From a virus (lineage: Duplodnaviria > Caudoviricetes), in IMG/VR virus record IMGVR_UViG_2974670102_000001, positions 1 to 64,000 of that record: a stretch of 64,000 nucleotides of DNA; one strand, 5' to 3'. The position numbers and the translations under genes are program-made. The notes under the pieces were generated by a model that worked only from the letters and a program-made list of their open reading frames with translations, made no database searches and had not been told where the DNA came from. Shown here one piece after another: positions 1-64,000 of the stretch. The stretch's first letter is position 1. The number at the start of each line of letters is the position of its first letter.

Positions 1-1
1 G

Positions 2-136
2 GTGCTCGAACTGGCGCTCGCAGAATTGCTTTTCGACAGCCATACCGCGCATGATCGTGTGGGCGAAGTGGCTGCAAAGTATGGCGTTTCTCCCTCTGAA
101 CTGGAGGAACTGCTGTTTAAGGCACTGGGCGACTAA
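2..136 (+). CDS. 3' end of a hypothetical protein with an HTH-like segment (partial)
   Basis: Open frame from the window edge: ...DRVGEVAAKYGVSPSELEELLFKALGD*; followed by RBS GAGGGG and the next gene. Confidence 0.55.
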   Translation: MLELALAELLFDSHTAHDRVGEVAAKYGVSPSELEELLFKALGD

Positions 137-147
137 CTGAGGGGTGT

Positions 148-336
148 ATGATGACCGTCAAGAAAAGCAAGCTTTGGAGTTTGCGCCGCGACCCGAAAAC
201 GGGCGTGCTCGATTGGAAACTGGAACAGGCAGTGACCGACGACCGGGCGGCCGAATGGCTGATTGAATACGCGATGCACGAACCGAAAATCGAGTTCCGC
301 GTAAGCCCTAAGAAACCGGCCAAACCCGCCAAATGA
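148..336 (+). CDS. hypothetical phage protein
   Basis: 62-aa ORF, RBS GAGGGG, tight packing. Confidence 0.7.
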   Translation: MMTVKKSKLWSLRRDPKTGVLDWKLEQAVTDDRAAEWLIEYAMHEPKIEFRVSPKKPAKPAK

Positions 337-342
337 GGGGAC

Positions 343-576
343 GTGATGAAAACTACCTACATCGGACAGACTAAGGTAATCGTTCGCGGTGCGCGTTACT
401 TCCGGTTGACGGACGCGAGCGCGGACGCGGCAACCAGTGCGGAATGGGCGGACGGCGTTCTAGCGCGCCCCGCCGTCATCTACCCGAACGGCCGTAACTC
501 GCACGAAGTAGCAGGGGAGATTCTGGAACGCGCAGAAGACACGCTAATCGATTACCTGCTAGTCGTAGGCCAGTAA
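343..576 (+). CDS. hypothetical phage protein
   Basis: 77-aa ORF, RBS GAGGGG after the previous stop; start could be ATG 346. Confidence 0.7.
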   Translation: MMKTTYIGQTKVIVRGARYFRLTDASADAATSAEWADGVLARPAVIYPNGRNSHEVAGEILERAEDTLIDYLLVVGQ

Positions 577-734
577 TTACACGCTTACACGTAGAAACGC
601 ACGAATCCACGCGATTTTGTGCGTTTTCTCGCATGTAATTGCGTTACACGCTCGCCCGTAATGGGCTAACGTGTAATTAATTACGTGTAAGTGTGGCGCT
701 GACACAACAGTCTGTAATTAATTACAGATTGTGC

Positions 735-763
735 TTGCGCTCGTCCGCGCAATCCTCTATAGT
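735..763 (+). promoter_or_regulatory. sigma70-like promoter
   Basis: TTGCGC-N17-TATAGT upstream of RBS AAGGAG and ORF 806. Confidence 0.55.
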
Positions 764-805
764 TGAGTCACTGGATAACGCAGCACAACTAAAGGAGTAA
801 GGATC

Positions 806-961
806 ATGGCAAAGACGAACCAAACGGGCTGGCGCGTCGCACTCGAAACGCGCTTTGGTCGCGGTAACGTGCGGGTGTCGGGCGAGTGGGTGGAAGTGAA
901 GGGCGAGAGCCGGGGCGGTAACATCGTGTGGCACAAGGCGGGGCGCGTCGATGCACTCTAA
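806..961 (+). CDS. small hypothetical protein (51 aa, below ORF-track cutoff)
   Basis: Hand-translated MAKTNQTGWRVALETRFGRGNVRV...AGRVDAL*; AAGGAG/AAGGA RBS; promoter upstream. Confidence 0.7.
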   Translation: MAKTNQTGWRVALETRFGRGNVRVSGEWVEVKGESRGGNIVWHKAGRVDAL

Positions 962-1080
962 GCCACGCGTAAAGCGCGCCGATTACGGCTACGCTGTTCT
1001 TTTCGATGGTGTACACCTGACGTTCCGCACATGGGAACGCGCGATCATGTACGCTGCACGTATCACGAAAGCTGTAAAAT

Positions 1081-1108
1081 AAGGGGCCCTAGCGGCCCCT
1101 TTTCTTTT
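1081..1108. terminator. intrinsic terminator between convergent units
   Basis: AAGGGGCC-CTAGC-GGCCCCTTTTCTTTT with an A-tract on the left. Confidence 0.75.
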
Positions 1109-1118
1109 GCGCGCTCGC

Positions 1119-1436
1119 TTACCAGTCGTGCAGGGCTGGCCCGTCCGCGTGCTCGATTTTCATCGGGGTTCCGGTCAGCTTCAACGCATGATCGAATTCA
1201 GCGAGTATCGCCATGACCGACGACAGCGGCGGATAGTCGTCATCCAGCAAGTTACCATTCTTGTCTGAGAACGAAGCACTACCCATACCCATGCAGAACG
1301 AAGCCGCACGGTTAGGGCCGCGCAGCACGCGCCGGGCTTCACGCTCTATCATGGTCAACGCGTGTTCCGTAGCCTGAGCTAACAGGCCGTCGATGACAGC
1401 CATACCAGACTTCACAACAGGGCTTGCCTTATACAT
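1119..1436 (-). CDS. hypothetical phage protein
   Basis: Start re-called at MYKASPVV with RBS GAAGGGG; 105 aa. Confidence 0.7.
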   Translation of the reverse strand: MYKASPVVKSGMAVIDGLLAQATEHALTMIEREARRVLRGPNRAASFCMGMGSASFSDKNGNLLDDDYPPLSSVMAILAEFDHALKLTGTPMKIEHADGPALHDW

Positions 1437-1578
1437 GGTGTTCCCCTTCGATGCCCGCGCGAACGCGGTATTTTTCACGTGCACGGGCCGCGCGTGCGTC
1501 CTGCGCCGTATTCCACAGGACGACGAGCGCGACGGCACCCGCCCCATAAACGATAAATGTCGCGACGATTTGCGCCAT
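1429..1578 (-). CDS. small membrane protein
   Basis: MAQIVATFIVYGAGAVALVVLW: one TM segment plus a basic tail. Confidence 0.55.
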   Translation of the reverse strand: MAQIVATFIVYGAGAVALVVLWNTAQDARAARAREKYRVRAGIEGEHHV

Positions 1579-1595
1579 GTTAGACGATCCGGTAA

Positions 1596-1736
1596 TTAGA
1601 TGCCGAGCACGGCACGGGCCGCCAAGATGACGCGCAACGATCCCGTTACGTGCCATCCTGCCGGGTCTTTCGCTTCAACGCGCGACGCGTCCGCGTTCGT
1701 GCGGTACGTGTAGCCGTTCAATTCAAACTCCGTCAT
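1596..1736 (-). CDS. small hypothetical protein (46 aa)
   Basis: Hand-translated MTEFELNGYTYRTNADASRVEAK...; RBS AAGGGG. Confidence 0.6.
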   Translation of the reverse strand: MTEFELNGYTYRTNADASRVEAKDPAGWHVTGSLRVILAARAVLGI

Positions 1737-1746
1737 TTGATGCCCC

Positions 1747-1929
1747 TTAGTCTGCGTTTTCATCGTCGCCCGTCACGTCGTCCAGCTTCTTTTGAAGGGC
1801 CGCGATTTGCTTCTGGATAGACGCCTTCAATCCCTTACCAGCCATGAGACCGGCCAGCCCGCCTATGTAGCTGCGCGGATCGTTTTCCAGCTTCTCAATG
1901 GCATCAATCAGTTCGTTGATGGTCATCAC
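1747..1929 (-). CDS. hypothetical coiled-coil protein
   Basis: 60-aa ORF, RBS AAGGGG, first gene after the promoter at ~1960-1985. Confidence 0.7.
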   Translation of the reverse strand: MMTINELIDAIEKLENDPRSYIGGLAGLMAGKGLKASIQKQIAALQKKLDDVTGDDENAD

Positions 1930-2071
1930 TGCCCCTTGCTTGTTGAATCGATGAGTGAATCATACACGATAAATAAGCCCGTCAACAATACCCGACCGAT
2001 ACTCGGGGTTATTATGCATGCGGGCCCGCGTGTGCTATGATTCGTACATCAACCAACTAAGCGAGTCAGAC

Positions 2072-2284
2072 ATGATCCTAGCAATGGTCAACGCAGCACG
2101 TCGCCGGGGTGGTAACGCTCAGGCAGTAGTGGCGAACGCGTATGAACGCGCATGCGAGTGGGTTGCGGATTGTGGCGGCGACGTGCGGGAATGGTTCGTG
2201 TATGAGGTGCGATGCGTGACCGATTTCGACGGCGCGGATCGTGAGACGTGCGATTGGCTCGCGCAACAATTACAGGAAATGTGA
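2072..2284 (+). CDS. hypothetical phage protein
   Basis: Start at MILAMVNAARR; extended -10 TGcTATGAT upstream. Confidence 0.65.
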   Translation: MILAMVNAARRRGGNAQAVVANAYERACEWVADCGGDVREWFVYEVRCVTDFDGADRETCDWLAQQLQEM

Positions 2285-2398
2285 ATGATCGTCGTTAAGG
2301 TAGTGTTGTGTGCATGGGTCGGATACTGCGCCTATGCAATGGCCCGCGATATCTGGCGCGAGTATGCGCCGCGTGCGCGCACGCGCAAGGGGGCTTAA
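2285..2398 (+). CDS. small membrane protein (37 aa)
   Basis: MIVVKVVLCAWVGYCAYAMARDIW...; fills the gap between two genes exactly. Confidence 0.5.
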   Translation: MIVVKVVLCAWVGYCAYAMARDIWREYAPRARTRKGA

Positions 2399-2400
2399 CC

Positions 2401-2688
2401 ATGGCTCGTTCACTGGTAGGAACAGCAGCAAAGGGCAAGGGCGAACCTGCACGCCCGGCCGCGCCGACCGAATGGGAAGTGTTCTGTAAAGTCTGGCGCG
2501 ATCACTTCGGGGATACGAGCCCGACGCGTGCTGCGTTCGACCTGTGGCAATTGTCGCGTAAGCGTGCACTCGGGCAGGCGGCGCGACTCCATAGCCAATG
2601 GGCGGGAATGTGCCCGGCAGGATCGGGCCGCGCCTACAATCATTCGCTGTATGCGAGCGCGATTACCGACCTATACAAGGATGAATAA
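2401..2688 (+). CDS. hypothetical phage protein
   Basis: Start MARSLVG with RBS AAGGGGG. Confidence 0.65.
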   Translation: MARSLVGTAAKGKGEPARPAAPTEWEVFCKVWRDHFGDTSPTRAAFDLWQLSRKRALGQAARLHSQWAGMCPAGSGRAYNHSLYASAITDLYKDE

Positions 2689-2866
2689 CATGCAGGTTAA
2701 GATACAGCCGACGACCGGGGGCCGCGTTCGTGTCGTCATCGCGAGCGGCTATCGTGCGGGCGCATTCGTGTGTCACGCCTCATCCGATTTCCCTGTCGTC
2801 TGGCCCGACGTAGACGCGGCTAAGACATGGTGCGCGATGACAGGCTATGAGGTAGTGGCACCATGA
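2681..2866 (+). CDS. hypothetical phage protein
   Basis: MNNMQVKIQP...; overlaps neighbouring stops and starts. Confidence 0.6.
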   Translation: MNNMQVKIQPTTGGRVRVVIASGYRAGAFVCHASSDFPVVWPDVDAAKTWCAMTGYEVVAP

Positions 2867-3093
2867 CCGCGCGCACGTCTAAGCCGGTCTCCGTACGCGT
2901 GAAGCGGAATATCTGGGGCAATTGGAACGCGTATGAAGGCGTGCACCATGTACGCGAGCTAGGCGCGTCCGAATTCATGGCCCGTGAATGGTTGCACGAA
3001 CGCATGTCACGCGGGGATTGCGTGCTGTCTCCATCGTCGGACGTGAACCAGACGGAGTTAGACGAGCACAGGCGGCGCGTGTACGGATCATGA
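2863..3093 (+). CDS. hypothetical protein; paralog of the N-terminal domain of 7667..8368
   Basis: ATGA coupling, RBS GAGGT; motif R.(K/R).N..GNW..Y.G shared. Confidence 0.7.
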   Translation: MTARTSKPVSVRVKRNIWGNWNAYEGVHHVRELGASEFMAREWLHERMSRGDCVLSPSSDVNQTELDEHRRRVYGS

Positions 3094-3094
3094 G

Positions 3095-3117
3095 AAAAGG
3101 GGCCTAGGCCCCCTTTC
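3095..3117. terminator. bidirectional intrinsic terminator
   Basis: AAAAGGGGCCTAGGCCCCTTT between convergent genes. Confidence 0.75.
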
Positions 3118-3123
3118 GTTCGT

Positions 3124-3318
3124 CTACAGCCCGATTGCGATAGCGTGTGCGGCCGCCCGCTTGTCATCGTCGCGTGTCCATACGTCCGGCCCCGTGTTGC
3201 GATAGATCGTGTTATAGGTGTCGAGCCCGAATTTATCGCCCATGTACCGGAACACGATCAATTCGCCCAGATCGCCCGCCCGTTCATGCACGGGCTTTGC
3301 TTTCACCTTGGCTTGCAT
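3124..3318 (-). CDS. hypothetical phage protein
   Basis: 64-aa ORF, RBS AAGGGGG. Confidence 0.65.
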   Translation of the reverse strand: MQAKVKAKPVHERAGDLGELIVFRYMGDKFGLDTYNTIYRNTGPDVWTRDDDKRAAAHAIAIGL

Positions 3319-3327
3319 AGAGCCCCC

Positions 3328-3537
3328 TTATCGAGCCCATGCGGCACGGGCGCGGGCCATCACTTCCGCTTCGTCGTAACCCATGACCGGGGCAATCCCG
3401 ACACGTGCGCATGCTGCACGCAACGCCTTGCGCTGTGCGCCCAGCGTGCTGCACATAGCGGGCACGACATGCCCCGCGTTCGTGAGTGCTATGCGGGTTT
3501 GTGCGATGTTCAGCGTGTTCGTTGCGATGCGGGCCAT
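3328..3537 (-). CDS. hypothetical phage protein
   Basis: 69-aa ORF, RBS GAAGGGG, directly after a promoter. Confidence 0.7.
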   Translation of the reverse strand: MARIATNTLNIAQTRIALTNAGHVVPAMCSTLGAQRKALRAACARVGIAPVMGYDEAEVMARARAAWAR

Positions 3538-3571
3538 GGTGTTCCCCTTCGGGTTTGTTGAACGTGCACAA

Positions 3572-3601
3572 ATGATAAAGGCCCCGATTGGGGCCTGTCA
3601 A
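3572..3601 (-). promoter_or_regulatory. sigma70-like early promoter with hairpin spacer
   Basis: TTGACA-GGCCCCAATCGGGGCCTT-TATCAT. Confidence 0.75.
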
Positions 3602-3624
3602 CAATACCTTAGTGAAATGCTGGG

Positions 3625-3801
3625 TTATACGCGTTCGACGTATTGCCCCGAACGATAGGCGCGCGTTTCCTCTACGCGCCCATAGAATTCCAGATCGAAC
3701 GTTACGATTCCGTTCGCGTCATAGACGAACAGGACAAGGGCCCGCGCCCCGTCGATTTTCAGCGTATCGCCCGCTTGCACGTCCCGCGCTCTTACTTGCA
3801 T
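3625..3801 (-). CDS. small beta-rich (SH3-like) hypothetical protein, 58 aa
   Basis: Hand-translated MQVRARDVQAGDTLKIDGARALVLFV...; RBS GAGGTG; stop lies inside a 27-bp element. Confidence 0.65.
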   Translation of the reverse strand: MQVRARDVQAGDTLKIDGARALVLFVYDANGIVTFDLEFYGRVEETRAYRSGQYVERV

Positions 3802-3847
3802 GGTGTATCACCTCTAGGTGAATGCGGGGCCGGGCGGCCCCGCATGG

Positions 3848-4492
3848 TTAGATATACTGGCGTTGCTTGTAGCTCAGGGGGCTTGCATACTTCGGGGCCG
3901 GGTCGAGCAGCCAAGTGCGGATTTGATCGGCGCAAGACTTGCGGAACGCAGACCGGAAATTACGCGTGCGCAGCAGCGTAACGCATGCCGGGTATTGATC
4001 GCCCATCGCATCACGCAGAGCCGCCACACGTTCGACCGCGCACCCGATTTCGGCCGCAAGCGCCGCATCGGCCGCCGCTTGCTCTGCTGCCTTGCGCGCG
4101 GCTTCCGCTTCGCGCTGGGCCTGTGCTTCCGCCGCACGCTGGGCTTTCCATGCTTCGTGCGCTGCCTGCACTTCGGGCGTCGCGTCCGGCTTAGAGCCGT
4201 AGCATGGATACGACCAGCCCCGAGTCGTCGCAAAGAGAATGTCTTCGCGACAGCCCTTTTCAGGGTTCCAGACGGCCATATACCAATCGGAATCATCGTA
4301 TCCGTTACGCTCGTAATCGAACAGGCAGAGACCTACATGCGACAGGCTAATGGTTACGTGATTCGATTCCGACATGGCACCGCCATTGTAGGCATACGAG
4401 TGTGCTTCGGCCGCGTCCGGATACCACGGCGTGTAATCGCCTTCCGCGCTGTACACCTTCCCGCCCTTTGCCTCAAGATTGATGATTGCCAT
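3848..4492 (-). CDS. hypothetical phage protein
   Basis: 214-aa ORF, RBS GGGG, ERNGYDDSDW motif, Ala-rich coil. Confidence 0.8.
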   Translation of the reverse strand: MAIINLEAKGGKVYSAEGDYTPWYPDAAEAHSYAYNGGAMSESNHVTISLSHVGLCLFDYERNGYDDSDWYMAVWNPEKGCREDILFATTRGWSYPCYGSKPDATPEVQAAHEAWKAQRAAEAQAQREAEAARKAAEQAAADAALAAEIGCAVERVAALRDAMGDQYPACVTLLRTRNFRSAFRKSCADQIRTWLLDPAPKYASPLSYKQRQYI

Positions 4493-4527
4493 TTCGTTCC
4501 CCGTCTGGGTTTGTTGAGCATGTACAA

Positions 4528-4556
4528 ATGATAGCGGCCCCGATTGGGGCCGTCAA
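4528..4556 (-). promoter_or_regulatory. sigma70-like early promoter with hairpin spacer
   Basis: TTGACG-GCCCCAATCGGGGCCGC-TATCAT. Confidence 0.75.
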
Positions 4557-4583
4557 CAATAACCCTTCACTTTATGGGGTTAT

Positions 4584-4787
4584 TCAGTAGGCGAGCAGAT
4601 CGCGCAGCGCATCGCGGTTTTTCGACATATGGTCGATGATCGCGAGCCGTTCGCGTAACCCGATATTGCGGAACGCGGGGCACCCGTCGAGCAGATCGCC
4701 CAGCAAACCGTCCCGATATTCGAGTGCCTTTTCCATGGTGTCGAATTGCTTGCCGCGCGTTACATAGACCCTCTTTTCTTCGATCAC
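4584..4787 (-). CDS. hypothetical phage protein
   Basis: 67 aa, GTG start, RBS AGGGGG. Confidence 0.7.
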   Translation of the reverse strand: MIEEKRVYVTRGKQFDTMEKALEYRDGLLGDLLDGCPAFRNIGLRERLAIIDHMSKNRDALRDLLAY

Positions 4788-4803
4788 GATAAATCCCCCT
4801 GTG

Positions 4804-4980
4804 TTATGCGAGCCAGACAGCCAGCGATGCGACGCTGGAAAGCGTGGTACGGGCCGAACGGTGCGCCTTGTGCCACGCAGCGCGAGCCGTGCGCGCCGGG
4901 TGCGCCCAGTTAGCGCGATCCGCGTAGAGTGCGCACGCCAGCTTATAGCGTTCGTCGCGCAATTGTTCGATAGTGTGCAT
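4804..4980 (-). CDS. small hypothetical protein (58 aa)
   Basis: Hand-translated MHTIEQLRDERYKLACALYADRANW...; RBS AAGGA. Confidence 0.6.
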   Translation of the reverse strand: MHTIEQLRDERYKLACALYADRANWAHPARTARAAWHKAHRSARTTLSSVASLAVWLA

Positions 4981-5026
4981 GATGGTGTTTCCTTGTGGCG
5001 GGGCGCACTGCGCCCCCCTGTCTGGT

Positions 5027-5245
5027 TTAGCTGCGATCCATGATGAAGCGCGAGACAGCGCGGGGCGTGTTCAGACGAACCGTTTCGTATTCCGTCCGGA
5101 CAGCCGCGCCGTTATAGACGCGCACGGGGTCTTGCACTTCGATAGAACCGTCCTGCATGGATGCGACCGTGTAGCCGTCACGTTCCAGAATTGCCACGTA
5201 GGGCTTCATTGCGTGGAACAGTTCGATTGCGTTAGCTTGTGGCAT
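5027..5245 (-). CDS. hypothetical phage protein
   Basis: 72 aa, RBS GGAG; follows promoter TTGACG-N17-CATAAT. Confidence 0.7.
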   Translation of the reverse strand: MPQANAIELFHAMKPYVAILERDGYTVASMQDGSIEVQDPVRVYNGAAVRTEYETVRLNTPRAVSRFIMDRS

Positions 5246-5336
5246 GGTGCTGACTCCGTGCGCTGCGTTGAAAGTGATTCCATTATGGGGCGTGTTCGAC
5301 GCCCCGTCAACAGTACCCGACTAAAACGCGGGGTCT

Positions 5337-5501
5337 TTAAACCGCTGCCAGTTCATCCGCCCGGAAGTGACCGCGCACGCCGTAGCGATTTTCGCAGACA
5401 ATGAACTCACCCTCGAAGCCGATAACGCGGATCGTTGCGGCATTGACGCCCGTAAGGATGCGAGCGCGAACAGCTTGATTGAGTGCGAATGCGTGTTTCA
5501 T
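5337..5501 (-). CDS. small hypothetical protein
   Basis: Start MKHAFALNQ, RBS AGGA; promoter TTGACG-N17-CATAAT at 5535-5563. Confidence 0.65.
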   Translation of the reverse strand: MKHAFALNQAVRARILTGVNAATIRVIGFEGEFIVCENRYGVRGHFRADELAAV

Positions 5502-5576
5502 TTCGTTGTCCTGATTGATTGAGGTATGGGCTAGATTATGACGGGGCTTTCTCACCACGTCAACACCTATTTTCGA

Positions 5577-5855
5577 TTATTCTGCGTCCGTGTCCGCTTG
5601 TTTGACGAGGTAGCCCCAGCCTTTGTAATCCGGATCGGTTTCCGCACGATAGAACCCTTCCGCCGCCAGTGCCGACAGGTGCCCGGCCCATTGGTTCGCG
5701 TTCATCACGTCGCGCACGCTGTCATACGCTGCATGCAGTTCGATTGCGCCGCTCTTATGTTCGCGTGCTTCGATCATGAGTGCCAGCTTTGCGCAGAGTG
5801 CCAGATTGCCCGCGCGCTTTGCGATCTTGAGGCAGTGACGAGCGACTTTCGACAT
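5577..5855 (-). CDS. hypothetical protein (possible winged helix)
   Basis: Start MSKVARH, RBS GGAG; QWAGHLSALAAEGFY helix. Confidence 0.65.
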   Translation of the reverse strand: MSKVARHCLKIAKRAGNLALCAKLALMIEAREHKSGAIELHAAYDSVRDVMNANQWAGHLSALAAEGFYRAETDPDYKGWGYLVKQADTDAE

Positions 5856-6002
5856 GATGAACTCCGGTTTCTGGTTAGCGGTTCGTCGTGAACCAATGAA
5901 CGTATAGTAACACGCGAAAAGGGGCGTGCGCAATAACCCTATTTTCTGTAGGGTTATTGCGTCACGCCCCCCCTGAAACGGAGTCGTTATTCTGTGCCCG
6001 TC

Positions 6003-6332
6003 TTAGGTAGCGAGCGCGAGCGCGAGCCGTGCACGTGTGCGCCAGTACGTAAGCGCGGGGCCTAGCTCGTCGGGCTGGCGCGGGCTCAGCACATACTGAT
6101 GCTGCTTATGCTCGTCGTGCAGCATCGCCCGCGCTGTATCGTCCCAAAGCTGGGAAAGTGCCTCTAGGCGTTCCACCTGCCGTATTGCATACTCGTAATC
6201 GCGCCGACGCTGGAGAGCCCTACGACGAGCCGCTACGTGTTTCCGGTCGAGTGCCGGGGCGTGCCCCGCCCCGATAGTACGGTCGAATATCGCGCCCAGT
6301 TCGGCCCGGCTCTTACCCGGATAATCAGCCAT
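6003..6332 (-). CDS. hypothetical phage protein
   Basis: 109 aa, RBS AGGGG, overlaps the upstream stop. Confidence 0.65.
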   Translation of the reverse strand: MADYPGKSRAELGAIFDRTIGAGHAPALDRKHVAARRRALQRRRDYEYAIRQVERLEALSQLWDDTARAMLHDEHKQHQYVLSPRQPDELGPALTYWRTRARLALALAT

Positions 6333-6618
6333 TTTCCGCCCCTTTCTCTACGTAATCGAGCCCTACAACGCAGCACGTGCGCGCGTCAACGATGCTATCG
6401 TCTTCGGCAAACGTGAATGCCGGGTGATCCGTATGCGGGTTGATCGTAACACCCGTAACCGTGTTGATGACTTCCCCGCCCCGGAATTTGTTGCCGCTGC
6501 GCTTGATGACGCGACGGCCGATAACTGCCGTGTAGTCGTCCGGATCGTCGCCCCATTCCGGGGTAATCTGGATTGCGCTGTACTTGCGCAGCAGCGCGCG
6601 TGTTTTCTTGTAGGCCAT
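6325..6618 (-). CDS. hypothetical phage protein
   Basis: 97 aa; K.SG.KF.GG..INTV.GV.INPHT..PAFTF motif. Confidence 0.7.
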   Translation of the reverse strand: MAYKKTRALLRKYSAIQITPEWGDDPDDYTAVIGRRVIKRSGNKFRGGEVINTVTGVTINPHTDHPAFTFAEDDSIVDARTCCVVGLDYVEKGAENG

Positions 6619-6627
6619 GCGCCGCCC

Positions 6628-7044
6628 TTACGCGTAGACGATGCGCCCGAGCGCCGCCGCCTGCATGATGACATCGGCCGTATCCGCATCGATGTGCGCC
6701 GTATCGCCTTCACGAATCGCGTGCAGGATCGCCGCCGCATAGTGCGGGGCCGCTTGTGCGTGGTCTGCCTTGTCGGTCATGTCCCCGAGCAACACCCGGC
6801 GCATGCCTTCCGCGATTTCGGCCGTCCCGATTTCGCACGTGCTCAGGGGTGTATCGCCGTCCCCGAACTCGTCCACGCGCAGGCGATCCGGATACGTGAT
6901 TTCGTGCTCGTCGGGTTCGGTGCGCTTCGTCACGTCGAATTCGCCCCAGTTCGGGGAGTAGCCCGTAATCGCCATATCGATGACTTCACGGCAGAATTGC
7001 GCGCTCACGTCGAGCGTAAGCGGAATCAAGTGGCTTTTGGTCAT
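6628..7044 (-). CDS. acidic hypothetical phage protein
   Basis: Start MTKSHL with RBS GGAG; C-terminal DADTADVIMQAAALGRIVYA. Confidence 0.75.
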   Translation of the reverse strand: MTKSHLIPLTLDVSAQFCREVIDMAITGYSPNWGEFDVTKRTEPDEHEITYPDRLRVDEFGDGDTPLSTCEIGTAEIAEGMRRVLLGDMTDKADHAQAAPHYAAAILHAIREGDTAHIDADTADVIMQAAALGRIVYA

Positions 7045-7078
7045 GATGTACTCCGGTTCGTTGCGTGGTATGTGGGTG

Positions 7079-7330
7079 TTACTGCGTGTCGCTGTCGTCG
7101 TGTTCCGTGCCGTCGTCGCCCGCGCTGTCGTCGTCTGCAAACTGCCCGAGCACGTAATCATTCGCGAGCCCGATAATCCGGTCTTCCGCGTCTTCCGCAT
7201 CCATGCCGTGCAGTTCGTCGGCCGTGAACAGGATAACCGCGTAGCCCCGCGCCTTCAGACCGCGCAGCATCGCGATTTCTTCGGGCGTCAGGTCGTTTTG
7301 TGCTGCGTTCGTGTTCGTTGCGTCGGTCAT
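7079..7330 (-). CDS. acidic hypothetical phage protein
   Basis: Start MTDATN; same CGGAGTACATC-ATGAC RBS block as at 7044. Confidence 0.7.
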   Translation of the reverse strand: MTDATNTNAAQNDLTPEEIAMLRGLKARGYAVILFTADELHGMDAEDAEDRIIGLANDYVLGQFADDDSAGDDGTEHDDSDTQ

Positions 7331-7382
7331 GATGTACTCCGTTATGTAATCGATGGGGGCCGCGCTAGGCCCCTTGGTTTGG

Positions 7383-7580
7383 TTACTGTGCCGCTTTCTT
7401 CGCCTTGTCTGCGGCCCGTGCACGTCGGCAATGTTCGCATTGCTCGCCCGGCTGTGCCGCATCAAAGAACGGGCCCGACACAAGGCCGTTAAGCGTGTCG
7501 CGCTTTTGATAGCCGCGCGCATAGCAAAGCGTCATCGTTGCGCCATTCTTGAATTTAGCTACCACGTGAAGCTTTGCCAT
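7383..7580 (-). CDS. hypothetical protein with CxxC
   Basis: Start MAKLHVV, RBS AGGGG; CEHC. Confidence 0.65.
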   Translation of the reverse strand: MAKLHVVAKFKNGATMTLCYARGYQKRDTLNGLVSGPFFDAAQPGEQCEHCRRARAADKAKKAAQ

Positions 7581-7666
7581 TTTGCGCCCCTGCGTTTCGT
7601 TGATCGATGGCTCTATTCTGGGGCCCGCGTTTCGGGCTGTCAACAATACCCGACTAAAACGCGGGG

Positions 7667-8368
7667 TTATTTGGTCGGATGCCGGTCGATACAGGCTTGC
7701 GCTGCCTCGTCTACCGTGTCGAACAGGCCCGAATCCTCAACCCAGAATCGCGCGCTGTAACGATAGTTGTCGCCGATAGGCTGAATCGCGAATCCCAGTT
7801 CACTGCACTGCGTAATCAGGCTCTGTGTATGCTGTTCGGCATCGCGCTTGCGTTGCACGTCGAAATGCGCGCGCATCAGTTCCCGAACGAGCCCGGTTCG
7901 CGCGCTGTCCATCGTCTGAAACGGGCCCGCGATGTTACGCTGTGCCGTTACGTCGAACACGTAGAAAGGCGCGTCGCGGCCGTCGCCCTGTAGCGTGCCA
8001 TCGTCGGCCGTGCCGTCGATTACCAGACAGTTACCGTCGGCCGTGTAGCCGGTGCGCGCTTCGTCCAGTTCGCGAGCCTTTGCGCTCGCGCGCTTAACGG
8101 CCGCCCATGCGGTCGGGGCGGGGGCTGCTGCATCTTCCGTCTTCGCGACCGGTTCGGCATCCACGCGCGGCTGATGGTAGCGGCTGACAGCTTCCGCAAC
8201 CTGTGCGGCGTCGATTTCCGACGCGGCGGACACCACGTGACCCTGTTCGATCAATTCGGCCATATAGCAGCAGACAGCCATTTCGCTATCGCCTTGCGGA
8301 TGCGCGGTGCGGCCGATGTAGACGATCCAGTTACCGTGCATGTTCTTGCGTGCGCGAATCAGGGACAT
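7667..8368 (-). CDS. multi-domain hypothetical protein
   Basis: 233 aa, RBS GGAG; stop inside a 27-bp element. Confidence 0.8.
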   Translation of the reverse strand: MSLIRARKNMHGNWIVYIGRTAHPQGDSEMAVCCYMAELIEQGHVVSAASEIDAAQVAEAVSRYHQPRVDAEPVAKTEDAAAPAPTAWAAVKRASAKARELDEARTGYTADGNCLVIDGTADDGTLQGDGRDAPFYVFDVTAQRNIAGPFQTMDSARTGLVRELMRAHFDVQRKRDAEQHTQSLITQCSELGFAIQPIGDNYRYSARFWVEDSGLFDTVDEAAQACIDRHPTK

Positions 8369-8458
8369 GATGCTAACTCCGTGTGTTGTGTGTCGATGTG
8401 TGTATTCTGGGGCCTATAGTCGGCCCCGTCAACTATTCCCGAGTAAATCACTCAGGTA

Positions 8459-8674
8459 TCACATAGTGCGTTGCCGTGTGTAGAGCACGCGGTTAATGTC
8501 GTCGCGGATGCACACACGATAGGGGCCGTCGCGTTCCACTATGTAGGCCCGCCACTTGTGAATTACGATCGTTCGCGCGCATCCATAGGTGATCATCTTG
8601 TGTTCACCTTCGTCCGCGATCATTTGCGCGTCCTCTTCCGCCAGCTTGGCGGGGCCGTCGTCGTTCGTGCTCAC
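8459..8674 (-). CDS. hypothetical phage protein
   Basis: GTG start (VSTNDDG) with RBS GGGGG. Confidence 0.55.
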   Translation of the reverse strand: MSTNDDGPAKLAEEDAQMIADEGEHKMITYGCARTIVIHKWRAYIVERDGPYRVCIRDDINRVLYTRQRTM

Positions 8675-8685
8675 GGTCGCCCCCG

Positions 8686-9123
8686 CTAGATGAGTGTCTG
8701 AGGATCGACGCCATGCGCCGCGCCTATGCGCTCGCGAGCGGCCCGGCTCGCCTCGTATTCCACGCGACAGAACTCGCTGAACTCGCGACCGACGAGGCGC
8801 GCGGCTATCGCCTCGTCCTGCCGTTCCTCGTATGCAGCGCGTTCGGGGCTTGCCGCATATTCTGCCTGAGCGGCGGCCCGTGCTTCTGTCGCGTGTTCGG
8901 CCTGCACGCGGTTCAATTCGATCCGTGCGCGTTCCGTGTTCAGCGTCAGGCACGACAGCGCGTAGAACAGGCTTTCCCCTGTCTCCGTCACGTCAACGCG
9001 CCACGTGCTCAGGTAGCCCGTGCGCCCGCAACAATCGCACTTGGTGACTGTTCCGGTCGGGCCAATGATTCGAAACCCCGTTTCCGCGATGGTGCGTGCG
9101 CGTTCTGCCTTTTCGTCGTCCAT
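8686..9123 (-). CDS. Cys-containing hypothetical protein
   Basis: 145 aa, RBS AAGGGG; CDCCGR...C possible Zn site. Confidence 0.75.
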   Translation of the reverse strand: MDDEKAERARTIAETGFRIIGPTGTVTKCDCCGRTGYLSTWRVDVTETGESLFYALSCLTLNTERARIELNRVQAEHATEARAAAQAEYAASPERAAYEERQDEAIAARLVGREFSEFCRVEYEASRAARERIGAAHGVDPQTLI

Positions 9124-9209
9124 AGCAATTCCCCTTTCCTGTGATTGGTGAGTGTGTCAATCTCAGTATAGGATGCACGCGCGAAAAGCAAAGGCGCACG
9201 TGATCCCGG

Positions 9210-9473
9210 CTAACCCTTATTCGTCATAACATGGAAATACAGGATTCCCCCAATGTCGGCACGCGGTGCGCGCGACTCGTAACGGCGTGTGAAGTGATTG
9301 TAATAAGTGCCTGAGACCATACGCGACTGATTGCTGTACATGCGAGCCAGACCCGCGTCAACTAGGGCACGCGCCGCCTGTGCCTGACGTGCGCCCACAA
9401 CCGGCACGCTATCGGCGTCGCCCCGCGCGTCTAACAGGGCCTGCATTGTCTTCGTGATCTTAACCATGCTCAA
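9210..9473 (-). CDS. hypothetical phage protein
   Basis: 87 aa, coupled to the upstream gene, RBS AAGGA. Confidence 0.6.
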   Translation of the reverse strand: MSMVKITKTMQALLDARGDADSVPVVGARQAQAARALVDAGLARMYSNQSRMVSGTYYNHFTRRYESRAPRADIGGILYFHVMTNKG

Positions 9474-9697
9474 TCCTTGTCCTGTGGCGCAAACGGGCTG
9501 ATTACTCGCCCCTCTTTTCCTGCCCGATACCCGCGTTTCAACCCTTGCACAAATCCCGAAACACAGGCACGAATGACGTGCATTCCAACATACACGGCGT
9601 TAGCACCTTCGCCCGCGATGCCCGCGCCGTTTGCGAGCATGCAGACGACGACAATTAGGGCGGCCCGACGCGCCCACTTACCCGCGCCCGGCTTCAC
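9470..9697 (-). CDS. hypothetical membrane or secreted protein
   Basis: GTGA coupling; hydrophobic AALIVVVCML. Confidence 0.55.
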   Translation of the reverse strand: MKPGAGKWARRAALIVVVCMLANGAGIAGEGANAVYVGMHVIRACVSGFVQGLKRGYRAGKEGRVISPFAPQDKD

Positions 9698-9873
9698 AGC
9701 GTGATATCAGGAAACACGCCCGGGCGTGCGGCTCGAACCTGCACAGCGGAACCGGGGAACATGACACGGCCAAGCCATGCGCCTGCCTCGTCGCCCGAGG
9801 CACAGCGGACAAGGCGCGTGCGCACCACGTTAGAGCCGTCGCGAATCACACAAAACCAGATATCCTTGTCCAT
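9694..9873 (-). CDS. small hypothetical protein (59 aa)
   Basis: Hand-translated MDKDIWFCVIRDGSNVVRTRL...; RBS AGGGA; first gene after the promoter at ~9910-9938. Confidence 0.6.
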   Translation of the reverse strand: MDKDIWFCVIRDGSNVVRTRLVRCASGDEAGAWLGRVMFPGSAVQVRAARPGVFPDITL

Positions 9874-10435
9874 CGTCCCTACCCCTTACCCTTCGTTGAC
9901 GGTAACGCTATCCTAATCCAGACAATCCGCCACGTCAACAATAACCCCTCGTTTCAGTCGGGTTTATTTCTGCACAGAAACCCCACACAATCCGGGGTTA
10001 TTCCCGTGCCCGGCTAACCACTCGCAGCACGCTACTTTCTTCATTATAAACACGCGCTACAGCCCCTTAAACGGGCCGCCTGTAGTTTCCCCTACCCATC
10101 AGTCAATCACGCGCACCGGGCCGCCTGAGCGCGTTCTCTGCGTCTATGCGTTCGTCAGGAATGCAGCGCAATGCGGGGCCCGGGCCCGGGCCATTGATCG
10201 GGAATCCTGACGATCCGGGCTCGCGCGATTAGATGATTCGCACTACCGACGAATGCGGTACTTGACGCGCTGCCCCGTCTGTGCCGTGTGCGATGCCCCG
10301 CCCGGGCCCCGCCCCATCCGGTTTTCGTTAGCACAACTAATCGCGCTCGTCAACTATACCCCCTCCCCCCATCCGGTTTTTAGCACCCCCTCCCCCTATC
10401 TGTGGTAGTAAGGTATCCTACCAAAACCCCGTTTT

Positions 10436-10552
10436 CGGGCCCGGGGTTTTTCGTGAAATAAACAGGGGGTCTAATTCGCGTGCGTAAGGTATCCCCCGGA
10501 TGCTGGGTGCGGGCCCGGGGTTTTTCGTGAAATAAACAGGGGGTCTAATTCG
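10436..10552. repeat. 43-bp perfect direct repeat (2 copies, 74-bp period)
   Basis: CGGGCCCGGGGTTTTTCGTGAAATAAACAGGGGGTCTAATTCG at 10436-10478 and 10510-10552. Confidence 0.9.
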
Positions 10553-10583
10553 TGTGCGGTGCGCGTGTGCCGCGTATAAACGG

Positions 10584-10616
10584 AAAAGGGGAACCCCTAT
10601 CATGCAGGTTCCCCTA
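10584..10616 (-). terminator. intrinsic terminator
   Basis: AGGGGAACC...GGTTCCCCT stem followed by TTTT on the minus strand. Confidence 0.65.
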
Positions 10617-10637
10617 TCTGGCGTGCGTGCTGTGTGT

Positions 10638-10934
10638 CTAGTCCGCTGCGCCTGCGTCTACGTGGTGCGATTCCACAAGCGTATGCCCGTGTTCTACTGC
10701 ATAGGCGCGCACCCGCTCGATTACGTGTTCAACGATCCAGCGTTCGGGGCCCTGTATCGTGAGCGTAACCCGGTTAGCCCATTGCTTAGAACGGACGTGC
10801 GCACCACAGGCCCGGGCTTCTGCGTGTACGTGATTCACGAACGCGCGGCGCGCATCCGCGAACGCGTTATCGTTGTCGGATACGCGATAGTGCATGGTCG
10901 CGCTATATGTTGCGGTGATGTTAATCACGATCAT
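10638..10934 (-). CDS. hypothetical phage protein
   Basis: Start MIVINIT, RBS GGGGG. Confidence 0.6.
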   Translation of the reverse strand: MIVINITATYSATMHYRVSDNDNAFADARRAFVNHVHAEARACGAHVRSKQWANRVTLTIQGPERWIVEHVIERVRAYAVEHGHTLVESHHVDAGAAD

Positions 10935-11184
10935 TTCCGCCCCCGTCGAATTCATGCCCCATATTCAGGGCATAGGCGGCGCGGGCCTCCCGTTCCCAGT
11001 CGGGGCTTAACGAATCCGTGCGCGTCGCACACACGATATCCTCGTCGTCTGCCTCAATATCACCCGCACAAAACGGGGCTAACTCATATACCCGTGCCGT
11101 GTCCCGGTTGTCTAGCAGCGATGCCGGGACGCACACGCTACCGTGTGTAGTTTCGAGTGCGAAATACTTGGTTTCCGTAACCAT
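10921..11184 (-). CDS. hypothetical protein; paralog of the N-terminus of 14476..15006
   Basis: Start MVTETKYF, RBS GGGGG; YF...T.HG...VPA shared. Confidence 0.65.
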   Translation of the reverse strand: MVTETKYFALETTHGSVCVPASLLDNRDTARVYELAPFCAGDIEADDEDIVCATRTDSLSPDWEREARAAYALNMGHEFDGGGNDRD

Positions 11185-11201
11185 ATCCGTTCCCCCGTGC
11201 T

Positions 11202-11387
11202 TTACTTGGTGAGTGCGTCGAGCCCGTAGAGCACGAACAACGTGAACAGCGTGCCACACATGATAGAGCCCATAATCACGGTCACGGGGCTGGATTTGTG
11301 GGCTTGTTGCGAACGCGGGTGCGGTGCCTGCGTGTACGCGCGCCTGATCTTTGCACGTTGCTCTGCGTTGCCGTATCCGTATTTCAT
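11202..11387 (-). CDS. small C-terminally anchored membrane protein
   Basis: Start MKYGYG; TM VIMGSIMCGTLFTLFVLYGL. Confidence 0.65.
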   Translation of the reverse strand: MKYGYGNAEQRAKIRRAYTQAPHPRSQQAHKSSPVTVIMGSIMCGTLFTLFVLYGLDALTK

Positions 11388-11470
11388 GGTCTTGTCCAAT
11401 GGGTTAGTTGATGTGGTGATTATGGGGGCTGGCTGCGCCCCCGTCAACTATACCCGTTTAGAGTGTGGGG

Positions 11471-12475
11471 TTATTCTGCTTTGTTCGCGACGAACGCGAG
11501 GGCCTGTACTTCTGCGGCCTGCACGCGTTTATACTCGGCTTCGCTGACAGCCCGGCCCCCGATCCGGATACGCGCCGGAAACTGGTTGAAAATCTCACCC
11601 CGAACACTCGTATTGATGATGATACGCTGGTTGATTACCACGCGTTGACCTACGGGCGTGCGGCCCGTCAACAGGAATTCGTAACCCGTGATCGATTGGA
11701 AAGCCGGGTCTTTCAGGTCGCCCGCCTTCGACATTACCTTGTGCTCTACGCTGTCACGCACGGCGCGGGCGTAGTCTGCGGCACGGGCGCGAAGGCGTTC
11801 GGCGTTGATCGAACCATCGCCATTCGTGCATGCGCGCAGTGTCGAGGCGTAGAATTTCGACCATGCCTTATCGCGGGCGATGCCAGCCAGCAGGGGCCCG
11901 AATTTTGCGACTGCCTGAGCGTGTCGCGCGCTCACGTAGTCTTCGAATTGTGCGACGAGCGCCGGGCCCTGTGCATCGAGTGCGGCGCGCACCACTTCCG
12001 ACAGAACGGGGGCGGACATGGTGCGTTCCACGTGTGCGCGCTGTGAGGTTGCGGCCCGCGTCTCGCGCTTCGCGATCCGGGCTTTTGCGGCCTTCAACGC
12101 GGCTTCAACCTCAATCCATTCCGCAAACAGGTGCACGGCCGTGCGTGCGATAGCGTGTCGGCCAGCGAGTGCGACGGCCGCCCGGTGCATGCGCTTCACA
12201 CTCGGCAGGTTCGACGCATCATAATACAGGTCTTGCAATTCGTCGGGGCGCGGGAACGCGAGCGCCAGATAGGGGGCGCGCACCGCCCATTCCATCAGGT
12301 TTTCATAGACGGTCGTGAGTTCCGCGCGCATTTCCTTGTAATCGACGGCGCGCATGCTATCGGTGCCGCAAAGCTGGGCGATACGCGAATCGAACGCGTT
12401 GATAGCACGTGCATTGTGCGGACGATCCGACAGCAGAATGCGGGCGAGTGCGGCGCGCGTGTTTTGCAGTTCCAT
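11471..12475 (-). CDS. hypothetical phage protein (334 aa)
   Basis: Start re-called at MELQNTR with RBS GAAGGGG; the ORF-track N-terminus derives from the -35 TTG. Confidence 0.85.
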   Translation of the reverse strand: MELQNTRAALARILLSDRPHNARAINAFDSRIAQLCGTDSMRAVDYKEMRAELTTVYENLMEWAVRAPYLALAFPRPDELQDLYYDASNLPSVKRMHRAAVALAGRHAIARTAVHLFAEWIEVEAALKAAKARIAKRETRAATSQRAHVERTMSAPVLSEVVRAALDAQGPALVAQFEDYVSARHAQAVAKFGPLLAGIARDKAWSKFYASTLRACTNGDGSINAERLRARAADYARAVRDSVEHKVMSKAGDLKDPAFQSITGYEFLLTGRTPVGQRVVINQRIIINTSVRGEIFNQFPARIRIGGRAVSEAEYKRVQAAEVQALAFVANKAE

Positions 12476-12707
12476 GGTCTTTCCCCTTCCGGGTTCGTTG
12501 AGCGTGGACAAATAGTAACAGCCCCTTAGAGGGGCCGTCAACAATAACCGACTAAATTAGTCGGTCTTTATCCTGTGCTAACCGTCTTCTGCACGATAGC
12601 CCCGATCCAGTCGGCCGGAATCACGCTGACGGTGCGTGTCACGTCCCCCGCTTCGTCTTCCGATCCGGTCTGTACCGTATGCGTCAGGGGCCGGGGCCCC
12701 CATCCCC

Positions 12708-13217
12708 TTACGCTGCGCGGGCCAGCAGACCGGCCAGCAGACCCGAGCGCGGGGCCGTGCGGCGGTTCTGGGTGCGCGCCATCGCACGCTTGACCATGCG
12801 CCGGGCCGTGCGCGACAGTGCGGCCGGTTCCGGTTGCGTTTCCTGTGCGGCCTTCGCGTCGAGCGCGGCGCGCGCTTCGTCGGTCGTCGTGCCTTCCGGA
12901 ACGATCACGTTTTGCAGCGTTGCCAGCTTCGCGACCGGCGCGGCCTTCGGCTCGCGTTCAGCCTTCGGGGCTTCGACGGCCGGGGCCTCGTCGGCTTCGA
13001 AGTTTTCCGGACGGCTCACGCTGAACGTGACACCCGAGCCCGCGACCGTGAACGTATGCGATTCGTCGTCGGTCACGGTCGAGGTTGCGGCTTCACGTGC
13101 GACGCTGCGCGACAGGCCCAGCGCCATCATTGCCTTGACGGCCGCTTCTTTCGACGTGAACGCTTCGACGTTGCCGTTTGCAGCCGTGCGGATCGCGATG
13201 ATGTTTGCCTTTGCCAT
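12708..13217 (-). CDS. Ala-rich hypothetical protein
   Basis: Start MAKANII, RBS GGAG; basic C-terminus. Confidence 0.75.
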   Translation of the reverse strand: MAKANIIAIRTAANGNVEAFTSKEAAVKAMMALGLSRSVAREAATSTVTDDESHTFTVAGSGVTFSVSRPENFEADEAPAVEAPKAEREPKAAPVAKLATLQNVIVPEGTTTDEARAALDAKAAQETQPEPAALSRTARRMVKRAMARTQNRRTAPRSGLLAGLLARAA

Positions 13218-13364
13218 TTTCAAATCTCCGTTTGGTGAGAGTGTGCTACGTGGTTAAGTGGGTGTTGCGTGATTCGTTAAGACAGATTGTAGGGGACTAA
13301 ATTTTGTACGTCAACTAATCCCCTTCAATTTGTGGGGTCTTTTTCGCAGACCCCGGCGCGTTCG

Positions 13365-13622
13365 TTATTGCCAGCAGCGCGAGACGGTGCCAGACACGTA
13401 CATCGTGAGCGTGTTATCGTCAAACGCCCGGGAAAACTTGTAAGCCACGTCCCCCAGAAGGGCCGAACCGGTCGCCCGAATGCTCAACATTTCGTTGAAG
13501 CCTTCCGCATCGGCCCCGATCATTTCGTGAGCGGATACGCAAACGAGCACATTGATTCGACCATTTTCGTCTACGCTCGTCGTCGTGCCGTTCGGCAGGG
13601 TAATCAGTTCACGCATTTTCAT
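13365..13622 (-). CDS. hypothetical phage protein
   Basis: 85 aa, single-gene unit between two 27-bp elements. Confidence 0.7.
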   Translation of the reverse strand: MKMRELITLPNGTTTSVDENGRINVLVCVSAHEMIGADAEGFNEMLSIRATGSALLGDVAYKFSRAFDDNTLTMYVSGTVSRCWQ

Positions 13623-13738
13623 TCCCTAGTTGTGTTGCGTTAATCGATGAAGCAGATTGTAGGGCAATCATTTCCGCCCGTCAACAATACCCCTACAATT
13701 TGCGGGGTCTTTACGGCAGACCCCGGGGCCGGTGCGCG

Positions 13739-14335
13739 TTAGATCGCGCGGATGACTTGATAGCCCAGTTTCGACAGGCGGTCGATGCCCCCGACCGTAT
13801 ACAGGCTCGTATAGTGGCCGGTCTGGCGGTCGCCTGCCCAGTTCGCAAACTGCATGCCCAGTTTGTCGGCCTTGTCGCGCCACTCTGCATGGAATTCACG
13901 CATGCGCGCGTCGTCCGCGCCCTGTGCCGTCAGTGCCCTGTGAACCTTGAGGTAGGACGCGAGCATGCGTTCGGTGGACGGGTTGCGGCTGCTGTGGTCG
14001 TACAGGGTAACGCCGTCGATAACCATCCCGCGCATCGCCGCCACTACCTTGTCATAGCCGCCCCCGCCTGCCCGGCCCTGTTGGCATTGCATCGCGTCGA
14101 ACGAGCGGGCGTGTTCCGGCTTGCCGTACACGAACGTTTCGCCTTTCTTCAGGCCCCCGACCGCGCGCATGCTCCGGAACGTGGCATCGTCCGACGTGTG
14201 AAACACGTCAACCGTAACGGTTCCGCTATCAGCGTAATGTGCATGGATGGTCGCGACGTGGACACCCCGACGATTGAGGATGACCCATGCGCTGATACTG
14301 CGCCCGGCCGCCGTTTCTCGTACTTGCTTTGCCAT
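13739..14335 (-). CDS. hypothetical phage protein (G.AGGGGYDK motif)
   Basis: Start MAKQVRE, RBS GGAG. Confidence 0.8.
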   Translation of the reverse strand: MAKQVRETAAGRSISAWVILNRRGVHVATIHAHYADSGTVTVDVFHTSDDATFRSMRAVGGLKKGETFVYGKPEHARSFDAMQCQQGRAGGGGYDKVVAAMRGMVIDGVTLYDHSSRNPSTERMLASYLKVHRALTAQGADDARMREFHAEWRDKADKLGMQFANWAGDRQTGHYTSLYTVGGIDRLSKLGYQVIRAI

Positions 14336-14446
14336 GATGCTAACTCCGTTTGGTTTGTGCTGCGTTGTGTGAATCGATGTATGAATTATGCCCGCGTCTT
14401 TTTGGCCCGTCAACAGTACCCGAGTATTTTAGTCGGGTATTGTGAC

Positions 14447-14469
14447 AAAAGAAGGGGCCCGTAGGCCCC
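14447..14469 (-). terminator. intrinsic terminator
   Basis: GGGGCCTACGGGCCCCTTCTTTT on the minus strand. Confidence 0.7.
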
Positions 14470-14475
14470 AGCGCA

Positions 14476-15006
14476 TCAGACGATTACACCCCGATCCGTG
14501 ATCGCGTAGCATTCGCGCACGTCGTTACCCAGAAACCCGACGACGAACGTAACGCGGTCGGTGTCCTGCCCCTCCCGTTCGACGTACAGGGTGCATCGCA
14601 TTTCCCGGCCGTCGCGCGTCCACGAACCGCACGACGCGACACGCCAGCCCCGCATATCGTAGGATTCGCGCGCCTCGTCCGCGCGTTCGGTGCGCGTATC
14701 CTCGTCATACTCGAATTCCGCGTCATACGTATCCGCGAGATATTCGCGGGCTTCTTTCTCCGTCGCGTGCACCGTCCAATCGGTACGGTCGAGATAGCCC
14801 GGGGCCGTCATCCGCGCCAGCCAGCCGTCGCGCGGCTCGATTACCTCGTCGGCGTCATAGGGCTTCCCCTCCAGATAGTTCGCGAACGCTTCGACGTGCG
14901 TTCCGACCGTGCGCCCGATAACGTCGGCCGGGACAATCTCCGTCCCGTGATCGGTGTCGATGCTGAAGTATTGACCGAATTCGACATGCGGAATCATGTG
15001 TGACAT
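14476..15006 (-). CDS. acidic two-domain hypothetical protein
   Basis: Start MSHMIPH, RBS GAGGGG; GWLARMTAPGYLDRTDW motif. Confidence 0.8.
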   Translation of the reverse strand: MSHMIPHVEFGQYFSIDTDHGTEIVPADVIGRTVGTHVEAFANYLEGKPYDADEVIEPRDGWLARMTAPGYLDRTDWTVHATEKEAREYLADTYDAEFEYDEDTRTERADEARESYDMRGWRVASCGSWTRDGREMRCTLYVEREGQDTDRVTFVVGFLGNDVRECYAITDRGVIV

Positions 15007-15048
15007 GGTGCGCCCCTCTAGGCTTGGTGTTGCGTTGAAAGTGAGACT

Positions 15049-15078
15049 ATTGTATGCGGGCCCGTGTAGGCCCGTCAA
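15049..15078 (-). promoter_or_regulatory. sigma70-like early promoter with hairpin spacer
   Basis: TTGACG-GGCCTACACGGGCCCGCA-TACAAT; identical copy at ~24652-24681. Confidence 0.75.
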
Positions 15079-15104
15079 CAATAAACCCCTTGCGTGTAGG
15101 GTTA

Positions 15105-15647
15105 TTACAGAACCAGTGTTCCGTTATTGATGAGGTAAGACCCGATTGCGGCAACCCGGCCGCGCGCTTGCGCGTCCTTTCGCAGTTCGTGCAGTTCGTC
15201 GGGTTCCATGCTCGTGAGAATGCGCGCCGCCATGGTTTCGGCCGCGTGCACTTCGCGATCTTCGGATTCTGCGACAGCGCGCAGCATGTCGGCCACTTCT
15301 ACCATGTGCCACTTGGCGCGCAGCACGCCCGCGATATCCTGTTCCGTAATTTCGGGCAGATTAACGAGGTCGAGCGGATCGGCCGTGCATGAGGCAAAAA
15401 GCACGCCGTCGGCCGTGTGCAGGGTGACGCTGCGCAGACTCTGCCCCTTGAGCACGCGCCCGAGCGTGTCGGGCAGGGACGTAACGCAGACCGCATAGAG
15501 CGCGGCGTCCGGGCTCGCGACAATGACGATAGATGAATTCTTGTCCATCGCCTTTTTGAAACCCGTTTGCATCAGGTCAACGCATGCGCCTTCGCCAATC
15601 GAGCGGCCCGCATTGTGAATTTTGATTGCGTGCATGATAGTTCCCAT
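15105..15647 (-). CDS. hypothetical phage protein
   Basis: 180 aa (start may be 15635); single-gene unit. Confidence 0.75.
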   Translation of the reverse strand: MGTIMHAIKIHNAGRSIGEGACVDLMQTGFKKAMDKNSSIVIVASPDAALYAVCVTSLPDTLGRVLKGQSLRSVTLHTADGVLFASCTADPLDLVNLPEITEQDIAGVLRAKWHMVEVADMLRAVAESEDREVHAAETMAARILTSMEPDELHELRKDAQARGRVAAIGSYLINNGTLVL

Positions 15648-15733
15648 GTGAGTGATGAATCGATGAGTGAATTATGCGCCCTTGTCTTCAGCCCGTCAAC
15701 AATACCTGAGTAAAGCAGTCGGGTATTGGTGCC

Positions 15734-15758
15734 AAAGAAAAGGGGCCTAGGCCCCTTC
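15734..15758 (-). terminator. intrinsic terminator
   Basis: AAGGGGCCTAGGCCCCTTTTCTTT. Confidence 0.75.
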
Positions 15759-15760
15759 CC

Positions 15761-16567
15761 TCAATTAACGGCAGTCGGTCGCGTGATAACCGTCTGTTTC
15801 AGGTCGTTATAGAGTTTGTGCTCTTTGACTGCGGCCCGGACGTGTACGCGGTCGCCTTCCGCGCGGAACAGTCGGCAATTGCCCTTGTGAACAACCGTAG
15901 CCCCCGACACGTCGCGCATGATCGTAAGGTAGCAGGGGCCAAACGAACCGAACGCGGCCCCCGTGTCGAGTGTGAAGATTTTTTGAATGGTCATTTCGAA
16001 TTCACGACGTTCCCCGACGGTGCCAAGGTATGCCGCGTTTTGCACCTGCTCGGCGCGGGCGCGAAGGCGCAAGACGGATGCTTGCGCGGCTTCTGCCTGT
16101 GGCCCTGTCAGGTAACCCCATTGTTCAAGCTTGCCAGCAAGCGACGACAGAAACTCGTTGTCCGCGAATTCATCGAGCATGCCCGCGAGCCCCGGATATT
16201 CGGCGTCGAATGCTGCGCGCTTGTCGGCCTTCGCGGCTTCGCGTTCGGCGTCCCGGGCCGCCTGTTCGGCCGCGCGCTTTTCCTGCGCCTTAGCTTGGCG
16301 CTTGGTTGCGGACGCAACCAGCTTTGCGAGGCGTTCGCCCGTGTAGACTTTCGTCAGGGCCGGGGTGCCTTGACCCGAACCCCCGCACTCGTAACACGTG
16401 TAACCCGTGTACGCCCATGCGTTCGAACGCCCGGCCCCGCCGCAACGATGGCACTTGCGGGGTTTGTAGAACGAGCCCGAGCCCTTAGCCGGGTCATAGT
16501 TCGTCGGAATCAGGCCCGCGTATGCCGTGCCGTCGCGGTAGAAAAGAGCGGGCTTTGCTTGTTCCAT
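15761..16567 (-). CDS. DnaJ-type Zn-finger plus C-terminal OB-fold-like nucleic-acid-binding protein
   Basis: CHRCGGAG and CYECGGSG (CxxCxGxG x2), coiled coil, GTVGERREFEMTI...KQTVITRP beta domain; start MEQAKP. Confidence 0.7.
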   Translation of the reverse strand: MEQAKPALFYRDGTAYAGLIPTNYDPAKGSGSFYKPRKCHRCGGAGRSNAWAYTGYTCYECGGSGQGTPALTKVYTGERLAKLVASATKRQAKAQEKRAAEQAARDAEREAAKADKRAAFDAEYPGLAGMLDEFADNEFLSSLAGKLEQWGYLTGPQAEAAQASVLRLRARAEQVQNAAYLGTVGERREFEMTIQKIFTLDTGAAFGSFGPCYLTIMRDVSGATVVHKGNCRLFRAEGDRVHVRAAVKEHKLYNDLKQTVITRPTAVN

Positions 16568-16653
16568 CGTTGCACCTGTTTGGTTAGTCGATGGACAAAT
16601 AATAACGGGCCCCGAAAGGCCCGTCAACAATACCCGACTAAATCGCGGGGTCT

Positions 16654-17343
16654 TTACAGCACGTCCTTAAATTCGTCGTTCAGTCGCTTACGCTGGGCGC
16701 GCAGTTTCTCGATATGGTTACGCGTTTCTTCGCGCCAGATACCGGGGGCATTGCGCACGATCCAAAGGTCGCGCACACGCTGTTCCGTTTCTTCGATATC
16801 GGATTCGAGCCGTCGGGCCGCTTGCCATTTCGCGTCGTATTCCCGTTCGTCTTCCGCGTAGACGCACGCATGCGAATCGGCGTCCGCTGCGGCAGCGCGG
16901 TCACTGTCATAGACAGTCGTGAACACGACGTGTCCATCGTTGTCTGACGTGGTGTAACCCGCGAGATAACGGCCGTGCGTCAGGCGCACAAAGAACGGAC
17001 GCGCTACCTCCGTTCCGTCTTCGTCCGTGAACCATCCTTTGTGGCTGACGTAAGTGCGTCCCGAGCGCGGGTTTTCCGTTTCGTCCAGATAGCACACGCG
17101 GCCGGGCAGCGCGTCATCGTCAAATGTCGAATAGATATCGATCTTGCGGCCGTATTCCGTGTTGTAGCCCGCGCGCAGGCCCGAGTCGTTCGACAGGAAA
17201 TTTCCGAACCGGGCCGAACGCCAATCGATGAGTCGGCCGCCCTTCCCAGCGTTCACCTTGGCATTGTGGGATTCCACGTAGCCGCGAAGGTACGCGAGCC
17301 GCTTCCGTGCGCCAATGCGAAGGTTGCGATAGGTAGTGTTCAT
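16654..17343 (-). CDS. hypothetical phage protein
   Basis: 229 aa; C-terminal coiled coil; stop overlaps a 27-bp element. Confidence 0.8.
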   Translation of the reverse strand: MNTTYRNLRIGARKRLAYLRGYVESHNAKVNAGKGGRLIDWRSARFGNFLSNDSGLRAGYNTEYGRKIDIYSTFDDDALPGRVCYLDETENPRSGRTYVSHKGWFTDEDGTEVARPFFVRLTHGRYLAGYTTSDNDGHVVFTTVYDSDRAAAADADSHACVYAEDEREYDAKWQAARRLESDIEETEQRVRDLWIVRNAPGIWREETRNHIEKLRAQRKRLNDEFKDVL

Positions 17344-17477
17344 AATCGAATCCGTTTAGTTAATCCCGCGTCGCGCGGTATGAAAAGGATTGTACGCGTC
17401 TTATTCCCTGCGTCAACAATAACCCCGCGCAATGAGGGGTTATTGTTGAAGCACTCCGTAGAGTGCGGGCCGCGTCG

Positions 17478-17675
17478 TTAGCTCAGGCGATACGGCTGCG
17501 GGCGCAAAATCAGGTGCGAGCCGAACGCCATAACCAGATAGCCCGGGCCATACAGCAGAGCCTTAGCGGCCCCGAAAACGAGCGGCGGGGCCTGCACAAA
17601 GCACGTCGAGTAAACTGCAAACCCGACGACGATCAACAGCAGATTGAGCGCGTTCTCACGAATCCAGTATTTCAT
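17478..17675 (-). CDS. two-TM membrane protein
   Basis: Start MKYWIRE, RBS AAGGGG; two hydrophobic segments. Confidence 0.7.
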   Translation of the reverse strand: MKYWIRENALNLLLIVVGFAVYSTCFVQAPPLVFGAAKALLYGPGYLVMAFGSHLILRPQPYRLS

Positions 17676-17685
17676 TTCGTTCCCC

Positions 17686-18144
17686 TTAGTTGAAGTAATC
17701 GCGGGCCTGCGCCTTCGCGAAGCGTTCAAGCGACGCATTACCGCGCAGCTTAATAGTTACGTCGCTGTCGCGCATGCACTCACGTGCGAGCGTGTCCCGC
17801 TTGCCGATCCGCACAACGTCGGATTGTTCAGTGTCGTATTGACCGTAAGCGACGCAGGCATCGATGAGAGTGGCCCAGTATTCATCAGTTTCGTATTCCG
17901 GGGCATCGTCTTCGCGACCGATTGCCGACAACACGTCGCGTTCGCGTGGCGTCCCGTGATCGGGGAACGTGACAGACAGCCGCTCAATCCAAAACTCGTT
18001 GTCCGCTAACCCGGCTTCAGAGCACGGGGTAATGCGCAGCACGTTTGCATAACCCCAGCCCCGGCGCGCACGGTCGAGTTCGTAGAAGTAGCCGCCATAC
18101 TCGATATTGATATCGCCGTGATAAAGAACCTGCGTGCGTTTCAT
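17686..18144 (-). CDS. hypothetical phage protein
   Basis: 152 aa, RBS GGGG; GDINIEYGG motif. Confidence 0.8.
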   Translation of the reverse strand: MKRTQVLYHGDINIEYGGYFYELDRARRGWGYANVLRITPCSEAGLADNEFWIERLSVTFPDHGTPRERDVLSAIGREDDAPEYETDEYWATLIDACVAYGQYDTEQSDVVRIGKRDTLARECMRDSDVTIKLRGNASLERFAKAQARDYFN

Positions 18145-18239
18145 GATGTGCCCCGTTAGGCGTTGTCGATGTGTGAAGTATGCCCGGGCCCGCGAGGCGC
18201 GTCAACAGTACCTGAGTATTTTAGTCGGGTATTGCTGCC

Positions 18240-18263
18240 AAAGAAAAGGGGCCTAGGCCCCTT
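18240..18263 (-). terminator. intrinsic terminator
   Basis: AAGGGGCCTAGGCCCCTTTTCTTT. Confidence 0.75.
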
Positions 18264-18315
18264 CCCTGTCACTTCCTGCCCGTACCGCTTGCGCGGGGCG
18301 GTCTCACGCCATACA
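18240..18315 (-). ncRNA. candidate ~75-nt small RNA
   Basis: Near-consensus promoter TTGACA-N17-TACAAT (18321-18349) followed by two small hairpins and a terminator, with no ORF. Confidence 0.5.
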
Positions 18316-18603
18316 CTACCATTGTAGCACAGGCCGCCGCCCCTGTCAAGCCCCGGCCCCTCAGTCGTCAACCAGACTGAACGCGGGCCGTGCATGGGGT
18401 CGTATGTGTGCGGGGGCTTGCTGTGCCGCGTATGCTTCGGCCGCCCGCATGTCGTCTATCGCAGTTTGCAGGTGTTGCTTTTGGGTCTCCAGACTACAAA
18501 CTTCCCGCCAGAATTTATAGTTATTCATGTCAATTACCATACGCGCTCACTCGTCGGATGAAGGGCCCCCAGTATCCTACATCCGACGAATGCGCGCAAG
18601 GGG

Positions 18604-19221
18604 TCAGGCCGCCTTTTTCTCGCGCTCCGGGGCCGCCGCTTCGGCCGCCCCCGCCGCCTGCGCTTGTGCCTGCGCCTGCACGTTTCGCGCGTTCACGATC
18701 TCTTGTGCAAGGGACATGAGTTTCCCCGCGATCTCCAGCAATTCCTCCGGGGCGGCCGACGGGGGAACAGTGACGTGCATGTGCGCCGTGTCGAACCGGA
18801 TGCCGGGCTTACGGCCGCCGCCCGGCGCGCGCTCGCGCGAGCCTTTGCAGACCGTAACCAGTTCGTTCAGAGTCTTCAGCTTCAGCGGCTCGATTTTCTT
18901 GATGAGTGCGTCGACGAGCGCTTGCTTTTGCAGATCGCCCGCCCAGCTTCGCACGTCTTCCTCCCCGAGAAAATCGAAAAGCATGATCGCCCCGGCAATG
19001 CGGCGGTTCACGGTTTTCCAGTCGATCCCGGCCGGGGTGTCGCACTTGTAGCCCGCGTCAAAGAAAATCTTTTGAAGCTGGGCGCGGGCCAGACGGCGCG
19101 ACGGGTAGGAATCCAGAATGACCGCGAACCCGACCGCGATTTCGCACTGGAGCGCAACCTGACGGTTGAGCGCCGACTTTGCGATGATTTGCGAGTATGC
19201 ACGAATGTTCGTCTTGTTCAT
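18604..19221 (-). CDS. hypothetical phage protein (possible DNA-binding)
   Basis: 205 aa, RBS AGGGGG; basic and helical. Confidence 0.8.
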   Translation of the reverse strand: MNKTNIRAYSQIIAKSALNRQVALQCEIAVGFAVILDSYPSRRLARAQLQKIFFDAGYKCDTPAGIDWKTVNRRIAGAIMLFDFLGEEDVRSWAGDLQKQALVDALIKKIEPLKLKTLNELVTVCKGSRERAPGGGRKPGIRFDTAHMHVTVPPSAAPEELLEIAGKLMSLAQEIVNARNVQAQAQAQAAGAAEAAAPEREKKAA

Positions 19222-19383
19222 AAATCCCCCTATCGGTTAAGGGCCTACACATGAGGGGCAGGCTTGCCCCGCACTTTCATGGTAGGACACCCCGCAAGAA
19301 AATCAAGCATATAAGGGTTTTCCTTACTTCTCATATGGTTACAAGTCTGTAAGACCGTATAGGGTCAGGCCCCAATCAGCACA

Positions 19384-19416
19384 AAAGAAAAGGGGCCCCA
19401 TATGGGGCCCCTTTTT
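19384..19416. terminator. bidirectional intrinsic terminator
   Basis: AAAAGAAAAGGGGCCCCATATGGGGCCCCTTTTT. Confidence 0.75.
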
Positions 19417-19427
19417 GTACCGGACAG

Positions 19428-19715
19428 TTAAGCCGGTTCGTAATCCATCGAAAACCCGATGATATCGGATGCGAGCAGGACGCGCCGCGTGTTCACGCGA
19501 TCCGTGATCGTGTTCCGCTGTCGCGGGTCGGGATTGCTGACGACGACGTTACGGCATTCGTAGAGGATAAACAGCCCGTCTGCGGCATCCGCTTCCGTAG
19601 TGTCGTCGGTGCCTGTCAGGCTGTGTCCGGACGACAGGTGAACGGTTACGACTGCCCCCTCCGGGATACGTGCGATAACCGGATTCGGAATCGTTTCAAG
19701 GGTGATAGCGGTCAT
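19428..19715 (-). CDS. possible Sm/LSm-fold protein
   Basis: Start MTAITLE, RBS GGAGG; G..VTVHLSSGHSLTG...L.IL.E and ...VLLASDIIGFS resemble Sm1/Sm2. Confidence 0.5.
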   Translation of the reverse strand: MTAITLETIPNPVIARIPEGAVVTVHLSSGHSLTGTDDTTEADAADGLFILYECRNVVVSNPDPRQRNTITDRVNTRRVLLASDIIGFSMDYEPA

Positions 19716-19731
19716 GGTCTGTTCCTCCCCA

Positions 19732-19872
19732 TTACGCGAGTTTGCCGCGTGCGTCGTGCTTCTCACGGCGTGCCTTGCGTCGCGCCTGTTCACGCGTGCG
19801 CACCGCGTCGGCATCGCGTGCCGGGGCTTTGCGCGAGATACGTTCGAAATGTGCGTTGCCTTGCATTTGCAT
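19732..19872 (-). CDS. small Arg/Lys-rich protein (46 aa)
   Basis: MQMQGNAHFERISRKAPARDADAVRTREQARRKARREKHDARGKLA; RBS AAGGGA. Confidence 0.6.
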   Translation of the reverse strand: MQMQGNAHFERISRKAPARDADAVRTREQARRKARREKHDARGKLA

Positions 19873-19966
19873 GATGGTTCCCTTAGAGAAGGTTTGTTAA
19901 GTAAGTGTGTGTATCATACCGGGTTTAATTTCGTCCGTCAATTAAACCCGTACTAAAATTAGGCTT

Positions 19967-20107
19967 TTATGCTGCCTGCATGCCGCGCACTTGCCGGATT
20001 GCATCGCGCACTTGCTCACGTGCGAACGGGAACCGGCGCAGGTTGCGCAGACCGTAATTGATGCCGATAAATTCGATTGCCGTTTCGATATCGCGGAAGG
20101 TCTTCAT
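19967..20107 (-). CDS. small hypothetical protein
   Basis: Start MKTFRDI, RBS GGAG. Confidence 0.6.
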   Translation of the reverse strand: MKTFRDIETAIEFIGINYGLRNLRRFPFAREQVRDAIRQVRGMQAA

Positions 20108-20120
20108 AGTGAACTCCAAA

Positions 20121-20564
20121 TTAAAAGAAAATGACGGTGCGCGCTTCCTCGTCAAAATCGACGCACATATTCCAATCACGGCCGCGCGACGTGACCATAT
20201 CGCATGCGTCAGTCAGCCGCGCGCCCAGACCCCCGGCTTTCAGTTCCGCGCGATCCCAGAAACCCGTGCCGTGACCCTGACTCGTCAAATACAGGTCATG
20301 CCCGAAAGACGCGAAGGGCCATTCGTGCGCACGCGCGCCCCCGAAGTCTTGCGCGCAGCGGTCGCCATAACCGGGGCGCGTAACCGCATCGATGCAATCC
20401 GCATGATACGCGAGCAGGAACGCACGAACGCCCTTTTCCACGTGTGCGCGCCCTTCCGGAGTCGCTTCGTAGTCGCTCGATTCGTCGGGGCTGTCGGCCC
20501 AGATAGCCGCGATGATGTAATGCCGAACGATGATATCGATTTGCGCGTCGCTGAAGTGTTGCAT
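20121..20564 (-). CDS. conserved-looking phage hypothetical protein
   Basis: 147 aa, RBS GAGG; GHDLYLTSQGHGTGFWDR motif. Confidence 0.8.
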   Translation of the reverse strand: MQHFSDAQIDIIVRHYIIAAIWADSPDESSDYEATPEGRAHVEKGVRAFLLAYHADCIDAVTRPGYGDRCAQDFGGARAHEWPFASFGHDLYLTSQGHGTGFWDRAELKAGGLGARLTDACDMVTSRGRDWNMCVDFDEEARTVIFF

Positions 20565-20658
20565 GGTTGCCTCTAGGCGGTTAGTGCTGCGTTGAAAGTG
20601 ATGCTATTGTATGCGGCCCGTTCTAGAGCCGTCAACAATAACCCACTAATTCGAGGGG

Positions 20659-20940
20659 TTATTCTTCGACCCACAAGCTAGGATCGCACGACGTTTCAAT
20701 CCGGAAGTGCGACGCATCGCGATAACGGCGCACAAACAGGCGGCCGTGCTGCGCGTAGGTCATGCCTTCAGTCAGCCATGAAACATGGTGCAAATCGCCC
20801 GGCATCGGGGATTTGAGCGGCCCTGCGTGCGTGACACGAACGGGCGTGAATTCGTCAGGGAACAGCCGCGCATCGTAGCGCGTGCGCCGATAGTAGAGGG
20901 TCTTACCATCCACGTAATCCTGAAAGCATGCGGGTTTCAT
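20659..20940 (-). CDS. hypothetical phage protein
   Basis: Start MKPACFQ, RBS AAGGGG. Confidence 0.65.
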   Translation of the reverse strand: MKPACFQDYVDGKTLYYRRTRYDARLFPDEFTPVRVTHAGPLKSPMPGDLHHVSWLTEGMTYAQHGRLFVRRYRDASHFRIETSCDPSLWVEE

Positions 20941-20950
20941 GGTCGGCCCC

Positions 20951-21100
20951 TTACTCGGCATCGTACAGTGCGCACGCGTCGGCATAGCTAACGCCTTCGC
21001 ATTCCATGATCGTTTCGATCATGCGTTCGCGCTCGTCGGCTGCTGCCTCGTCGCGCATGTCGTCCATACCGTTCCGCCCCATCATTCCTACTTGTGCCAT
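20951..21100 (-). CDS. small acidic protein
   Basis: Start MAQVGMM, RBS GAAGGGG. Confidence 0.65.
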   Translation of the reverse strand: MAQVGMMGRNGMDDMRDEAAADERERMIETIMECEGVSYADACALYDAE

Positions 21101-21189
21101 TTCGTTCCCCTTCGGGTTCGTTGAATCGATGGACAAATAGTAACAGCCCCTTAGAGGGGCCGTCAACAATAACCACAAATAATTTGTGG

Positions 21190-21438
21190 TTATTCGGTGC
21201 GGAACAGGTGCGCGGGCGCGTCGTGCTCGTACCAGTAACGGGCATCGCGTAGCGTGTCATGACTGCCGACCGCGCGGCCGTCGATGCTGACGAGCCATCG
21301 ATTACGCGTAAGCGTCACCATACGCGCATGGGGCGGCCCGTCCGGGCTGTAGTTATCGCGTACCTGTACCAGTGCGCCGGACGGCGTGCAGGCCGCATAC
21401 AGCCCGGCCTCTACACGTTTCAGGGGCGGCCGGTTCAT
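21190..21438 (-). CDS. hypothetical phage protein
   Basis: Start MNRPPLK, ATGA coupling. Confidence 0.6.
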   Translation of the reverse strand: MNRPPLKRVEAGLYAACTPSGALVQVRDNYSPDGPPHARMVTLTRNRWLVSIDGRAVGSHDTLRDARYWYEHDAPAHLFRTE

Positions 21439-21929
21439 TCCGGTTTCCACGTCGAATAGGCGGCGGTGCGCGCAACGAATTGCGCGATAGCCGCGTCGAT
21501 CCGGGCGCACAGCTTCGCGTGGTGCGTTTCGTTGAGGGTCTGCCGACGCTTGCCCCCGGCTATCATGCGCACCCCAGCATGCACCACATACACGGCACCG
21601 GCCGGGCTTTCGACACGCCAGCTAGGCACGTTTCCGACGGTTGCCGTCTGTTCCACTTTCCAGCCCGCAACGTCGGGCCGGGCGGCGGCCGTAGCCGGGT
21701 CTGCGGCCCGCGCGCTCGCGATGGCCGGGGCCGTGCCCTTGTTCACGCGTGCCGACAGGTGCGCGACGTATGCGCGGAACGCATCGCCAATCGTGAACCC
21801 TGCGGGCAGTTCCGGAATCTCGCGCAGCAACGAATCGAACCCCCGCGCCCCTTTCTCGTAATCGAACCCGAGCACGGCCGCGAGCGCATCGCGGGCCGTC
21901 GGCGTCATTTGGTCATAAAGCTTTTTCAT
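21435..21929 (-). CDS. hypothetical phage protein
   Basis: 164 aa, RBS AAGGGA. Confidence 0.7.
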   Translation of the reverse strand: MKKLYDQMTPTARDALAAVLGFDYEKGARGFDSLLREIPELPAGFTIGDAFRAYVAHLSARVNKGTAPAIASARAADPATAAARPDVAGWKVEQTATVGNVPSWRVESPAGAVYVVHAGVRMIAGGKRRQTLNETHHAKLCARIDAAIAQFVARTAAYSTWKPE

Positions 21930-21942
21930 GGTGTCAAATCCC

Positions 21943-22635
21943 TTAACGGATCATGCGATGTTGGACGGTCACGAATGCTTGCCGGATCGCCCCGGCTTCG
22001 GTTTCCCACTCGTTAGCGGGCATCGGAAAACACGGATGCGACGCGAGCCACAGACCGGACGGCATGCACACGATATCGAACCCGAACGCGGCTACCACTT
22101 CCGCCTGAGACATGGTGTTAAGATCGCGTTGCATCACGCCCCCCTTGGCTTTGCGCGGTGCCCGGCCTGCGAGCATATACACGGTTTCGCGGTACTTGGC
22201 GCGGGCCTTTTTCAGTTCGTTCAGTGCGAACGATTCGGACAAAAGCGGCTCGCCTTCGTCTGCGTTCACTGCCGACAGGATAAGCGCGCCTGCACGGTGT
22301 TCAAGCCTTACGCGAACGCCCGCGCGTTCCACCTGTTCCACGTAGCCGCACGTCAGCGCGTACAGCGTAAGCGAGCCGTCCGCGTTTTTAAGCAATACGT
22401 CGGGGCGCACGCGTGCAACGCGTTGTTTGCCATGACGGCGCGCGAGCCACACGCGATAATGCCCCTCGTCGGTGCGGCCGTCGATATAGCGACGCGCGGC
22501 GTCGAGCGTCATAAACTCCCCATGCGTGACGCCTACAACAGTTCGCGCGTCGCCGTGCATGACGACAAAACCCTCGCGCGTGCTGCCGGTCAAAACGTCG
22601 TCAACGATAAAGAAACAGTTATGGATTTCGATCAT
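21943..22635 (-). CDS. hypothetical phage protein
   Basis: 230 aa, RBS AAGGGG. Confidence 0.75.
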   Translation of the reverse strand: MIEIHNCFFIVDDVLTGSTREGFVVMHGDARTVVGVTHGEFMTLDAARRYIDGRTDEGHYRVWLARRHGKQRVARVRPDVLLKNADGSLTLYALTCGYVEQVERAGVRVRLEHRAGALILSAVNADEGEPLLSESFALNELKKARAKYRETVYMLAGRAPRKAKGGVMQRDLNTMSQAEVVAAFGFDIVCMPSGLWLASHPCFPMPANEWETEAGAIRQAFVTVQHRMIR

Positions 22636-22732
22636 GGTCAGCCCCTTTAGGCCGGTCTTTACTGCGTTGAAAGTGATTCTATTCTATGGGGCCTGCTGCC
22701 CCGTGTCAACAATAACCCCAGACTTTACTGGG

Positions 22733-23089
22733 TTATTCGTTGTCCATCATCCCGAGCCGGGCCCGGATCATTGACAGGCGTTCCGATACGGGCACGGCAC
22801 GGCCGCCGCCCAGACGAACCCATCCCGCGCCAGACGGGCACGCGTCAATGTCATGCACCCCGGAATAAGCGGCGCAAATGTCGGCCGCACTGTTAGCCTG
22901 TAGCAGCGTATAACCGGCCGTGCGCGCGTGCTGCGCAGCATCCCGGCCTGACTCCCACACGCGAGCATGCGCCCGGCCCGTCTTCTGTTCACCCTCCCCT
23001 ACAAACTGCGCGGGGCCCTGCGCGACGACACGCAGACGATAGCGCGTCGTGCCTTCGTGTTTCTGACGCATCACATACACTTGTTGCAT
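22733..23089 (-). CDS. hypothetical phage protein
   Basis: 118 aa; single-gene unit; stop inside a 27-bp element. Confidence 0.7.
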   Translation of the reverse strand: MQQVYVMRQKHEGTTRYRLRVVAQGPAQFVGEGEQKTGRAHARVWESGRDAAQHARTAGYTLLQANSAADICAAYSGVHDIDACPSGAGWVRLGGGRAVPVSERLSMIRARLGMMDNE

Positions 23090-23187
23090 ACCCTTAAAAC
23101 TCCCGTTCGTGAATCGATGAGTGCAGTATGTGCGCGTGTGCCCGTACCGTCAACAGTACCAGACTAATTAACTCAGGTATTAGGGCA

Positions 23188-23215
23188 AAAGAAAAGGGCC
23201 CCTAGGGGCCCTTTT
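23188..23215. terminator. bidirectional intrinsic terminator
   Basis: AAAAGAAAAGGGCCCCTAGGGGCCCTTTT. Confidence 0.75.
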
Positions 23216-23231
23216 GCGAGTGCGCGACGGA

Positions 23232-23639
23232 TCAACGATAGAGGTATTCCGTCCCCTCAATATCGATGGTCGAATAATCGACGCTCAGATTTTTGGCGGT
23301 CGCGTCCCAATCGATGACGAGATAGGACGGGATTTCGCGCGGCATGTCCCCGATATCGGACACCAATTGTTCACAATACTCCGTGAAGTGGCTGTCACGA
23401 ATCAGGCAGCCCGGATACCAATTACCCTCATATTGATGGTCGCCGCCTTCCCCGTTCAGTTCGGTCAGGATTTTTTCAAGCTGCTCCAGTTCGACCGCTT
23501 CGTCCGGGTTTTCGTCCGCCCAATCTGCGGCCCGGTCGTCGTCGCTGTCGTGCGTGTCGCGCTCGTCTTTCAGTTCGTCGTAACGGTCGCAAATGTCGGA
23601 CACGTTGATGATATCGGCGCTCAGGTCAAGATCGGACAT
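23232..23639 (-). CDS. ArdA-like acidic antirestriction (DNA-mimic) protein
   Basis: Very acidic 135 aa; FTEYCEQLVSDIG..P..IPSYLVIDWDATAKNL..DY resembles the ArdA C-terminal IDYE/WEA.ARDL..DY motif. Confidence 0.6.
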   Translation of the reverse strand: MSDLDLSADIINVSDICDRYDELKDERDTHDSDDDRAADWADENPDEAVELEQLEKILTELNGEGGDHQYEGNWYPGCLIRDSHFTEYCEQLVSDIGDMPREIPSYLVIDWDATAKNLSVDYSTIDIEGTEYLYR

Positions 23640-23760
23640 GGTGTTTACTCTGCTGTTTGGTTAAGGTGTTACCAGTATAGATGGGAGAATTCCCTGCGTC
23701 AAGAATAACCCCGCATAGTGTAGGGATTATTCTTGACGGGGCCCGAAAGGGCCCGGGCCG

Positions 23761-24150
23761 TTATTCGGCGTCGTCTTCCTCGTCGGCCGTTTCGGTCGCT
23801 TGTTCCACGTCGGGCACTTCCGACGTGCGCCCGAGCGATTCAGCCAGTTCGCGGAACCATACGGCGTCGCACCCGTCCATATCCGTATATTCGGCCGCCA
23901 GTTCCGCAAACGTGCCTTCACGCCCAGCGTAAGGCGACGTGTAGAACGATTCCAGCGCGCCATCGCGCAAGATCGCCGCTTGAAAATCGGCGTTCGTCAG
24001 GAATACGAGCCCGCTATGCGTGTTGAACGCCGCTTGTACCGCTTCGGTGCTGAAGTCTTCGGGCAGGCCGCCATCGTTCCATGCTTGTAGGATCGCGATG
24101 AGTTCATCACGTTCGCGACGGCCCATGTTTGCCATGTTGGTAAGCGACAT
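23761..24150 (-). CDS. acidic hypothetical phage protein
   Basis: 129 aa, RBS AAGGA; FNTHSGLVFLTN motif. Confidence 0.75.
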   Translation of the reverse strand: MSLTNMANMGRRERDELIAILQAWNDGGLPEDFSTEAVQAAFNTHSGLVFLTNADFQAAILRDGALESFYTSPYAGREGTFAELAAEYTDMDGCDAVWFRELAESLGRTSEVPDVEQATETADEEDDAE

Positions 24151-24237
24151 TCGTTTGATTCCTTGTTCGTTCAGAGAGATTACATTGTGCCGGGTAGTGT
24201 TCTCTCTGTCAACAATACCCGAGTGCGGCGCGGGGTC

Positions 24238-24612
24238 TTACTTCGTCAACGCGCCCGACAGGCTTTTGACGCATGCGCCGTAAGCGGGCTCGCGTGCATC
24301 GTCGGGGCTCGCGCCCTTGAATGCGGCGCTGCTGTAAATCAGGGCCGCATTACCCTTCATCAGATCGACAAGCGGACGCGCGACGCCCGCAAACGTGCGT
24401 TCGATATCGGCCTGAGTTTCCGCGAGCGTCACCCCGCTATCACGTGCGCGAACCGACAAAACCGCAACGTCAGCAACGCCGTTACACGTCTGCGAAATGT
24501 TCGCCTTTTCTTCCGCCGTGAGCGGCGCAGCCTGCGCCGGAACCCCAGCCCCGCACGATGCGGCAGTCGCGAGCGCAGCGAACGCGACTGCGGAAACGGT
24601 ACGTTTGAACAT
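24238..24612 (-). CDS. secreted or periplasmic protein with signal peptide
   Basis: MFKRTVSAVAFAALATAASC...AQA; RBS GGAG; paired Cys. Confidence 0.7.
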   Translation of the reverse strand: MFKRTVSAVAFAALATAASCGAGVPAQAAPLTAEEKANISQTCNGVADVAVLSVRARDSGVTLAETQADIERTFAGVARPLVDLMKGNAALIYSSAAFKGASPDDAREPAYGACVKSLSGALTK

Positions 24613-24693
24613 GCTTGATTCTCCGGTTATGCGTCTGTTGAAAGTGAGTCTATTGTATGCGGGCCCGTGTAGGCCCGTCAACAATAAACCCCT

Positions 24694-25050
24694 TTACCCT
24701 AGGGTCTTCGCGATCCGACGCGCCCAGCGTCGAGCATAGCCCGCGCGTCGGCATCCGTGCGGATGCGTCGGCCCCGTGCCCTGCCCCAGACAATACAGAT
24801 AGGCGCGAAGGGCTGCATTGATGCTTTCCGGGGTTGCGCCCAGTTCACGCGCAAGATTTTTGCGCCTCAGTCTGAGCAACGCCATAAGGCTGTCTGCCTC
24901 ATACGTGTAACGTTCGTGTTTCAGGCCCGCATGCGCCATGATGCACGAATCGATTGAGACACGGGCGCGCGGTTGCATAGCCGCCGCCCAGCCCGGAACC
25001 GGGGCCTTTCGTTGTCGCCAATATTCGGCGTGTTCGCCTGTCACGATCAT
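24694..25050 (-). CDS. hypothetical phage protein
   Basis: Start MIVTGEH, ATGA coupling. Confidence 0.6.
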   Translation of the reverse strand: MIVTGEHAEYWRQRKAPVPGWAAAMQPRARVSIDSCIMAHAGLKHERYTYEADSLMALLRLRRKNLARELGATPESINAALRAYLYCLGQGTGPTHPHGCRRAGYARRWARRIAKTLG

Positions 25051-25343
25051 GACTTGAGCCCCCGCACGAAACGGCAGACACCCATGTACTGACGGCGACA
25101 ATCGGCCAGCCACGCGGCCCATGCTTCGGGGTATTCCCGGCCCCAGCCGATATAGAACCCGATCAAATCCTGATCGCGCCTTTGATTGCAGGACAGGGCG
25201 TCCGACAACGCGAATTTATCCACGTCGAGCCGTTCCAGTTGATCGCGGATCGAATCGACCAACATGCACCCCGAGCCACGCACCCATGCATAAAACTCGA
25301 ATTCGTTGATCGTGTCATCGGCAAACTTCACTTGGTTTTCCAT
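25047..25343 (-). CDS. hypothetical phage protein
   Basis: 98 aa, RBS GAAGGGG. Confidence 0.7.
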   Translation of the reverse strand: MENQVKFADDTINEFEFYAWVRGSGCMLVDSIRDQLERLDVDKFALSDALSCNQRRDQDLIGFYIGWGREYPEAWAAWLADCRRQYMGVCRFVRGLKS

Positions 25344-25430
25344 TTCGTTCCCCTTCCGGGTTCGTTGAGCGTGAAACCAGTATAGACGGGCGCGCGGCGC
25401 ACGTCAACAATAACCCCGTGCTCTATGGGG

Positions 25431-25853
25431 TTAAATCAAAATCATTTCCGTGTAACCCAGCGTCCGGGCAATTGCCAGCAGCGCATCATTACCCGCGCCC
25501 TGTTCGCACGACTCAAACGCGATTGGTGCGCCCGCGTCGTCGCGTATATCGATCCCTGCCGACACTAGGGCCCGGTCGAACGCGAGCCCGAACGATTCAC
25601 GCCCCGCGCTCGTCTTCGCCACGCCGTAACCTGACGTGGTAGCGGCCCCGCAACGAACCCACAGCGACGCATAGAGGTTCGTTGCGGACGTGCTGCGCGA
25701 TGCCCAGTAACGCAATTCGCACACGTGTTCAAGCTTACCCGTTACCGGGTTAAGGGCAACGAGGGAAACGGTGCGGATGCGTTCCTTCGTCCCGTCGTGC
25801 TGCTGCGCGTTATCCTGTTCACCCTTAAACGTTACTTGCATACGTTGCCTCAT
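25431..25853 (-). CDS. hypothetical phage protein
   Basis: 140 aa, ATGA coupling; stop inside a 27-bp element. Confidence 0.7.
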   Translation of the reverse strand: MRQRMQVTFKGEQDNAQQHDGTKERIRTVSLVALNPVTGKLEHVCELRYWASRSTSATNLYASLWVRCGAATTSGYGVAKTSAGRESFGLAFDRALVSAGIDIRDDAGAPIAFESCEQGAGNDALLAIARTLGYTEMILI

Positions 25854-26353
25854 TCCGCCGCATTCTTGCCAAGGTGTTCCGCGAGCGGTTCACCATTTTT
25901 CATCAGCGTAACCGACTCCCCGGCCGCGCGCCCCGTCCCCTCGTCGGACGTGATGACCCATGCATCATAGGCTGCATACGCGGCCGTTCGGTCGTCGCCT
26001 TCGTACACGGTGCCGACGTTACCGACGATGACGAGATAGCCCGTGTTCGTCGGGTTCGCGATGCCTTCAATGACTTCGATAGCTTGCTCGCGCGTGCTGT
26101 AGCGGTGGAACTCGCCCAGCGTTTCCACGTTGCCGGTTTCCCCGTCGATCTTGCGCACCGAAAATTTCGTGATCCCCGACGGGTTCGTTTCCTGCGAAAC
26201 GAAATAGTACGAGCCGAAAATCAGCCAGCCCCGGGCCGGAAGTCGGGTCTTGAAAAACTTCATTGCATCAGCATCGAACCAGTGCCCGTTAGGATTCTTT
26301 TCGGCGTAGTGCGCGCGAATCGTGGACATGGTGACGGTCTTAGCGTTTTTCAT
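25850..26353 (-). CDS. two-domain hypothetical phage protein
   Basis: Start MKNAKTV, RBS AAGGGG; GHWFD...MKFF.TR motif. Confidence 0.8.
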   Translation of the reverse strand: MKNAKTVTMSTIRAHYAEKNPNGHWFDADAMKFFKTRLPARGWLIFGSYYFVSQETNPSGITKFSVRKIDGETGNVETLGEFHRYSTREQAIEVIEGIANPTNTGYLVIVGNVGTVYEGDDRTAAYAAYDAWVITSDEGTGRAAGESVTLMKNGEPLAEHLGKNAAE

Positions 26354-26451
26354 TTGGTGCCCCTTTAGGCGTCGTGATTGGATGACTGAATTATGCGCGG
26401 GCCCGTCTGGCGTGTCAACAATAACCCCAAAATTTTTATGGTTATTCAGGC

Positions 26452-26476
26452 AAAGAAAAAGCCCCGGCTGGGGCTT
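26452..26476 (-). terminator. intrinsic terminator
   Basis: AAGCCCCAGCCGGGGCTTTTTCTTT. Confidence 0.7.
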
Positions 26477-26627
26477 AGAGGATGCGGGCCGCCTGTATGG
26501 CCGCCGCTCGCGTTCGGGCCGTCCCGTGAGACTGGCCCCGCACGTCAAAAATTTCCCACAAGCGACGGTCGCCTACACGCTGCACGTAGCCGCGTAGCGT
26601 CCCCCGCTCGTCGTAAACCGGGGTCAT
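26475..26627 (-). CDS. small hypothetical protein
   Basis: Start MTPVYDE, ATGA coupling. Confidence 0.55.
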   Translation of the reverse strand: MTPVYDERGTLRGYVQRVGDRRLWEIFDVRGQSHGTARTRAAAIQAARIL

Positions 26628-27301
26628 GATCCGCGCGTGTCGAGCACTTCCGCCGCTTCCGTAATCGTAAGGTTCGGCACGCCGTCCACCATCCACGTTT
26701 CGACCGTCTGCCCGGCAATCCGGCGCAGGTAGACGGAAACCGGGACATTACGCAACCGGCCATGTCGCGCGGCCCCGAACGCTGCGAGTTCGTCCGATTT
26801 TGCGGCAAACCGAGCGACAATGGATTCTGCGAAGTCAACCAGTTCACGGGCTGCCGCAAGCGGGATAGCCTTGTGCGGTTGCGGGGCCGCGACTCGCGCA
26901 ACCTCGTTTTCTGCGTCGCGTTGCTGGGTGAACGTGCCCCGTCCGTCAACGTACCAGTTACACACGATCCAATCACGGGCCCGCGTATGGATCGCGCAGC
27001 ACGTGACAGGCACGCCCCCGATATCTGCGGTTTCCGCATGATCGTCTTTCGACGTGCGGGCGATCTCGCGCGCTTCGTTCGCGAGTTTCGACAGTTCGGC
27101 CGAAATTTGATCGATGGTCATTACTTGTCCGTTCAACATGGCTTCGAATTCCATTTCATTTTCGAGAAAATACAGTTCGGGGGTGCCCGCGATAAGATGC
27201 CGGGCCGCCCGCGCTTGCTCGGCACGCCATTCCGGATTATCGGGGAATGCGCGCCGGGCCCGGGCTAGTTCGATCCGCAAGTGTAGCGCGAGCGGTGACA
27301 T
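26624..27301 (-). CDS. hypothetical phage protein
   Basis: 225 aa; TAATG coupling with the upstream gene. Confidence 0.7.
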   Translation of the reverse strand: MSPLALHLRIELARARRAFPDNPEWRAEQARAARHLIAGTPELYFLENEMEFEAMLNGQVMTIDQISAELSKLANEAREIARTSKDDHAETADIGGVPVTCCAIHTRARDWIVCNWYVDGRGTFTQQRDAENEVARVAAPQPHKAIPLAAARELVDFAESIVARFAAKSDELAAFGAARHGRLRNVPVSVYLRRIAGQTVETWMVDGVPNLTITEAAEVLDTRGS

Positions 27302-27786
27302 TATGCGACGAGCCGCTTAACGGGTTCAACGCTGCGCGGGTGATAAACCCAGCGCAGTTCAGCCAGCAAGGGCGCGTATTCTTCCGGGGTTGCCAGCTTC
27401 AAATCGCGGCCCAGACTGCGCGACACTTCCCCATGCTGCCCCGTGTGCATGTAGGACATCACGTTACCCGGGTTGCAGTCTTTCGCGCTGTTACAGAAAA
27501 ACGCGATTACGTAACCCTCGCGAAACTTGCGGAACACGACACGCAACGCGGGCGGCGCAAACTTCGCGGCCCCGTAGCGCTGCGCGTCTTCGGACAGGGC
27601 GCGCACGCCCGAGGGGTCATGTGCATCCCGCGAGCCGTGAACGTCGACCAGATCGCCGCTGCGCTTATCGAATTGAAACGTGATCGGAACGCGGGGGCCA
27701 AACCCGGGCCATTTGCGCGCGAACGCTTCAACGTCTGCGGTCGTGCACTGCACGGTAAAGAATGCCCCATTATCATATGCTCGCAT
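27301..27786 (-). CDS. two-domain hypothetical phage protein
   Basis: 161 aa, RBS GAGG; C-terminal VVFRKF...SYMHTGQHG...ATPEEYAPLL.EL domain. Confidence 0.8.
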   Translation of the reverse strand: MRAYDNGAFFTVQCTTADVEAFARKWPGFGPRVPITFQFDKRSGDLVDVHGSRDAHDPSGVRALSEDAQRYGAAKFAPPALRVVFRKFREGYVIAFFCNSAKDCNPGNVMSYMHTGQHGEVSRSLGRDLKLATPEEYAPLLAELRWVYHPRSVEPVKRLVA

Positions 27787-27882
27787 GGTTGCCTCTAGGC
27801 GGTTGTGCTGCTGTTGAAAGTGAAACCAGTATAGGACGGGGCCGCCGCCCCGTCAACAATACCAGACTACCGCGAGGGGTCT

Positions 27883-28254
27883 TTATTCCGTGCCCCGCAA
27901 GCGACGTACAATTTCCGCGTGCGACAGGCCCGACATAAGACGGTCAATTTCCGCTTGCTCGTCCGCCTGCCGTCGCTCGTCTTCTGCTACCTGCCTAGCG
28001 AGTTCTGCGCGCCACTCTTTCAGGGCCCGCGCGCCCTTTTCCGTGCTGCGCGGATCAACCGACAGATAGAGCGTGACTTCGCGCCCCTCCCGGTCAACGA
28101 AAACGGGCGTGCCGCTATTTTTCACCACTACCGTGAAATGCGACTGAACCAGACGGTTTACGGTGTCGGCATCGATAGCCCCGCCAAACGATCCGCCCAC
28201 AACCTTCCGCGTGTTGTCGCTGTAGAGGCGCGTGTGATAGCTGATATTGCGCAT
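27883..28254 (-). CDS. hypothetical phage protein
   Basis: 123 aa; single-gene unit. Confidence 0.75.
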   Translation of the reverse strand: MRNISYHTRLYSDNTRKVVGGSFGGAIDADTVNRLVQSHFTVVVKNSGTPVFVDREGREVTLYLSVDPRSTEKGARALKEWRAELARQVAEDERRQADEQAEIDRLMSGLSHAEIVRRLRGTE

Positions 28255-28331
28255 GTCAAACCCTGTTGGTGCGTTGAAAGTGATACCAGTATAGGGGCGG
28301 CGGGCCGCCCCGTCAACAGTATCCGATTAAT

Positions 28332-28676
28332 TTAGTCGGGTTTGTCGTCCTGCACTTGTGCGCCCGGCCGCGCCAGCTTTTCCAGCTTGGCAAGCAACGA
28401 AACAGCGTCCTTAACGTAGCAGGTGCACGCGGGCCGCTTCGCCTCATACTCTGCTACTGCCTGAGCATGCGCCGCCCGGTCTCCGTCCTTAACACGGCCG
28501 CCCGGCCCCCGCTTAGGGCCGCCCCCGAAAATCTGTTGAGCGTGTCTGTTGTGAACGGCAACCGCGCAGCTATAGGCGTGCATCGGATGCCGGATGAGGG
28601 GCCCGAAAATCGCGAGCACGTCCCGCGCTAAATCGGCTTGCCCGTCGTCGTATGCTTGATTGTATGCGTCCTGCAT
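28332..28676 (-). CDS. hypothetical phage protein
   Basis: 114 aa, RBS GAGGGG. Confidence 0.7.
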   Translation of the reverse strand: MQDAYNQAYDDGQADLARDVLAIFGPLIRHPMHAYSCAVAVHNRHAQQIFGGGPKRGPGGRVKDGDRAAHAQAVAEYEAKRPACTCYVKDAVSLLAKLEKLARPGAQVQDDKPD

Positions 28677-28687
28677 GGTGTTTCCCC

Positions 28688-28912
28688 TCAGTGATCGCGT
28701 TTAACGCTAGTGACGTTGCCGTTATGCTTGCGCACTTCCCAATTGATGCCGTAGTGGCTGAACCCGGTAACACGGTGCGCGCCCGCGTATCGGCCTTCCG
28801 CCACGTCGAACGAATGATCTTTCGTGATCGTGCCGTAACGCCTGCATTCGGCCGCTACCTCGTCAAGACTGCCTGCCTTGAATGCCGTGATGAGTTCTGC
28901 TTTGGTCAACAT
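28688..28912 (-). CDS. hypothetical phage protein
   Basis: 74 aa; follows promoter TTGCAC-N18-TACAAT. Confidence 0.7.
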   Translation of the reverse strand: MLTKAELITAFKAGSLDEVAAECRRYGTITKDHSFDVAEGRYAGAHRVTGFSHYGINWEVRKHNGNVTSVKRDH

Positions 28913-28999
28913 GGTTTGTCGTTCGGTTCGTTAGAGTGACGCCATTGTATAGGGCAAGTGGGCGCGCGTGCAATACCCCTAAAAAGTTTTTGGTTTTTG

Positions 29000-29405
29000 T
29001 TGACGCGGCCGGGGAAGCGTGTAGAATGGGAACCGGTGAGCAACACGGGCAAACGCAGCCGCGACGCGGTGGGGAACCCGGAGCCCGGCCCCTGCCCGGT
29101 CGCGCAAACGTTTGCGCCGGGTGTCCGGAGTACCCGACAAAAACGCTAGGGTACTATTGACGCGACCGCGAATAGGGCGCACAATTCGATTCATGGTGAA
29201 CGCGACGCGGACACCGAACCCGGCCGATTCGGCCAATGTCGAAAAAAGTGAAAAAACTTGTTGACATGCTGCAAATCCGGGTTCATAATGCTTTCCATGG
29301 TGACGCGACAGCGACGCCCCAGCCCCGGACACGGGGTCATCCCGGGGCCCGCGACAGCGACACCCGCGAAAATCGCTTGACGTGCAGGGCCGGGGCCGCT
29401 ATAGT
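29000..29405 (+). promoter_or_regulatory. cluster of four tandem rightward sigma70-like promoters
   Basis: TTGACG-N16-TAGAAT (29000-29027), TTGACG-N17-CACAAT (29157-29185), TTGACA-N17-CATAAT (29261-29289), TTGACG-N17-TATAGT (29377-29405). Confidence 0.7.
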
Positions 29406-29707
29406 GGCGTCACTGGGCCGAAACGGCTCAGGGCAGGGCGGGGGCCTATCCCGTCTGACGCACTGGAGCCCGTATTGACGATCAAGCACACGACCGCGCA
29501 CAGCAGCACCAGCACGACCGTAGCACCCAGCGTCACCCGCGCTCGCGTCTTCTAACGCGACACATAGCCTCCCCACGCCCTGAATAAGGGATAGGGAGGC
29601 TTTTCTTCGTCCATTTCCCCTTGACATCAAGTTGCTCAATTTTTAGGCAGTCCGAAAATCCCGGCAGGGCAGGGGAGGGCGCTTGCCCAGAAAACCGCCC
29701 TTCCCCA

Positions 29708-30098
29708 CAAAAACTTTTGAGGATTCCGAAATTCTTTCGAAGCACCCTTCCACAAGTTTTTCCTCGGGCAAAAAGTTTCGAAGCCAGTCAAAAACTTTGA
29801 CCTCTAAAGCAAAAATAAAAAAGTTTGGACGCATTCAAAGGTTTTGTCAAAAGATTTTGGCGAAATAAAAAGATTTTAGAGAAGCCCATCTAAAAAGTTT
29901 CAAACTACCAAAATCTTTTGAGTTGCCTCAAAACTTTAAATTTCCCACCTAAAGATTTTCAGTCCGCATCAAAAACTTTTGACGGATTTCAAAAACTTCA
30001 ATACGCAGTCAAAATCTTTGGAACGCACCAAAAACTTTTGACGAGTTCAAAAACTTTTGACCGCACCGGTAAGTTTTACCTGTCTCAAAAAGTTTTTG
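29708..30098. repeat. AT-rich array of ~20 imperfect palindromes CAAAA(A/T/G)(C/G/A)TTTTG with ~20-bp period
   Basis: Units start at about 29708, 29728, 29750, 29769, 29789, 29817, 29836, 29848, 29867, 29891, 29909, 29929, 29949, 29970, 29990, 30010, 30029, 30048, 30068, 30086. Confidence 0.85.
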
Positions 30099-30203
30099 GT
30101 GGCGGCGAAATAATTCGTAACACACTGTTACAATATTTTCGTTGGTACAAATATTTTTCCATGCTATAGTACGCGCACACCAACGGAAATAGGCGTACGA
30201 ATC

Positions 30204-31175
30204 ATGAGCGGTATATACAAGATAAGCTTCAACGGCAACAACAAGCGCGACTGCTACATAGGGCAGGCGCAGGATTTCACTGCGCGTATGTACAACCACA
30301 GGCACCATCTACGCCGGGGGACTCACTTTGCACCCAAGCTACAGCGGGCTTACGACGAGAACGGGCACGAGAACATGCGCGTCGAGATTCTTGAGTTGTG
30401 CGAAGTAGAAGTACTCACCCAGCGCGAGCAGCATTATCTTGATACCATTAAGCCGCGCTACAACCCCACGCTGATTGCATCAGAACCTCCCATGCGCGGA
30501 AAAGCGCATAGCGACGACGCTAAGCAAAGAATCAGCGACGCGGTGCGGAAGTTCAGCCACAAGCAAGAACTGGCGATTGTCAGCAGTCACATAGGGCTTG
30601 GATTCAGCACTACAACCATCGCACTTCAGTTCGGCTGCTCAGAGCCTACAATACGCACAATCCTGCGCAAGCACGGAATCGATACGGGGGCGTCTCGCAG
30701 GCCCAAAGGTAGAGCTAAGAAGGCAGGCCGTAAGGTCAAATTTGACGCGGCTCAGGAGCAGGCCATCGCGCGCAGCTACCAGTCGGGTAAAAGCACTGCT
30801 GAGGTGGCTCAAGAATTTGGCTGCTCCCAACCTACGGTGGTGAAGATGCTGGATAAACTAGGCATTGAGCGCAGGCGTGGCCAGTTCAACGAAACCGAAC
30901 AACAGGACATCGTTCGCCAGTACAAGAATGGCAAGACCACAGAGGACATTGCCGCACAGTATGGATGCAATCACTCCACCATCGGGGACGAGTTGCGCCG
31001 GGCTGGCGTCGAGTTGCGAGGCCGAGGCCGCAAGCGTTTGCTCACGGATAAGCAAGAACGTCAAGCCCTTGCGCTTCGTGACAAAGGCAGGTCAGTCAGT
31101 GAAGTGGCGGCCAAGTTTGGATGCAGTCCGCAGGCGATGCGCAACATACTCAACAAACACCGGGAGTCAGCATGA
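30204..31175 (+). CDS. GIY-YIG homing endonuclease with NUMOD3-like motif and four HTH repeats
   Basis: SGIYKI...YIGQA...R...H...L; E..REQHYLD..KP.YN; GKAHSDDAKQRIS; 4x G.ST..IA.QFGCS..TI...L. Confidence 0.85.
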   Translation: MSGIYKISFNGNNKRDCYIGQAQDFTARMYNHRHHLRRGTHFAPKLQRAYDENGHENMRVEILELCEVEVLTQREQHYLDTIKPRYNPTLIASEPPMRGKAHSDDAKQRISDAVRKFSHKQELAIVSSHIGLGFSTTTIALQFGCSEPTIRTILRKHGIDTGASRRPKGRAKKAGRKVKFDAAQEQAIARSYQSGKSTAEVAQEFGCSQPTVVKMLDKLGIERRRGQFNETEQQDIVRQYKNGKTTEDIAAQYGCNHSTIGDELRRAGVELRGRGRKRLLTDKQERQALALRDKGRSVSEVAAKFGCSPQAMRNILNKHRESA

Positions 31176-31471
31176 ACGTTATCATCCACGATCAAGATTT
31201 TCTTGACTACCCGATCATGGTAGTCGACACCGAGCTTCTGGAGAACACGCTGGACCCCGAGACCACGGCGTTCGAGCGCGCGCAGGAGGCGCTGGCGCGC
31301 ACGGAGGTGGTGCTACTCGTCAAGCCCGAGCACATAGGACGCGTGTTGTCCAAAGTCCACAAACATGTGACAGCCGTCCACAACACGGTACAGCTTGAGG
31401 GAGACACGGAAGCCCGGCTCCAGCGCGCGCTGGCCTCGGTGGGGCTCGATCTCCATAGCTCCACCTACTGA
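31172..31471 (+). CDS. hypothetical protein
   Basis: Start MNVIIHD, ATGA coupling, RBS GGAG. Confidence 0.65.
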   Translation: MNVIIHDQDFLDYPIMVVDTELLENTLDPETTAFERAQEALARTEVVLLVKPEHIGRVLSKVHKHVTAVHNTVQLEGDTEARLQRALASVGLDLHSSTY

Positions 31472-31486
31472 CCATTGCACCAAAAG

Positions 31487-31524
31487 AAAAACCCCACACG
31501 CCTTTTGGTATGTGGGGTTTATTT
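31487..31524. terminator. bidirectional intrinsic terminator
   Basis: AAAACCCCACA...TGTGGGGTTTATTTT between convergent genes. Confidence 0.7.
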
Positions 31525-31664
31525 TAGTCCGCGCAAAACAAAAAACCGAGCGCCGGGCCCGGTTCTTGATCAGTGCATGGACACCCATCTGATGACCATG
31601 ACCGCGACTACTGCGCACGCTACTGCTACTACTGCCAGAATGTCGTCGACGCGGGGCGGCATGT

Positions 31665-31994
31665 TCAGTGCCGGTCGAAGAACACGGGGTCCGTACAACC
31701 CTCTTCCAGCTTCTGTGCCACGTAGGCTTTGCCACGCCGCGTTGCCCCCACCACCTCCATGTTCTTGACTGCACCCTCCTGCACCAATTCGCGTGCGATG
31801 CGGGCCACGGAACCCACGTCTCCGGCTGTCGCCACCACCATGCGCACTTGAAGCGGCACGGGCCGGAAGGGCGACGAGTACGGCAGATCGACGTTTCCGA
31901 CGATCAGATAGTTGACGATGTGGTCGCGGTAGTTCGTGCCCTTATAGACCGTGCCGTCGCGGCCCACTCCGTCAAAACGGTTGCTGATCAACAT
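31665..31994 (-). CDS. hypothetical protein
   Basis: 109 aa, RBS AAGGAG; promoter TTGACG-N17-TAGTAT at 32035-32063. Confidence 0.7.
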   Translation of the reverse strand: MLISNRFDGVGRDGTVYKGTNYRDHIVNYLIVGNVDLPYSSPFRPVPLQVRMVVATAGDVGSVARIARELVQEGAVKNMEVVGATRRGKAYVAQKLEEGCTDPVFFDRH

Positions 31995-32072
31995 GCTGCT
32001 CTCCTTCTCTATTCTCAGGTGAATGGTAGCCAGAATACTAACGTATTTACTACATCACGTCAACGCCAAAAT

Positions 32073-32107
32073 AAAACCCCGGGAAGCCGAAGCCGCCCGG
32101 GGTTTTT
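32073..32107. terminator. intrinsic terminator
   Basis: AAAACCCCGGG...CCCGGGGTTTTT. Confidence 0.7.
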
Positions 32108-32205
32108 ATCTACTACTCGTCTCGATCAACCGCGCGGACGAATGTCCTGCGGTGACAAGCTGCGTCCGTGAATGGGTCGACGGTCGCTACGGACAATGCC
32201 CGCTT

Positions 32206-32373
32206 TCATACGTTCTCCAAGAGGTGAACAGAGTTCAGTTTGAAGAGAGCCCCACGCTCGTTCAGGAGTCGGAACAATCGGTTAAACGCCGATGTTCGTG
32301 AGCGTGCGTCCACGCTCTCCCGCGTTTCAGTGCCGTCAATAACGACCATGAACTCGAACAGCTTATGCATCAT
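32206..32373 (-). CDS. small hypothetical protein (55 aa)
   Basis: Hand-translated MMHKLFEFMVVIDGTETRESVDARS...HLLENV*; RBS GGAGG. Confidence 0.55.
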   Translation of the reverse strand: MMHKLFEFMVVIDGTETRESVDARSRTSAFNRLFRLLNERGALFKLNSVHLLENV

Positions 32374-32453
32374 GATGGGGCCTCCGTGGTGTTTACATTC
32401 TGTACTCTTTGGGTGGTTGAGGGGAACTACTAACGAGTTGCAGTGTTACGCGC

Positions 32454-33194
32454 TCAGGCCGTCGCGTCTTCGTTGACCTGATCGATAACCATGCGCAGGT
32501 ACGCAGGGTCATACGAGTACAGTTGCTTCCAGTACTCGATGGCTTGCTGCTTGTCGGCGCGGCTGATGCCAGCCTGCACCATCTTGTCGGCAAACGACTT
32601 GGGGATCGGGGCACGCACGATGGACGCCACCATCTTGTTGTCGACGATGACCGCATTGTCCGATGCATGGCTCACGACCTGCACCTTCTCCGCGTTCGCG
32701 GCGATGGCAAAGCCGTAGTCCATGTCGCCCGACTGGCTGACGTAGGCCACGAATTCACCCGGAACAGCCGAGGCCGTCGTGATGTGGCGCAGGCCCGGAA
32801 CGTCGGTACGGCGCTTCGTGCTTGCCTGAATCAGTTCGCTCAGGTCTTCGTTGCCGTGGCGTGCCAGATACGTGCCACCCTTGCCGGTCTTCACTTCCCA
32901 GAGGCTGTCGTCAGCGTCCGAGGTCATGATGTTCGAGGAACCGACGACACGGTAGCTGGCGCGCAGTTCCTGCGGGTCGACGACGCGGACTTCGCGGTTC
33001 GCGCGCATGAAGCCCACGGCAACGCCTGCGCGGACTTCACGGAACGAGTCTTCGACCGGTGCGGCCTTGGCCTCGAACTTCTCGGTCAGCGACGCCCGCA
33101 GCGTCTCCTTGTTGAATTTGCCTGTGAACGCGATGACGACGCGCGCCAGCTTCGGGCTCACGAGATCGTAGTCGGTAATCGAAACGGTTTGCAT
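32454..33194 (-). CDS. putative virion structural (head-associated) protein
   Basis: 246 aa, highly biased codon use, RBS AAGGA, position in the morphogenesis block. Confidence 0.6.
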   Translation of the reverse strand: MQTVSITDYDLVSPKLARVVIAFTGKFNKETLRASLTEKFEAKAAPVEDSFREVRAGVAVGFMRANREVRVVDPQELRASYRVVGSSNIMTSDADDSLWEVKTGKGGTYLARHGNEDLSELIQASTKRRTDVPGLRHITTASAVPGEFVAYVSQSGDMDYGFAIAANAEKVQVVSHASDNAVIVDNKMVASIVRAPIPKSFADKMVQAGISRADKQQAIEYWKQLYSYDPAYLRMVIDQVNEDATA

Positions 33195-33272
33195 GATGCT
33201 ATCCTTCTTGTGAAAGTATGGTGAGATTTTGCGAACCTCTTAGGAGTCCCGAAGAACTCACTGGGTATGCAA

Positions 33273-35003
33273 TTAAATTGCCTCTGGTGCCTTTTGCTGG
33301 GCTTCGTCCTGCTTAGCCACGGCCTCGATTGCTGCGTCCCACGCCTCTGCCGGAATGTCTCCGGAAGCTGCGTAGTCAGCCAGCGCTTCGATCAGGGAGT
33401 TGAGCGCTTCGACGTTCGACTCGGTGCCCGCACTCTTGTTCGTCAGCCCCTGACCTCCTTGGCCCGGGATGTCGATGTCGATTAGACGGAGCGCAGCGGT
33501 CACGGTAGCGGACTGGCGTGCGCCGTCGATTCCGAGTTCGTCGATCTCACGCTTCAGCAGTTCATGCCACTCTTGCTGTGACACGGGAACCCACTCGCAC
33601 TTGAAGTACCCCATCCCGGACTCTGCTTCGTCGAGACCCGCAAGTGCCGAGTGCGCTATTGTCCACAACCGCTCCGGGCCCAGATACTGTAGAGCCATGA
33701 AGAGAAGGGCACCTACAGGGCCCAGCTTCTCGATGGCTTCACGCATCGACGAGGATTGCAGCAGTTCGGCCATGATGCGGGCCGCTGTGTCTTGGCCACC
33801 AGACTGCTCGACTGCGGCACGGCGTAGCGCCGCGATCTTGCCGTTTGCGTCCGGCATATCGTGCATGATAGCCTTGGCCAGATTGCCTGAGTGTGCGCGC
33901 AGGTGGCCTGCGGCGTTTACACGGTCTTCGGAGCCGGGGGCGGTGCCGCCGTTGGCGATGAAGGCTTGTGCTTCACGCGCAAGCTTCGTCATTGCCACGC
34001 CTGCACGATCACCGCGTGGCGAGTACGGTGCGGAAGCGGGCCCGGGACCGTGCGTAGGCTTCGAACCAGCAGGGTGCGAAGGCGCGATATTGGGTGCTGG
34101 CTGAGCCGGACGCGGATTCTCGCGCTCGCGCTTCGTCTCCTTATCCTGCACGCCAACCCCGTGACCCTGACCGTACTCTTGCGCATACTTGCTCTTGGGG
34201 TGCTCCTTGACATACCGCTGTCGCATTTCCGGGGTCATGAATTCCCACCACTCGTCCTTCGGATCGTAGGTGTCCGAATGCTGGGAGTTCGGATGCGTCT
34301 CCGTGTACTTCTGACGCTGCTGCGGCGTCATGTTCCCCCACCAGTCCTCACCCTTGGCTGTGACCAGAAGGCGCGCTACCGCTTGCATATTCGTACTCCC
34401 ATTTTCGTCGTCGGTCTCCAGCCCGGAGCGAACGCGCGAGCGCTTTACGGGCTTACGCTTTGGCACACGCGGCTTGTAATCTGTCTTGGTGGTTTCGGCC
34501 AGCGCAAAGTCACTGCCGTAGGCGCGCTTGCGATCCTCGGCAGAGCGACGCTGCTCCGGCGTCAGCGATTTCCACTCCTTCTCCGGCATGTACACGTAGG
34601 TGCTCTTGTCCTTCCAGTAGCCATAAGGTGAGAACTGCTGCTTGGAGTTCAGCATAGCCTGCGTGTACTTGAACTTAACCTTACGCTTGGAGCCGTCTAT
34701 CAACTTGAACTCTGCACCGCTAGGCAGTCCGTTCTTGTTGTAGAAGACTCGCTTAGGAGTGCCACCCAAAGCCTCAACAAACCAGCCCCGTATCTTGGAG
34801 CTAAGTGTCTCCACGGCCACAGGGTCGAGTTCGTCGGACTCCAGTTCAACGTCACGCTCGTCAGGTTTAGCCCCGGGATGAAATCCCTGCGCGTACTTGG
34901 AATGTGGATGCTCCTTCAGGTATTCGCGCTTCTGAAAGTCAGATAGCGAATCGAACCACGTGGCAGACTCTACCAGCCGATGTTTCGCTGTGATAGTCGT
35001 CAT
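33273..35003 (-). CDS. putative internal head protein with W..(L/M)(S/T)..Q..Y...HP.S repeats
   Basis: 576 aa; three full and one partial repeat; three A.(x)RL motifs. Confidence 0.6.
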   Translation of the reverse strand: MTTITAKHRLVESATWFDSLSDFQKREYLKEHPHSKYAQGFHPGAKPDERDVELESDELDPVAVETLSSKIRGWFVEALGGTPKRVFYNKNGLPSGAEFKLIDGSKRKVKFKYTQAMLNSKQQFSPYGYWKDKSTYVYMPEKEWKSLTPEQRRSAEDRKRAYGSDFALAETTKTDYKPRVPKRKPVKRSRVRSGLETDDENGSTNMQAVARLLVTAKGEDWWGNMTPQQRQKYTETHPNSQHSDTYDPKDEWWEFMTPEMRQRYVKEHPKSKYAQEYGQGHGVGVQDKETKRERENPRPAQPAPNIAPSHPAGSKPTHGPGPASAPYSPRGDRAGVAMTKLAREAQAFIANGGTAPGSEDRVNAAGHLRAHSGNLAKAIMHDMPDANGKIAALRRAAVEQSGGQDTAARIMAELLQSSSMREAIEKLGPVGALLFMALQYLGPERLWTIAHSALAGLDEAESGMGYFKCEWVPVSQQEWHELLKREIDELGIDGARQSATVTAALRLIDIDIPGQGGQGLTNKSAGTESNVEALNSLIEALADYAASGDIPAEAWDAAIEAVAKQDEAQQKAPEAI

Positions 35004-35060
35004 TGTCTAATCCTTATGAAAAACAGGGCAATCTAATGCCCCGCTCCTTATTTACGAGGA

Positions 35061-35564
35061 TCAGTCGATCAGGTAGTCGAAGGCCCACGTGATGTTGAGG
35101 GTAACGAGGTTCGAGGCCGAGCCATCGAGTTCCACGTCTGCAACCGAAGCAGGCCACAGGCCGACGACGGTGATGGTGCGGCTCACTTCCGGCAGATCGT
35201 TGTACACCACAAGCTGAGCCGTACACTTGTAGGCGCTTGCAAACGAGCCGCTGTTGTTGAGCCACGAGCGCGTCATTTCGGACCACGCGTAGAACTGCGC
35301 ACGCGTGTTCCAGTCGCTCGATTCCATGAACGTAGTGTTGAACGTGTGTTCGAAGGTCTTGCGGCCCGCGTACACGAGTTCAACGCCGTGCAGTGGGACG
35401 GTCACGCGGTCCATCGAGAAGCCGGGGAGCGCGGTGCTCATGCACTTCCACGTGAGGGCGCGCGTGTCGCTCGAACCCGGGATCGCAGGCAGGAACAAGT
35501 CAAAGTTCCACGACTGCGCCGGGTCAGCTACGGCCTGAACGTCATACAGGCTAGAACGTGCCAT
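35061..35564 (-). CDS. tail tube protein (T4 gp19-like)
   Basis: 167 aa downstream of the sheath; LPG...V...G....YAGR..F, GLWP..V..V.LD, .TWAFDY pattern. Confidence 0.75.
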   Translation of the reverse strand: MARSSLYDVQAVADPAQSWNFDLFLPAIPGSSDTRALTWKCMSTALPGFSMDRVTVPLHGVELVYAGRKTFEHTFNTTFMESSDWNTRAQFYAWSEMTRSWLNNSGSFASAYKCTAQLVVYNDLPEVSRTITVVGLWPASVADVELDGSASNLVTLNITWAFDYLID

Positions 35565-35606
35565 AATTGTACTCCATGTTGAATTGGTTAGGTCTGCACG
35601 ATAAAA

Positions 35607-35960
35607 TTAACCGCCAGAGCCTACGGGCTGCACCGTACGATTCCACAGCGGATCAGGATCAAAACCACCAGACTGCCCAACGGGCAACGGTGTGTCGTCC
35701 ACGGCATCGTCGAACCCGGGGTTCGGTTTCATGTCGTGCTTGATCTGCGTGTTGTTGTACATGCTGTGGTTCAGGTCTTCGGCCATCAGTCGATGCGCTG
35801 CCTTGGTGGGCGCATGTTTCTCTGGGGCCTCGTCGCTGGCGTCGGTTTGCCTTTCGTTGAGATCGTTTTGGTTCTCCGGCCCGTACGAGCGCCCGGGAGC
35901 GATTGTGTCTCCCGGGATCGTGGACGTGGCCAGCAACCTGGTGGCTGCTTCGAGTTTCAT
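35607..35960 (-). CDS. small acidic late protein with two AA.RL motifs
   Basis: 117 aa, RBS AGGA; MKLEAATRLLA, KAAHRLMA. Confidence 0.65.
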   Translation of the reverse strand: MKLEAATRLLATSTIPGDTIAPGRSYGPENQNDLNERQTDASDEAPEKHAPTKAAHRLMAEDLNHSMYNNTQIKHDMKPNPGFDDAVDDTPLPVGQSGGFDPDPLWNRTVQPVGSGG

Positions 35961-36002
35961 TCGGTGTCCTATTCAAAAACGGGGGCCAAGTGCCCCCGTT
36001 GC

Positions 36003-38000
36003 TTAGCGACCAGCCACCGACGACAGCGCTTCCGTGAACGACACACCCTGCTTGCTGATCACGACCTGCAAGTTGATGATGTGGATCGGGATCACCGGGA
36101 TGATGATGACCGTCACGTTGCGGATACCGCTGTTGAAGTCCTGCGCCGTGTTGTTCGAAGCATCCGACACCACCTTGAAGTCCGAGATACCCCGCGCGTT
36201 CTTGATGGTTTGCAGGTAGTCCGAGCACGACTGCACGATCTGACGACCCGTGAAGTCGTCGTTGGGCTCTTGCAGCGAGTACAGCAGGAACTGATAGAGC
36301 GCAACCTTGATCACGTTCACGATCCGGCGTACCGACAGCCACGACAGCGCGCTCATTTGCGCAGCCAGAGTCTGTTGTTCCCACAGCGCAGTGCCTTGAC
36401 CCACGAACGTCTGCGTGTAGTTGACTTGCGCTTGGAACAGGGCGTCCATCTGGCCTTGGTCGTACGTGTAGCGCGTACCCAGCACGTTGACGATGCCTCG
36501 GTTGAGGCCAGCAATCGAGAACGACGGGTTGGCCACGCGGTCGGTACGGGCGCACAGCGCAGCCGCCCAACCCGAGAACGGCACGTACTGTTGCTTGCCG
36601 TTGATCGTGTCGGCCTCCAAGACATCCGGGCAGAACAGCGCCGAGTACGTCGAGTTCAGGTTCAGTCGCAGGTTGCGATAGTTGATCGCTTGCTGGAACT
36701 GTTGCGAGTTCGACGGAACGTCAAGTAGTGCTACGCAATCGCCACGCTGCTGTGCAAGCGTATCCATTGCCAACTGAACGTCCGGGCTGCTGTGGCCCGA
36801 GTTGAGCAGGATGTTCACCTTGTACAGTTGCTTGTTCGCGAACACGTTCCACGCACCTGCCACTGCGGTCGACAGCGGAGCGGACCCCGAGTTACCCCCA
36901 GCCATTGCCTGCGGGCCGGTGCTCGTGATCACGGGCAGGGGCTGCGCCGGGTCCATCAGCGGCACGTACGAGGTGACGCGGATGTACTGCGAGAACGGGT
37001 TGATGGCCTGTTCGAGTTCTGTTTCCAGCCCCGTGCTGTCCGTGTAATCGGTCAGCGAGCACGTGAATTGCTCAACCGGGTACTGGTCACTGCGGCTCTG
37101 CAAGAAGACCGAGACACCGAATGTCGGGGGCGCGGCTGCTGCCTTCGACGGGTCGGTGATCGGCGGTTGCGTCGTGTCCGGAACAATCGAACCGTCGTCC
37201 GTGAACGTGATGTAGCTGTCGCCAGACTGCCCGACAGTGATCATGTAGCCCATGTTGTTGGCACCTTGCGTGCGGCCGTACACCTTGTAGCCTTGCGCGC
37301 CAGCAACGGGTTTCCAGTTCAGCACCACCTTGTTGGTGTTGGTGCCACCGGTCGCGATGACGATGGTCTGCGCCGACGACGCGACAGTTTCACCGTTGGG
37401 GCCGATGGTCGACACCTGATATTGGTACGTTCCAGCGGGCAGGATGCCGCCCGTGGTAGCCGACGAGATCGGGAGCGTCGGGTCCGGAGCAACCGGCCAT
37501 GCTGGAGCGGCCAACGCGCTGCTGCGGATCGCTACCATGTAGTCGTCCGCGTACGAACCCTGACCCTGACCCGGATAGAACAGGGCGATAGGGCGACGTG
37601 CTGTCGGTGCATACGTGCTCTTCAGCACGTCCCAACTTGGGATCGTCGGGTCCACGATGCCGCCCGTAATCGAAACGAGCTTCGTGCTACCGTCTTGCGC
37701 CTCGTAGGCCATGACCGCCGAGTACAGTGCGCCCGCGCCTGCAACACGGAGGGCCCAAAGCTGGCTGCCCTCCTTGAAGTAGTCGAGGCCGCAGTACACG
37801 TCGAACGAGATTTGCGCGTTCGGGTTGCCGTAGGCTGCGAGGTAGTCTTGTGCGTTCGTGTAGAGGACCGGCTTCGTCGTATCACCCTTGTTCGACACGA
37901 TGATCTGGGCGGCAACCGAAGTCGACGCCGCAGTGATCACCTGCGACAAGTTGATTTCTTGGACGATGACCTTGGAACCTTGATTTGCGGAAATCGGCAT
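36003..38000 (-). CDS. contractile tail sheath protein
   Basis: 665 aa; V..QEI.LS, P.SG..AA..ARTD, AG.NRG, W.Q.TL, L.VRR, EPND, I.P...I..I motifs. Confidence 0.9.
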   Translation of the reverse strand: MPISANQGSKVIVQEINLSQVITAASTSVAAQIIVSNKGDTTKPVLYTNAQDYLAAYGNPNAQISFDVYCGLDYFKEGSQLWALRVAGAGALYSAVMAYEAQDGSTKLVSITGGIVDPTIPSWDVLKSTYAPTARRPIALFYPGQGQGSYADDYMVAIRSSALAAPAWPVAPDPTLPISSATTGGILPAGTYQYQVSTIGPNGETVASSAQTIVIATGGTNTNKVVLNWKPVAGAQGYKVYGRTQGANNMGYMITVGQSGDSYITFTDDGSIVPDTTQPPITDPSKAAAAPPTFGVSVFLQSRSDQYPVEQFTCSLTDYTDSTGLETELEQAINPFSQYIRVTSYVPLMDPAQPLPVITSTGPQAMAGGNSGSAPLSTAVAGAWNVFANKQLYKVNILLNSGHSSPDVQLAMDTLAQQRGDCVALLDVPSNSQQFQQAINYRNLRLNLNSTYSALFCPDVLEADTINGKQQYVPFSGWAAALCARTDRVANPSFSIAGLNRGIVNVLGTRYTYDQGQMDALFQAQVNYTQTFVGQGTALWEQQTLAAQMSALSWLSVRRIVNVIKVALYQFLLYSLQEPNDDFTGRQIVQSCSDYLQTIKNARGISDFKVVSDASNNTAQDFNSGIRNVTVIIIPVIPIHIINLQVVISKQGVSFTEALSSVAGR

Positions 38001-38002
38001 GA

Positions 38003-38248
38003 TTACTCCTTGGTCAGTTGCGGAGCCGCCTTATCAGCGGGCTTCGCGATTTCGATTGCCGGTTCCGGGACCGACACCTGAACGCAACCCGGGTTCAGGG
38101 CGCACCAACGCGCACACACCGTGTAGCCGTCCGGCAGATCAACATAGCGGCGGGCCATGATGCGCACGGAGCCTGCTGCTTTGCCTGCCGTGTCCACCAA
38201 ATCCACCTGCTGCGGAATCCGGCTGATGTTATTCACTTTCGTAGCCAT
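38003..38248 (-). CDS. small tail-associated protein
   Basis: 81 aa directly upstream of the sheath, RBS AAGGAG. Confidence 0.65.
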   Translation of the reverse strand: MATKVNNISRIPQQVDLVDTAGKAAGSVRIMARRYVDLPDGYTVCARWCALNPGCVQVSVPEPAIEIAKPADKAAPQLTKE

Positions 38249-38279
38249 AAGGGCTCCTTAACTTTTAGCTTGTTCTTCA

Positions 38280-38981
38280 CTAACTGCGATCTGGGAACGC
38301 GAGAAACTGCGTGCCGCCAAGGCGCTCACCAGCTTGCAACTTCGGCTCGTGCACGACGGGAATGCCGTCGTCGTTCAGCACATTGATGGTGTTGATGACG
38401 CCTATCTCGCCCAACACGGGTTCACTCGAATAGCCATGGATCGTGGCGCTTACCACAACACCAAATGCAGTTTCGGTTTCCGTCACGTTCCCTAGCGATG
38501 GCGTAGTGATGCTCGAATCCAGAGTGACGCCAACACCGAACTTCAGGCGTCCGTATTGAACGCTTGACTTCAGATAGCCACCACGCCGGGCCAGCAACCA
38601 ACGCCGGGCGAACGCCATAACCGAGCCTTGCTCTACCGATTGGAACTGGTTCGTGACATACGTGATCTCGATCTCGAAATCCGTTGGGATCACGCGGACC
38701 GTTTGTACGGTCGACCCCGAGTTCACGTTCACGAACATGCCACGGCGCATCAGGTTGTGCGGGTTGTAGGACTCCGTATTTTCCGAGACCTTCTTGACCT
38801 CGAAGAAAGCATACGGATAACTGAAGTTCTTGTTGCCCTTACCGAACAGGCGCTCCATAACCACGGCCTTGTCATTCGAGTTTACGAACGCGGTCTTGGC
38901 GCAGTCGAACGTCTGCTGGAAGCGCTGCTGAAACCCTGCGAACACGAGGTAGTCGATGGGTTCTATTGTTGTTGATGCCAT
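38280..38981 (-). CDS. putative tail completion/terminator protein
   Basis: Start MASTTIE, RBS GGAGG; position between head and sheath; P..FEIEITY beta pattern. Confidence 0.5.
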   Translation of the reverse strand: MASTTIEPIDYLVFAGFQQRFQQTFDCAKTAFVNSNDKAVVMERLFGKGNKNFSYPYAFFEVKKVSENTESYNPHNLMRRGMFVNVNSGSTVQTVRVIPTDFEIEITYVTNQFQSVEQGSVMAFARRWLLARRGGYLKSSVQYGRLKFGVGVTLDSSITTPSLGNVTETETAFGVVVSATIHGYSSEPVLGEIGVINTINVLNDDGIPVVHEPKLQAGERLGGTQFLAFPDRS

Positions 38982-39000
38982 GCTGGCCTCCAGATACGAC

Positions 39001-39034
39001 AAAAGCCCGACGGCTTGAAGACCGACGGGCTTTT
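39001..39034. terminator. intrinsic terminator after the capsid operon
   Basis: AAAAGCCCG...CGGGCTTTT. Confidence 0.7.
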
Positions 39035-39037
39035 GGG

Positions 39038-39391
39038 TTACTTCTGCACCAGAGCGGCCAGAGTCGCTTGGAATTCAGCGGCGTCCGCGTCGGTGGCCGA
39101 AGCTTCCGCGTGGCCTGCCTCGTCGTCCAGACCGAGTTCTGCGCGGTCAGCGCCGAGCGCTGCGAGCACGCGGTTTTCCGGGTTCGCGGCAGCTTCTGCC
39201 TTCACACGGTCCCGTTCTGCCTGCGCCGTTGCGTAGGCGTGGCCGTTCGAAGCTTCGATGATTGCCAGAGCGCGGGTTGCGTCCGGAGCCGTGCACGCGT
39301 CTTGGAAGAACTTCGCAGCGGTCTTGATGCGACCCTTCTGCATGTTGTCCATAGCCAGTGCAACGAAATCGAGCGAGCGATTGTAGTTCAT
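39038..39391 (-). CDS. hypothetical head-associated protein
   Basis: 117 aa downstream of the capsid gene, RBS AGGAG. Confidence 0.65.
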   Translation of the reverse strand: MNYNRSLDFVALAMDNMQKGRIKTAAKFFQDACTAPDATRALAIIEASNGHAYATAQAERDRVKAEAAANPENRVLAALGADRAELGLDDEAGHAEASATDADAAEFQATLAALVQK

Positions 39392-39453
39392 TGCGTTCTC
39401 CTGAATGTTGTCCGATGTCTAAGTCAGAACCCGGGCGAACCCGGGCTCAGCGT

Positions 39454-40542
39454 TTAGACGCGCAGGCCAGCAGCCACCGAACGCGAGTTCGCGACCGAGA
39501 TAGCCAGCGACTCGAACATCACCCAGCCGCGACCCGGCACCTTCTCGATGCTGATGTCGATCGGCTGCGATTGCAGGCCGCCGCGATCCGAGTACGCACC
39601 GTGGTTCAGCGCGTCCGAGATCACGAAGAACTCGCCTTGATCCAGCACCTTGTGCTCGCGGTGACGGTACGCGTCCGACGTGATCGCGCAGCCGTACAGC
39701 GTACCGAGTTCACCGGTCAGCAGGAGTTCGTGACGCGCAACCGGGTCGATTGCCGTGAAGAAGTCCGAGTTGCCGATGATGTCCTGATACAGGTCCGACG
39801 CCATCAGAACGTGCGGTGCCTTCAGGCCCCAGCGCGTGACGTTCGTCATCACTTGCGCGAACGTGTACGGCGTGAGTTGGCCGCTGATGATCGAGAGCGG
39901 GTTGTCCACACCGATCAGTGCCTTGACCTGCGAATACCACAGACGGTCTTCACCGACCATGATTGCTTCGGTCGCTTCGACGTACTTCTCTTGCAGCACG
40001 TCACCGGCCGACTGGTTCAGTTCGTTCTGCGGAATGAACGGTCGCGTGACCAGTTGCAGTTCCGGCGGCGTGAACCACTTGTCGCGCGTGATCTGCGCCT
40101 GAATCTTCGTCGGGCTCGTCGAGTAGACGGCCGTCACGTTCTTCGTGCGCAGCGGGAAGCGAACGATTGCGCCTTGCTCCACGTCGATACGCGTCAGGTA
40201 CTTCCGTGCGAAGCCCTGACGGTTACACGTGATGTACAGCGAGTCGGCCATACGCTCGCCCAGCACGCGGTGCGCTTCGCTGTCGTTGAACGCAGCCTGC
40301 ACCAGTTCCTTGCTGATCTTCGCGCCTTGCTCTGCCGACGCGAACACTGCGTCGCTGGCGGTTTCACCGCGCGAGCTTGCTGCCAGAAACTCCATCTGGC
40401 GGTTCATGAGTTCGCGCTTGCTGCCCGCGTTCAGTTCACCGTTGTGGCCGACAGCGCGCTCGTTCGAGCCTTCGAAACGAAATTCGGAAGCTGCGACCAT
40501 GGGCTTCTTCGTCGCAGTCACTTGGATTTTGTTGGTACGCAT
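39454..40542 (-). CDS. major capsid protein (HK97 fold)
   Basis: 362 aa, strong codon bias; R.GFARKYL, IMVGEDR, G.LG.LYG..I.SD; protease-scaffold-decoration-MCP gene order. Confidence 0.8.
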   Translation of the reverse strand: MRTNKIQVTATKKPMVAASEFRFEGSNERAVGHNGELNAGSKRELMNRQMEFLAASSRGETASDAVFASAEQGAKISKELVQAAFNDSEAHRVLGERMADSLYITCNRQGFARKYLTRIDVEQGAIVRFPLRTKNVTAVYSTSPTKIQAQITRDKWFTPPELQLVTRPFIPQNELNQSAGDVLQEKYVEATEAIMVGEDRLWYSQVKALIGVDNPLSIISGQLTPYTFAQVMTNVTRWGLKAPHVLMASDLYQDIIGNSDFFTAIDPVARHELLLTGELGTLYGCAITSDAYRHREHKVLDQGEFFVISDALNHGAYSDRGGLQSQPIDISIEKVPGRGWVMFESLAISVANSRSVAAGLRV

Positions 40543-40637
40543 ATGTTACTCCGTGTTGGTTGGGAGTCCCCGGCTTCGAGGACTCCTGAATTCATGTCGT
40601 TAGGACTGAATTAAAATTACCGATTGTGCGTCGCTGC

Positions 40638-41348
40638 TTAGTGAGCGTCGAACGACAGGCCGAGGAACGGAATGTCCGAACCCGGAACCGACAGGACGTA
40701 TGCGCCCGGAATCGGCGTGCCTGCGGGAGTCGTTGCAGCCGGGTCACCCATCGTGACTTGGCCGCCTGCGCCCATCAGGATCGTGTGTGCGGCGTCGCTG
40801 CCAGCGGCTTGCCAGTTCTGCGAAGCGTCGAACTGCGAGGTGAACACCGTACCGCGCGTGATCACGCCGATCTGGCCGATGTAGTCACCGATGTAGCCGC
40901 CCGGCTGCACGTCACCGAACAGCACGCGACGCTGCACTGCGGTCAGCGCGTACTTGTAGGTGACGGTCACCGTGTTGCCCGGCGTCAGGCCCGTGATCGA
41001 ATCGACAGCCAGCGTCGTGCCGGTTGCGGGTGCGTTTGCCGTCACGTCGAACGCGAAGTACTCCGTGTTGCTGATCGGTGCGAGCGACAGTTTGACCTTG
41101 CCGGTTGCCGGGACCAAGAAGGTCTCGACCTTGTTGTACGTCGGTTCCGGGAACGGTGCAGCCGACGTGCCTGCGAATGCGAAGCCACAGAACAGGTCCG
41201 TTGCTTGGCCGGTCGACGGGAACACGCCGTTGGCGGTATTGCCCTTGGCGCGTGCGACCACTTGGCCTTCAGCCGTGAACACCGATTGCGGCGCGACGTT
41301 CATTTCCGTGCTTTGCTCGATCTTGGTAGCGGGCAGGTAAAAAGACAT
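40638..41348 (-). CDS. capsid decoration/cement-like protein
   Basis: 236 aa, Gly/Thr-rich, immediately upstream of the MCP; G.V.T.QFD motif. Confidence 0.6.
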   Translation of the reverse strand: MSFYLPATKIEQSTEMNVAPQSVFTAEGQVVARAKGNTANGVFPSTGQATDLFCGFAFAGTSAAPFPEPTYNKVETFLVPATGKVKLSLAPISNTEYFAFDVTANAPATGTTLAVDSITGLTPGNTVTVTYKYALTAVQRRVLFGDVQPGGYIGDYIGQIGVITRGTVFTSQFDASQNWQAAGSDAAHTILMGAGGQVTMGDPAATTPAGTPIPGAYVLSVPGSDIPFLGLSFDAH

Positions 41349-41439
41349 GTGTTTTCTCCAGTTGAGATTTAGGCAGTAGAACTGACTTTTTCCTTTATTC
41401 GTCAGTTCTACTGTTCCCTTTTAAATTAGGGAAGGTGGA

Positions 41440-43146
41440 TTACATACCGAACGGCAGTGCAGCTTCACCCGAGAGGATTGCTGCTGCGGTGACCGACATG
41501 CCGCCACGACGCGAAGCCGTCGTTGCTTGGCGGCGGGGCGACGCGTAGCCCGGGCGTGCCGAGAACAGCGCAGCCTTCACCGAGGTCGGTGCGCGCGAAT
41601 CTTCTTCGAACTGGTCGACGAATTCCGGACCGCCATCGCATGCTGCCGCGTCGGTTTCGTGATCGTCTTCGTCCTCGTCCATGCCCTCGTCATCGCCCAG
41701 CATGTTCAGTGCCGTGACGTGCGAATTGCGGACTTCGACCGGGAGTTCACGCAGTTGCGAGGCAATCGTCAGAATCGCCTTCGCGTAGTCGACGCCTGCG
41801 CTTGCGAACACACGACGGATCAGCTTCTCGGCACCGCGCACGCCCGCAGCCGAGAACTCGGCTTCCAGCGATGCACGCAGTTCGTTGCGAACGTCCTTGA
41901 AGTAGCCAGCGCGGTTGATACCGACAGCCGCGATTGCCATACACTGGTCCATCGCCTCGTCTTGCGCTTGCGCTTCGGCGCGCAGGCCAGCCGTCAGCTT
42001 CAGGGCCTTGGCTTCGACGCGCTTGTTCAGCACGTCAGCCTTGCCCAGATTAACGGTTGCGAGAACGAAGCCCATGCCCTTCAGACCGGCACGCAGACCG
42101 TGCTTTTCCATTTCGCTGGCCGTGACCGATGCGAAGTTGTCCGAAAGATACATCTTGTCGACACCGGCCTTGACTGCTTGGCGCTGCGACAGGTTTGCGA
42201 TCACGCGCGGGCCCTTGAGAACGCGCACGTCGGTGCCCACGTTTGCGAACACCACGTCGTCCACGTCGTCGTCCGGCACACCGTCGATGTCGACGAGCGG
42301 CATTTCTTCTTCGGCCGGTGCGTTCTGGAGGATTTCGTCGTCCGTCACCGTGTCCAGTGCCGGAGTCGTCACACCCGGTTCGTCTTCAGCGTCTTCGAAC
42401 GTGTCGACATCGGCAACTGCGCCCGGTTCGAGCATCAGCGATTGTTCGGTAGCGCCTGCACCCGGTTCGAGTTCCGCACCCGAATCGGCGTTCGGAAGCA
42501 CCGGAGCGGTGCCCGGTTCTGCGCCGTCGGTAGGGGTTTCGCCCGTCGTGATGTAGCCGTCTGCCGGATCGATGTCGTTCGGCATCGTCTGCGTCGACTG
42601 CTGGCCGACTTCACCGGTCTCGTGGGCACGACGCGAAGCCAAGCCATCGCCTGCGGCCTCGACGCCCGAATCCGTGTGCGTGTCTTCCGACGCGTCCGGA
42701 TCGTTGTGGATCGCGGGGCCTGCGGGAGCCTCGTCGTTGCGCAGTTCGTCAGCGATGTTCGGGCTCTGGTCTTCGAAACCGGCCTCGGTCGGAACCTTGG
42801 GCTTCGATTGCGGTGCCAGCTTGACTTCGCCCGGATGCTTCTTCGGCTTGTCGAGCGCCTTGCCCGGTTCGACCTTCGGGCCGCCTTCGTCAGCAGCCGC
42901 CGTGGTCTTGCCGCCGTTCATGCGGTTTGTCTTTTCCGAGAACTTCGTGTCGTTGTTGAAGTGCGTCGAACCGCCCGGCTCTTCGCCCGGCTCGTGCAGC
43001 ATTTCAGCCTTCGTCGAACCGTGACGCAGTTTCACTTCCGAGGTCTCGGCCGCTTTCGTCGTTTCGTTCGGGAAGTGGAGCGAGGTGGAAGCCGCGTTTT
43101 CGCGAGCAGCCACGACTTGTTCCTTTTCTTTCGTCAGGATTGCCAT
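41440..43146 (-). CDS. putative prohead core/scaffolding protein
   Basis: 568 aa; acidic disordered N-half, helical C-half; between protease and decoration genes. Confidence 0.6.
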   Translation of the reverse strand: MAILTKEKEQVVAARENAASTSLHFPNETTKAAETSEVKLRHGSTKAEMLHEPGEEPGGSTHFNNDTKFSEKTNRMNGGKTTAAADEGGPKVEPGKALDKPKKHPGEVKLAPQSKPKVPTEAGFEDQSPNIADELRNDEAPAGPAIHNDPDASEDTHTDSGVEAAGDGLASRRAHETGEVGQQSTQTMPNDIDPADGYITTGETPTDGAEPGTAPVLPNADSGAELEPGAGATEQSLMLEPGAVADVDTFEDAEDEPGVTTPALDTVTDDEILQNAPAEEEMPLVDIDGVPDDDVDDVVFANVGTDVRVLKGPRVIANLSQRQAVKAGVDKMYLSDNFASVTASEMEKHGLRAGLKGMGFVLATVNLGKADVLNKRVEAKALKLTAGLRAEAQAQDEAMDQCMAIAAVGINRAGYFKDVRNELRASLEAEFSAAGVRGAEKLIRRVFASAGVDYAKAILTIASQLRELPVEVRNSHVTALNMLGDDEGMDEDEDDHETDAAACDGGPEFVDQFEEDSRAPTSVKAALFSARPGYASPRRQATTASRRGGMSVTAAAILSGEAALPFGM

Positions 43147-43276
43147 AAAGGTCCTCTGTTATCTAGGTGGGAGTACGATAAAAATGCCGAATGTGCGAAA
43201 TTCGGTAAGCATCGTCCTACCCACTCGCACACGGTTACACGGCAGTCGGGAGTGCGAAAAATCCGACTGCGCGGTG

Positions 43277-44170
43277 TTACGTTAAAATTGAGTTCTGCGA
43301 ATTGTTACGCGCCACAGAACCAAAATCCACCACGTTGTCCGAAAGTGCCGGTGCCCACGCCGGGTCCTTCACAATCGAACACTCAATCGGCTGAATTCCG
43401 TGAGCATTCAGGAATGCCAAATGAGTAGAGCCGTCGAAATCGCGATATTTCTTCCAGTTCACGTTTTTCGTGCCCGTGATGTGGCCACACGTGTGTCGCG
43501 TAGAGCACGAAGCCCCGCAATAACCGCACGTGAAATACTCGACAAGAGCACCCATCGAGTAGGTGTTGATTTCCTTCGTCAGCACTTTCTGCGCGACATC
43601 CGGATACTTGTTCTTGTCGATGGCCAGTAGCCCCATCACCTTCCACAGCTTCCCGTCACCGTAGCCCTCGACCTTGTGGAACGACGCATCGAGGATGATG
43701 CCGTACGCACGTTCGTGGACTTCGTTGTCGTGTTCTAGGTGGACTGGGCAACCCTTCCACGCCTTATACGACATGCGGTTCGTCGGGGGCGGCAGGAAAC
43801 GCGCGAGTTCATCGCGCGGAAACGCGATACCGTTTCGGTTCGGGATATCGGACGGACACACCAGCGTGTTGACGATGATGTAATCCTCGATGCGCGGGCT
43901 GATCTTGTAGGTTTGTGCTGCGAACGGAAGCCACGTTTCGTAGTCCAGACGAGATACCAATGTCTGGTCCTTCTCTGCGTCCATCGTTTCCTGTGCCACA
44001 CCCACGTTGTCACCACGCCCCGTGCGTATAGCCTCGTGCTGCGCTTCACCGGGATCGATCTCGGGTGCGTGGCGTGGATTCAAGTTCTCGATTTCGTGTG
44101 GAGTCGTAGTGGAGTCCGAACGAACCTGTTGGGGTTTCTTGCCCCATGCGCTTGGCATCATTGGTTTCAT
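43277..44170 (-). CDS. prohead maturation protease
   Basis: NRNG..F, G.PVHLEH, G.I.DA, I..YSMG (catalytic Ser), CGYC..C..C.H, E.S.V.DPA. Confidence 0.8.
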   Translation of the reverse strand: MKPMMPSAWGKKPQQVRSDSTTTPHEIENLNPRHAPEIDPGEAQHEAIRTGRGDNVGVAQETMDAEKDQTLVSRLDYETWLPFAAQTYKISPRIEDYIIVNTLVCPSDIPNRNGIAFPRDELARFLPPPTNRMSYKAWKGCPVHLEHDNEVHERAYGIILDASFHKVEGYGDGKLWKVMGLLAIDKNKYPDVAQKVLTKEINTYSMGALVEYFTCGYCGASCSTRHTCGHITGTKNVNWKKYRDFDGSTHLAFLNAHGIQPIECSIVKDPAWAPALSDNVVDFGSVARNNSQNSILT

Positions 44171-44179
44171 ACAGCCTCC

Positions 44180-44590
44180 TTACTTCGCGGCTGCGTAGAA
44201 CTCGGTGCCCGCAGTTGCAAACGTGAGGCGCAGCGCCGAGAACACCGGAATCGTAGCCATCGTGATTGCGCCCGTGCCCGGAACCGTCAACTCGCCTGCG
44301 GTGTCCCAGACAACAGATTCCTGTACAGCAGGGTCCGGGTCGGTTGCGAGACCTGCGTTCGAGAGTGTGAACGCCACTTTCACCGAACCGCCCTTGGCCT
44401 GAAACGCGAACCCCAGTTGGGGCAGTCGCGAATTCGAGGCCAGTTCGGACACCGAAACGTAGGCAACGTCACCGTCCGCTTGCGACGTGGCACCGAACCA
44501 ACCGATAACACCGTCTGGAACCGAAGCCGCGCCAATACCGCGCACACCGTTTCGATACGGTGCGTGATTACCTTGCAGTTTGACCGCCAT
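44180..44590 (-). CDS. putative virion structural protein
   Basis: 136 aa, beta-rich, RBS AAGGAG. Confidence 0.65.
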   Translation of the reverse strand: MAVKLQGNHAPYRNGVRGIGAASVPDGVIGWFGATSQADGDVAYVSVSELASNSRLPQLGFAFQAKGGSVKVAFTLSNAGLATDPDPAVQESVVWDTAGELTVPGTGAITMATIPVFSALRLTFATAGTEFYAAAK

Positions 44591-44600
44591 GATTCACTCC

Positions 44601-45128
44601 TTATGCTGCGTTGTGCTCGTCGCCTTCAGCAGTGGGTTCGTCAGCAGCTTCGTGCTGCTCTTGTGCCTGCTCCGCGCTCACGTCGTGGGCCGTTTCTGCC
44701 GTAGGTACGTCAGCAGCTTCGGTTTGTTCAGGAGCGTGCGTTTCTTCCGTCGCGTCTGCGCCAGCGCCCGCGTTCGCAGCCGGGTCAGCGTCTACAGCTT
44801 CGGGAGCCACGGCGTCAGCAGCCGGAGGCGCTTCGACAGGTGCAGGTGCCTCGACAGGCGCGGCCACGGGTGCCGGTGCTTCAGCCTCGATAGAGACCGG
44901 TGCAGCGACCGGCTCGGCGTCTGCGGCGGCCGGGTGACCCGGGAACGTGGTGGGCATGCGGCTCGGATACGCGAGACCGCCACCGACTTCGTGCGGCTGC
45001 ATGCCGAAGTACTTCAGCGCGAACATGTGGAGGTGATGGAAGTCCTCGGACAGCATGTGGACGCCTTCGGAAACCGCGAAACCTGCGTCGCGCAGGGCTT
45101 GTTTGATCTTTGCGTAGTCAAAGCTCAT
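44601..45128 (-). CDS. Ala/Pro/Glu-rich low-complexity protein
   Basis: 175 aa; (E/A)APAPV repeats; RBS AAGGGG. Confidence 0.7.
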   Translation of the reverse strand: MSFDYAKIKQALRDAGFAVSEGVHMLSEDFHHLHMFALKYFGMQPHEVGGGLAYPSRMPTTFPGHPAAADAEPVAAPVSIEAEAPAPVAAPVEAPAPVEAPPAADAVAPEAVDADPAANAGAGADATEETHAPEQTEAADVPTAETAHDVSAEQAQEQHEAADEPTAEGDEHNAA

Positions 45129-45146
45129 GGGCTTTTCCCCTTAGAA

Positions 45147-45183
45147 AATGAAAAAACGGCAGACAAGTTTCCCTGTCTGCCGT
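45147..45183 (-). terminator. hairpin with U-tract downstream of the SNF2 gene
   Basis: ACGGCAGACA-N8-TGTCTGCCGT-TTTTT. Confidence 0.6.
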
Positions 45184-45205
45184 CATGAAATTGCTGATTG
45201 TGTGG

Positions 45206-48200
45206 TCAGCTTAGCACTCGAACTTTCAATGCTTTCATCTTCTTGAACTGCCCGTTGAGGGTGGCCGCATTTTGCACCGTAACCCCCATTTCCTTCAATT
45301 TTCGTGCAGTTTCGCGTATTTCTGCGATTGTGCCGAACCTGATCAGGCGTGCTGGGTGTACCTTCCACTCAGCCTTTTGCTTCGTTTTCCTCACCGCATT
45401 TTTCGTTCCCGGTTGGCCCGAGCCGCGCGGCAACATCAGGTACGCCTTCCCGTTTTCGAACACCGGGTACGGAGTGATCTGCGTGTCGTCGGCGCTGGCC
45501 ACGTGCTGTGTCACGTAGAAGTTCGGAAGTTTGGCCGAAGCCGCTGCCTTGATCCGATCCTGCGTGCCCGACTTCGCAACCAACTCATCGTGGAATCCAC
45601 CGAACCAGCGTTGTGCACCAGCCTTCATGAACTTCTTCGGGTGCCCGATACCAGCATCAGCCCACGCGTTCAGGATCGAGACGAAATGCTTAGGACCCTT
45701 GAGCGCGGCACGCGTCGACGCCGGGGCGGCCCGGAAGCCAGCAGCCTGCAACGTCTGGACCACCGTCATGTTTTCCATGTCACCGTCGTACATCAACCCA
45801 GCGTACCCGTTGTGGTCGACGAGACTCAGCTTCATGGTCAGAGCCTTCTTGCGCGCGCGGTCACGAGTGCGCTGCTCACGTGCCTGTCTACGCAGTTCCT
45901 TGACCTTCTGGGCCTTCGATTGCGCTCGGCTCAGCGTGTATCCAGCAGCCTGTACGTTACCTACGTTCACGAGGCGGAAACCCTTGACCTCGGCCATGCG
46001 CTCCCGGATCGTCTTGCCTTCCACCATGTCCTCAACCAAGAACGTGCTGGCCTTGCGCACACGAACCGAGAATCCAGAGTTCAGACGAACCGTCAAATGT
46101 TTGGCACGAGCGCCACACCTGACGATTTCACCTTCCCCGAATTCGGTGTGTACTGCGCGGCCCTTCAATCCGGACAGCGCGGCGTCCACTGCGTCATCCA
46201 GCGACTCGGCCCCGTCGTCGGCTGTAGCGTAGTCGTCCTCCACCTGATTCAGGTGATCGTCGATTCGCACCAGCCCGAGTTCGGCCATTGCTACCACGTT
46301 CGAACCCGGTGAGTACGGAACCAGTGACATGAAGCCCACATCCTTCGGTGCAGGTGCCACTGGAATTCGACGCATAGACGGCGCAGTTCCATACTTCTTG
46401 ACGTACGCCTGTCGATACTGCTCGTAGTCCTCGTCGCGCACACGCTCAAAAGCCGATAGCGCCTTTGCGTACTCCATCAGGCCCGGCCGATCTTCGCTGA
46501 CGAACTCCCACGTGTTGAACGAGAGAATCGAGTCAAGCGACATCTTGATCACCGGCACAGTCGGAAGTTCGGAGTACAGCGGATTGTCCGCGTTCTCGAA
46601 CTGAGCAACGCTGATCACCTTCGAGATCAGACGCGCAGCCTTCGTCACGTCGATGGTCTTGTTGACGGTGAACGAATCGAAGAACACGAACTCCCGACGA
46701 TCCTCCGACTTCAGTTCCGGTCGGTTGGCGCGGCTGTTACCCTGTTCGAGAGTACCCGGACTCCACACGACTTCGGATCGGCAGATGCGCGACACGAACT
46801 GGAAGTTGAGACCTTCGTTCATCGAGACCTCGACACCCACCATCCAGCGGATGCGTGCCATCTTCTCGAAGCGTCGGCCATGCTCCATCTTGTTCTCGGC
46901 CTTATAGAGCATCCCGCATTCGCGTAGCTCCGGGGGCGCAAGACGCCAGACTTCCTCAGCCGATATCACGTTGTTCGTGAACACCAGCACCTTGCCGTCA
47001 AACGGGCCGTACGGTGCCTTCTTCCCGGTCTCCGGATCGATGGCCTCACCGCCAAACAGGTGAGCGGCCACACGCTTCAGAATCATCTTGACCTTCGGGC
47101 TGTCGCGATCTGCTCCGTGGAGAAGTTGGGAACCCAAAGGATCGTGACCCGGTGCCATCAGGAACTGTTCAAGCCGGGCCAGATACGGGCGCAGGAGCGA
47201 CGCCAAGTCGTTGCCTGCATCTTCGTCGTGTTCGTCGTCGCCTTCCTCCTGATCTTCCACGTCGGCGCGCATGGCCTTGCGATCATGGCGGCCTAGAAAT
47301 CGCGACAGTTCGGAGTTCTCACGAGCCGCCTCTTCGATCTTCTGGATCGTTTCTTCCAGAATGGAGTCGTACACAGCCTGTTGGTTCGGGGTCAATTCGC
47401 AACCGCCGATCCACTCACGCTTCGTCGGTAGGAACGCGGCCCACTCTTTCCGCATTGCGCCCGCAACAACCACACGCTGCTTGATCTTGCGCATGATCTG
47501 CTCTTGTGCTCCGGGCTTCCAGAGCTTGACGCGGCCACCGCTCACCTCTTCACCGTACTTGGCATTGAACTCGTCACGAGTCCCGAACAGCGTGGGGTCC
47601 ATCGACGCCACCTGCATTGCCATGTCACTCGGGCTATCGTGTGCCATCGTGCCAGACGCCAGCCGAATCTTCGGGATATCGGTGATCAGGCACATGGACG
47701 CAAACGTCCGGGCCGTGTCGTTCTTCACGCGGTGACTCTCGTCGAGACCTGCATAGCAGAAACGGAACTGGCGCAGAAAGTCGATGATCGGGTACACGAC
47801 AACCGGCGTCGTCCCGTAGCACACGTTGTACTGACGGTAGCGCAGCGCATCGTAGTCACACACGACCACGGTGTTGCGGGGTGCGCTCTCCAACATCTTC
47901 TGCAAGCGCTCCAGTCCGTGCACCCGAATGTTCTCCATCGAGATCGGAATCACGTTCATCTGGCCGCCCGTGAAGTACAGCATTTCGTTCACGTAGTTGG
48001 CCAACAGGTGACCCGGACATAGCACGACGTACGGAGCGTACCGGTTGTGCAGAATCTCGATCAGGATGTCGGTGATCAGCAGCAACGATTTGCCACCGCC
48101 CGCCTGAACCGGAAGCAGTGCGAACAACGGGGATTCACGCAGGATGTTCCGAATTTTGAACTGGTGAGGCAACAGCCCAACCTTTCGCAATTCGTCGAGA

Positions 48201-49810
48201 AGCGGGATCGCCTCGATCTGCCACTCCGGGTCTTCCCCCTGAGTGATCGCGGCGTTGCGCAGGCGCACGTCCTCAGCGCGCAGTTCAGCCAAGCGCGGCC
48301 CGTACTCGGCTACCATGATCAGCCACGGCATCAACTCGCTCACCGTCCTCACCGAGTATTCGGTGTACACGGCTTCGAGGTTCTTGCTGATGGCCGCACG
48401 AATGGCCTTGAAGTAACGGGCGAGCGGACGGAACGCGGAGAACCCGGTCTCCAGAATATGCGCCCAATACACGTCGTCGACGAACTGCGGATCGTATTCG
48501 AATGCATCTGCCGCATACTGGAACCACTCGACCGGATTCGTCATGGTCTTGAGCGTGCCACGCAGTACAGCGTTCTTCACGTCTGCCAGATCAGACTCGG
48601 CTGGATTGAAGGCTTGAGCCGAAGTGACCCCAACCTTTTCTCCCATGGCCACCAGCAACTCAATCTGGCGCACCTGAACACGGCGCTCTTCCATGAGCAC
48701 GCGGATGTGCGGAACCTCAGCGGCCCGGTGACGGGTTAGATCGGTGACCTGAAGATGGCCCAGCGCTCCGGTGTACGCGTACTTGTTGTTCACCCAGTCG
48801 ACGAGCACCGGCACGTTCTTCGGGAGCTTGGCCTTCGGCTCGTGCCCAGCACGATGGGCCTCAGCACCCTCCGTCAGATCGATCAGGGCGTATGCCCCGT
48901 CGGCGCGCGTGCCTGCCTGCTTGTACCGTTCCTCATAGTCGATGACCTGCGCCAGCGGTATGGACTTCGGGATGAAGTAGGGCTTGCCGTTCGGGCCGAT
49001 AGACAGCAGGTGTTCGTTGACGCGTGCGCTCTCTACGTGCGAAGCAGGAAGCGTGTGCGCGATCTTCGAGATCGGGAACGCGGCCACCGGGGTCGTGCCG
49101 CGCTCACCAAAGGCGTCGCCTACCCACTGATGAAGCATCGGGTAGATGTCGATCTCACGCAGCGACGCCCATTCGGTAGTCGTCATCTGCTGAGCTTCGG
49201 CTTTCGTGATCCGGAAGTCGAGGAATGCGACTGCGAGACTGCCCTTCGTGGAGATTCGAAGCCGGTACAGGCATTGACGAATTTGGGCAGCGATAGGCTC
49301 CGGAACGTGGTGAGCCTCGCGCAGCACGCGGTCGACGGGCCACACGAGATCGGGCTGCTCGGGCGTCCGCGCCTCCAACATGGCGCGCAGACGTTCAATG
49401 TCCGCCGTATGCGCCACGGTCGCGCGCGGAGGCTCCCCATCACGCGAACGTCGGATGAAGTTTTCGAAGAGGAATCGGAATCCGGATTCCGGGGCCGCCA
49501 CCGGAAATGCGTAGACGGGCACCGCACACTCGACGTAGCCGAGTTCACGTTGCACCTTGACGCGCAGGTAGTTTGCGTTGACTGCACGGCCCGGAATCTC
49601 AACGAGGTGCATCTTGCGCTTGCCCTTCCCGAATTCAGGGTCGCGGGCAACGCTAGGAAACAGGGTGTTGGCCCAGAGCTTGGTGACGAACACCGTGGGC
49701 GAGCCGGTGTACCGCTTCGTGTACATGCACATGAAACGGGACTTCAGAGCCTTGCGATCCAGCGCCAAGTGCTCGGGTACAACGAGGTTGGTTGTTGGTC
49801 TGAGTGCCAT
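45206..49810 (-). CDS. large SNF2/SWI2-family SF2 ATPase
   Basis: 1534 aa; LLPHQ (Q), AGGGKS (I), DESH (II), SGT (III), EGLNFQ (V), W.PG..EQ..SR..R (VI). Confidence 0.85.
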   Translation of the reverse strand: MALRPTTNLVVPEHLALDRKALKSRFMCMYTKRYTGSPTVFVTKLWANTLFPSVARDPEFGKGKRKMHLVEIPGRAVNANYLRVKVQRELGYVECAVPVYAFPVAAPESGFRFLFENFIRRSRDGEPPRATVAHTADIERLRAMLEARTPEQPDLVWPVDRVLREAHHVPEPIAAQIRQCLYRLRISTKGSLAVAFLDFRITKAEAQQMTTTEWASLREIDIYPMLHQWVGDAFGERGTTPVAAFPISKIAHTLPASHVESARVNEHLLSIGPNGKPYFIPKSIPLAQVIDYEERYKQAGTRADGAYALIDLTEGAEAHRAGHEPKAKLPKNVPVLVDWVNNKYAYTGALGHLQVTDLTRHRAAEVPHIRVLMEERRVQVRQIELLVAMGEKVGVTSAQAFNPAESDLADVKNAVLRGTLKTMTNPVEWFQYAADAFEYDPQFVDDVYWAHILETGFSAFRPLARYFKAIRAAISKNLEAVYTEYSVRTVSELMPWLIMVAEYGPRLAELRAEDVRLRNAAITQGEDPEWQIEAIPLLDELRKVGLLPHQFKIRNILRESPLFALLPVQAGGGKSLLLITDILIEILHNRYAPYVVLCPGHLLANYVNEMLYFTGGQMNVIPISMENIRVHGLERLQKMLESAPRNTVVVCDYDALRYRQYNVCYGTTPVVVYPIIDFLRQFRFCYAGLDESHRVKNDTARTFASMCLITDIPKIRLASGTMAHDSPSDMAMQVASMDPTLFGTRDEFNAKYGEEVSGGRVKLWKPGAQEQIMRKIKQRVVVAGAMRKEWAAFLPTKREWIGGCELTPNQQAVYDSILEETIQKIEEAARENSELSRFLGRHDRKAMRADVEDQEEGDDEHDEDAGNDLASLLRPYLARLEQFLMAPGHDPLGSQLLHGADRDSPKVKMILKRVAAHLFGGEAIDPETGKKAPYGPFDGKVLVFTNNVISAEEVWRLAPPELRECGMLYKAENKMEHGRRFEKMARIRWMVGVEVSMNEGLNFQFVSRICRSEVVWSPGTLEQGNSRANRPELKSEDRREFVFFDSFTVNKTIDVTKAARLISKVISVAQFENADNPLYSELPTVPVIKMSLDSILSFNTWEFVSEDRPGLMEYAKALSAFERVRDEDYEQYRQAYVKKYGTAPSMRRIPVAPAPKDVGFMSLVPYSPGSNVVAMAELGLVRIDDHLNQVEDDYATADDGAESLDDAVDAALSGLKGRAVHTEFGEGEIVRCGARAKHLTVRLNSGFSVRVRKASTFLVEDMVEGKTIRERMAEVKGFRLVNVGNVQAAGYTLSRAQSKAQKVKELRRQAREQRTRDRARKKALTMKLSLVDHNGYAGLMYDGDMENMTVVQTLQAAGFRAAPASTRAALKGPKHFVSILNAWADAGIGHPKKFMKAGAQRWFGGFHDELVAKSGTQDRIKAAASAKLPNFYVTQHVASADDTQITPYPVFENGKAYLMLPRGSGQPGTKNAVRKTKQKAEWKVHPARLIRFGTIAEIRETARKLKEMGVTVQNAATLNGQFKKMKALKVRVLS

Positions 49811-49902
49811 TCGAGTCCTATCTAAAACGAGAAAGGCCCCGATAACCTTCGCTATCGGGGCTATTCCTGCAAGTCTACCACAGGTCTGATCTATTTACTA
49901 CA

Positions 49903-50610
49903 TCAGACCGGGTGCTTTGTTGCGGCCTTGAATCGAATGGCCTTGAAGTGTGGCGTCCACAACACACGCTTTACGAAGTCTTCGAGTTCGGCGCGGCTTG
50001 GCATGTGGTTGGTCGGAAGATCGGGGAACGAGTGCACCACGATCTCGTAGCCAATATGCCACGAACGCGGCCCCTTATCGGGCGCTGCCTGCACGTAGAC
50101 CATGAGCCCCTGACCTAGGTCACGAACGTGTTTCTGGCCACGCCCAGCCGGGCTGAAACGCGGGTCCGGAGCCTGCCGAATCCATTGATCGAACGACGGA
50201 TCGCTAACCTCGACCAGTGCGTCGACGCATAGGATGAAGCCGTCGTCCGTCATGTGGACTTCGGTCGTCACCTTCTTTGTCAGCACATCGTCGAAAAGTC
50301 CGACACGATCCACAAACCTTGCGAGTTCGAGACGACGTTGACGCAATTCGTTTGAGATCGAATCGTTACGCGCCTGATGCACGTTCTGGAACGGATAGAC
50401 ACCACGGTCAGCGCACATCGTGACGTAGCGCGAGATACATTGCGCCCAGTCCTGTCGTGTGCTGCCCATGGGCTTCAGCTTCTCGACGGCCGCGATCCAC
50501 ACGCTCTTGTTGTTCGGGTTGAGCGAACGCGGGAACACTGTGGGGCTAGGTTCCCGTGCCTGCTCTTTCGGGTCAATGCCCAAGTGTGAGAGAAACGGGT
50601 AGTCCTTCAT
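49903..50610 (-). CDS. hypothetical late protein
   Basis: Start re-called at MKDYPFL, 1 nt after the upstream stop. Confidence 0.7.
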   Translation of the reverse strand: MKDYPFLSHLGIDPKEQAREPSPTVFPRSLNPNNKSVWIAAVEKLKPMGSTRQDWAQCISRYVTMCADRGVYPFQNVHQARNDSISNELRQRRLELARFVDRVGLFDDVLTKKVTTEVHMTDDGFILCVDALVEVSDPSFDQWIRQAPDPRFSPAGRGQKHVRDLGQGLMVYVQAAPDKGPRSWHIGYEIVVHSFPDLPTNHMPSRAELEDFVKRVLWTPHFKAIRFKAATKHPV

Positions 50611-50611
50611 G

Positions 50612-51064
50612 TTACTGGCCCATGAGGCGACGTGCCGCCGAGATCGCGATGCTGTTGTCCGCGACGGCTGCGGTAACGGAAGCCAGTTGCACGTCGTCAC
50701 GTTCGAGTTGCTGTTCGTGGCTCGGCGTGTCGAAGCCGCCGTCATCGTACAGGTCTGCCTGATCGCGCGCGTCACCTGCCCCCATGTTCGGCGCGCTGTC
50801 ATTGAGGGCAACCCGATCCGGGCTCGTGGTGCCGGGATCGTAGTCATCGACCAGCACCTCTTGGTCCTTCGACAGCGGAGCCGCCTGCTGCTCCAGCGGC
50901 TGGCCGCTCTCTTGCTGCCCGAGCATGCGGTAGCTGATGGCTTCCAGCGTCTCGTGGTCGACGCCCACCGATTCAGCCAGCATGTGGAACTGCTGATCGC
51001 TCGGCTGCGGGTTGATCTGGAGGAAGAGTTCGATCAGCGCTTCCAGAATTTGCGGATTCTTCAT
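50612..51064 (-). CDS. acidic late protein with C-terminal ISAARRL
   Basis: 150 aa, RBS AAGGA; NP.PSD.Q.H.LAES.G.D motif. Confidence 0.75.
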   Translation of the reverse strand: MKNPQILEALIELFLQINPQPSDQQFHMLAESVGVDHETLEAISYRMLGQQESGQPLEQQAAPLSKDQEVLVDDYDPGTTSPDRVALNDSAPNMGAGDARDQADLYDDGGFDTPSHEQQLERDDVQLASVTAAVADNSIAISAARRLMGQ

Positions 51065-51073
51065 GTGTAGTCC

Positions 51074-51391
51074 TTAACCGCGACGTGCGCGGTGCAAGTG
51101 GTTATGTCGCTTGTCGTGGCAACCTTGGCAGAGGCTGATGAGATTGGCCGGAGAGTTCGTGCCTCCCGACGACAGGGGCACCAGATGATGCACCTCGTTT
51201 GCCGGTTTCTTGCACTGCTTTCCTCCGATAAGGGCACGGCAGAGACCACCGTCTCTCGCGATGATCTTGGCCCTGATCTCCCACCAACCCGCTTTCGTCT
51301 GCATCCCGTTGACGGTGTTGTAGTTCTCGCGTCGGATTGACCCGACACCAGAACTGCCACGACGTGCGCTCCTGATTCGGCGTGCGAACAT
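51074..51391 (-). CDS. HNH endonuclease
   Basis: W..IR..I..RD...C...C...EVHH..P.S.GG.N...NL..LC..CH...H. Confidence 0.85.
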   Translation of the reverse strand: MFARRIRSARRGSSGVGSIRRENYNTVNGMQTKAGWWEIRAKIIARDGGLCRALIGGKQCKKPANEVHHLVPLSSGGTNSPANLISLCQGCHDKRHNHLHRARRG

Positions 51392-51786
51392 TATGCGCTG
51401 AAGAAGATGCGCAGGTCTTTGCCGATGCGCTGGATCACGATGCGGTGCTGGCCCTTGCACGAGAAGTTCGGGCGCGAGAGAACACCCTTGTGCACCATCA
51501 TCTTGTACCCCATCTTGTTCAGGATGTTGATGGTAGCCTGCGCTTCGTCCTCGATTTCGAGCGGATTGCTCTTGTGGAAAAGATGGTTCCTGCCCATCGA
51601 GTAGCGCAAGCGATTGCTGCCGAGAGTGGTGCGCACGTGTTCGAGTTCGTGATCACGTGCGGTGTCAAACTTGCCATCGACCTCGACATCTGCTGCGACA
51701 GGAGTTTCGTGGCCCGGTGCCAAATGCTCGGCGCGGGGTTCGGGTGCTGTCGCGAGCAATCGCTTTGCTGCTTCTACTGCAAACAT
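51391..51786 (-). CDS. late protein with N-terminal EAAKRLL
   Basis: 131 aa, RBS AGGAG. Confidence 0.7.
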   Translation of the reverse strand: MFAVEAAKRLLATAPEPRAEHLAPGHETPVAADVEVDGKFDTARDHELEHVRTTLGSNRLRYSMGRNHLFHKSNPLEIEDEAQATINILNKMGYKMMVHKGVLSRPNFSCKGQHRIVIQRIGKDLRIFFSA

Positions 51787-51848
51787 ATTATCTCCTGAGA
51801 TTAATGCAGTTTGGGGGCACTAGGCCCCCGGTACTACTTAAATTGCGG

Positions 51849-53402
51849 TCAGTAGCTGTTGGCCACCACAGCACCACGGGCCACGCCGTAGGCCGGTGAG
51901 AAGCGACCCCACGCGGAAGCCGGAGTGATGGTCACGCCGACTGCGCCGATAGCCCCCTGCGCCAACCGAGTCGGGTCCTGAGAACCGTCGCCGCTCGTCT
52001 GCCCCTTGATGATGAGGTTGATCTTGATGTCACGCAACTCGTTGTCAAGGCGCTGCTGGATGATGCGTTGGGCCTCGTCCAGATAACGCGTACGATCCAC
52101 GCTCAACGAGATCGCAGCGCCTTGGAAGTCGAACGCCTTCTCGCCCTCAGCCAGAAACTGCGATTGAAGCGCCGCCATTTCGGCTTCCAGCAACCAGAAC
52201 TCACGAATCACACCACGAGCATTCGTCATCGTGAAGTTCGTGAACTTGCCGTACGCACCGTTGAACGCGTCCATGCCGCGTCGCAGCCACGTCAGGATCG
52301 TGGGGTGCGGATACAGCAGGTCGGGCGTCCCATAGAGCGTCGTGCGTGCCTTGTTGATCTTGGCCTTTACGTCCGTGATCGCGGTCATGATGCTGGGGTT
52401 GATGATCCAGAGGTCTGCCGACTCCTGAACCACGTTCGCTGCGTTGTTGCTCGCCCAGTATTTCCAGACCACGGTGTACGGGATCAGGGTGACTGCGAAG
52501 TCCGAAGTCGACACCACACCCGAGAACACGTAGCCGTTTGCCGTTCGTTCGTAGTCGGTGATCGGGGTCTGGGCCGCGACTTGATTGCCGTCGATCCAGA
52601 TTTCCAGAGTCACGTTGTCGTACGGCTTGTCGACGCAGATGCTGAGTGTCGCGGGCACGCCCTTCAACTCGACCTGCGGCTGCGTGCCCAGCGGCACCGT
52701 GTTGAGGCCGACGACACGCACGTTCTCGAACTGATAGAACCGATTCTGGCCCGGCGTGCCGGTCAGTGGATCAGCGCCTATGCCGATGTCCTGCGGAAGT
52801 TCCAGCGTGTAGCGAAGCTGATACTTCTGGCCTTCCAGCGACGGGGGAACCGTTGTCGGAATCGAGACCACGGACTGGGCGACCACCATGTGCGACAGGC
52901 CGTCGCTCTGGACCGTGTACGAGAACGCGTTACCTGCGGCGTACACGGTGCCATCTGCGGCCAACAGTTCCCAGACGACAAATCCGCCCGTAGGATCGGT
53001 CTCAGCCGGGAACGTATAGACGGAGGTTGCGATAGCCGCGTTCCCGGCCTCGATGGTGTCCACGAGGTCGGTGAATGCTTCAGGGTTCTCCGTCTTGTAC
53101 GGAACGAACGACGGGTCTTTGGCAGTGATCGCACACACCACAACGAACGTGCGTGCCTGTGTCGTGACCGTGAGGTTGACGCCGTAGCTAACACCGTCTC
53201 GGCCCCCCTGCGTCAGCAGCACAACCTTCGGGTTAGTCGGGTCCGACGTTAGTGTGGCGGTCAGCGCCGGGTTTGTGCCCGGTTCCGGTGTGCCGACCAA
53301 CACGTTGGTCAACGTCTCGCCCGGGTCCAGCAGGGGCGAAATGTCGACGTTGATCGACGTGTCGGTTTCGGGCACTTTGAAGAATACAAAGCGCCCGTCC
53401 AT
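51849..53402 (-). CDS. putative neck/head-tail connector protein with N-terminal Ig-like domains
   Basis: 517 aa; C-terminal F.F.G..ISLSVDR...L helical adaptor-like region. Confidence 0.55.
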   Translation of the reverse strand: MDGRFVFFKVPETDTSINVDISPLLDPGETLTNVLVGTPEPGTNPALTATLTSDPTNPKVVLLTQGGRDGVSYGVNLTVTTQARTFVVVCAITAKDPSFVPYKTENPEAFTDLVDTIEAGNAAIATSVYTFPAETDPTGGFVVWELLAADGTVYAAGNAFSYTVQSDGLSHMVVAQSVVSIPTTVPPSLEGQKYQLRYTLELPQDIGIGADPLTGTPGQNRFYQFENVRVVGLNTVPLGTQPQVELKGVPATLSICVDKPYDNVTLEIWIDGNQVAAQTPITDYERTANGYVFSGVVSTSDFAVTLIPYTVVWKYWASNNAANVVQESADLWIINPSIMTAITDVKAKINKARTTLYGTPDLLYPHPTILTWLRRGMDAFNGAYGKFTNFTMTNARGVIREFWLLEAEMAALQSQFLAEGEKAFDFQGAAISLSVDRTRYLDEAQRIIQQRLDNELRDIKINLIIKGQTSGDGSQDPTRLAQGAIGAVGVTITPASAWGRFSPAYGVARGAVVANSY

Positions 53403-53777
53403 TTAAGCACCTGCCGCGAGACGTTGTGCCGCCGTGATCGTGGGGGCCGAGTACAGGTTCGGGCCCGCGCCCGTGTCTTCATCCGGGTCCTGCACTTCTT
53501 CGACGTTCGTGTCGATCTTCGGCGGTGCGTCGGCCGTATCGATTTCGTGCTCCGGCTTCGCGGCTTCGGCGTCGTCACCGTGGAGCGATGATGCATAGAG
53601 GCGCGTTGCCGCGTTGAGTTCGATGGTTGCAGTTGCGTTCGTCATGATTTGCTTCTCCATTTTGCAGGCTGTGCACCACCCATCCGGACCACCGCATTTA
53701 GTGCGCATGCCGTCCGGACGTGGGCGCACGTGCCCATGACCCGAGTTCGGGTTGTTGATGTCAAAATCGAAACTCAT
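53403..53777 (-). CDS. small protein with an N-terminal Zn-finger-like motif and two AA.RL motifs
   Basis: GHGHVRPRPDG..KCGGP..WC..C; possible internal start at 53645 (RBS GGAG). Confidence 0.6.
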   Translation of the reverse strand: MSFDFDINNPNSGHGHVRPRPDGMRTKCGGPDGWCTACKMEKQIMTNATATIELNAATRLYASSLHGDDAEAAKPEHEIDTADAPPKIDTNVEEVQDPDEDTGAGPNLYSAPTITAAQRLAAGA

Positions 53778-53783
53778 TTTCGA

Positions 53784-54620
53784 TTACTTCAGTGCGGGCG
53801 GCAGGTCGCTACCCAGCGGTGAATCGAATCCTTCGTCAGCCAGCATAGAGGCTGCGGCTTCGCAAACCTGCTGAACATCCCGAAGGGGCGTTGTGCGTTC
53901 AAGGCTGTCAGGCGCACAGAACTCTTGGTTGATCTGCACGAAGTAGCCCGAGCCCAGAACCCATTGCAGCGATACGTACAGTGTCGGCACACGTCGGCCG
54001 TCATCGGCCTGCGCACCGCTCAGCATCGTATACGACGTGAAGACAAGGGAGCCAGAAGCATCCACGTTCACGTACAGGAACTGTTCGGTCCCGGCACACC
54101 GCACGTGGTTCTCCAGTTCTTGGGCCAGCGCCTGACGCACGTGATCGAAGGCTTCGGGCACATGCTGGTGTGCAACTGCCGACAAGAATTCGAGGACCCG
54201 ACGAATCTGGTCTTTACCCTTGGCCTTGAGTTCGGCCAGTACCTGCTGCACACGGGCCGCCACTTCACCACGTCGATCAGGGAACTGGAGCGCCACCTGA
54301 GCCTCAACGGCTTCAAGTGCGCGATACTGGTCATAGATTTCCTCGGCAGTACCATACTGCGCATCCAGCTTCTTGACGTGCGGGACGACCACGCGCTTGA
54401 TCGTCGCGTCGACCGAGGCTCCACGCAGACTTGCTGTTACGTTCTCCTTCGGTTTCGTGAGGTAGGCCACTGCCTGTTGCTGGACTCGAATCAGGTTCTC
54501 GGACTCGGACACGTCGTCCCGAAGCTTGTCCAGATAACGCGATACGTCATCCAGATAGCGGAACTTCGGTAGCTCCAGCGTGCACGCGCGCGGCTCCTGA
54601 TAGGTCTTTGGCTTTGCCAA
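53784..54620 (-). CDS. hypothetical late protein (coiled-coil)
   Basis: 278 aa, TTG start with RBS AGGAG. Confidence 0.7.
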   Translation of the reverse strand: MAKPKTYQEPRACTLELPKFRYLDDVSRYLDKLRDDVSESENLIRVQQQAVAYLTKPKENVTASLRGASVDATIKRVVVPHVKKLDAQYGTAEEIYDQYRALEAVEAQVALQFPDRRGEVAARVQQVLAELKAKGKDQIRRVLEFLSAVAHQHVPEAFDHVRQALAQELENHVRCAGTEQFLYVNVDASGSLVFTSYTMLSGAQADDGRRVPTLYVSLQWVLGSGYFVQINQEFCAPDSLERTTPLRDVQQVCEAAASMLADEGFDSPLGSDLPPALK

Positions 54621-55856
54621 TTACGTTCTCCTGATACCTGTTACGTTGTCCCGTGCCATCAGCGTGGTCGGAGGCTTCGTCTGGGTGCGGGCACGGCGTG
54701 GTAGCAACCGGAAAATTTCCTGTGGCTGCGTTACCCGAACCATGGCTTCCCACCCCAAGATGTTGCGCTCACGCGTGTTCCACGGGTTGGTGTTCTGCAC
54801 CATCAGAGCCTTGCCAAACTGGCGCTCGACGATGATGTCCTCGGTGTCGGCACGCGGACAATTCGGGCTCATGATGATGTTGAAGGGTTCGTCTTTCTCC
54901 AGAAGTGCCGTGTTGTTGCCGGACGGCCGCTTCGGAAATTCAAAGTACACCGACTCTGCGCTAAGCCCGAACTGTAGTTCAAGGTGCGTGAATCGTGTAA
55001 AGCCGGAGGCCCCTAGAATGTGTTGACGCCCATCACAGAACTGCATGAAGTGCTGGGCGCTGCGGATCGGCACGCTGTCGACCGTGAAGCGTGCCGGTGT
55101 CGGCTCTGTATCGTTCCAGACGCGCAGCGCGTCAACGAGTATGGCACCGCGCGGCAGCACCACCCGCACGTCAAAGCCCGTTGCGTCCACTGCTAGAGGC
55201 CGTGCCAGCGTGTCAATAACGCCGCCATCACGCACCTGCACGTCAGTACACGTCAACACCTGCCGGTGGCCACGGAACGGGGTGTACCCACCAATGTAGC
55301 CAGAGCCAAAGCAGATCGGGCACGAGTTGTCGGAATGCCCCATCATACCGGCATCGAGATCACCGATGGCCTCTTCGACAGTCTCAGCCTGCACCGGCCC
55401 GTTGTCACCAAACCCGTTTCCGTTGATCAGGTCTGCGAACGGTATGTCGTCAAGATTCTCTGCGTTGTCCGGGTGTACCGCAACGTCAAAGACGCCTTGG
55501 TATTTGTTGTCCGGCGCGTTCGGGCTCGACTGACCTTCCGGGACCTTCCGGTTCTGGTTGTAGGCAGTGACGTTGAATTCCAGCGCGCCGCTGATCATCT
55601 GGTTGATGGCACCGAGGCTGGCCTTGCCCTCTTCGTTGAGCAAGCCGTTGATGCGTTTGCGCCGGGCCTGACACGTGCACGGGCGACCATTCGTGAGTTT
55701 CGTGTACAGGATAGACTCGATACCCTGCGGTCGAAACGCGTTGTAATAACGCTGCTGCATGACCGGCAGGATTTCTTGAATCGCCTTTTCCGCTACGTCG
55801 GCTGCGCGAGAGTTCGCGGCCAAGATGCGGTTGTTGTTTGATTCGCGTACGGGCAT
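54621..55856 (-). CDS. putative head-completion/neck protein with Zn site
   Basis: Start MPVRESN, RBS AGGAGG; G.PCTC...CPICFGSGYIGGY. Confidence 0.6.
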   Translation of the reverse strand: MPVRESNNNRILAANSRAADVAEKAIQEILPVMQQRYYNAFRPQGIESILYTKLTNGRPCTCQARRKRINGLLNEEGKASLGAINQMISGALEFNVTAYNQNRKVPEGQSSPNAPDNKYQGVFDVAVHPDNAENLDDIPFADLINGNGFGDNGPVQAETVEEAIGDLDAGMMGHSDNSCPICFGSGYIGGYTPFRGHRQVLTCTDVQVRDGGVIDTLARPLAVDATGFDVRVVLPRGAILVDALRVWNDTEPTPARFTVDSVPIRSAQHFMQFCDGRQHILGASGFTRFTHLELQFGLSAESVYFEFPKRPSGNNTALLEKDEPFNIIMSPNCPRADTEDIIVERQFGKALMVQNTNPWNTRERNILGWEAMVRVTQPQEIFRLLPRRARTQTKPPTTLMARDNVTGIRRT

Positions 55857-55931
55857 AAGCCCTCCTAAACTATCACTACTGCATAAAATTGCGAGATCAA
55901 AACGGCAATAAGGGGCGCAAGGCCCCAAGTT

Positions 55932-56294
55932 TTACAGCTTGTACATGAGTGACGACGCACAGTGCACACCGTACCGCAAATCCGGCATCACGGTTTTCGT
56001 GCTGTGCACCTTCACGTTCTTCGGATCGAGCATCCGGTCGACGGTGATGAATCCATCCATGTTGATGGTGATTCGGTGCCCACGGCGTCGATGGTTGAAG
56101 TCGACGGACCGTGCGTACCAGCGCGTCTCCCACAATTCTTTGTGTTCCTCAGCCGTCTTCTTGAGCGCATCGATACAAAGGTCCCAATTGCGGTTGCGCT
56201 TGGCGTGTCGCGTATCAGGTTCTGCGTGATGTTCCCAGAAGAAGTGGGGCTTCGAGCCTTCGTGGACGGTGTGCGAGCGGGCTGGACGCGTCAT
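55932..56294 (-). CDS. hypothetical protein
   Basis: Start MTRPARS, ATGA coupling, RBS AAGGTGG. Confidence 0.6.
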   Translation of the reverse strand: MTRPARSHTVHEGSKPHFFWEHHAEPDTRHAKRNRNWDLCIDALKKTAEEHKELWETRWYARSVDFNHRRRGHRITINMDGFITVDRMLDPKNVKVHSTKTVMPDLRYGVHCASSLMYKL

Positions 56295-56740
56295 TCGCCC
56301 ACCTTCCGGACGATAACGCCCGATGCTTGCAGGAGAGGAAGACCGTTCGACCGCTCGTATACGTGCTGGTACACGACCTCGCGAATCTTGGCCCGGATCG
56401 TGTGGAGTGCGCACGGAATGCACGGCCCGTGCGTCGTGTACATGCGAGCGCCTTCCGCGCTTGCGGTCGATCCCGAGAACTTGGACAGTGCGTTGAACTC
56501 AGCGTGCATCACCGTCGGCTTCGTCACCATTTCGAGGCGAGCCACACCGTGTGCACATTCGGTGATTGCATGAAACCGCGTATCGTTTTCGTGGCCCGGT
56601 GGCGTTCCGTTCCAACCCAGCGTGATCATGTCATCCGGTGTCACAATCGCGCAACCGACTCCGTGCTTCGGGTCCACCGACATGGATGCCGCAGAACTCG
56701 CGATCTCCATGTAAAGCATGTCTTCGTTCTCTCGTTGCAT
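56291..56740 (-). CDS. dCMP deaminase
   Basis: VGC.IV, GWNGTPPG, HAE.NA, PC..C zinc motifs. Confidence 0.9.
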   Translation of the reverse strand: MQRENEDMLYMEIASSAASMSVDPKHGVGCAIVTPDDMITLGWNGTPPGHENDTRFHAITECAHGVARLEMVTKPTVMHAEFNALSKFSGSTASAEGARMYTTHGPCIPCALHTIRAKIREVVYQHVYERSNGLPLLQASGVIVRKVGE

Positions 56741-56789
56741 CTAAATCCTCTGTAAGTGATGTAGCTAAACATTCTACATCACCTGCAAA

Positions 56790-57005
56790 TTATTTACTAC
56801 CGTTTTCTTTCGAATCCAGTAGCCGCTCGGCCGCGTGCAGTTCCACACCGCCAGTCATCTTGTGGTAGATGTAGTTCTGCAATGCGTACTTGTTGTCCGG
56901 GTGGGATTTCTTGGCAGCGTCCCCTGCCTTGTCCCACTTCTTCTCCAGCGACTCCTTGCTGCCCTTTCCTTCCTTAACGTCGTGCTTGATCATGTTGTTC
57001 GGCAT
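56790..57005 (-). CDS. small basic late protein
   Basis: 71 aa, RBS GGAG; LEKKW.KA...A motif and C-terminal LHAAERLL. Confidence 0.7.
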   Translation of the reverse strand: MPNNMIKHDVKEGKGSKESLEKKWDKAGDAAKKSHPDNKYALQNYIYHKMTGGVELHAAERLLDSKENGSK

Positions 57006-57023
57006 TTCAGTCTCCGCGTTGAA

Positions 57024-57581
57024 TTACACTTGCGAGTGTTGTTCGGTGTTTTGTTGATCTTGTTCGATTTCGTGCGAATTGTATCGAGGCGTGAGATTTC
57101 GGAAGAAGTTGATCGTCTTCATCGAGGGATCGTCGTTTAGCAACGCCTTGACGCCAACGTGCAAAGGCTGCACATCGCTTACTTCGTCGACCCAAACTGC
57201 CTGCGCCGTTTCCCAGTTCAGCGTGGGCTCGAATTCGTGCGGTACGATTGCCAGAAAGTTCTGGTAGCTCATGCCGTGGCCACGGAATACGAGAAGGGGC
57301 ATCAGCTTGACGGGGCCACGATACCCTGCTTCTTCCTGCACCTCGCGGCGCACCGCCTGTGACACGTTCTCACCGTGGTCGACAGCACCTCCCCATGTCC
57401 CCCAGCAGTTCGGGTCGGACACGCCCTCTGAACGCAAAGGCATCAGGAATCGCCCGGTGTCGGCCGCCATGATCAGGCACCCGGCACACACCTTACCCCA
57501 GTAGTTAGGATCGCTAGTCACGAGCGGGGGCAACCACTCGGTATCGCGGATATCGGTCAACAATCTGTACGCTGCTTCCAT
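57024..57581 (-). CDS. Nudix hydrolase
   Basis: Nudix box GGAVDHGENVSQAVRREVQEEAG; RBS AAGGAG. Confidence 0.9.
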   Translation of the reverse strand: MEAAYRLLTDIRDTEWLPPLVTSDPNYWGKVCAGCLIMAADTGRFLMPLRSEGVSDPNCWGTWGGAVDHGENVSQAVRREVQEEAGYRGPVKLMPLLVFRGHGMSYQNFLAIVPHEFEPTLNWETAQAVWVDEVSDVQPLHVGVKALLNDDPSMKTINFFRNLTPRYNSHEIEQDQQNTEQHSQV

Positions 57582-57626
57582 TCTGATCTCCTTGTCTATG
57601 GCATGAAATTAGCCTCCGGGTATAAC

Positions 57627-57652
57627 AAAAAGGCCCGCACTAGGCGAGCCTT
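57627..57652 (-). terminator. intrinsic terminator
   Basis: AAGGCTCGCCTAGTGCGGGCCTTTTT. Confidence 0.65.
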
Positions 57653-57656
57653 CTCA

Positions 57657-58655
57657 TCACTTGAACACGTCGGTGTTGCCGTAGTGTTCGGGGACCTCTA
57701 CGTCGTCGTCCGGAATCGTGGTCGGCAGACTGTCGGTATCCCACGAAGCGCGGAGTTCGGTTGCCGGGGGCAACTTTAGTGCGTCACGAGCAGCGCTTGC
57801 TGCCGCGTGCGCTTCCTCGTCGCGCGCCGTATCGAACACGCGTTGTTGGGCGACTTCGGCCTCGGCCTCGAACAGGGTCTCGGTCGGGGACAGGAGAACC
57901 GGGGCCGTGAGCGCCGACAGGGCTTCCAGACGGTCGTGCAGTTCGATGTACTCGTCTTGCAGTTCCTTGCGCCCGAACAGCGTGGCACGGATGTGCTCTT
58001 CCGGTGCTCGGAAGTTCGGGCCCTTGAGGACCTTGCCATGCTCGTTCTTCGTGGCCGTGCCGTCCGGATTCAGCTTCGTAAAATTCGAACCCATGATGCA
58101 GTGCAGAACCTCTTCCAGCGGAATGCCAAACTTCAGGGCCTCGCTTCGGTTGTACACGTTCATGTCACCCAGCCAGTCCGCGATCATGACGAGTGCTTCC
58201 TCGTCGATGTTCTGCATCACGTTCTCGTGGAACAGGCGTTCCGGGTCCTCGTACACGGTGTTGGCATCGAGCGCGATGGTGGGCTGCATCGCCTTCTGCA
58301 TCAGGGCCACGAGATTCGAGATTCGGGCACCCGGAACACCAACCTTCTCGGACAGCGCGACCAGTTGCTCGTGCGTCGGCTTCTGCTTTTTCTTCACCCA
58401 CTCGCGGAACACCAAGAACGCGAGGATTTCGCGGCCTTCGTGCATTTCCTCTTCCAGCGTCTTCAGGAACCCGGTGATGCGCTCGACCGGCGATTCGCCC
58501 AGCCCGTTCAGCGTGGGCTCCCGATTGACCGGCAGGCCGTACATGCGGTTCATCTTCAGAACAGCCCACGGGAAGAAGTGGCCGATCTCAAGACCGGATG
58601 CTGCGAAGTCACGCGCGGCCGAGCCGACAACGTGGTTGTATTCCTTCAAATCCAA
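57657..58655 (-). CDS. MazG-like all-alpha NTP pyrophosphohydrolase
   Basis: EEE..E, D.L.D..VY, SN.TKL..DG....N..GKVLKGPNF..P; TTG start with RBS AAGGAG. Confidence 0.8.
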   Translation of the reverse strand: MDLKEYNHVVGSAARDFAASGLEIGHFFPWAVLKMNRMYGLPVNREPTLNGLGESPVERITGFLKTLEEEMHEGREILAFLVFREWVKKKQKPTHEQLVALSEKVGVPGARISNLVALMQKAMQPTIALDANTVYEDPERLFHENVMQNIDEEALVMIADWLGDMNVYNRSEALKFGIPLEEVLHCIMGSNFTKLNPDGTATKNEHGKVLKGPNFRAPEEHIRATLFGRKELQDEYIELHDRLEALSALTAPVLLSPTETLFEAEAEVAQQRVFDTARDEEAHAAASAARDALKLPPATELRASWDTDSLPTTIPDDDVEVPEHYGNTDVFK

Positions 58656-58670
58656 AACGACTCTCCTTTG

Positions 58671-59399
58671 TTAGCGCGTATGCGAGCGATACGGATACGG
58701 CGCGATTTTGCTGATAACGTCAGCGGCGTGTTCACCGAAGCGGTACGCCTTTGCCTTTTCGGGCGACGCGAACTCGATGCCGTCGACAACGGTTTCGGGA
58801 TCACGTGCGTCTTCGAGTTCCGGCCCCGGAGCCTGACCTGCACCGTCGTCACTGCTGTCCGATACGCCGGGGGCCGAGATCGTGAGTGCGCCACCTGCAT
58901 TGGTGATCACCACGTTCGGGTTGCCCGAACCGAAAGCGGGCGGGTTCGAGCCGTGTTGCAGCGTGCCCTTGTGCGCTACCGGCATCGTGTATGGCTGCGG
59001 GGCGTTCGGAACGTTCGGGAATGTGACCGCCGCAGGGGGCGGTTCGTACGCGCGGCGTCGACGGTTGCGTGCGTCCATAGCATCGCGCTCGATATCGGCA
59101 AGCACGCCGTCGAGATCGATGCCCACGGCCTTAGCTGCTTCCGGCAGTTTCATGCCCGCGACAACGGATGCCGGTGCTTCCGGCAGCAGCGAATCGATGT
59201 CGCCCTCGGCAATCGCGTTCAGCACGTCGTTGAAGTTGTTTGCCTCGATGGCCAGCGTGCGCATTCCACGCACCAGATGCAGAGCAGCACGCAGCCCGTG
59301 AACGTATTCGACGGGCGCACCTTTCTTCGATTCTTCCAGAGTGTCGATCACGCGTTCCAGTGTCGGTACGCCACACGCTTTCTGATAAACGTCAGTCAC
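58671..59399 (-). CDS. hypothetical protein
   Basis: 242 aa, GTG start, RBS AAGGAG. Confidence 0.7.
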   Translation of the reverse strand: MTDVYQKACGVPTLERVIDTLEESKKGAPVEYVHGLRAALHLVRGMRTLAIEANNFNDVLNAIAEGDIDSLLPEAPASVVAGMKLPEAAKAVGIDLDGVLADIERDAMDARNRRRRAYEPPPAAVTFPNVPNAPQPYTMPVAHKGTLQHGSNPPAFGSGNPNVVITNAGGALTISAPGVSDSSDDGAGQAPGPELEDARDPETVVDGIEFASPEKAKAYRFGEHAADVISKIAPYPYRSHTR

Positions 59400-59676
59400 T
59401 CTTCTTCTCCTTCTTGGATTTGGGCTCGGATACGATTACCTCGAATTCGAGTTCACCAGCCTCCGAGCGTTGGGCCAGCAACTCCAGATGTGCCGCGAGT
59501 TTGCGCAGGGCCTTCGCGCTCGAAGGCAGGCTGATGCCCTGAAAGCCCATCTTCCAGACATCCGGCTCCTTTGCCGTAGTGTACTGCTGGCGCACCGAGA
59601 TCAGCTTCTGCCCATCATACTCGATGGGATTGATGTAGATCGCCTTGTTCTCACGGACCTTGAAACGCTTACCCAT
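59392..59676 (-). CDS. PC4-like ssDNA-binding protein/transcriptional coactivator
   Basis: EYDG...ISVRQ.Y......WK....GISL matches the PC4 pattern. Confidence 0.7.
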   Translation of the reverse strand: MGKRFKVRENKAIYINPIEYDGQKLISVRQQYTTAKEPDVWKMGFQGISLPSSAKALRKLAAHLELLAQRSEAGELEFEVIVSEPKSKKEKKSD

Positions 59677-60088
59677 TGAGCACCGCCGTCATGAAGAGAC
59701 GGTGACGCTGCTCCGTTAGGTTCAGGCGCTTGGTGCCCTCTATCACTATGGGGCGGTGCTCCGGGAACTGGTCGTCGATAACGAATACCCAGTCGGCTTG
59801 CTCGAACAGCTTGAGCGGTGCGTTCTCGGCGCTGGGCTCGCACTCTTCGCGGAACTGCTTCGGGTCCATGACCATGATGTAGCGCCCGGTTGCGCGACCC
59901 GCTCCTGTGCGGTACTTGCGGTATTCGGCAATCGCATGCTTCCACACGCGATGTGCCGCGCGAGGCGCGACGATGGCGATGGGGCCACCGAGATTGAGCG
60001 GCTTGTGTTGCTCCAGTGCCGTGATCACTTGCGACAGGCGGTCGATCCGCGTGTTGCTCAGGTCAAGCCCCACTTCTTCTTTACTCAA
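59669..60088 (-). CDS. hypothetical protein
   Basis: 139 aa, TTG start, RBS AGGAG. Confidence 0.7.
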   Translation of the reverse strand: MSKEEVGLDLSNTRIDRLSQVITALEQHKPLNLGGPIAIVAPRAAHRVWKHAIAEYRKYRTGAGRATGRYIMVMDPKQFREECEPSAENAPLKLFEQADWVFVIDDQFPEHRPIVIEGTKRLNLTEQRHRLFMTAVLNG

Positions 60089-60097
60089 AACGCTCTC

Positions 60098-60316
60098 CTA
60101 GTCCAGAAACCGATGGGTCGGGCCGTTGTCGTCGATGAACGTCAGGCCGTGTTGATCTGCGAGATCATACGCGTACGCCTTGGCAGCGTCAAGGTCTTCG
60201 TACTCCCATACGTTCCGGGAGGCACGCGAATAATCGTCGAATTCGTAGCTCCACGCGAGCACCAGATACAGAATCTTGGGGTCCTTGCGGCTGTAAATCA
60301 GAATCCACTGTTGCAT
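60098..60316 (-). CDS. hypothetical protein
   Basis: 72 aa, RBS AAGGAGG. Confidence 0.7.
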   Translation of the reverse strand: MQQWILIYSRKDPKILYLVLAWSYEFDDYSRASRNVWEYEDLDAAKAYAYDLADQHGLTFIDDNGPTHRFLD

Positions 60317-60325
60317 GTGGCCTCC

Positions 60326-60868
60326 TTACTTCTTGGGGCGCGGACGCGCCGGGGTCTTGGTGTAGACGATGCGCGTGCGTTCGGGCTTGCGTCCGTTAGC
60401 GGTGTCACTGGCCTTCGAATACATCTTGCGGGGCACGTCAATCCAGCCGTTCTCGGAAGTGCTGGACGCCTCAACCTGATAGATCGTAGTGAACGAGGGC
60501 GCGAAGTTCTCGTGCCAGTAGCGCGTGAGCATGTTCGCGATGATGTGGCCCACGCGATCCTGAAGCTGTTCGCCGTTCTTCTCGTACTGGATGCGGCCCC
60601 AGCCACGAAGGCGCAGCACCCCGTCTTCGGATGCCGGATCGTCGGCCACCATATTGCCGTCCGCGTCCATGATGAAGCCACAGTTGTAGACGAACGGAGG
60701 TCGGTACAGATCGAGCGCGCGGCTCGTCAACTCACCGACTTGCGGCTCGGTGTGTTCGGCTGAACGCCGCAGGCCCTCAGCAACAGCAGCGTCCCAGATT
60801 TCCTGTTCGTCGGGGGCACGGCCATTGAGGGCGATGAAACCACCACGGAAGCTTGCGAGTGTCGGCAT
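60326..60868 (-). CDS. hypothetical protein
   Basis: Start MPTLASF, RBS AAGGAG; I.DA.G.MVAD...RLRGWG motif. Confidence 0.75.
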   Translation of the reverse strand: MPTLASFRGGFIALNGRAPDEQEIWDAAVAEGLRRSAEHTEPQVGELTSRALDLYRPPFVYNCGFIMDADGNMVADDPASEDGVLRLRGWGRIQYEKNGEQLQDRVGHIIANMLTRYWHENFAPSFTTIYQVEASSTSENGWIDVPRKMYSKASDTANGRKPERTRIVYTKTPARPRPKK

Positions 60869-60879
60869 GGGTTGCTCCT

Positions 60880-61044
60880 TTAAGCGAGAAGTGCGAGAAG
60901 TGCGATGGGGATCATAATCAGCGTGGTCACGATCTCGATGGGCGTCGATTTGTCGGCCCAGTTCGCACGTGCCATCTTGCACAGATGGATACGCGTGTTC
61001 AGCGCCATGAACGTGATCGCAGCAACCTTGAGCGTGTAAAGCAT
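60880..61044 (-). CDS. small membrane protein (54 aa)
   Basis: Hand-translated MLYTLKVAAITFMAL...IVTTLIMIPIALLALLA*; RBS AGGGG; promoter TTGACA-N17-GATACT at 61075-61103. Confidence 0.6.
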   Translation of the reverse strand: MLYTLKVAAITFMALNTRIHLCKMARANWADKSTPIEIVTTLIMIPIALLALLA

Positions 61045-61131
61045 TTCATCCCCTATCCGTTAATCGATAATAGGAGTATCGCACGCATCGTTACCGCTGT
61101 CAAACGAAAACGGACCCGAAGGTCCGTTCTC

Positions 61132-61431
61132 TTAGTTCGCGACGTTGAAGTCGACGCGGCGCTCGTACACCAGAGTGGCGTACGGGAAGCCGATCAGCAT
61201 GCCGTTGATTAGGCGCACACCGAACAACTCACTCATGCCATCGGTCTCGACGTTGCCGTTGGTATCGATCAGCATGTACAGGTCTTCCGGACCATTGTCC
61301 AGACGCTGCGAGAACACGGTGCCATACCCCTTCTGCGAAAGGGCCTCGGGCTCGCGCACCACTTGCGTGAACTTGATGTTTTCGGCGTTGACGCCAGCGA
61401 ACTTGCGGGCAGGTGCTTTCTTGGTGCTCAC
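61132..61431 (-). CDS. hypothetical protein
   Basis: 99 aa, GTGA coupling, RBS GGAGG. Confidence 0.7.
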   Translation of the reverse strand: MSTKKAPARKFAGVNAENIKFTQVVREPEALSQKGYGTVFSQRLDNGPEDLYMLIDTNGNVETDGMSELFGVRLINGMLIGFPYATLVYERRVDFNVAN

Positions 61432-62081
61432 TGCTTTTCCTCCAGTTGTTTGAACTCCAGACGCGGAAGCGCGTCACGCACCGCACTCTTTTCGTTCGTG
61501 ATCGTGGCGATCAGTGTCTCACGCGCGCCGGGCGTCGAGGCCAGTTGATGCACGCGCTCCATATGCGGCATGATCTCGGTCTTGAACGCGGGATGCAGGC
61601 GCATGGTCTCGAAGTGGTCGTGCGGAATCATACCCTGCGTCATGATGTAGTTCTCGGCGCGGCGCATGAGCGTGAACTTCCACTCGTCTGCCTGTGCAGC
61701 CTGAAATGCCTCGGCGTCCGGCAGGTGTGCATATTTGCGCAGCGGCGTGATGCGCTTGATGCACTCGTGAATGAACGCGATCTCAGCCTCGCAGGCTGCG
61801 ACGTTGGCATCGTTGATCTCGGACATTGCCGTGATCTCTTCAAGATCGGCGCGGGCTTCCAAACGCTCCCACTCGTGCTCGGCGTTGTTGATCTGCGCAT
61901 GCGCCTTCAACTGCTTTGCGAGCGTGCGCTTGGCCCCGGCCTTGGACATAGCGAGAGCGGCCTCACGGTCCTGTCGAAGATCGTGAAGTAGCGCGTACGC
62001 AGCATCTGCTGTGTGGCAGGCACCGACCATGAAGTACGCGATCTGAAAATCATGGTTTTGTCGATTAGTTTTGTATTGCAT
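61428..62081 (-). CDS. coiled-coil protein (possible fibre chaperone)
   Basis: Start MQYKTNR, RBS AGGA; long helical region. Confidence 0.65.
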   Translation of the reverse strand: MQYKTNRQNHDFQIAYFMVGACHTADAAYALLHDLRQDREAALAMSKAGAKRTLAKQLKAHAQINNAEHEWERLEARADLEEITAMSEINDANVAACEAEIAFIHECIKRITPLRKYAHLPDAEAFQAAQADEWKFTLMRRAENYIMTQGMIPHDHFETMRLHPAFKTEIMPHMERVHQLASTPGARETLIATITNEKSAVRDALPRLEFKQLEEKQ

Positions 62082-62120
62082 AAGTCCTAATTTTAGAGTA
62101 TCACACAACAGGAGAAAATC

Positions 62121-63062
62121 ATGCTGCTCTTCAACCCACTCTGGAACAACATAAACAAACCGTGGGGCGTTGGGCGTGCCGTGTTCGGTGGTGGTTCAAG
62201 TTCTGCATTCAACGGCACGAACGTTATCCGCCAGTACACGTTTGCGACCAACACGTGGGCATCGTCCACGACCCTGACATTCGCCCCATACTACGTGGCC
62301 GCAGGCGGCAACGAAACTGAAGCGATCTTCGGCGGCGGTCAGGTCACAACTCCGTCGCCGGGTCCAACCAACACCACCAACAAGTACAACTACAACGCAA
62401 ACGTCTGTGCAGTTGGAACTAACTTGGCCCGAACGCGGTCGAACGCGGCTGGTACAGCAGACGCCAACAATGCTTACTTCTTGGGCGGGGCTGGTGTCAC
62501 GATCACCGAACTGTACAACTTCTCGTCAGACACCGTTAGCGATGGCGGCGCTATCAACAACCCTCCCTACAAGCAAGGGGCAGCGGCCGGTAATGACACG
62601 CAAGCTGCTATTCTTGGGGCCGACAGCGGAGCGGGTGCCAACAACGTTACAATCTACAACTACGCTGCTGGCTCTACGAGCCCGGGCCCCAGCCTCGCAA
62701 ATGGCTTGCAGAGCAGCAGCGCCTGCGGGCTCCCAAGCATGGGCCTGTACGGCGGTGGTTACGATAACACGGCCGCTGCGCGTACTGCTGCCACGTGGAA
62801 GTACACGTACGGTGCGGGCACCCTAGTTTCTGGGACCGCGCTTAGCGTACCGCGTAACCTGCTGGCCGCCACTAACTCCGACAAGACCGGAGTGTTCGGC
62901 GGTGGTATCGGTGATGCCAACGGATCGTATTACTCCACGGTCGACCTGTACGCGTTTGCCACAGACACGGTAACAACAGGCGCGAGTCTTGGGACTCCCA
63001 CAAACGACTTGGCTGCGGCCTCGTCTCCTAACGGTGGACTCACGCCCCCGACAACGCCTTAA
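62121..63062 (+). CDS. kelch-like beta-propeller protein (possible virion appendage/receptor-binding)
   Basis: Six ~44-aa repeats (A/G)(V/I)FGGG...Y.Y...T...G..L...R..(L)AA; RBS AGGAG. Confidence 0.75.
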   Translation: MLLFNPLWNNINKPWGVGRAVFGGGSSSAFNGTNVIRQYTFATNTWASSTTLTFAPYYVAAGGNETEAIFGGGQVTTPSPGPTNTTNKYNYNANVCAVGTNLARTRSNAAGTADANNAYFLGGAGVTITELYNFSSDTVSDGGAINNPPYKQGAAAGNDTQAAILGADSGAGANNVTIYNYAAGSTSPGPSLANGLQSSSACGLPSMGLYGGGYDNTAAARTAATWKYTYGAGTLVSGTALSVPRNLLAATNSDKTGVFGGGIGDANGSYYSTVDLYAFATDTVTTGASLGTPTNDLAAASSPNGGLTPPTTP

Positions 63063-63313
63063 TGCCTGTTGCTATAGAGGTAGGGGAATGCGATGGACTT
63101 CCACGCACCCCTTTCCAGCGGAGACGAGAACTCAAACTCCGGATCACCCACGGCTCCGCGCACGGCCGCCAGAATGATGTCACCACACGGGGAACCAGCA
63201 GCGCGCAGCATCAGCAGGTTGCTGATAAACGAGCCCCACAGTTCCGCAGGCGCGTGCGAATAGCCCGGCTTGAGCGGTGCTTCGCTTTCCGTGAATACCT
63301 GATCTGCAATCAT
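63059..63313 (-). CDS. hypothetical protein
   Basis: Start MIADQVF, RBS GGGAG; promoter TTGACA-N17-TAGACT. Confidence 0.6.
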   Translation of the reverse strand: MIADQVFTESEAPLKPGYSHAPAELWGSFISNLLMLRAAGSPCGDIILAAVRGAVGDPEFEFSSPLERGAWKSIAFPYLYSNRH

Positions 63314-63329
63314 GTCGACTCCCATAAAC

Positions 63330-63359
63330 AAAGAACCCCCAGTCTAGCTGGGGGTTTTT
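63330..63359. terminator. intrinsic terminator overlapping a promoter
   Basis: AACCCCCAG-TCTAG-CTGGGGGTT with flanking A/T tracts. Confidence 0.65.
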
Positions 63360-63375
63360 CATTTGTCAACCGCTT

Positions 63376-63969
63376 TTACAGCGACGCGTCGAGATAGCCG
63401 TACTCGTAACCGACCCCCGCCAAAGTGAGCGAGAACCCCATCGAGAAACGAAATGCCACGTATTTGGCGGTTCGTTCAATGTCGGGATAGCGGTCTTCCT
63501 TCAGCTGGGCCGGAGGCCCCTTATAGACACGCGTACGGTGGAAGTCACCGATGCTGATGGCGCTCACGGTCATGGCTTCGGTCGGGTCAAGAACCTCGTT
63601 CTCTCGCGTCTCGTTGAGGGTGATGCGCTGAATGCCACAGTCGAAGTTGGAAATCAGATCGAGAAGATCGTCATTCTGTGCCACGACCGCATAGGTGTTC
63701 GGGGTCGTGAGACGCGACGCCAGATCACGCGAAGTCGCTTCGACGATTGGGGTGCGCCCCTGACGGATCAGGTTCATGGCCATGCGCTCGACGCCAATGC
63801 GTAACGAATCGACCAAACCCGTGATCCTTTCGCGGGTCTTGGTTTCGTCGTCACTGTACAGAAACGCCGGACACACGCTGACGTGAACGGTCTTGGTTTC
63901 GCTGGTTTCAGCAACCTGCTCGATCCGCGTCGGGCTTATGACACGATAGGTGCCGGGCGTTGCGACCAC
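63376..63969 (-). CDS. hypothetical protein (may extend beyond the window)
   Basis: 197-aa ORF; GTG with GGAG upstream, but the frame stays open to the window edge. Confidence 0.65.
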   Translation of the reverse strand: MVATPGTYRVISPTRIEQVAETSETKTVHVSVCPAFLYSDDETKTRERITGLVDSLRIGVERMAMNLIRQGRTPIVEATSRDLASRLTTPNTYAVVAQNDDLLDLISNFDCGIQRITLNETRENEVLDPTEAMTVSAISIGDFHRTRVYKGPPAQLKEDRYPDIERTAKYVAFRFSMGFSLTLAGVGYEYGYLDASL

Positions 63970-64000
63970 GGGTGCTCCGGACGGACGGAACAGTGAAAGA

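Follow-up and report, generated by a model that had tools for sequence, protein, structure and literature searches.

A 27-bp dyad joined to the -35 box of early promoters in the Burkholderia jumbo phage BcepSauron

A stop-to-start cassette repeated along the early arm

The window analysed here, a stretch of 64,000 nucleotides, is the left arm of the Burkholderia jumbo phage BcepSauron, whose genome measures 262,653 bp. Between 2 and 29 kb, this early arm carries a standard linker of about 90-92 bp that runs from the stop codon of one gene to the start codon of the next. It is repeated some 30 times ahead of unrelated small ORFan genes, and we found no paralogs among the early genes themselves. 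It starts with the stop codon, which is followed by the dyad, a G, TTGAC and, across a 17-bp spacer, TAnAAT; after these come a conserved leader, a Shine-Dalgarno sequence and ATG. The dyad spans positions -63 to -37, a single G separating it from the -35 box.

Searching the window for AATAMCC-N13-GGKTATT with up to two mismatches gave 25 matches against 0.20 expected, a count reached by 0 of 100 shuffles. The full genome gave 26, and the only matches outside 1987-29155, at 31541 and 174508, are both ordinary GC hairpins. Anchoring on the -35 box yielded a census of 33 copies plus one degenerate copy (10355), all within 1987-29155 (Table 1), and a repeat search recovered the family independently (D1, 22 copies; D2, 19 copies). 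A reading made from the sequence only had counted about 33 copies, seen none beyond 29.2 kb, and noted an orphan tandem copy at 9976 as well as dyads where promoters diverge, at 1987 and 28972. All of this was borne out, the whole-genome motif scan confining true dyads to 1987-29155.

The same reading had described the dyad as welded to the -35 box. As a matter of fact, 28 of the 30 minus-strand TTGAC-N16-18-TAnnnT promoters lying between 3.6 and 28.4 kb have dyad, G and -35 in succession (the exceptions are 5563 and 18349), and 0 of 29 comparable intergenic TTGAC promoters outside the early arm have a dyad. Only one dyad, the tandem copy at 9976, lacks a promoter. These early promoters are host-type, and the analysis shows their anatomy, their fixed geometry, the restriction of the dyad to this one class and their mosaic make-up.

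Table 1. Dyad copies in the BcepSauron early arm (positions in the window)
Coordinates	Strand	Frame	-35 box	Remarks
1987..2013	-	27 bp	1985	Faces plus-strand extended -10 promoter of 2018-2284; arms chimeric (AATAACCCCG type on the left, AGTCGGGTATT-like on the right)
3603..3629	-	27 bp	3601	Upstream-gene stop codon in left arm; stem very weak, -0.2 kcal/mol
4558..4584	-	27 bp	4556
5312..5338	-	27 bp	5310	Arms chimeric, AAAGACCCCGCG / AGTCGGGTACT
5932..5958	-	27 bp	weak (TTGCGC)
7645..7671	-	27 bp	7643	Arms chimeric
8434..8460	-	27 bp	8432
9940..9966	-	outer frame 28-29 bp	9938	Promoter-proximal half of tandem pair
9976..10002	-			Orphan tandem copy, no promoter; 36 bp from copy 9940
10355..10381	-	27 bp	TTGAC next	Degenerate; outer arms kept, interior not self-complementary; poor -10
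11449..11475	-	27 bp	11447
12543..12569	-	27 bp	12541	12-3-12, nearly perfect
13316..13342	-	27 bp	13314	Left arm alternatively pairs with upstream GGGGTCT
13686..13712	-	27 bp	13684	Alternative upstream pairing as at 13316
14415..14441	-	27 bp	14413	Canonical GC hairpin + T-run terminator directly upstream, 14454-14469 (D3)
15080..15106	-	27 bp	15078
15701..15727	-	27 bp	15699	Canonical terminator directly upstream (D3)
16629..16655	-	27 bp	16627	Arms chimeric
17418..17444	-	27 bp	17416	Symmetry reaches ~35 bp, CAACAATAA...TTATTGTTG (I1)
18207..18233	-	27 bp	18205	Canonical terminator directly upstream (D3)
19943..19969	-		19941	Weak, diverged member
20637..20663	-	27 bp	20635
21168..21194	-	27 bp	21166	Perfect 13-1-13; promoter module identical to 12541 (D7), dyad interiors differ
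22711..22737	-	27 bp	22709
23155..23181	-	27 bp	23153	Canonical terminator directly upstream (D3)
23704..23730	-	28 bp	23702	Linker base C, not G; far left flank has matching G (GTCAAG...CTTGAC)
24214..24240	-	27 bp	24212	Arms chimeric
24683..24709	-	27 bp	24681	Right arm and promoter common with 15080 (D9), left arms differ
25409..25435	-	27 bp	25407
26420..26446	-	27 bp	26418	Canonical terminator directly upstream, 26459-26476
27858..27884	-	27 bp	27856	Arms chimeric
28318..28344	-	27 bp	28316
28972..28998	+	27 bp	29000 (plus strand)	Between divergent promoters, the other being the minus-strand promoter of 28688-28912; centre AAAAAGTTTTT resembles A-tract units at 29.7-30.1 kb
29129..29155	+	27 bp	29157 (plus strand)

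Geometry, conservation and pairing of the dyad

The fixed length of 27 bp claimed earlier holds. At up to one mismatch, a spacer of N13 was found 14 times, N12 three times, N14 and N15 once each, and all others 0 times; the three N12 matches are the same elements as N13 in a shifted register. The outer positions are conserved to the same degree as the -35 box (C-58 in 32/33 copies, C-57, G-42 and T-40 in 31/33 each, A-39 in 29/33), the interior is near-saturated in sequence and the core is not conserved. Every copy has the C-run first and the G-run second, and a TTATTGTT tract lies directly 3' of the dyad.

AT-rich columns at -63 to -59, -52 to -47 and -41 to -37 alternate with G/C blocks. This pattern would suit an architectural element acting without a protein or through the alpha subunit of RNA polymerase (UP-like), in which GC-clamped AT patches centred near -61, -50 and -39, recurring about every 11 bp, would curve the DNA or offer docking points to the alpha C-terminal domains and give very strong promoters in a GC-rich host. 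Also in its favour, other promoters of BcepSauron have an upstream stretch of a different, A-tract type (AAAAGNNg) at -44 to -38. We nevertheless hold it improbable: it leaves unexplained both the constant C left block and G right block, which make a true dyad, and the recurrent arm types of 11-13 nt, and BCSR5, which is also a jumbo phage infecting Burkholderia, is without the dyad.

The two arms pair in exact register, 66.9% of cells pairing at slide 0 versus 36-48% when slid. Within copies the signal is smaller: 66.9% of cells were paired where shuffles gave 62.0 ± 1.6, covariation scored 0.234 versus 0.180 shuffled, and interior Watson-Crick pairs numbered 89/198 versus 72 ± 8 with arms swapped between copies (p = 0.02). 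Thus, of the matched changes on both arms that had been reported, some within-copy covariation stands, but it is slight; the symmetry belongs for the most part to the consensus of the family, and many copies are chimeric. In at least seven copies, a left arm of type B is coupled out of register to a right arm of type A, and 27 bp are still retained. Chimeric copies are seen at 1987, 5312, 7645, 11449, 16629, 24214 and 27858. Mismatches show no strand bias (29 G:T versus 34 A:C). Fold energies average -6.9 kcal/mol for the real copies and -6.0 once arms are exchanged among them. Roughly one copy in three (11/33) folds at -9 kcal/mol or better, in the range -9 to -12, and ten are weaker than -5 kcal/mol. 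A cruciform, also raised previously, is unlikely in view of this mean fold energy and of the symmetric positions, of which just 60% pair.

Separate GC hairpins and the protein-site reading

The dyad consensus, an A-tract, C-run, AT-rich loop, G-run and T-tract (TTATT) in exact register, looks like a bidirectional intrinsic terminator. The dyad might then be a stem-loop of the PeSL type known from T4-like phages, whose RNA, with the UUAUUGUU tract, would act as a weak bidirectional terminator or attenuator insulating the small genes from read-through, the T-tract doubling as the AT-rich stretch upstream of -35. The copies folding at -9 kcal/mol or better are consistent with this, a bidirectional terminator would equally explain the lack of strand bias, and PeSL stem-loops, which have the same location, were shown to act as transcription terminators (PMC2839356, PMC4122927). 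Unrelated freshwater phage contigs likewise show a hairpin followed by TTATT-G-TTGACA. Moreover, the upstream stop codon lies inside the left arm in 16 of the 31 copies that face a minus-strand gene (28972 and 29129 being left out); for this reason, left-arm conservation could in part be that of the TAA stop.

Several observations make this account rather unlikely, though it keeps some weight as the chief alternative. A consensus terminator scan flagged only about 4/33 copies, ten copies fold weakly, and arm-swapped chimeras fold almost equally well. Natural terminators are not fixed in length, whereas the dyad is, and the conserved A at -39 breaks the U-tract. Its C-run-then-G-run polarity is the reverse of that of PeSL and of BcepSauron's own terminators. 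Promoterless gene ends almost never have a dyad (9976 only); the termination-only sites at 1083-1118, 3094-3123 and 19388-19415 use canonical GC hairpins with T-runs, never a dyad. The dyad also sits at divergent promoter regions, where no preceding gene calls for a terminator.

In addition, a strong GC hairpin distinct from the dyad is already present in nearly every cassette, lying upstream of it or within the -35/-10 spacer. Most spacers contain such a second hairpin, stronger than the dyad and missed by the sequence-only reading: their mean energy is -9.8 kcal/mol (z = -2.1) for spacers of the early arm and -3.0 (z = -0.1) elsewhere (p = 1.7e-5). The two placements are complementary, since all five cassettes that have a canonical terminator ahead of the dyad belong to the ten whose spacer holds no strong hairpin (Fisher p = 0.003, calculated by hand). 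The main terminator of the cassette is probably not the dyad, and termination or RNA 3' structure would come from the separate GC hairpin.

We favour, tentatively and with somewhat less than even confidence, a symmetric protein-binding site that marks one promoter class. Such an operator fits because of the fixed spacing, conserved 7-bp half-sites, variable interior, absence of strand bias and restriction to one class. The degenerate copy 10355, which keeps arms and length with an unpaired interior, and the out-of-register chimeric arms at constant 27 bp both fit a hairpin poorly and count for a protein site. A dimeric protein would read the duplex symmetrically through the two outer half-sites, AAWRMCC / GGKTAYT, whose centres are separated by 20 bp, or roughly two turns of the helix, in a site that abuts -35. 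It may mark this single class of promoters used by the host RNA polymerase and regulate them together, for instance in early shut-off or boosting. The region-wide operator proposed earlier survives on these grounds as the leading reading; a candidate for the binding protein was not found, and the small ORFs at either end of the dyad region show no recognisable DNA-binding domain. Against a protein site, the dyad could owe its fixed length and position to inheritance as part of the cassette, with recombination keeping the copies uniform, some within-copy covariation exists, and the consensus has its terminator-like look.

Rearrangement in relatives and comparison with known systems

Cassette segments reassort, and linkage between them is weak (Mantel r = 0.1-0.24). 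In a relative from run X3 (93-95% identical), exactly 36 bp, one dyad unit, is missing at 9976, and in the same run the leader at 5263 is joined to that at 28270 (the leader of cassette 28318). In runs X1 and X2, a gene replacement begins 12 nt past a cassette, at 9861. Judging from these cases, cassettes are seams for rearrangement in close relatives, and the events have the appearance of ordinary exchange, homologous or slipped. As to the idea that gene gain and loss would map to the element, rearrangements do map to the cassettes, but the 5263/28270 joint lies in the shared leader, outside the dyad, and the replacement at 9861 starts after the cassette.

Both events speak against the dyad as a dedicated site-specific recombination site (11-5-11, dif-like), as suggested from the sequence, whose AT-rich core would be cut and rejoined by a recombinase, moving gene cassettes. 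The seven chimeric copies do look arm-exchanged at the centre with length kept, a relative differs by exactly one 36-bp unit, and one mini-circle crossover of phage RB49 was mapped within the stem-loop's loop (PMC2839356). Yet all cassette segments reassort, not the arms alone, and the core is not conserved. Furthermore, a domain search of the whole 262-kb genome found no Phage_integrase or Resolvase domain, whereas the same searches matched 14 and 12 of 14 control genomes. With no tyrosine or serine recombinase found, we regard such a site as very improbable.

The dyad appears to be lineage-specific and not host-determined: BCSR5, another Burkholderia jumbo phage, gave no dyad match, RSL1 gave only two matches, both ordinary terminators, and the dyad + GTTGAC pattern had no matches in Burkholderia genomes. 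The freshwater contigs have the same GGGTTATT-G-TTGACA junction behind true tetraloop hairpins, which would weigh against the protein-site reading.

The closest known match to the whole stop-to-start cassette is the PeSL cassette of T4-like phages, a likeness understated when PeSL was named as background only. In phage nt-1, the PeSL version reads A3-4 G3 loop C3 T3-4 (PMC2839356, PMC4122927), and the BcepSauron stem has this polarity reversed. The BcepSauron cassette is a GC-rich, non-T4 counterpart of these promoter/stem-loop cassettes, in which the dyad resembles a protein docking site more than a terminator hairpin. A PeSL-like cassette system is found here in a non-T4 lineage.

A 27-bp dyad confined to one class of early promoters

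The BcepSauron genome is a single contig of 262,653 bp with 58% GC, the window being its first 64 kb. Its early proteins share clusters, at a threshold of 90% identity, with proteins of its sister phage BcepSaruman (93% ANI; MK552140 according to the Matilda preprint). The genes downstream of the cassettes, that is, of the ~92-bp stop-to-start linkers carrying dyad, promoter and leader, are small and mutually unrelated; for the most part they are ORFans or match only scattered proteins of unknown function. Because these early genes have no paralogs, gene duplication was ruled out as the origin of the repeats. In the related phage Matilda, genes of the terminal segments peak at the earliest sampled time point (Matilda preprint 10.64898/2026.10.21.760668). 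Long inverted repeats around the 27-kb arm, as in Matilda, were absent from this assembly, an Rfam search of 1-33 kb gave no matches, and the ORFs at the edges of the dyad region showed no candidate DNA-binding domain.

With up to two mismatches allowed, AATAMCC-N13-GGKTATT matched 25 times in the window against 0.20 expected. A census anchored on the -35 box gave 33 dyads plus a degenerate copy at 10355, all in 2-29 kb, and a de novo repeat search recovered the family independently. This agreed with the sequence-only reading, which had counted about 33 dyads over 27 kb, of fixed 27-bp length and welded to the -35 box of nearly every early promoter. Indeed, N13 dominated a spacing scan at one mismatch or less (14 matches, against three for N12, which were the same elements shifted, one each for N14 and N15, and none for other spacings), and of the 30 TTGAC promoters found on the minus strand from 3.6 to 28.4 kb, 28 had a dyad ending one G before the -35. 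The whole-genome scan that the same reading had proposed returned 26 matches and confined the dyad to 1987-29155, the only two matches outside being plain GC hairpins. In the rest of the genome, none of the 29 intergenic promoters of this type had it, and AAAAGNNg often occupied its place there. Arm types were few (AATACCCGACTAA, AATAACCCC... and AAAGACCCCGCG); in at least seven copies the recurrent B-type sequence formed the left arm and the A-type the right arm, out of pairing register, with the 27 bp retained. As in an operator, conserved half-sites are found inverted, at fixed spacing, around a free spacer.

Cassette anatomy was read from a home-made codon-bias gene map together with the intergenic sequences. 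The standard order was upstream stop, dyad, G, TTGAC(G/A), 17 bp, TAnAAT, leader and start codon, with leaders of a few kinds (CACTTTCAAC, CATCGATTCA or CAYGCTCAACGAACCCGGAAGGGG). The upstream stop codon lay within or beside the left arm of the dyad in 16 of 31 minus-strand copies, 65 nt (median) separated the dyad from the start codon, and intergenic gaps were typically 86-98 bp. From 10 to 30 kb there were 31 promoter-like sites of the form TTGAC(G/A)-N16-18-TAnnnT, whereas shuffled sequence had 7.7 ± 2.7. We also noticed that a motif, (C)ATCGATTAA/CA, begins a few bases past the -10 at many promoters within and beyond the early arm (for example at 61103 in the window and at 244448, 254214, 258679 and 261000 in the genome), as a conserved word of the transcript's 5' end or leader.

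A host-factor or UP-type site would be expected in hosts or co-host phages as well. Burkholderia phage BCSR5 had no dyad copy, and in phage RSL1 the pattern matched just two ordinary terminators. The dyad followed by GTTGAC gave nine single matches in 185,579 species genomes, none of them in Burkholderia. Absence from Burkholderia genomes and from BCSR5 argues against a UP-like or curvature element, a reading that we hold to be improbable. Sheath-based relatives (tail sheath gene at 36003-38000; 51-65% identity) offered nothing comparable in nine contigs, five of them large and four smaller; TTGAC promoter clusters as well as the dyad were absent from a complete contig of 243 kb and from four fragments, and such relatives are therefore uninformative rather than negative. 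Megablast and blastn against a phage collection, close kin left out, found no match for the region or for a single cassette, and a search for relatives with one early protein found none. The exact 15-mers GGGTTATTGTTGACG and TCGGGTAYTGTTGAC had a single match per viral contig, which was taken as chance.

Metagenome contigs gave 22 matches to the dyad plus GTTGAC, about half of them in one freshwater phage group of 40-46% GC. These freshwater contigs carry several AA(W)N(M)CC-N12/13-GG(K)N(W)TT dyads per few kb and the same GGGTTATT-G-TTGACA-N17-TATAAT junction. Five freshwater contigs (L237, L239, L246, L251 and L255, up to 222 kb) were seen to have their own AT-flanked dyad family in a ~27-bp frame, the non-seed copies of which peak at N12/N13 spacing. 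Since no proteins were common to the freshwater contigs and BcepSauron, we claim no kinship.

Weak dyads and strong hairpins within the cassette

As a hairpin, the dyad forms only weakly: RNA folding gave a mean of -6.9 kcal/mol, and ten copies were weaker than -5. The register is exact, with 66.9% of cells pairing as against 36-48% when the partner column was slid. Cruciform extrusion, which the sequence-only reading had entertained, was rejected for most copies because too few positions pair (Watson-Crick pairs at 60% of symmetric positions). Its claim of matching changes on both arms stood in part: interior pairs exceeded those obtained by swapping arms between copies (89/198 versus 72 ± 8, p = 0.02), but swapped arms folded nearly as well (-6.0 kcal/mol, versus -6.9 for the real ones). 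G:T and A:C mismatches were equal in number (29 and 34), and thus gave no sign of selection on sense RNA.

Could the dyad be a weak bidirectional terminator or attenuator? Like bidirectional Rho-independent terminators, it has the symmetry A-tract, GC stem, loop, GC stem, T-tract, and it is intergenic and overlaps stop codons. However, only about 4 of the 33 dyads combined a GC-rich stem of at least five pairs with a T-rich tract within 2 nt, and the scan as a whole found 30 terminator-like elements against 25.2 ± 4.5 in shuffles. Unlike intrinsic terminators, the dyad is of fixed length, with weak and often mismatched stems and an interrupted T-tract; it never occurs without a promoter, save for the tandem copy at 9976, and it shares its cassette with a stronger canonical hairpin. 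We regard this role of the dyad, our second-ranked reading, as rather unlikely.

At convergent gene ends, or where no promoter lies downstream, canonical GC hairpins with T-runs were found and never the dyad. Within the early arm, the -35/-10 spacers were GC-rich inverted repeats with a mean folding energy of -9.8 kcal/mol (z = -2.1 versus spacer shuffles), whereas promoters elsewhere averaged -3.0 kcal/mol (z = -0.1; p = 1.7e-5 for the difference). At ~18 of 28 early promoters, from 3572 to 28310, the 17-bp spacer was a strong inverted repeat (-10 to -18 kcal/mol), a feature that promoters elsewhere in the genome lack. Five spacer hairpins had T-rich tails across the -10, three being flagged by the terminator scan, whose range excludes the cassettes at 3601 and 4556. 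A canonical terminator lay immediately upstream of the dyad in the cassettes at 14415, 15701, 18207, 23155 and 26420, and the ten cassettes that have no strong hairpin in the spacer include all five (Fisher p = 0.003, computed by hand) as well as four with some other hairpin upstream. Nearly every cassette thus has one strong GC hairpin alongside its dyad, so that the dyad is separable from termination. The spacer hairpins are probably terminators, or 3'-end hairpins, concealed in the next promoter.

Other hairpin arrangements were observed. Outside the early arm, several consensus promoters interleave with hairpins that resemble terminators: the -10 or the -35 sits in the loop, and a T-run comes after the stem. 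The complete hairpin would be present only in read-through RNA from upstream. In the neighbouring cassettes at 13316-13370 and 13686-13740, the left arm AGACCCC has two possible partners, the dyad's right arm and a GGGGTCT just upstream, which makes a mutually exclusive hairpin pair. Two 49-nt direct repeats, 98% identical and 74 bp apart, lie at 10436-10558 within a 284-bp gene-free gap, each ending with a GC hairpin and T-run on the plus strand.

Terminators, hairpins and dyad-associated elements (window coordinates unless marked as genome)
Feature	Coordinates	Remark
Canonical GC hairpin and T-run terminator	1083-1118	
Canonical GC hairpin and T-run terminator	3094-3123	
Canonical GC hairpin and T-run terminator	19388-19415	
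Spacer hairpin	12516-12540	flagged by terminator scan
Spacer hairpin	16603-16626	flagged by terminator scan
Spacer hairpin	21141-21165	flagged by terminator scan
Spacer hairpin	27834-27850	
Spacer hairpin	28294-28310	
Dyad passing terminator scan	22717-22732	both strands
Dyad passing terminator scan	15084-15103	
Dyad passing terminator scan	12547-12565	
Dyad passing terminator scan	11453-11469	
Promoter/terminator-like hairpin overlap	61103, 63369	
Promoter/terminator-like hairpin overlap	217308, 223693, 244832, 252554	genome coordinates
Tract TTATTGTT		directly after dyad

Exchange at the cassettes and the boundary of the early arm

Cassettes are mosaic. Between-cassette distances of the upstream flank, left arm, right arm, spacer and leader were weakly correlated (Mantel r = 0.1-0.24), and different dyads stood on identical promoter modules (12541 versus 21166, and 15078 versus 24681). 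Contigs of four public sequencing runs were aligned to 9201-29200, and three events at cassettes were found in near-identical relatives. The first was a one-dyad indel in the relative from run X3 (activated-sludge metagenome, 93-95% identical), where exactly 36 bp, one tandem-dyad unit, were missing at 9937-9974. The second was a leader joint, 5263|28270: an X3 contig ending at 28270 continued with a match to 5234-5263 with one mismatch, which is a joint of the homologous leaders of two cassettes 23 kb apart. The third was a replacement in runs X1 and X2 (at least 99% identity), which turned into foreign sequence on the left side of 9861, a point 12 nt inside the ORF behind a cassette.

The sequence-only reading had considered a dif-like recombination site and suggested a search for a tyrosine recombinase. 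Neither tyrosine (PF00589) nor serine (PF00239) recombinase domains were found genome-wide, control genomes being positive in the same searches. With no cognate recombinase domain, and with central columns of the dyad that are not conserved, a dedicated dif/att-like site of the 11-6-11 kind was not borne out, and we consider it very improbable. Since the three events lie at or next to cassettes in a genome without such domains, cassettes appear to be places of ordinary homologous or slipped exchange, a role also proposed for the promoter-early stem-loop (PeSL) cassettes.

Separately, we noticed that a 169-aa early gene at 12708-13217 (minus strand) differs from its neighbours in lacking a BcepSaruman counterpart at a threshold of 90% identity. 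Run X3 has 327 other letters in place of the 88 bp directly downstream of this gene (12618-12707). Some 20 A-tract palindromes resembling CAAAAACTTTTG recur every ~20 bp in 29600-30200, between four ORF-less plus-strand promoters (29000-29377) and the ORF at 30204-31175; possible roles of this array are those of an origin, a partition site or a site of protein loading. The ORF itself (plus strand, 323 aa), which lies at the boundary of the early arm, has an N-terminal GIY-YIG nuclease domain and several helix-turn-helix repeats, a layout that is that of a homing endonuclease.

A candidate early-class operator and its known counterparts

Judged from its sequence features, the dyad is quite possibly a symmetric protein-binding site that marks the early promoter class. 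We rank this putative role first because the frame is fixed while the interior is free, because the outer half-sites are as strongly conserved as the -35, and because the stems are weak and often chimeric. The lack of strand bias, the strict tie to one promoter class (the dyad is almost never alone) and the separate strong hairpin in each cassette were further reasons. More tentatively, the dyad may be the operator of a candidate phage protein, either genome-encoded or virion-carried. Such a protein would bind the dyad as a symmetric dimer right beside the -35 and would switch together ~30 host-polymerase early promoters and ~60 genes, while termination would fall to the GC hairpins within the promoter spacers. 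If true, the dyad protein would be a master early-class switch for a jumbo phage. Other readings of the dyad share the rest of the probability.

The early, or host-takeover, arms of jumbo phages consist nearly entirely of unknown genes whose expression timing is not understood, and one 27-bp word on ~30 promoters of the same class is a direct, testable handle on early transcription. It also concerns a phage family of the Burkholderia cepacia complex whose genome architecture is only now being described.

The sites of phi29 protein p4 resemble the dyad. They are inverted repeats, 5'-CTTTTT-N15-AAAATG-3', upstream of and overlapping early/late promoters. Their frame is likewise 27 bp, and some two helical turns separate the short, conserved outer half-sites; they lie beside the -35 of host-polymerase promoters and switch a temporal promoter class. 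However, phi29 has few sites as compared with more than 30 in BcepSauron, the sequences are dissimilar, and no p4-like protein was identified in BcepSauron. The stoperators of mycobacteriophage L5 and the conserved inverted repeats of Streptomyces phage phiC31 are likewise tens of short protein-binding words in early-region intergenic gaps. Yet these sites serve the repressors of temperate phages and are not tied to every promoter at a constant distance, and BcepSauron shows no integrase.

At the level of the cassette, the closest likeness is to PeSLs, described in the T4-type phages RB49/phi1, PST/T4 and nt-1/KVP40 (Arbiol et al. 2010, PMC2839356; Comeau et al. 2014, PMC4122927). In both, a short intergenic cassette recurs that has an early promoter of the sigma70 type, close to consensus, with an AT-rich stretch and a dyad or stem-loop abutting the -35 upstream, and a Shine-Dalgarno and start codon at the 3' end; both are dense among small ORFans, as in hyperplastic regions, and both show chimeric cassettes. 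Indels or replacements at cassettes in close relatives are a further PeSL trait, of which the three events described above may be cases. Terminator activity of the stem-loop and inter-cassette mini-circles are also PeSL criteria. BcepSauron differs in not being T4-like (Sarumanvirus, related to RSL1) and in its GC-rich genome. In the place of the stem-loop, it always has the dyad at -63 to -37, a rigid 27-bp frame with conserved outer half-sites, C-then-G polarity and weak folding, and its strong GC hairpins stand apart from the dyad, either upstream of it or within the -35/-10 spacer. The cassettes are probably a PeSL-like system in a new, non-T4 lineage. The PeSL-type layout would then reach beyond T4-like phages, stem-loop and upstream dyad could be separate parts with separate jobs, and terminator hairpins could hide inside a -35/-10 spacer.

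Follow-up and report, generated by a model that had tools for sequence, protein, structure and literature searches.

Twenty-nine composite modules with a promoter-fused 27-nucleotide dyad in a small-gene region of a Burkholderia jumbo phage

A dense run of small genes near one end of a Burkholderia jumbo phage genome is punctuated by 29 copies of a single composite regulatory module, and the explanation of this array that we judge probable is genome compaction around modules predicted to act as both promoters and terminators. The module consists, in order, of a 27-nt dyad, a fused sigma-70-type promoter, a spacer hairpin (in two thirds of copies) and a leader with a ribosome-binding site; copies without the spacer hairpin carry a canonical terminator shortly ahead of the dyad instead. 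As we picture it, these modules would cut a minus-strand region into 29 short transcription units. Upstream genes would run on to a TAA within the dyad because the region has been squeezed to minimum length. The first-pass annotation had read the same layout as an integron-like cassette array. An array of bounded, self-expressing units is indeed present; cassette capture is not supported, and the integron-like reading is close to refuted.

The repeated dyad and its module

Throughout, the window is the whole stretch of DNA that was analysed, 64,000 nt of the 262,653-bp genome. We curated the copies as a set aligned without gaps on the minus strand. In 29/29 copies, the dyad, an imperfect inverted repeat with the consensus AATAACCC...GGGTATT, directly abuts the -35 box. 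Relative to GTTGAC, the information content of the 29 aligned copies drops from 1.64 bits at position -26 to 0.03 at -28, and because this drop is so sharp we regard the 27-nt length as real. The motif GTCAACWRTA has 26 matches in a scan of the whole genome, all on the plus strand and within 1981 to 28312, and none on either strand beyond those limits. Beyond the array, the genome has 46 other matches to TTGAC-N17-19-TAnnnT, and the dyad accompanies none of them; it occurs at array promoters only. The array and its modules are as follows.

1951..28344, minus strand: array of 29 composite regulatory modules and ~60 small genes, early or ORFan region
1951..2013, minus: module e1981; dyad 1987-2013, -35 box at 1981-1986; AATAAC arm although no co-oriented upstream gene
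3567..3629, minus: module e3597; dyad 3603-3629; upstream TAA 3625-3627 inside arm; GC spacer hairpin, -14.7 kcal/mol
4522..4584, minus: module e4552; dyad 4558-4584; TGA 4584-4586, 1-nt arm overlap; spacer hairpin, -16.0 kcal/mol
5276..5338, minus: module e5306; dyad 5312-5338, TAAAGA variant; stop TAA 5337-5339
7609..7671, minus: module e7639; dyad 7645-7671; stop TAA 7667-7669
8398..8460, minus: module e8428; dyad 8434-8460; stop TGA 8459-8461
9904..10003, minus: module e9934; second tandem hairpin at 9974-10003
11413..11475, minus: module e11443; dyad 11449-11475; stop TAA 11471-11473
12507..12569, minus: module e12537; dyad 12543-12569; short ORF remnant ending on arm TAA, 12568-12570
13280..13342, minus: module e13310
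13650..13712, minus: module e13680
14379..14469, minus: module e14409; canonical terminator 14454-14469 just upstream of dyad; spacer without hairpin
15044..15106, minus: module e15074; stop TAA 15105-15107, consensus TAA next in frame
15665..15755, minus: module e15695; canonical terminator upstream of dyad
16593..16655, minus: module e16623; stop TAA 16654-16656; spacer hairpin, -16.1 kcal/mol, then U-rich tail
17382..17444, minus: module e17412
18171..18261, minus: module e18201; canonical terminator upstream
19907..19969, minus: module e19937; -35 box ATTGAC; stop TAA 19967-19969
20601..20663, minus: module e20631; stop TAA 20659-20661
21132..21194, minus: module e21162; stop TAA 21190-21192; spacer 100% identical to that of e12537
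22675..22737, minus: module e22705; stop TAA 22733-22735
23119..23209, minus: module e23149; canonical terminator upstream
23668..23730, minus: module e23698; -35 box CTTGAC
24178..24240, minus: module e24208; stop TAA 24238-24240
24647..24709, minus: module e24677; upstream ORF stop 24694-24696, in dyad loop
25373..25435, minus: module e25403; stop TAA 25431-25433
26384..26476, minus: module e26414; canonical terminator upstream
27822..27884, minus: module e27852; stop TAA 27883-27885; spacer hairpin, -17.9 kcal/mol
28282..28344, minus: module e28312; upstream gene stop 28332-28334, in dyad loop

The promoter of e9934 faces the boundary, at 9860/9861, of an invertible terminal segment.

The module promoter is of the host sigma-70 type (GTTGAC, 17 nt, TAnAAT) and is followed by a conserved leader of 25-35 nt that holds a ribosome-binding site; transcription of the array would fall to the host RNA polymerase. 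Between 9000 and 28999 we counted 28 promoter-like sites (26 on the minus strand), where shuffled sequences gave 8.0 +/- 2.8 over both strands. In two thirds of copies, the 17-nt spacer contains a GC-rich hairpin followed by a U-rich tail. Spacer hairpins of -5 kcal/mol or stronger occur in 19/29 array promoters versus 8/31 other promoters of the genome, and the two-hairpin folds reach z-scores of -2 to -6. Such a hairpin and tail probably terminate or attenuate transcripts arriving from the upstream unit. In a family of five modules, which we call D3 (e14409, e15695, e18201, e23149 and e26414), a canonical terminator stands shortly ahead of the dyad, and four of the five lack a spacer hairpin reaching -5 kcal/mol, the exception being e18201 (-6.4). 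Two observations sit poorly with our preferred explanation: a simple terminator filter is passed by only 2 of the 27-nt dyads, and terminator-like sites are not enriched overall (31 versus 22.5 +/- 4.8).

Stop codons within the dyad

The first-pass annotation had reported 15 genes whose stop codons overlap the distal arm of the element, and all 15 were confirmed, each coordinate marking the final base of a stop codon, on the minus strand, that overlaps the arm. Nine stops lie wholly within the arm (3625, 7667, 11471, 19967, 20659, 21190, 22733, 24238 and 25431), five overlap it by 2 nt (5337, 8459, 15105, 16654 and 27883) and one by 1 nt (4584). Thirteen are TAA and two TGA, whereas TAA makes up 44% of stops elsewhere in the genome (Fisher P = 0.002). 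Two further genes, ending at 28332 and 24694, were said to run into the middle of the element, and both stops do fall in the dyad loop; the gene ending at 24694 is probably 118 aa long, with its start in an ATGA overlap at 25050. A stop in the dyad is absent from 12/29 modules, including the five of the D3 family, in which the terminator lies between stop and dyad.

The TAA takes one of two forms in the distal half of the dyad: AATAAC, or a TAAAGA variant that brings it in one codon earlier without a change of frame. In e1981, e17412, e23698 and e26414 the arm reads AATAAC with no gene using it, so the TAA is intrinsic to the dyad. Where a stop-to-ATG gap holds a module, its length clusters at 77-98 nt; for gaps with no module the median is ~11 nt. 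Compaction explains the overlap because the TAA belongs to the dyad consensus even where unused and because the gaps sit at their 77-98 nt minimum; as part of our overall explanation, and with the same better-than-even confidence, we regard the stop-in-element pattern as a by-product of compaction and not as a capture junction. Telling against passive run-on, the 15 flush stops exceed a one-frame-in-three model (binomial P = 0.03 for n = 29; P = 0.003 for the n = 24 modules with a nearby co-oriented upstream gene), so they may be favored by something more, for instance selection for a minimal length or an interaction between translation and the hairpin.

Gene content and comparison with relatives

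Single-gene units account for 15/29, among them all 11 listed in the earlier annotation. The genes between elements are mutually unrelated ORFans, many encoding proteins of unknown function, and we found neither paralogs among them nor duplicated units. In tblastn searches against RSL1, BCSR5 and Motura, 0/70 predicted genes from 1-29 kb had a match in any of the three, versus 124/381 genes (33%) in the rest of the genome. Positions 2-28.3 kb are a compact ORFan region, probably expressed early.

A metagenomic relative (X3, ~95% identical) is colinear (18,426 nt versus 18,376 nt) across ~22 modules, with no gain, loss or move of a unit. It lacks 36 nt (9938-9973) at e9934, equivalent to one hairpin copy. 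In the sister phage BcepSaruman (93% ANI), 26/29 tested genes have orthologs at least 90% identical and in conserved order, and gp016, gp035, gp037, gp038, gp039, gp042 and gp059 keep the relative order seen here. The 29 genes tested yielded one unit-level difference:

15105..15635, minus: single-gene unit, 176 aa, no BcepSaruman homolog

The genes on both sides are intact in BcepSaruman. This absence is biased to look module-bounded, as any deletion sparing both neighbors must end in the intergenic modules. In another relative, L157, the 3' half of this gene is scrambled and its ORF still ends on the element's TAA, one codon later, at the consensus TAA. The segment 12574-12707 is the leftover of a small gene intact in BcepSaruman (gp036) and X3 (327 nt there); its loss here was an internal deletion with endpoints, 12618 and 12707, outside any module.

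Alternative explanations and known systems

Integron arrays combine attC sites of ~57-141 nt, bearing RYYYAAC and GTTRRRY cores, with an IntI integrase and one shared Pc promoter. It is highly improbable that the dyad is a site at which an unrecognised phage or host recombinase captures and reorders cassettes. The resemblance is one of layout: co-oriented, mostly single-gene units of unrelated content, with an imperfect inverted repeat at the end of each, where it can overlap the stop codon; and a novel enzyme is conceivable among the many array proteins of unknown function. The annotation's remark that no recombinase is visible in the window extends to the whole genome, in which we found no Phage_integrase or Resolvase domain, that is, neither IntI nor any other tyrosine or serine recombinase. 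The element has 27 nt, ends in GTTGAC, which does not fit GTTRRRY, and has no RYYYAAC fit at its other end. Every unit of this one-directional array has a promoter and a leader of its own, as the annotation held, and also a ribosome-binding site; the bounding element is itself part of the promoter. Close relatives are syntenic and no unit is duplicated; synteny, together with an overlap explained by compaction and the TAA in AATAAC, is largely what the annotation had said would count against capture.

Large lytic phages carry early host-takeover clusters, such as the SPO1 terminal-redundancy module and the T4 and T5 early regions, in which tiny genes of unknown function are densely packed in one direction with many strong host-type promoters and interleaved terminators. 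With its predicted promoters and terminators, the array resembles them in all these respects; to our knowledge, no such cluster has been described in which every -35 box adjoins a fixed dyad.

Among known systems, the PeSL (promoter-early stem-loop) cassettes, composites of promoter and terminator in T4-type phages, come closest (Arbiol et al. 2010, PMC2839356; Comeau et al. 2014, PMC4122927). With promoter and terminator activity here predicted from sequence, the anatomy agrees point by point with the published description (PMC2839356): a promoter of sigma-70 consensus, a 3'-terminal Shine-Dalgarno sequence, a GC-rich stem-loop that usually sits between -35 and -10 and serves as terminator or attenuator, an upstream stop in an A/T-rich stretch 5' of the -35 box, chimeric or mosaic modules, and concentration in hyperplastic regions rich in small ORFans. 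The carrier here is an RSL1-related jumbo phage and not a T4-type phage, all copies have a fixed dyad at -35 where PeSLs have a loose AT-rich tract, and cassette flux is low, one unit in 29 genes at 93% ANI, whereas RB49 and phi1 differ by 17 genes (PMC2839356/PMC4122927). It is possible, if doubtful, that our modules are likewise kept largely as portable homology for the phage recombination machinery, with ORFan-plus-module units excised (as mini-circles), inserted and swapped and the flush stop marking a unit edge. The hyperplasticity of the region against the next genera speaks for this, as do the 36-nt hairpin indel, the BcepSaruman unit with its intact neighbors, and mosaic sub-parts: hairpin similarity hardly tracks promoter/leader similarity (Mantel r ~0.1), and e5306 combines the hairpin of e16623 (93%) with the leader of e28312 (82%). 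Further support comes from pairs of modules that share 90-91% identity over 71-82 nt next to genes unrelated to one another. Against it stand the unchanged modules of X3, the single and ascertainment-biased BcepSaruman difference, the gp036 deletion, the lack of duplicated units, and the short, imperfect homology of most module pairs (65-80% over 36-45 nt).

Improbable, too, is a functional stop position, whereby the dyad hairpin on the mRNA would be covered by a ribosome that terminates in its 5' arm, and upstream translation would control attenuation, mRNA 3'-end stability or read-through. The excess of flush stops, the shared frame of the TAAAGA and AATAAC variants and the retained dyad pairing (68.6% of cells, versus 36-53% with a slid partner and 63.6 +/- 1.9% in shuffles) would suit it. 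The modules without a dyad stop, the D3 terminators placed between stop and dyad, and the weakness of the dyad hairpins (-1 to -12 kcal/mol) would not, and G-U cells (17) are as frequent as A-C cells (18), with no preference for RNA-strand pairing over a DNA dyad.

Compaction around composite promoter-terminator modules remains our preferred explanation, and within it we are inclined to see the dyad as an operator-like DNA site, the mark of the array promoter class. Two facts tell against this explanation: one single-gene unit differs between sister phages, and the sub-modules are mosaic. For these reasons, the modules are not recombinationally inert. For T4-type phages, homologous exchange between repeated modules has been reported in the form of PeSL cassettes (PMC2839356). 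In this phage, the evidence for it consists of the mosaic sub-modules, the 36-nt hairpin indel and the unit without a sister homolog, and occasional exchange between modules may occur as a side effect, rare on the timescale of 93-95% identity.

A repeated module of dyad, promoter, and terminator-like hairpin

The repeats that punctuate the first 28 kb of this phage genome are probably best explained as a compact array of composite promoter-terminator-dyad modules, in which a TAA intrinsic to the repeat would serve as the stop codon of the upstream gene. The genome is one contig of 262,653 bp, with the window as its first 64 kb, and almost every gene at 1.1 to 28.9 kb lies on the minus strand, which is therefore the strand on which the element is to be read. 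Modules are named by the position of the -35 box (e9934, for example). The features discussed here, in window coordinates, are these:

1951-28344, minus strand: the array, short units of small genes separated by modules
10004-10420: ~400 nt with no convincing ORF, G-rich with runs of GGGGGAGGGGG
15105-15635: a single-gene unit
21943-22635: a gene of 230 aa
29769-30038: five copies of an ~20-nt unit with CAAAAACTT, four at exactly 20-nt spacing

The last of these sits in the gap where the minus-strand array genes give way to plus-strand genes; its repeats look like iterons and may mark an origin or a regulatory site.

With both strands of the whole genome considered, the motif GTCAACWRTA has 26 copies, all of which lie on the plus strand from 1981 to 28312. 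On the minus strand the 29 curated copies align without gaps, and their consensus is AATAACCC, a loop of 7 to 9 nt, GGGTATT, and then GTTGAC. Information content across the 29 aligned copies drops from 1.64 bits at position -26 to 0.03 at -28, which indicates a genuine 27-nt length for this dyad and a genuine fusion to the -35 box. As a palindrome the dyad is imperfect: 68.6% of its cells are paired, sliding the partner lowers this to 36 to 53%, and shuffles give 63.6 ± 1.9%. It also shows some covariation. Because a strand-asymmetry test of dyad cells counted 17 G-U against 18 A-C, with no G-U excess, nothing favors an RNA hairpin over a DNA dyad. A terminator-like scan was not enriched (31 versus 22.5 ± 4.8), and only two dyads passed it. 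The dyad is absent at the 46 other TTGAC-N17-19-TAnnnT matches elsewhere in the genome, and we tentatively read it as an operator-like mark of this class of promoters.

To the 3' side of each dyad lie TTGAC, a spacer mostly of 17 nt (16 or 18 nt in a few modules), and a TAnAAT-like hexamer, followed by a leader of 25 to 35 nt that comes in three recurring types and by a ribosome-binding site and ATG, 55 to 70 nt from the -35 box. TTGAC is invariant in the modules, and the -10 boxes score 9 to 11 of 12. A promoter scan of 9000-28999 returned 28 sites, 26 of them on the minus strand, where shuffles gave 8.0 ± 2.8, bearing out the claim of the first-pass annotation that every unit has its own promoter. 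The spacer is a GC-rich palindrome in 19 of the 29 modules, folding at -5 to -18 kcal/mol (many at -10 to -18) and often trailed by a U-rich tail from the -10 region; among the other sigma-70-like promoters of the genome, 8 of 31 fold comparably (-5 kcal/mol or stronger). The spacer hairpin of e15074 shows compensatory changes in L157, a Logan contig from a relative. In D3, a family of five modules, a canonical terminator lies immediately upstream of the dyad, and four of the five have no spacer hairpin reaching -5 kcal/mol. Between the spacer hairpins and the D3 terminators, a strong terminator-like hairpin is thus present in most units, inside the promoter spacer in some and directly upstream of the dyad in others, and what stays constant across modules is the dyad. 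No Rfam family matched in 1-32 kb.

Terminators and promoters adjoin outside the array as well, with a terminator and then a -35 box at window position 32063 and hairpins that span the -35 or -10 at genome position 252554 and window position 63369; packing a terminator with a promoter is a genome-wide habit. A leader motif just 3' of the -10 box, CATCGATT(A/C)A, is common to array promoters and to distant dyad-less promoters on the minus strand at genome positions 237 to 261 kb (for example, 244448, 254214, 258679, and 261000).

Stop codons within the element

All 15 of the stop codons that the first-pass annotation had placed across the distal arm of the dyad do overlap it, nine lying wholly inside, with an overlap of 2 nt in five cases and of 1 nt in one. 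TAA accounts for 13 of the 15 and TGA for two, a TAA share to be set against 44% elsewhere (P = 0.002). The two genes described as running into the middle of the element, ending at 28332 and 24694, both stop in the dyad loop, and the latter is plausibly a gene of 118 aa that starts at an ATGA overlap. Single-gene units are indeed many (15 of 29); six hold two genes and four hold three. The region is tightly packed: gaps between co-oriented genes have a median of ~11 nt without a module and cluster at 77 to 98 nt, the length of a module, with one. The arm TAA is unused by any gene yet present in e1981, e17412, e23698, and e26414, and in the TAAAGA arm variant a TAA comes one codon sooner, with the frame kept. 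In L157 the ORF corresponding to gene 15105-15635 still ends on the element, one codon later, despite a scrambled 3' half, and the element thus provides an inherent fallback stop. There is some excess of flush stops over a one-frame-in-three model (P = 0.003 to 0.03), which fits selection for minimal length; an interaction between translation and the hairpin is a possible but less likely source of the excess.

The first-pass annotation read these flush stops as genes captured against the element in the way that integron cassettes are captured against attC. An attC site is an imperfect inverted repeat of 57 to 141 bp with RYYYAAC and GTTRRRY cores. Integron cassette arrays lie adjacent to an IntI-type tyrosine recombinase, their promoterless cassettes are expressed from a common Pc, and close relatives differ in which cassettes they carry and in what order, the junctions falling at the site. 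The dyad, in contrast, is fixed at 27 nt, its 3' neighbor GTTGAC(G/A) has C at a purine position of GTTRRRY, and its 5' end, AATAAC, does not fit RYYYAAC. Instead of a shared Pc, each unit has a sigma-70-like promoter of its own, 26 of them on the minus strand within 20 kb. The 262,653-bp genome has 0 matches to PF00589 (Phage_integrase), a search whose control was positive in 14 of 14 genomes, and the whole genome likewise has 0 matches to PF00239 (Resolvase), whose control was also positive, so the earlier remark that no recombinase is visible in the window holds, for these two domain families, across the entire genome. Array proteins have no paralogs among themselves, and the units have therefore not been duplicated. 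Synteny among relatives, which the first-pass annotation itself regarded as decisive against capture, is what we found: the relative in X3, an activated-sludge metagenome, is colinear over 18.4 kb, and the gene order of the sister phage BcepSaruman is colinear too. These results do not support an integron-like reading. Stops inside a repeat are no evidence of integron-type capture when TAA is part of the repeat and compaction of the genome is maximal.

Conservation and turnover among relatives

The X3 contig (19.9 kb, ~190x, ~95% identity) is colinear with 9974-28399, which spans 18,426 nt here and 18,376 nt in X3, and no units are gained, lost, or moved across ~22 modules. The differences are divergent patches inside genes, a replacement of 88 nt here by 327 nt in X3 at 12618-12707, and a 36-nt indel at 9938-9973. 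Endpoints of the divergent patches fall within 40 nt of modules in 6 to 7 of 28 cases, against ~6.6 expected by chance. An apparent X3 joint running from 28330 to 8403, going back 19928, is rejected as an artefact in which X3's copy of e5306 was aligned to its paralog because the compared stretch began at 8400; the letters at 28270 in the joint are those of window ~5236-5265, and there is 84% identity between 5264-5324 and 28270-28330. The segment 10004-10420 carries many indels of 1 to 7 nt in X3 and has a degenerate module at 10349; either a non-coding RNA or the decayed remains of a unit may lie here.

BcepSaruman (263,735 bp, genus Sarumanvirus) has 93% ANI to BcepSauron (bioRxiv 10.64898/2026.10.21.760668). 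Compared at the level of proteins, it has orthologs of at least 90% identity for 26 of 29 tested array genes; 12708-13217 matches its gp037 at 79%, and its tags gp016, 035, 037, 038, 039, 042, and 059 run in the same order as here. Two BcepSaruman proteins (166 and 63 aa) fall in the same 90% cluster as the product of 21943-22635, and the gene is thus split or frameshifted there.

Contigs from two public sequencing runs that are near-identical to this genome, X1 and X2 (at least 99% identity), connect window position 9861 to the reverse complement of window position 1 onwards. The junction completes the 5'-open first ORF (2-136) as MDKDKVLEL..., for which e9934 supplies the promoter and leader and gene 9694-9873 its first four codons, so that one promoter and ATG serve either end of a 9.86-kb segment. 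"Bidirectional terminal segments" have been reported for BcepSauron and BcepSaruman (bioRxiv 10.64898/2026.10.21.760668), and this arrangement fits them. The segment has no inverted repeat in the deposited sequence, and the genome has no invertase. X1, X2, and a further run, X4, do not cover 8400-9733.

Core genes share ~69% DNA identity with Ralstonia phage RSL1, Burkholderia phage BCSR5, and Achromobacter phage Motura. Of 70 predicted genes at 1 to 29 kb, 0 match these three phages, compared with 124 of 381 in the rest of the genome, and over longer times array genes turn over completely. Arrays of TTGAC-N17-TAnnnT promoters and the conserved TATTGTTGAC core are both absent from all three, and among the relatives compared the module is apparently not shared beyond the Sarumanvirus level. 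A scan of IMG/VR with the 14-mer GTCAACAATAACCC gave single chance-level matches per contig and no multi-copy locus, no relative of a 334-aa array protein was found in IMG/VR, and blastn and tblastn of the array against a phage collection gave nothing useful. TTGAC-N17-19-TAnnnT has 65 matches genome-wide, 45 of them on the minus strand in blocks at 2 to 28, 60 to 104, and 237 to 261 kb, versus 5 to 9 each in RSL1, BCSR5, and Motura; reliance on host-type promoters thus seems to be a genus-specific trait. At genome positions 139893-140060, within a 323-aa ORF, a weak Sigma70_r2 match below threshold (19.1 bits) may point to a phage sigma-like factor for later genes.

Likeness to PeSLs and exchange between modules

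The PeSLs of phages phi1 and RB49 are described as placing the upstream gene's stop codon within an AT-rich tract, followed by sigma-70-like -35 and -10 boxes with a polyG/polyC stem-loop, most often between them, and then a Shine-Dalgarno sequence and start codon, the whole being concentrated in hyperplastic ORFan regions (PMC2839356). The array is a close match to this description (PMC2839356, PMC4122927). Here the upstream stop lies in an A/T-rich tract 5' of the -35 box, with a Shine-Dalgarno sequence and ATG at the 3' end; the sigma-70-consensus promoter is repeated, and early use is predicted; a stable stem-loop sits in or near the promoter, commonly between -35 and -10; and the location is a hyperplastic ORFan one. 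Pfam matched 0 of 10 array proteins, and all PHROG matches are of unknown function. PeSL phages are T4-type, whereas this phage belongs to an unrelated lineage; a fixed 27-nt dyad takes the place of their loose AT-rich tract; and cassette flux between close relatives is much lower here. PeSL cassettes are further characterized by insertions, deletions, and replacements that end at modules when close relatives are compared, by mini-circles that arise when adjacent modules recombine, and by promoter and terminator activity in reporters. What unites PeSLs is function and not homology, and by analogy the array would be a variant of the PeSL kind, with a hypothetical recombination part.

That part is what the main rival explanation asserts. 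The PeSL hypothesis is essentially the same as the first-pass proposal, including outward PCR for circles, and holds that recombination between elements reshuffles units. Two changes may speak for such mobility. The 9938-9973 indel corresponds exactly to a single additional hairpin copy beside e9934, and unit 15105-15635 has no BcepSaruman homolog, its only relative being a Logan protein 73% identical; BcepSaruman gp numbering has no slot for it, and both neighbors are intact. This presence/absence, known at the protein level, is a genuine unit-level difference, albeit a biased case because a deletion sparing both neighbors must end in modules. Against mobility stand the unchanged units of X3 and the fate of gp036, an extra small BcepSaruman gene that survives here as a remnant whose last codons end on the e12537 arm TAA and whose deletion endpoints, 12618 and 12707, lie outside any module. 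Sequencing runs gave no unit-circle joints at the contig level, a level at which rare variants are dropped. We regard active PeSL-like cassette mobility as unlikely.

The modules themselves are mosaic: the nearest relative of a hairpin usually differs from that of its spacer or leader (Mantel r ~0.1), a single chimeric type of hairpin recurs with three different kinds of promoter/leader, and module pairs 90 to 91% identical over 71 to 82 nt flank unrelated genes. Together with the hairpin indel and the 15105-15635 difference, this argues that exchange or conversion between modules has occurred, rarely on the timescale of 93 to 95% identity. What survives of the reshuffling claim is occasional exchange between modules; X3 shows no reordering of units. 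It is similarly doubtful that the modules act as PeSL counterparts in the sense of portable homology sites where single ORFan units with their own promoters are occasionally excised, lost, or imported (15105-15635 would be a recent case), with the dyad as a new component that both regulates this promoter class and focuses crossovers.

The compact array of composite modules corrects an attractive but wrong integron analogy. Small genes of unknown function form large blocks in jumbo phages, and many of these genes are probably concerned with host takeover or anti-defence; to our knowledge the expression and turnover of such blocks are poorly understood outside T4. The PeSL layout, from stop codon to start codon in one repeated module, recurs in an unrelated Burkholderia jumbo phage, and the array adds to it a fixed dyad at every promoter of one class. 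It offers experimental handles in 29 near-identical promoters, a candidate operator, and defined single-gene units.
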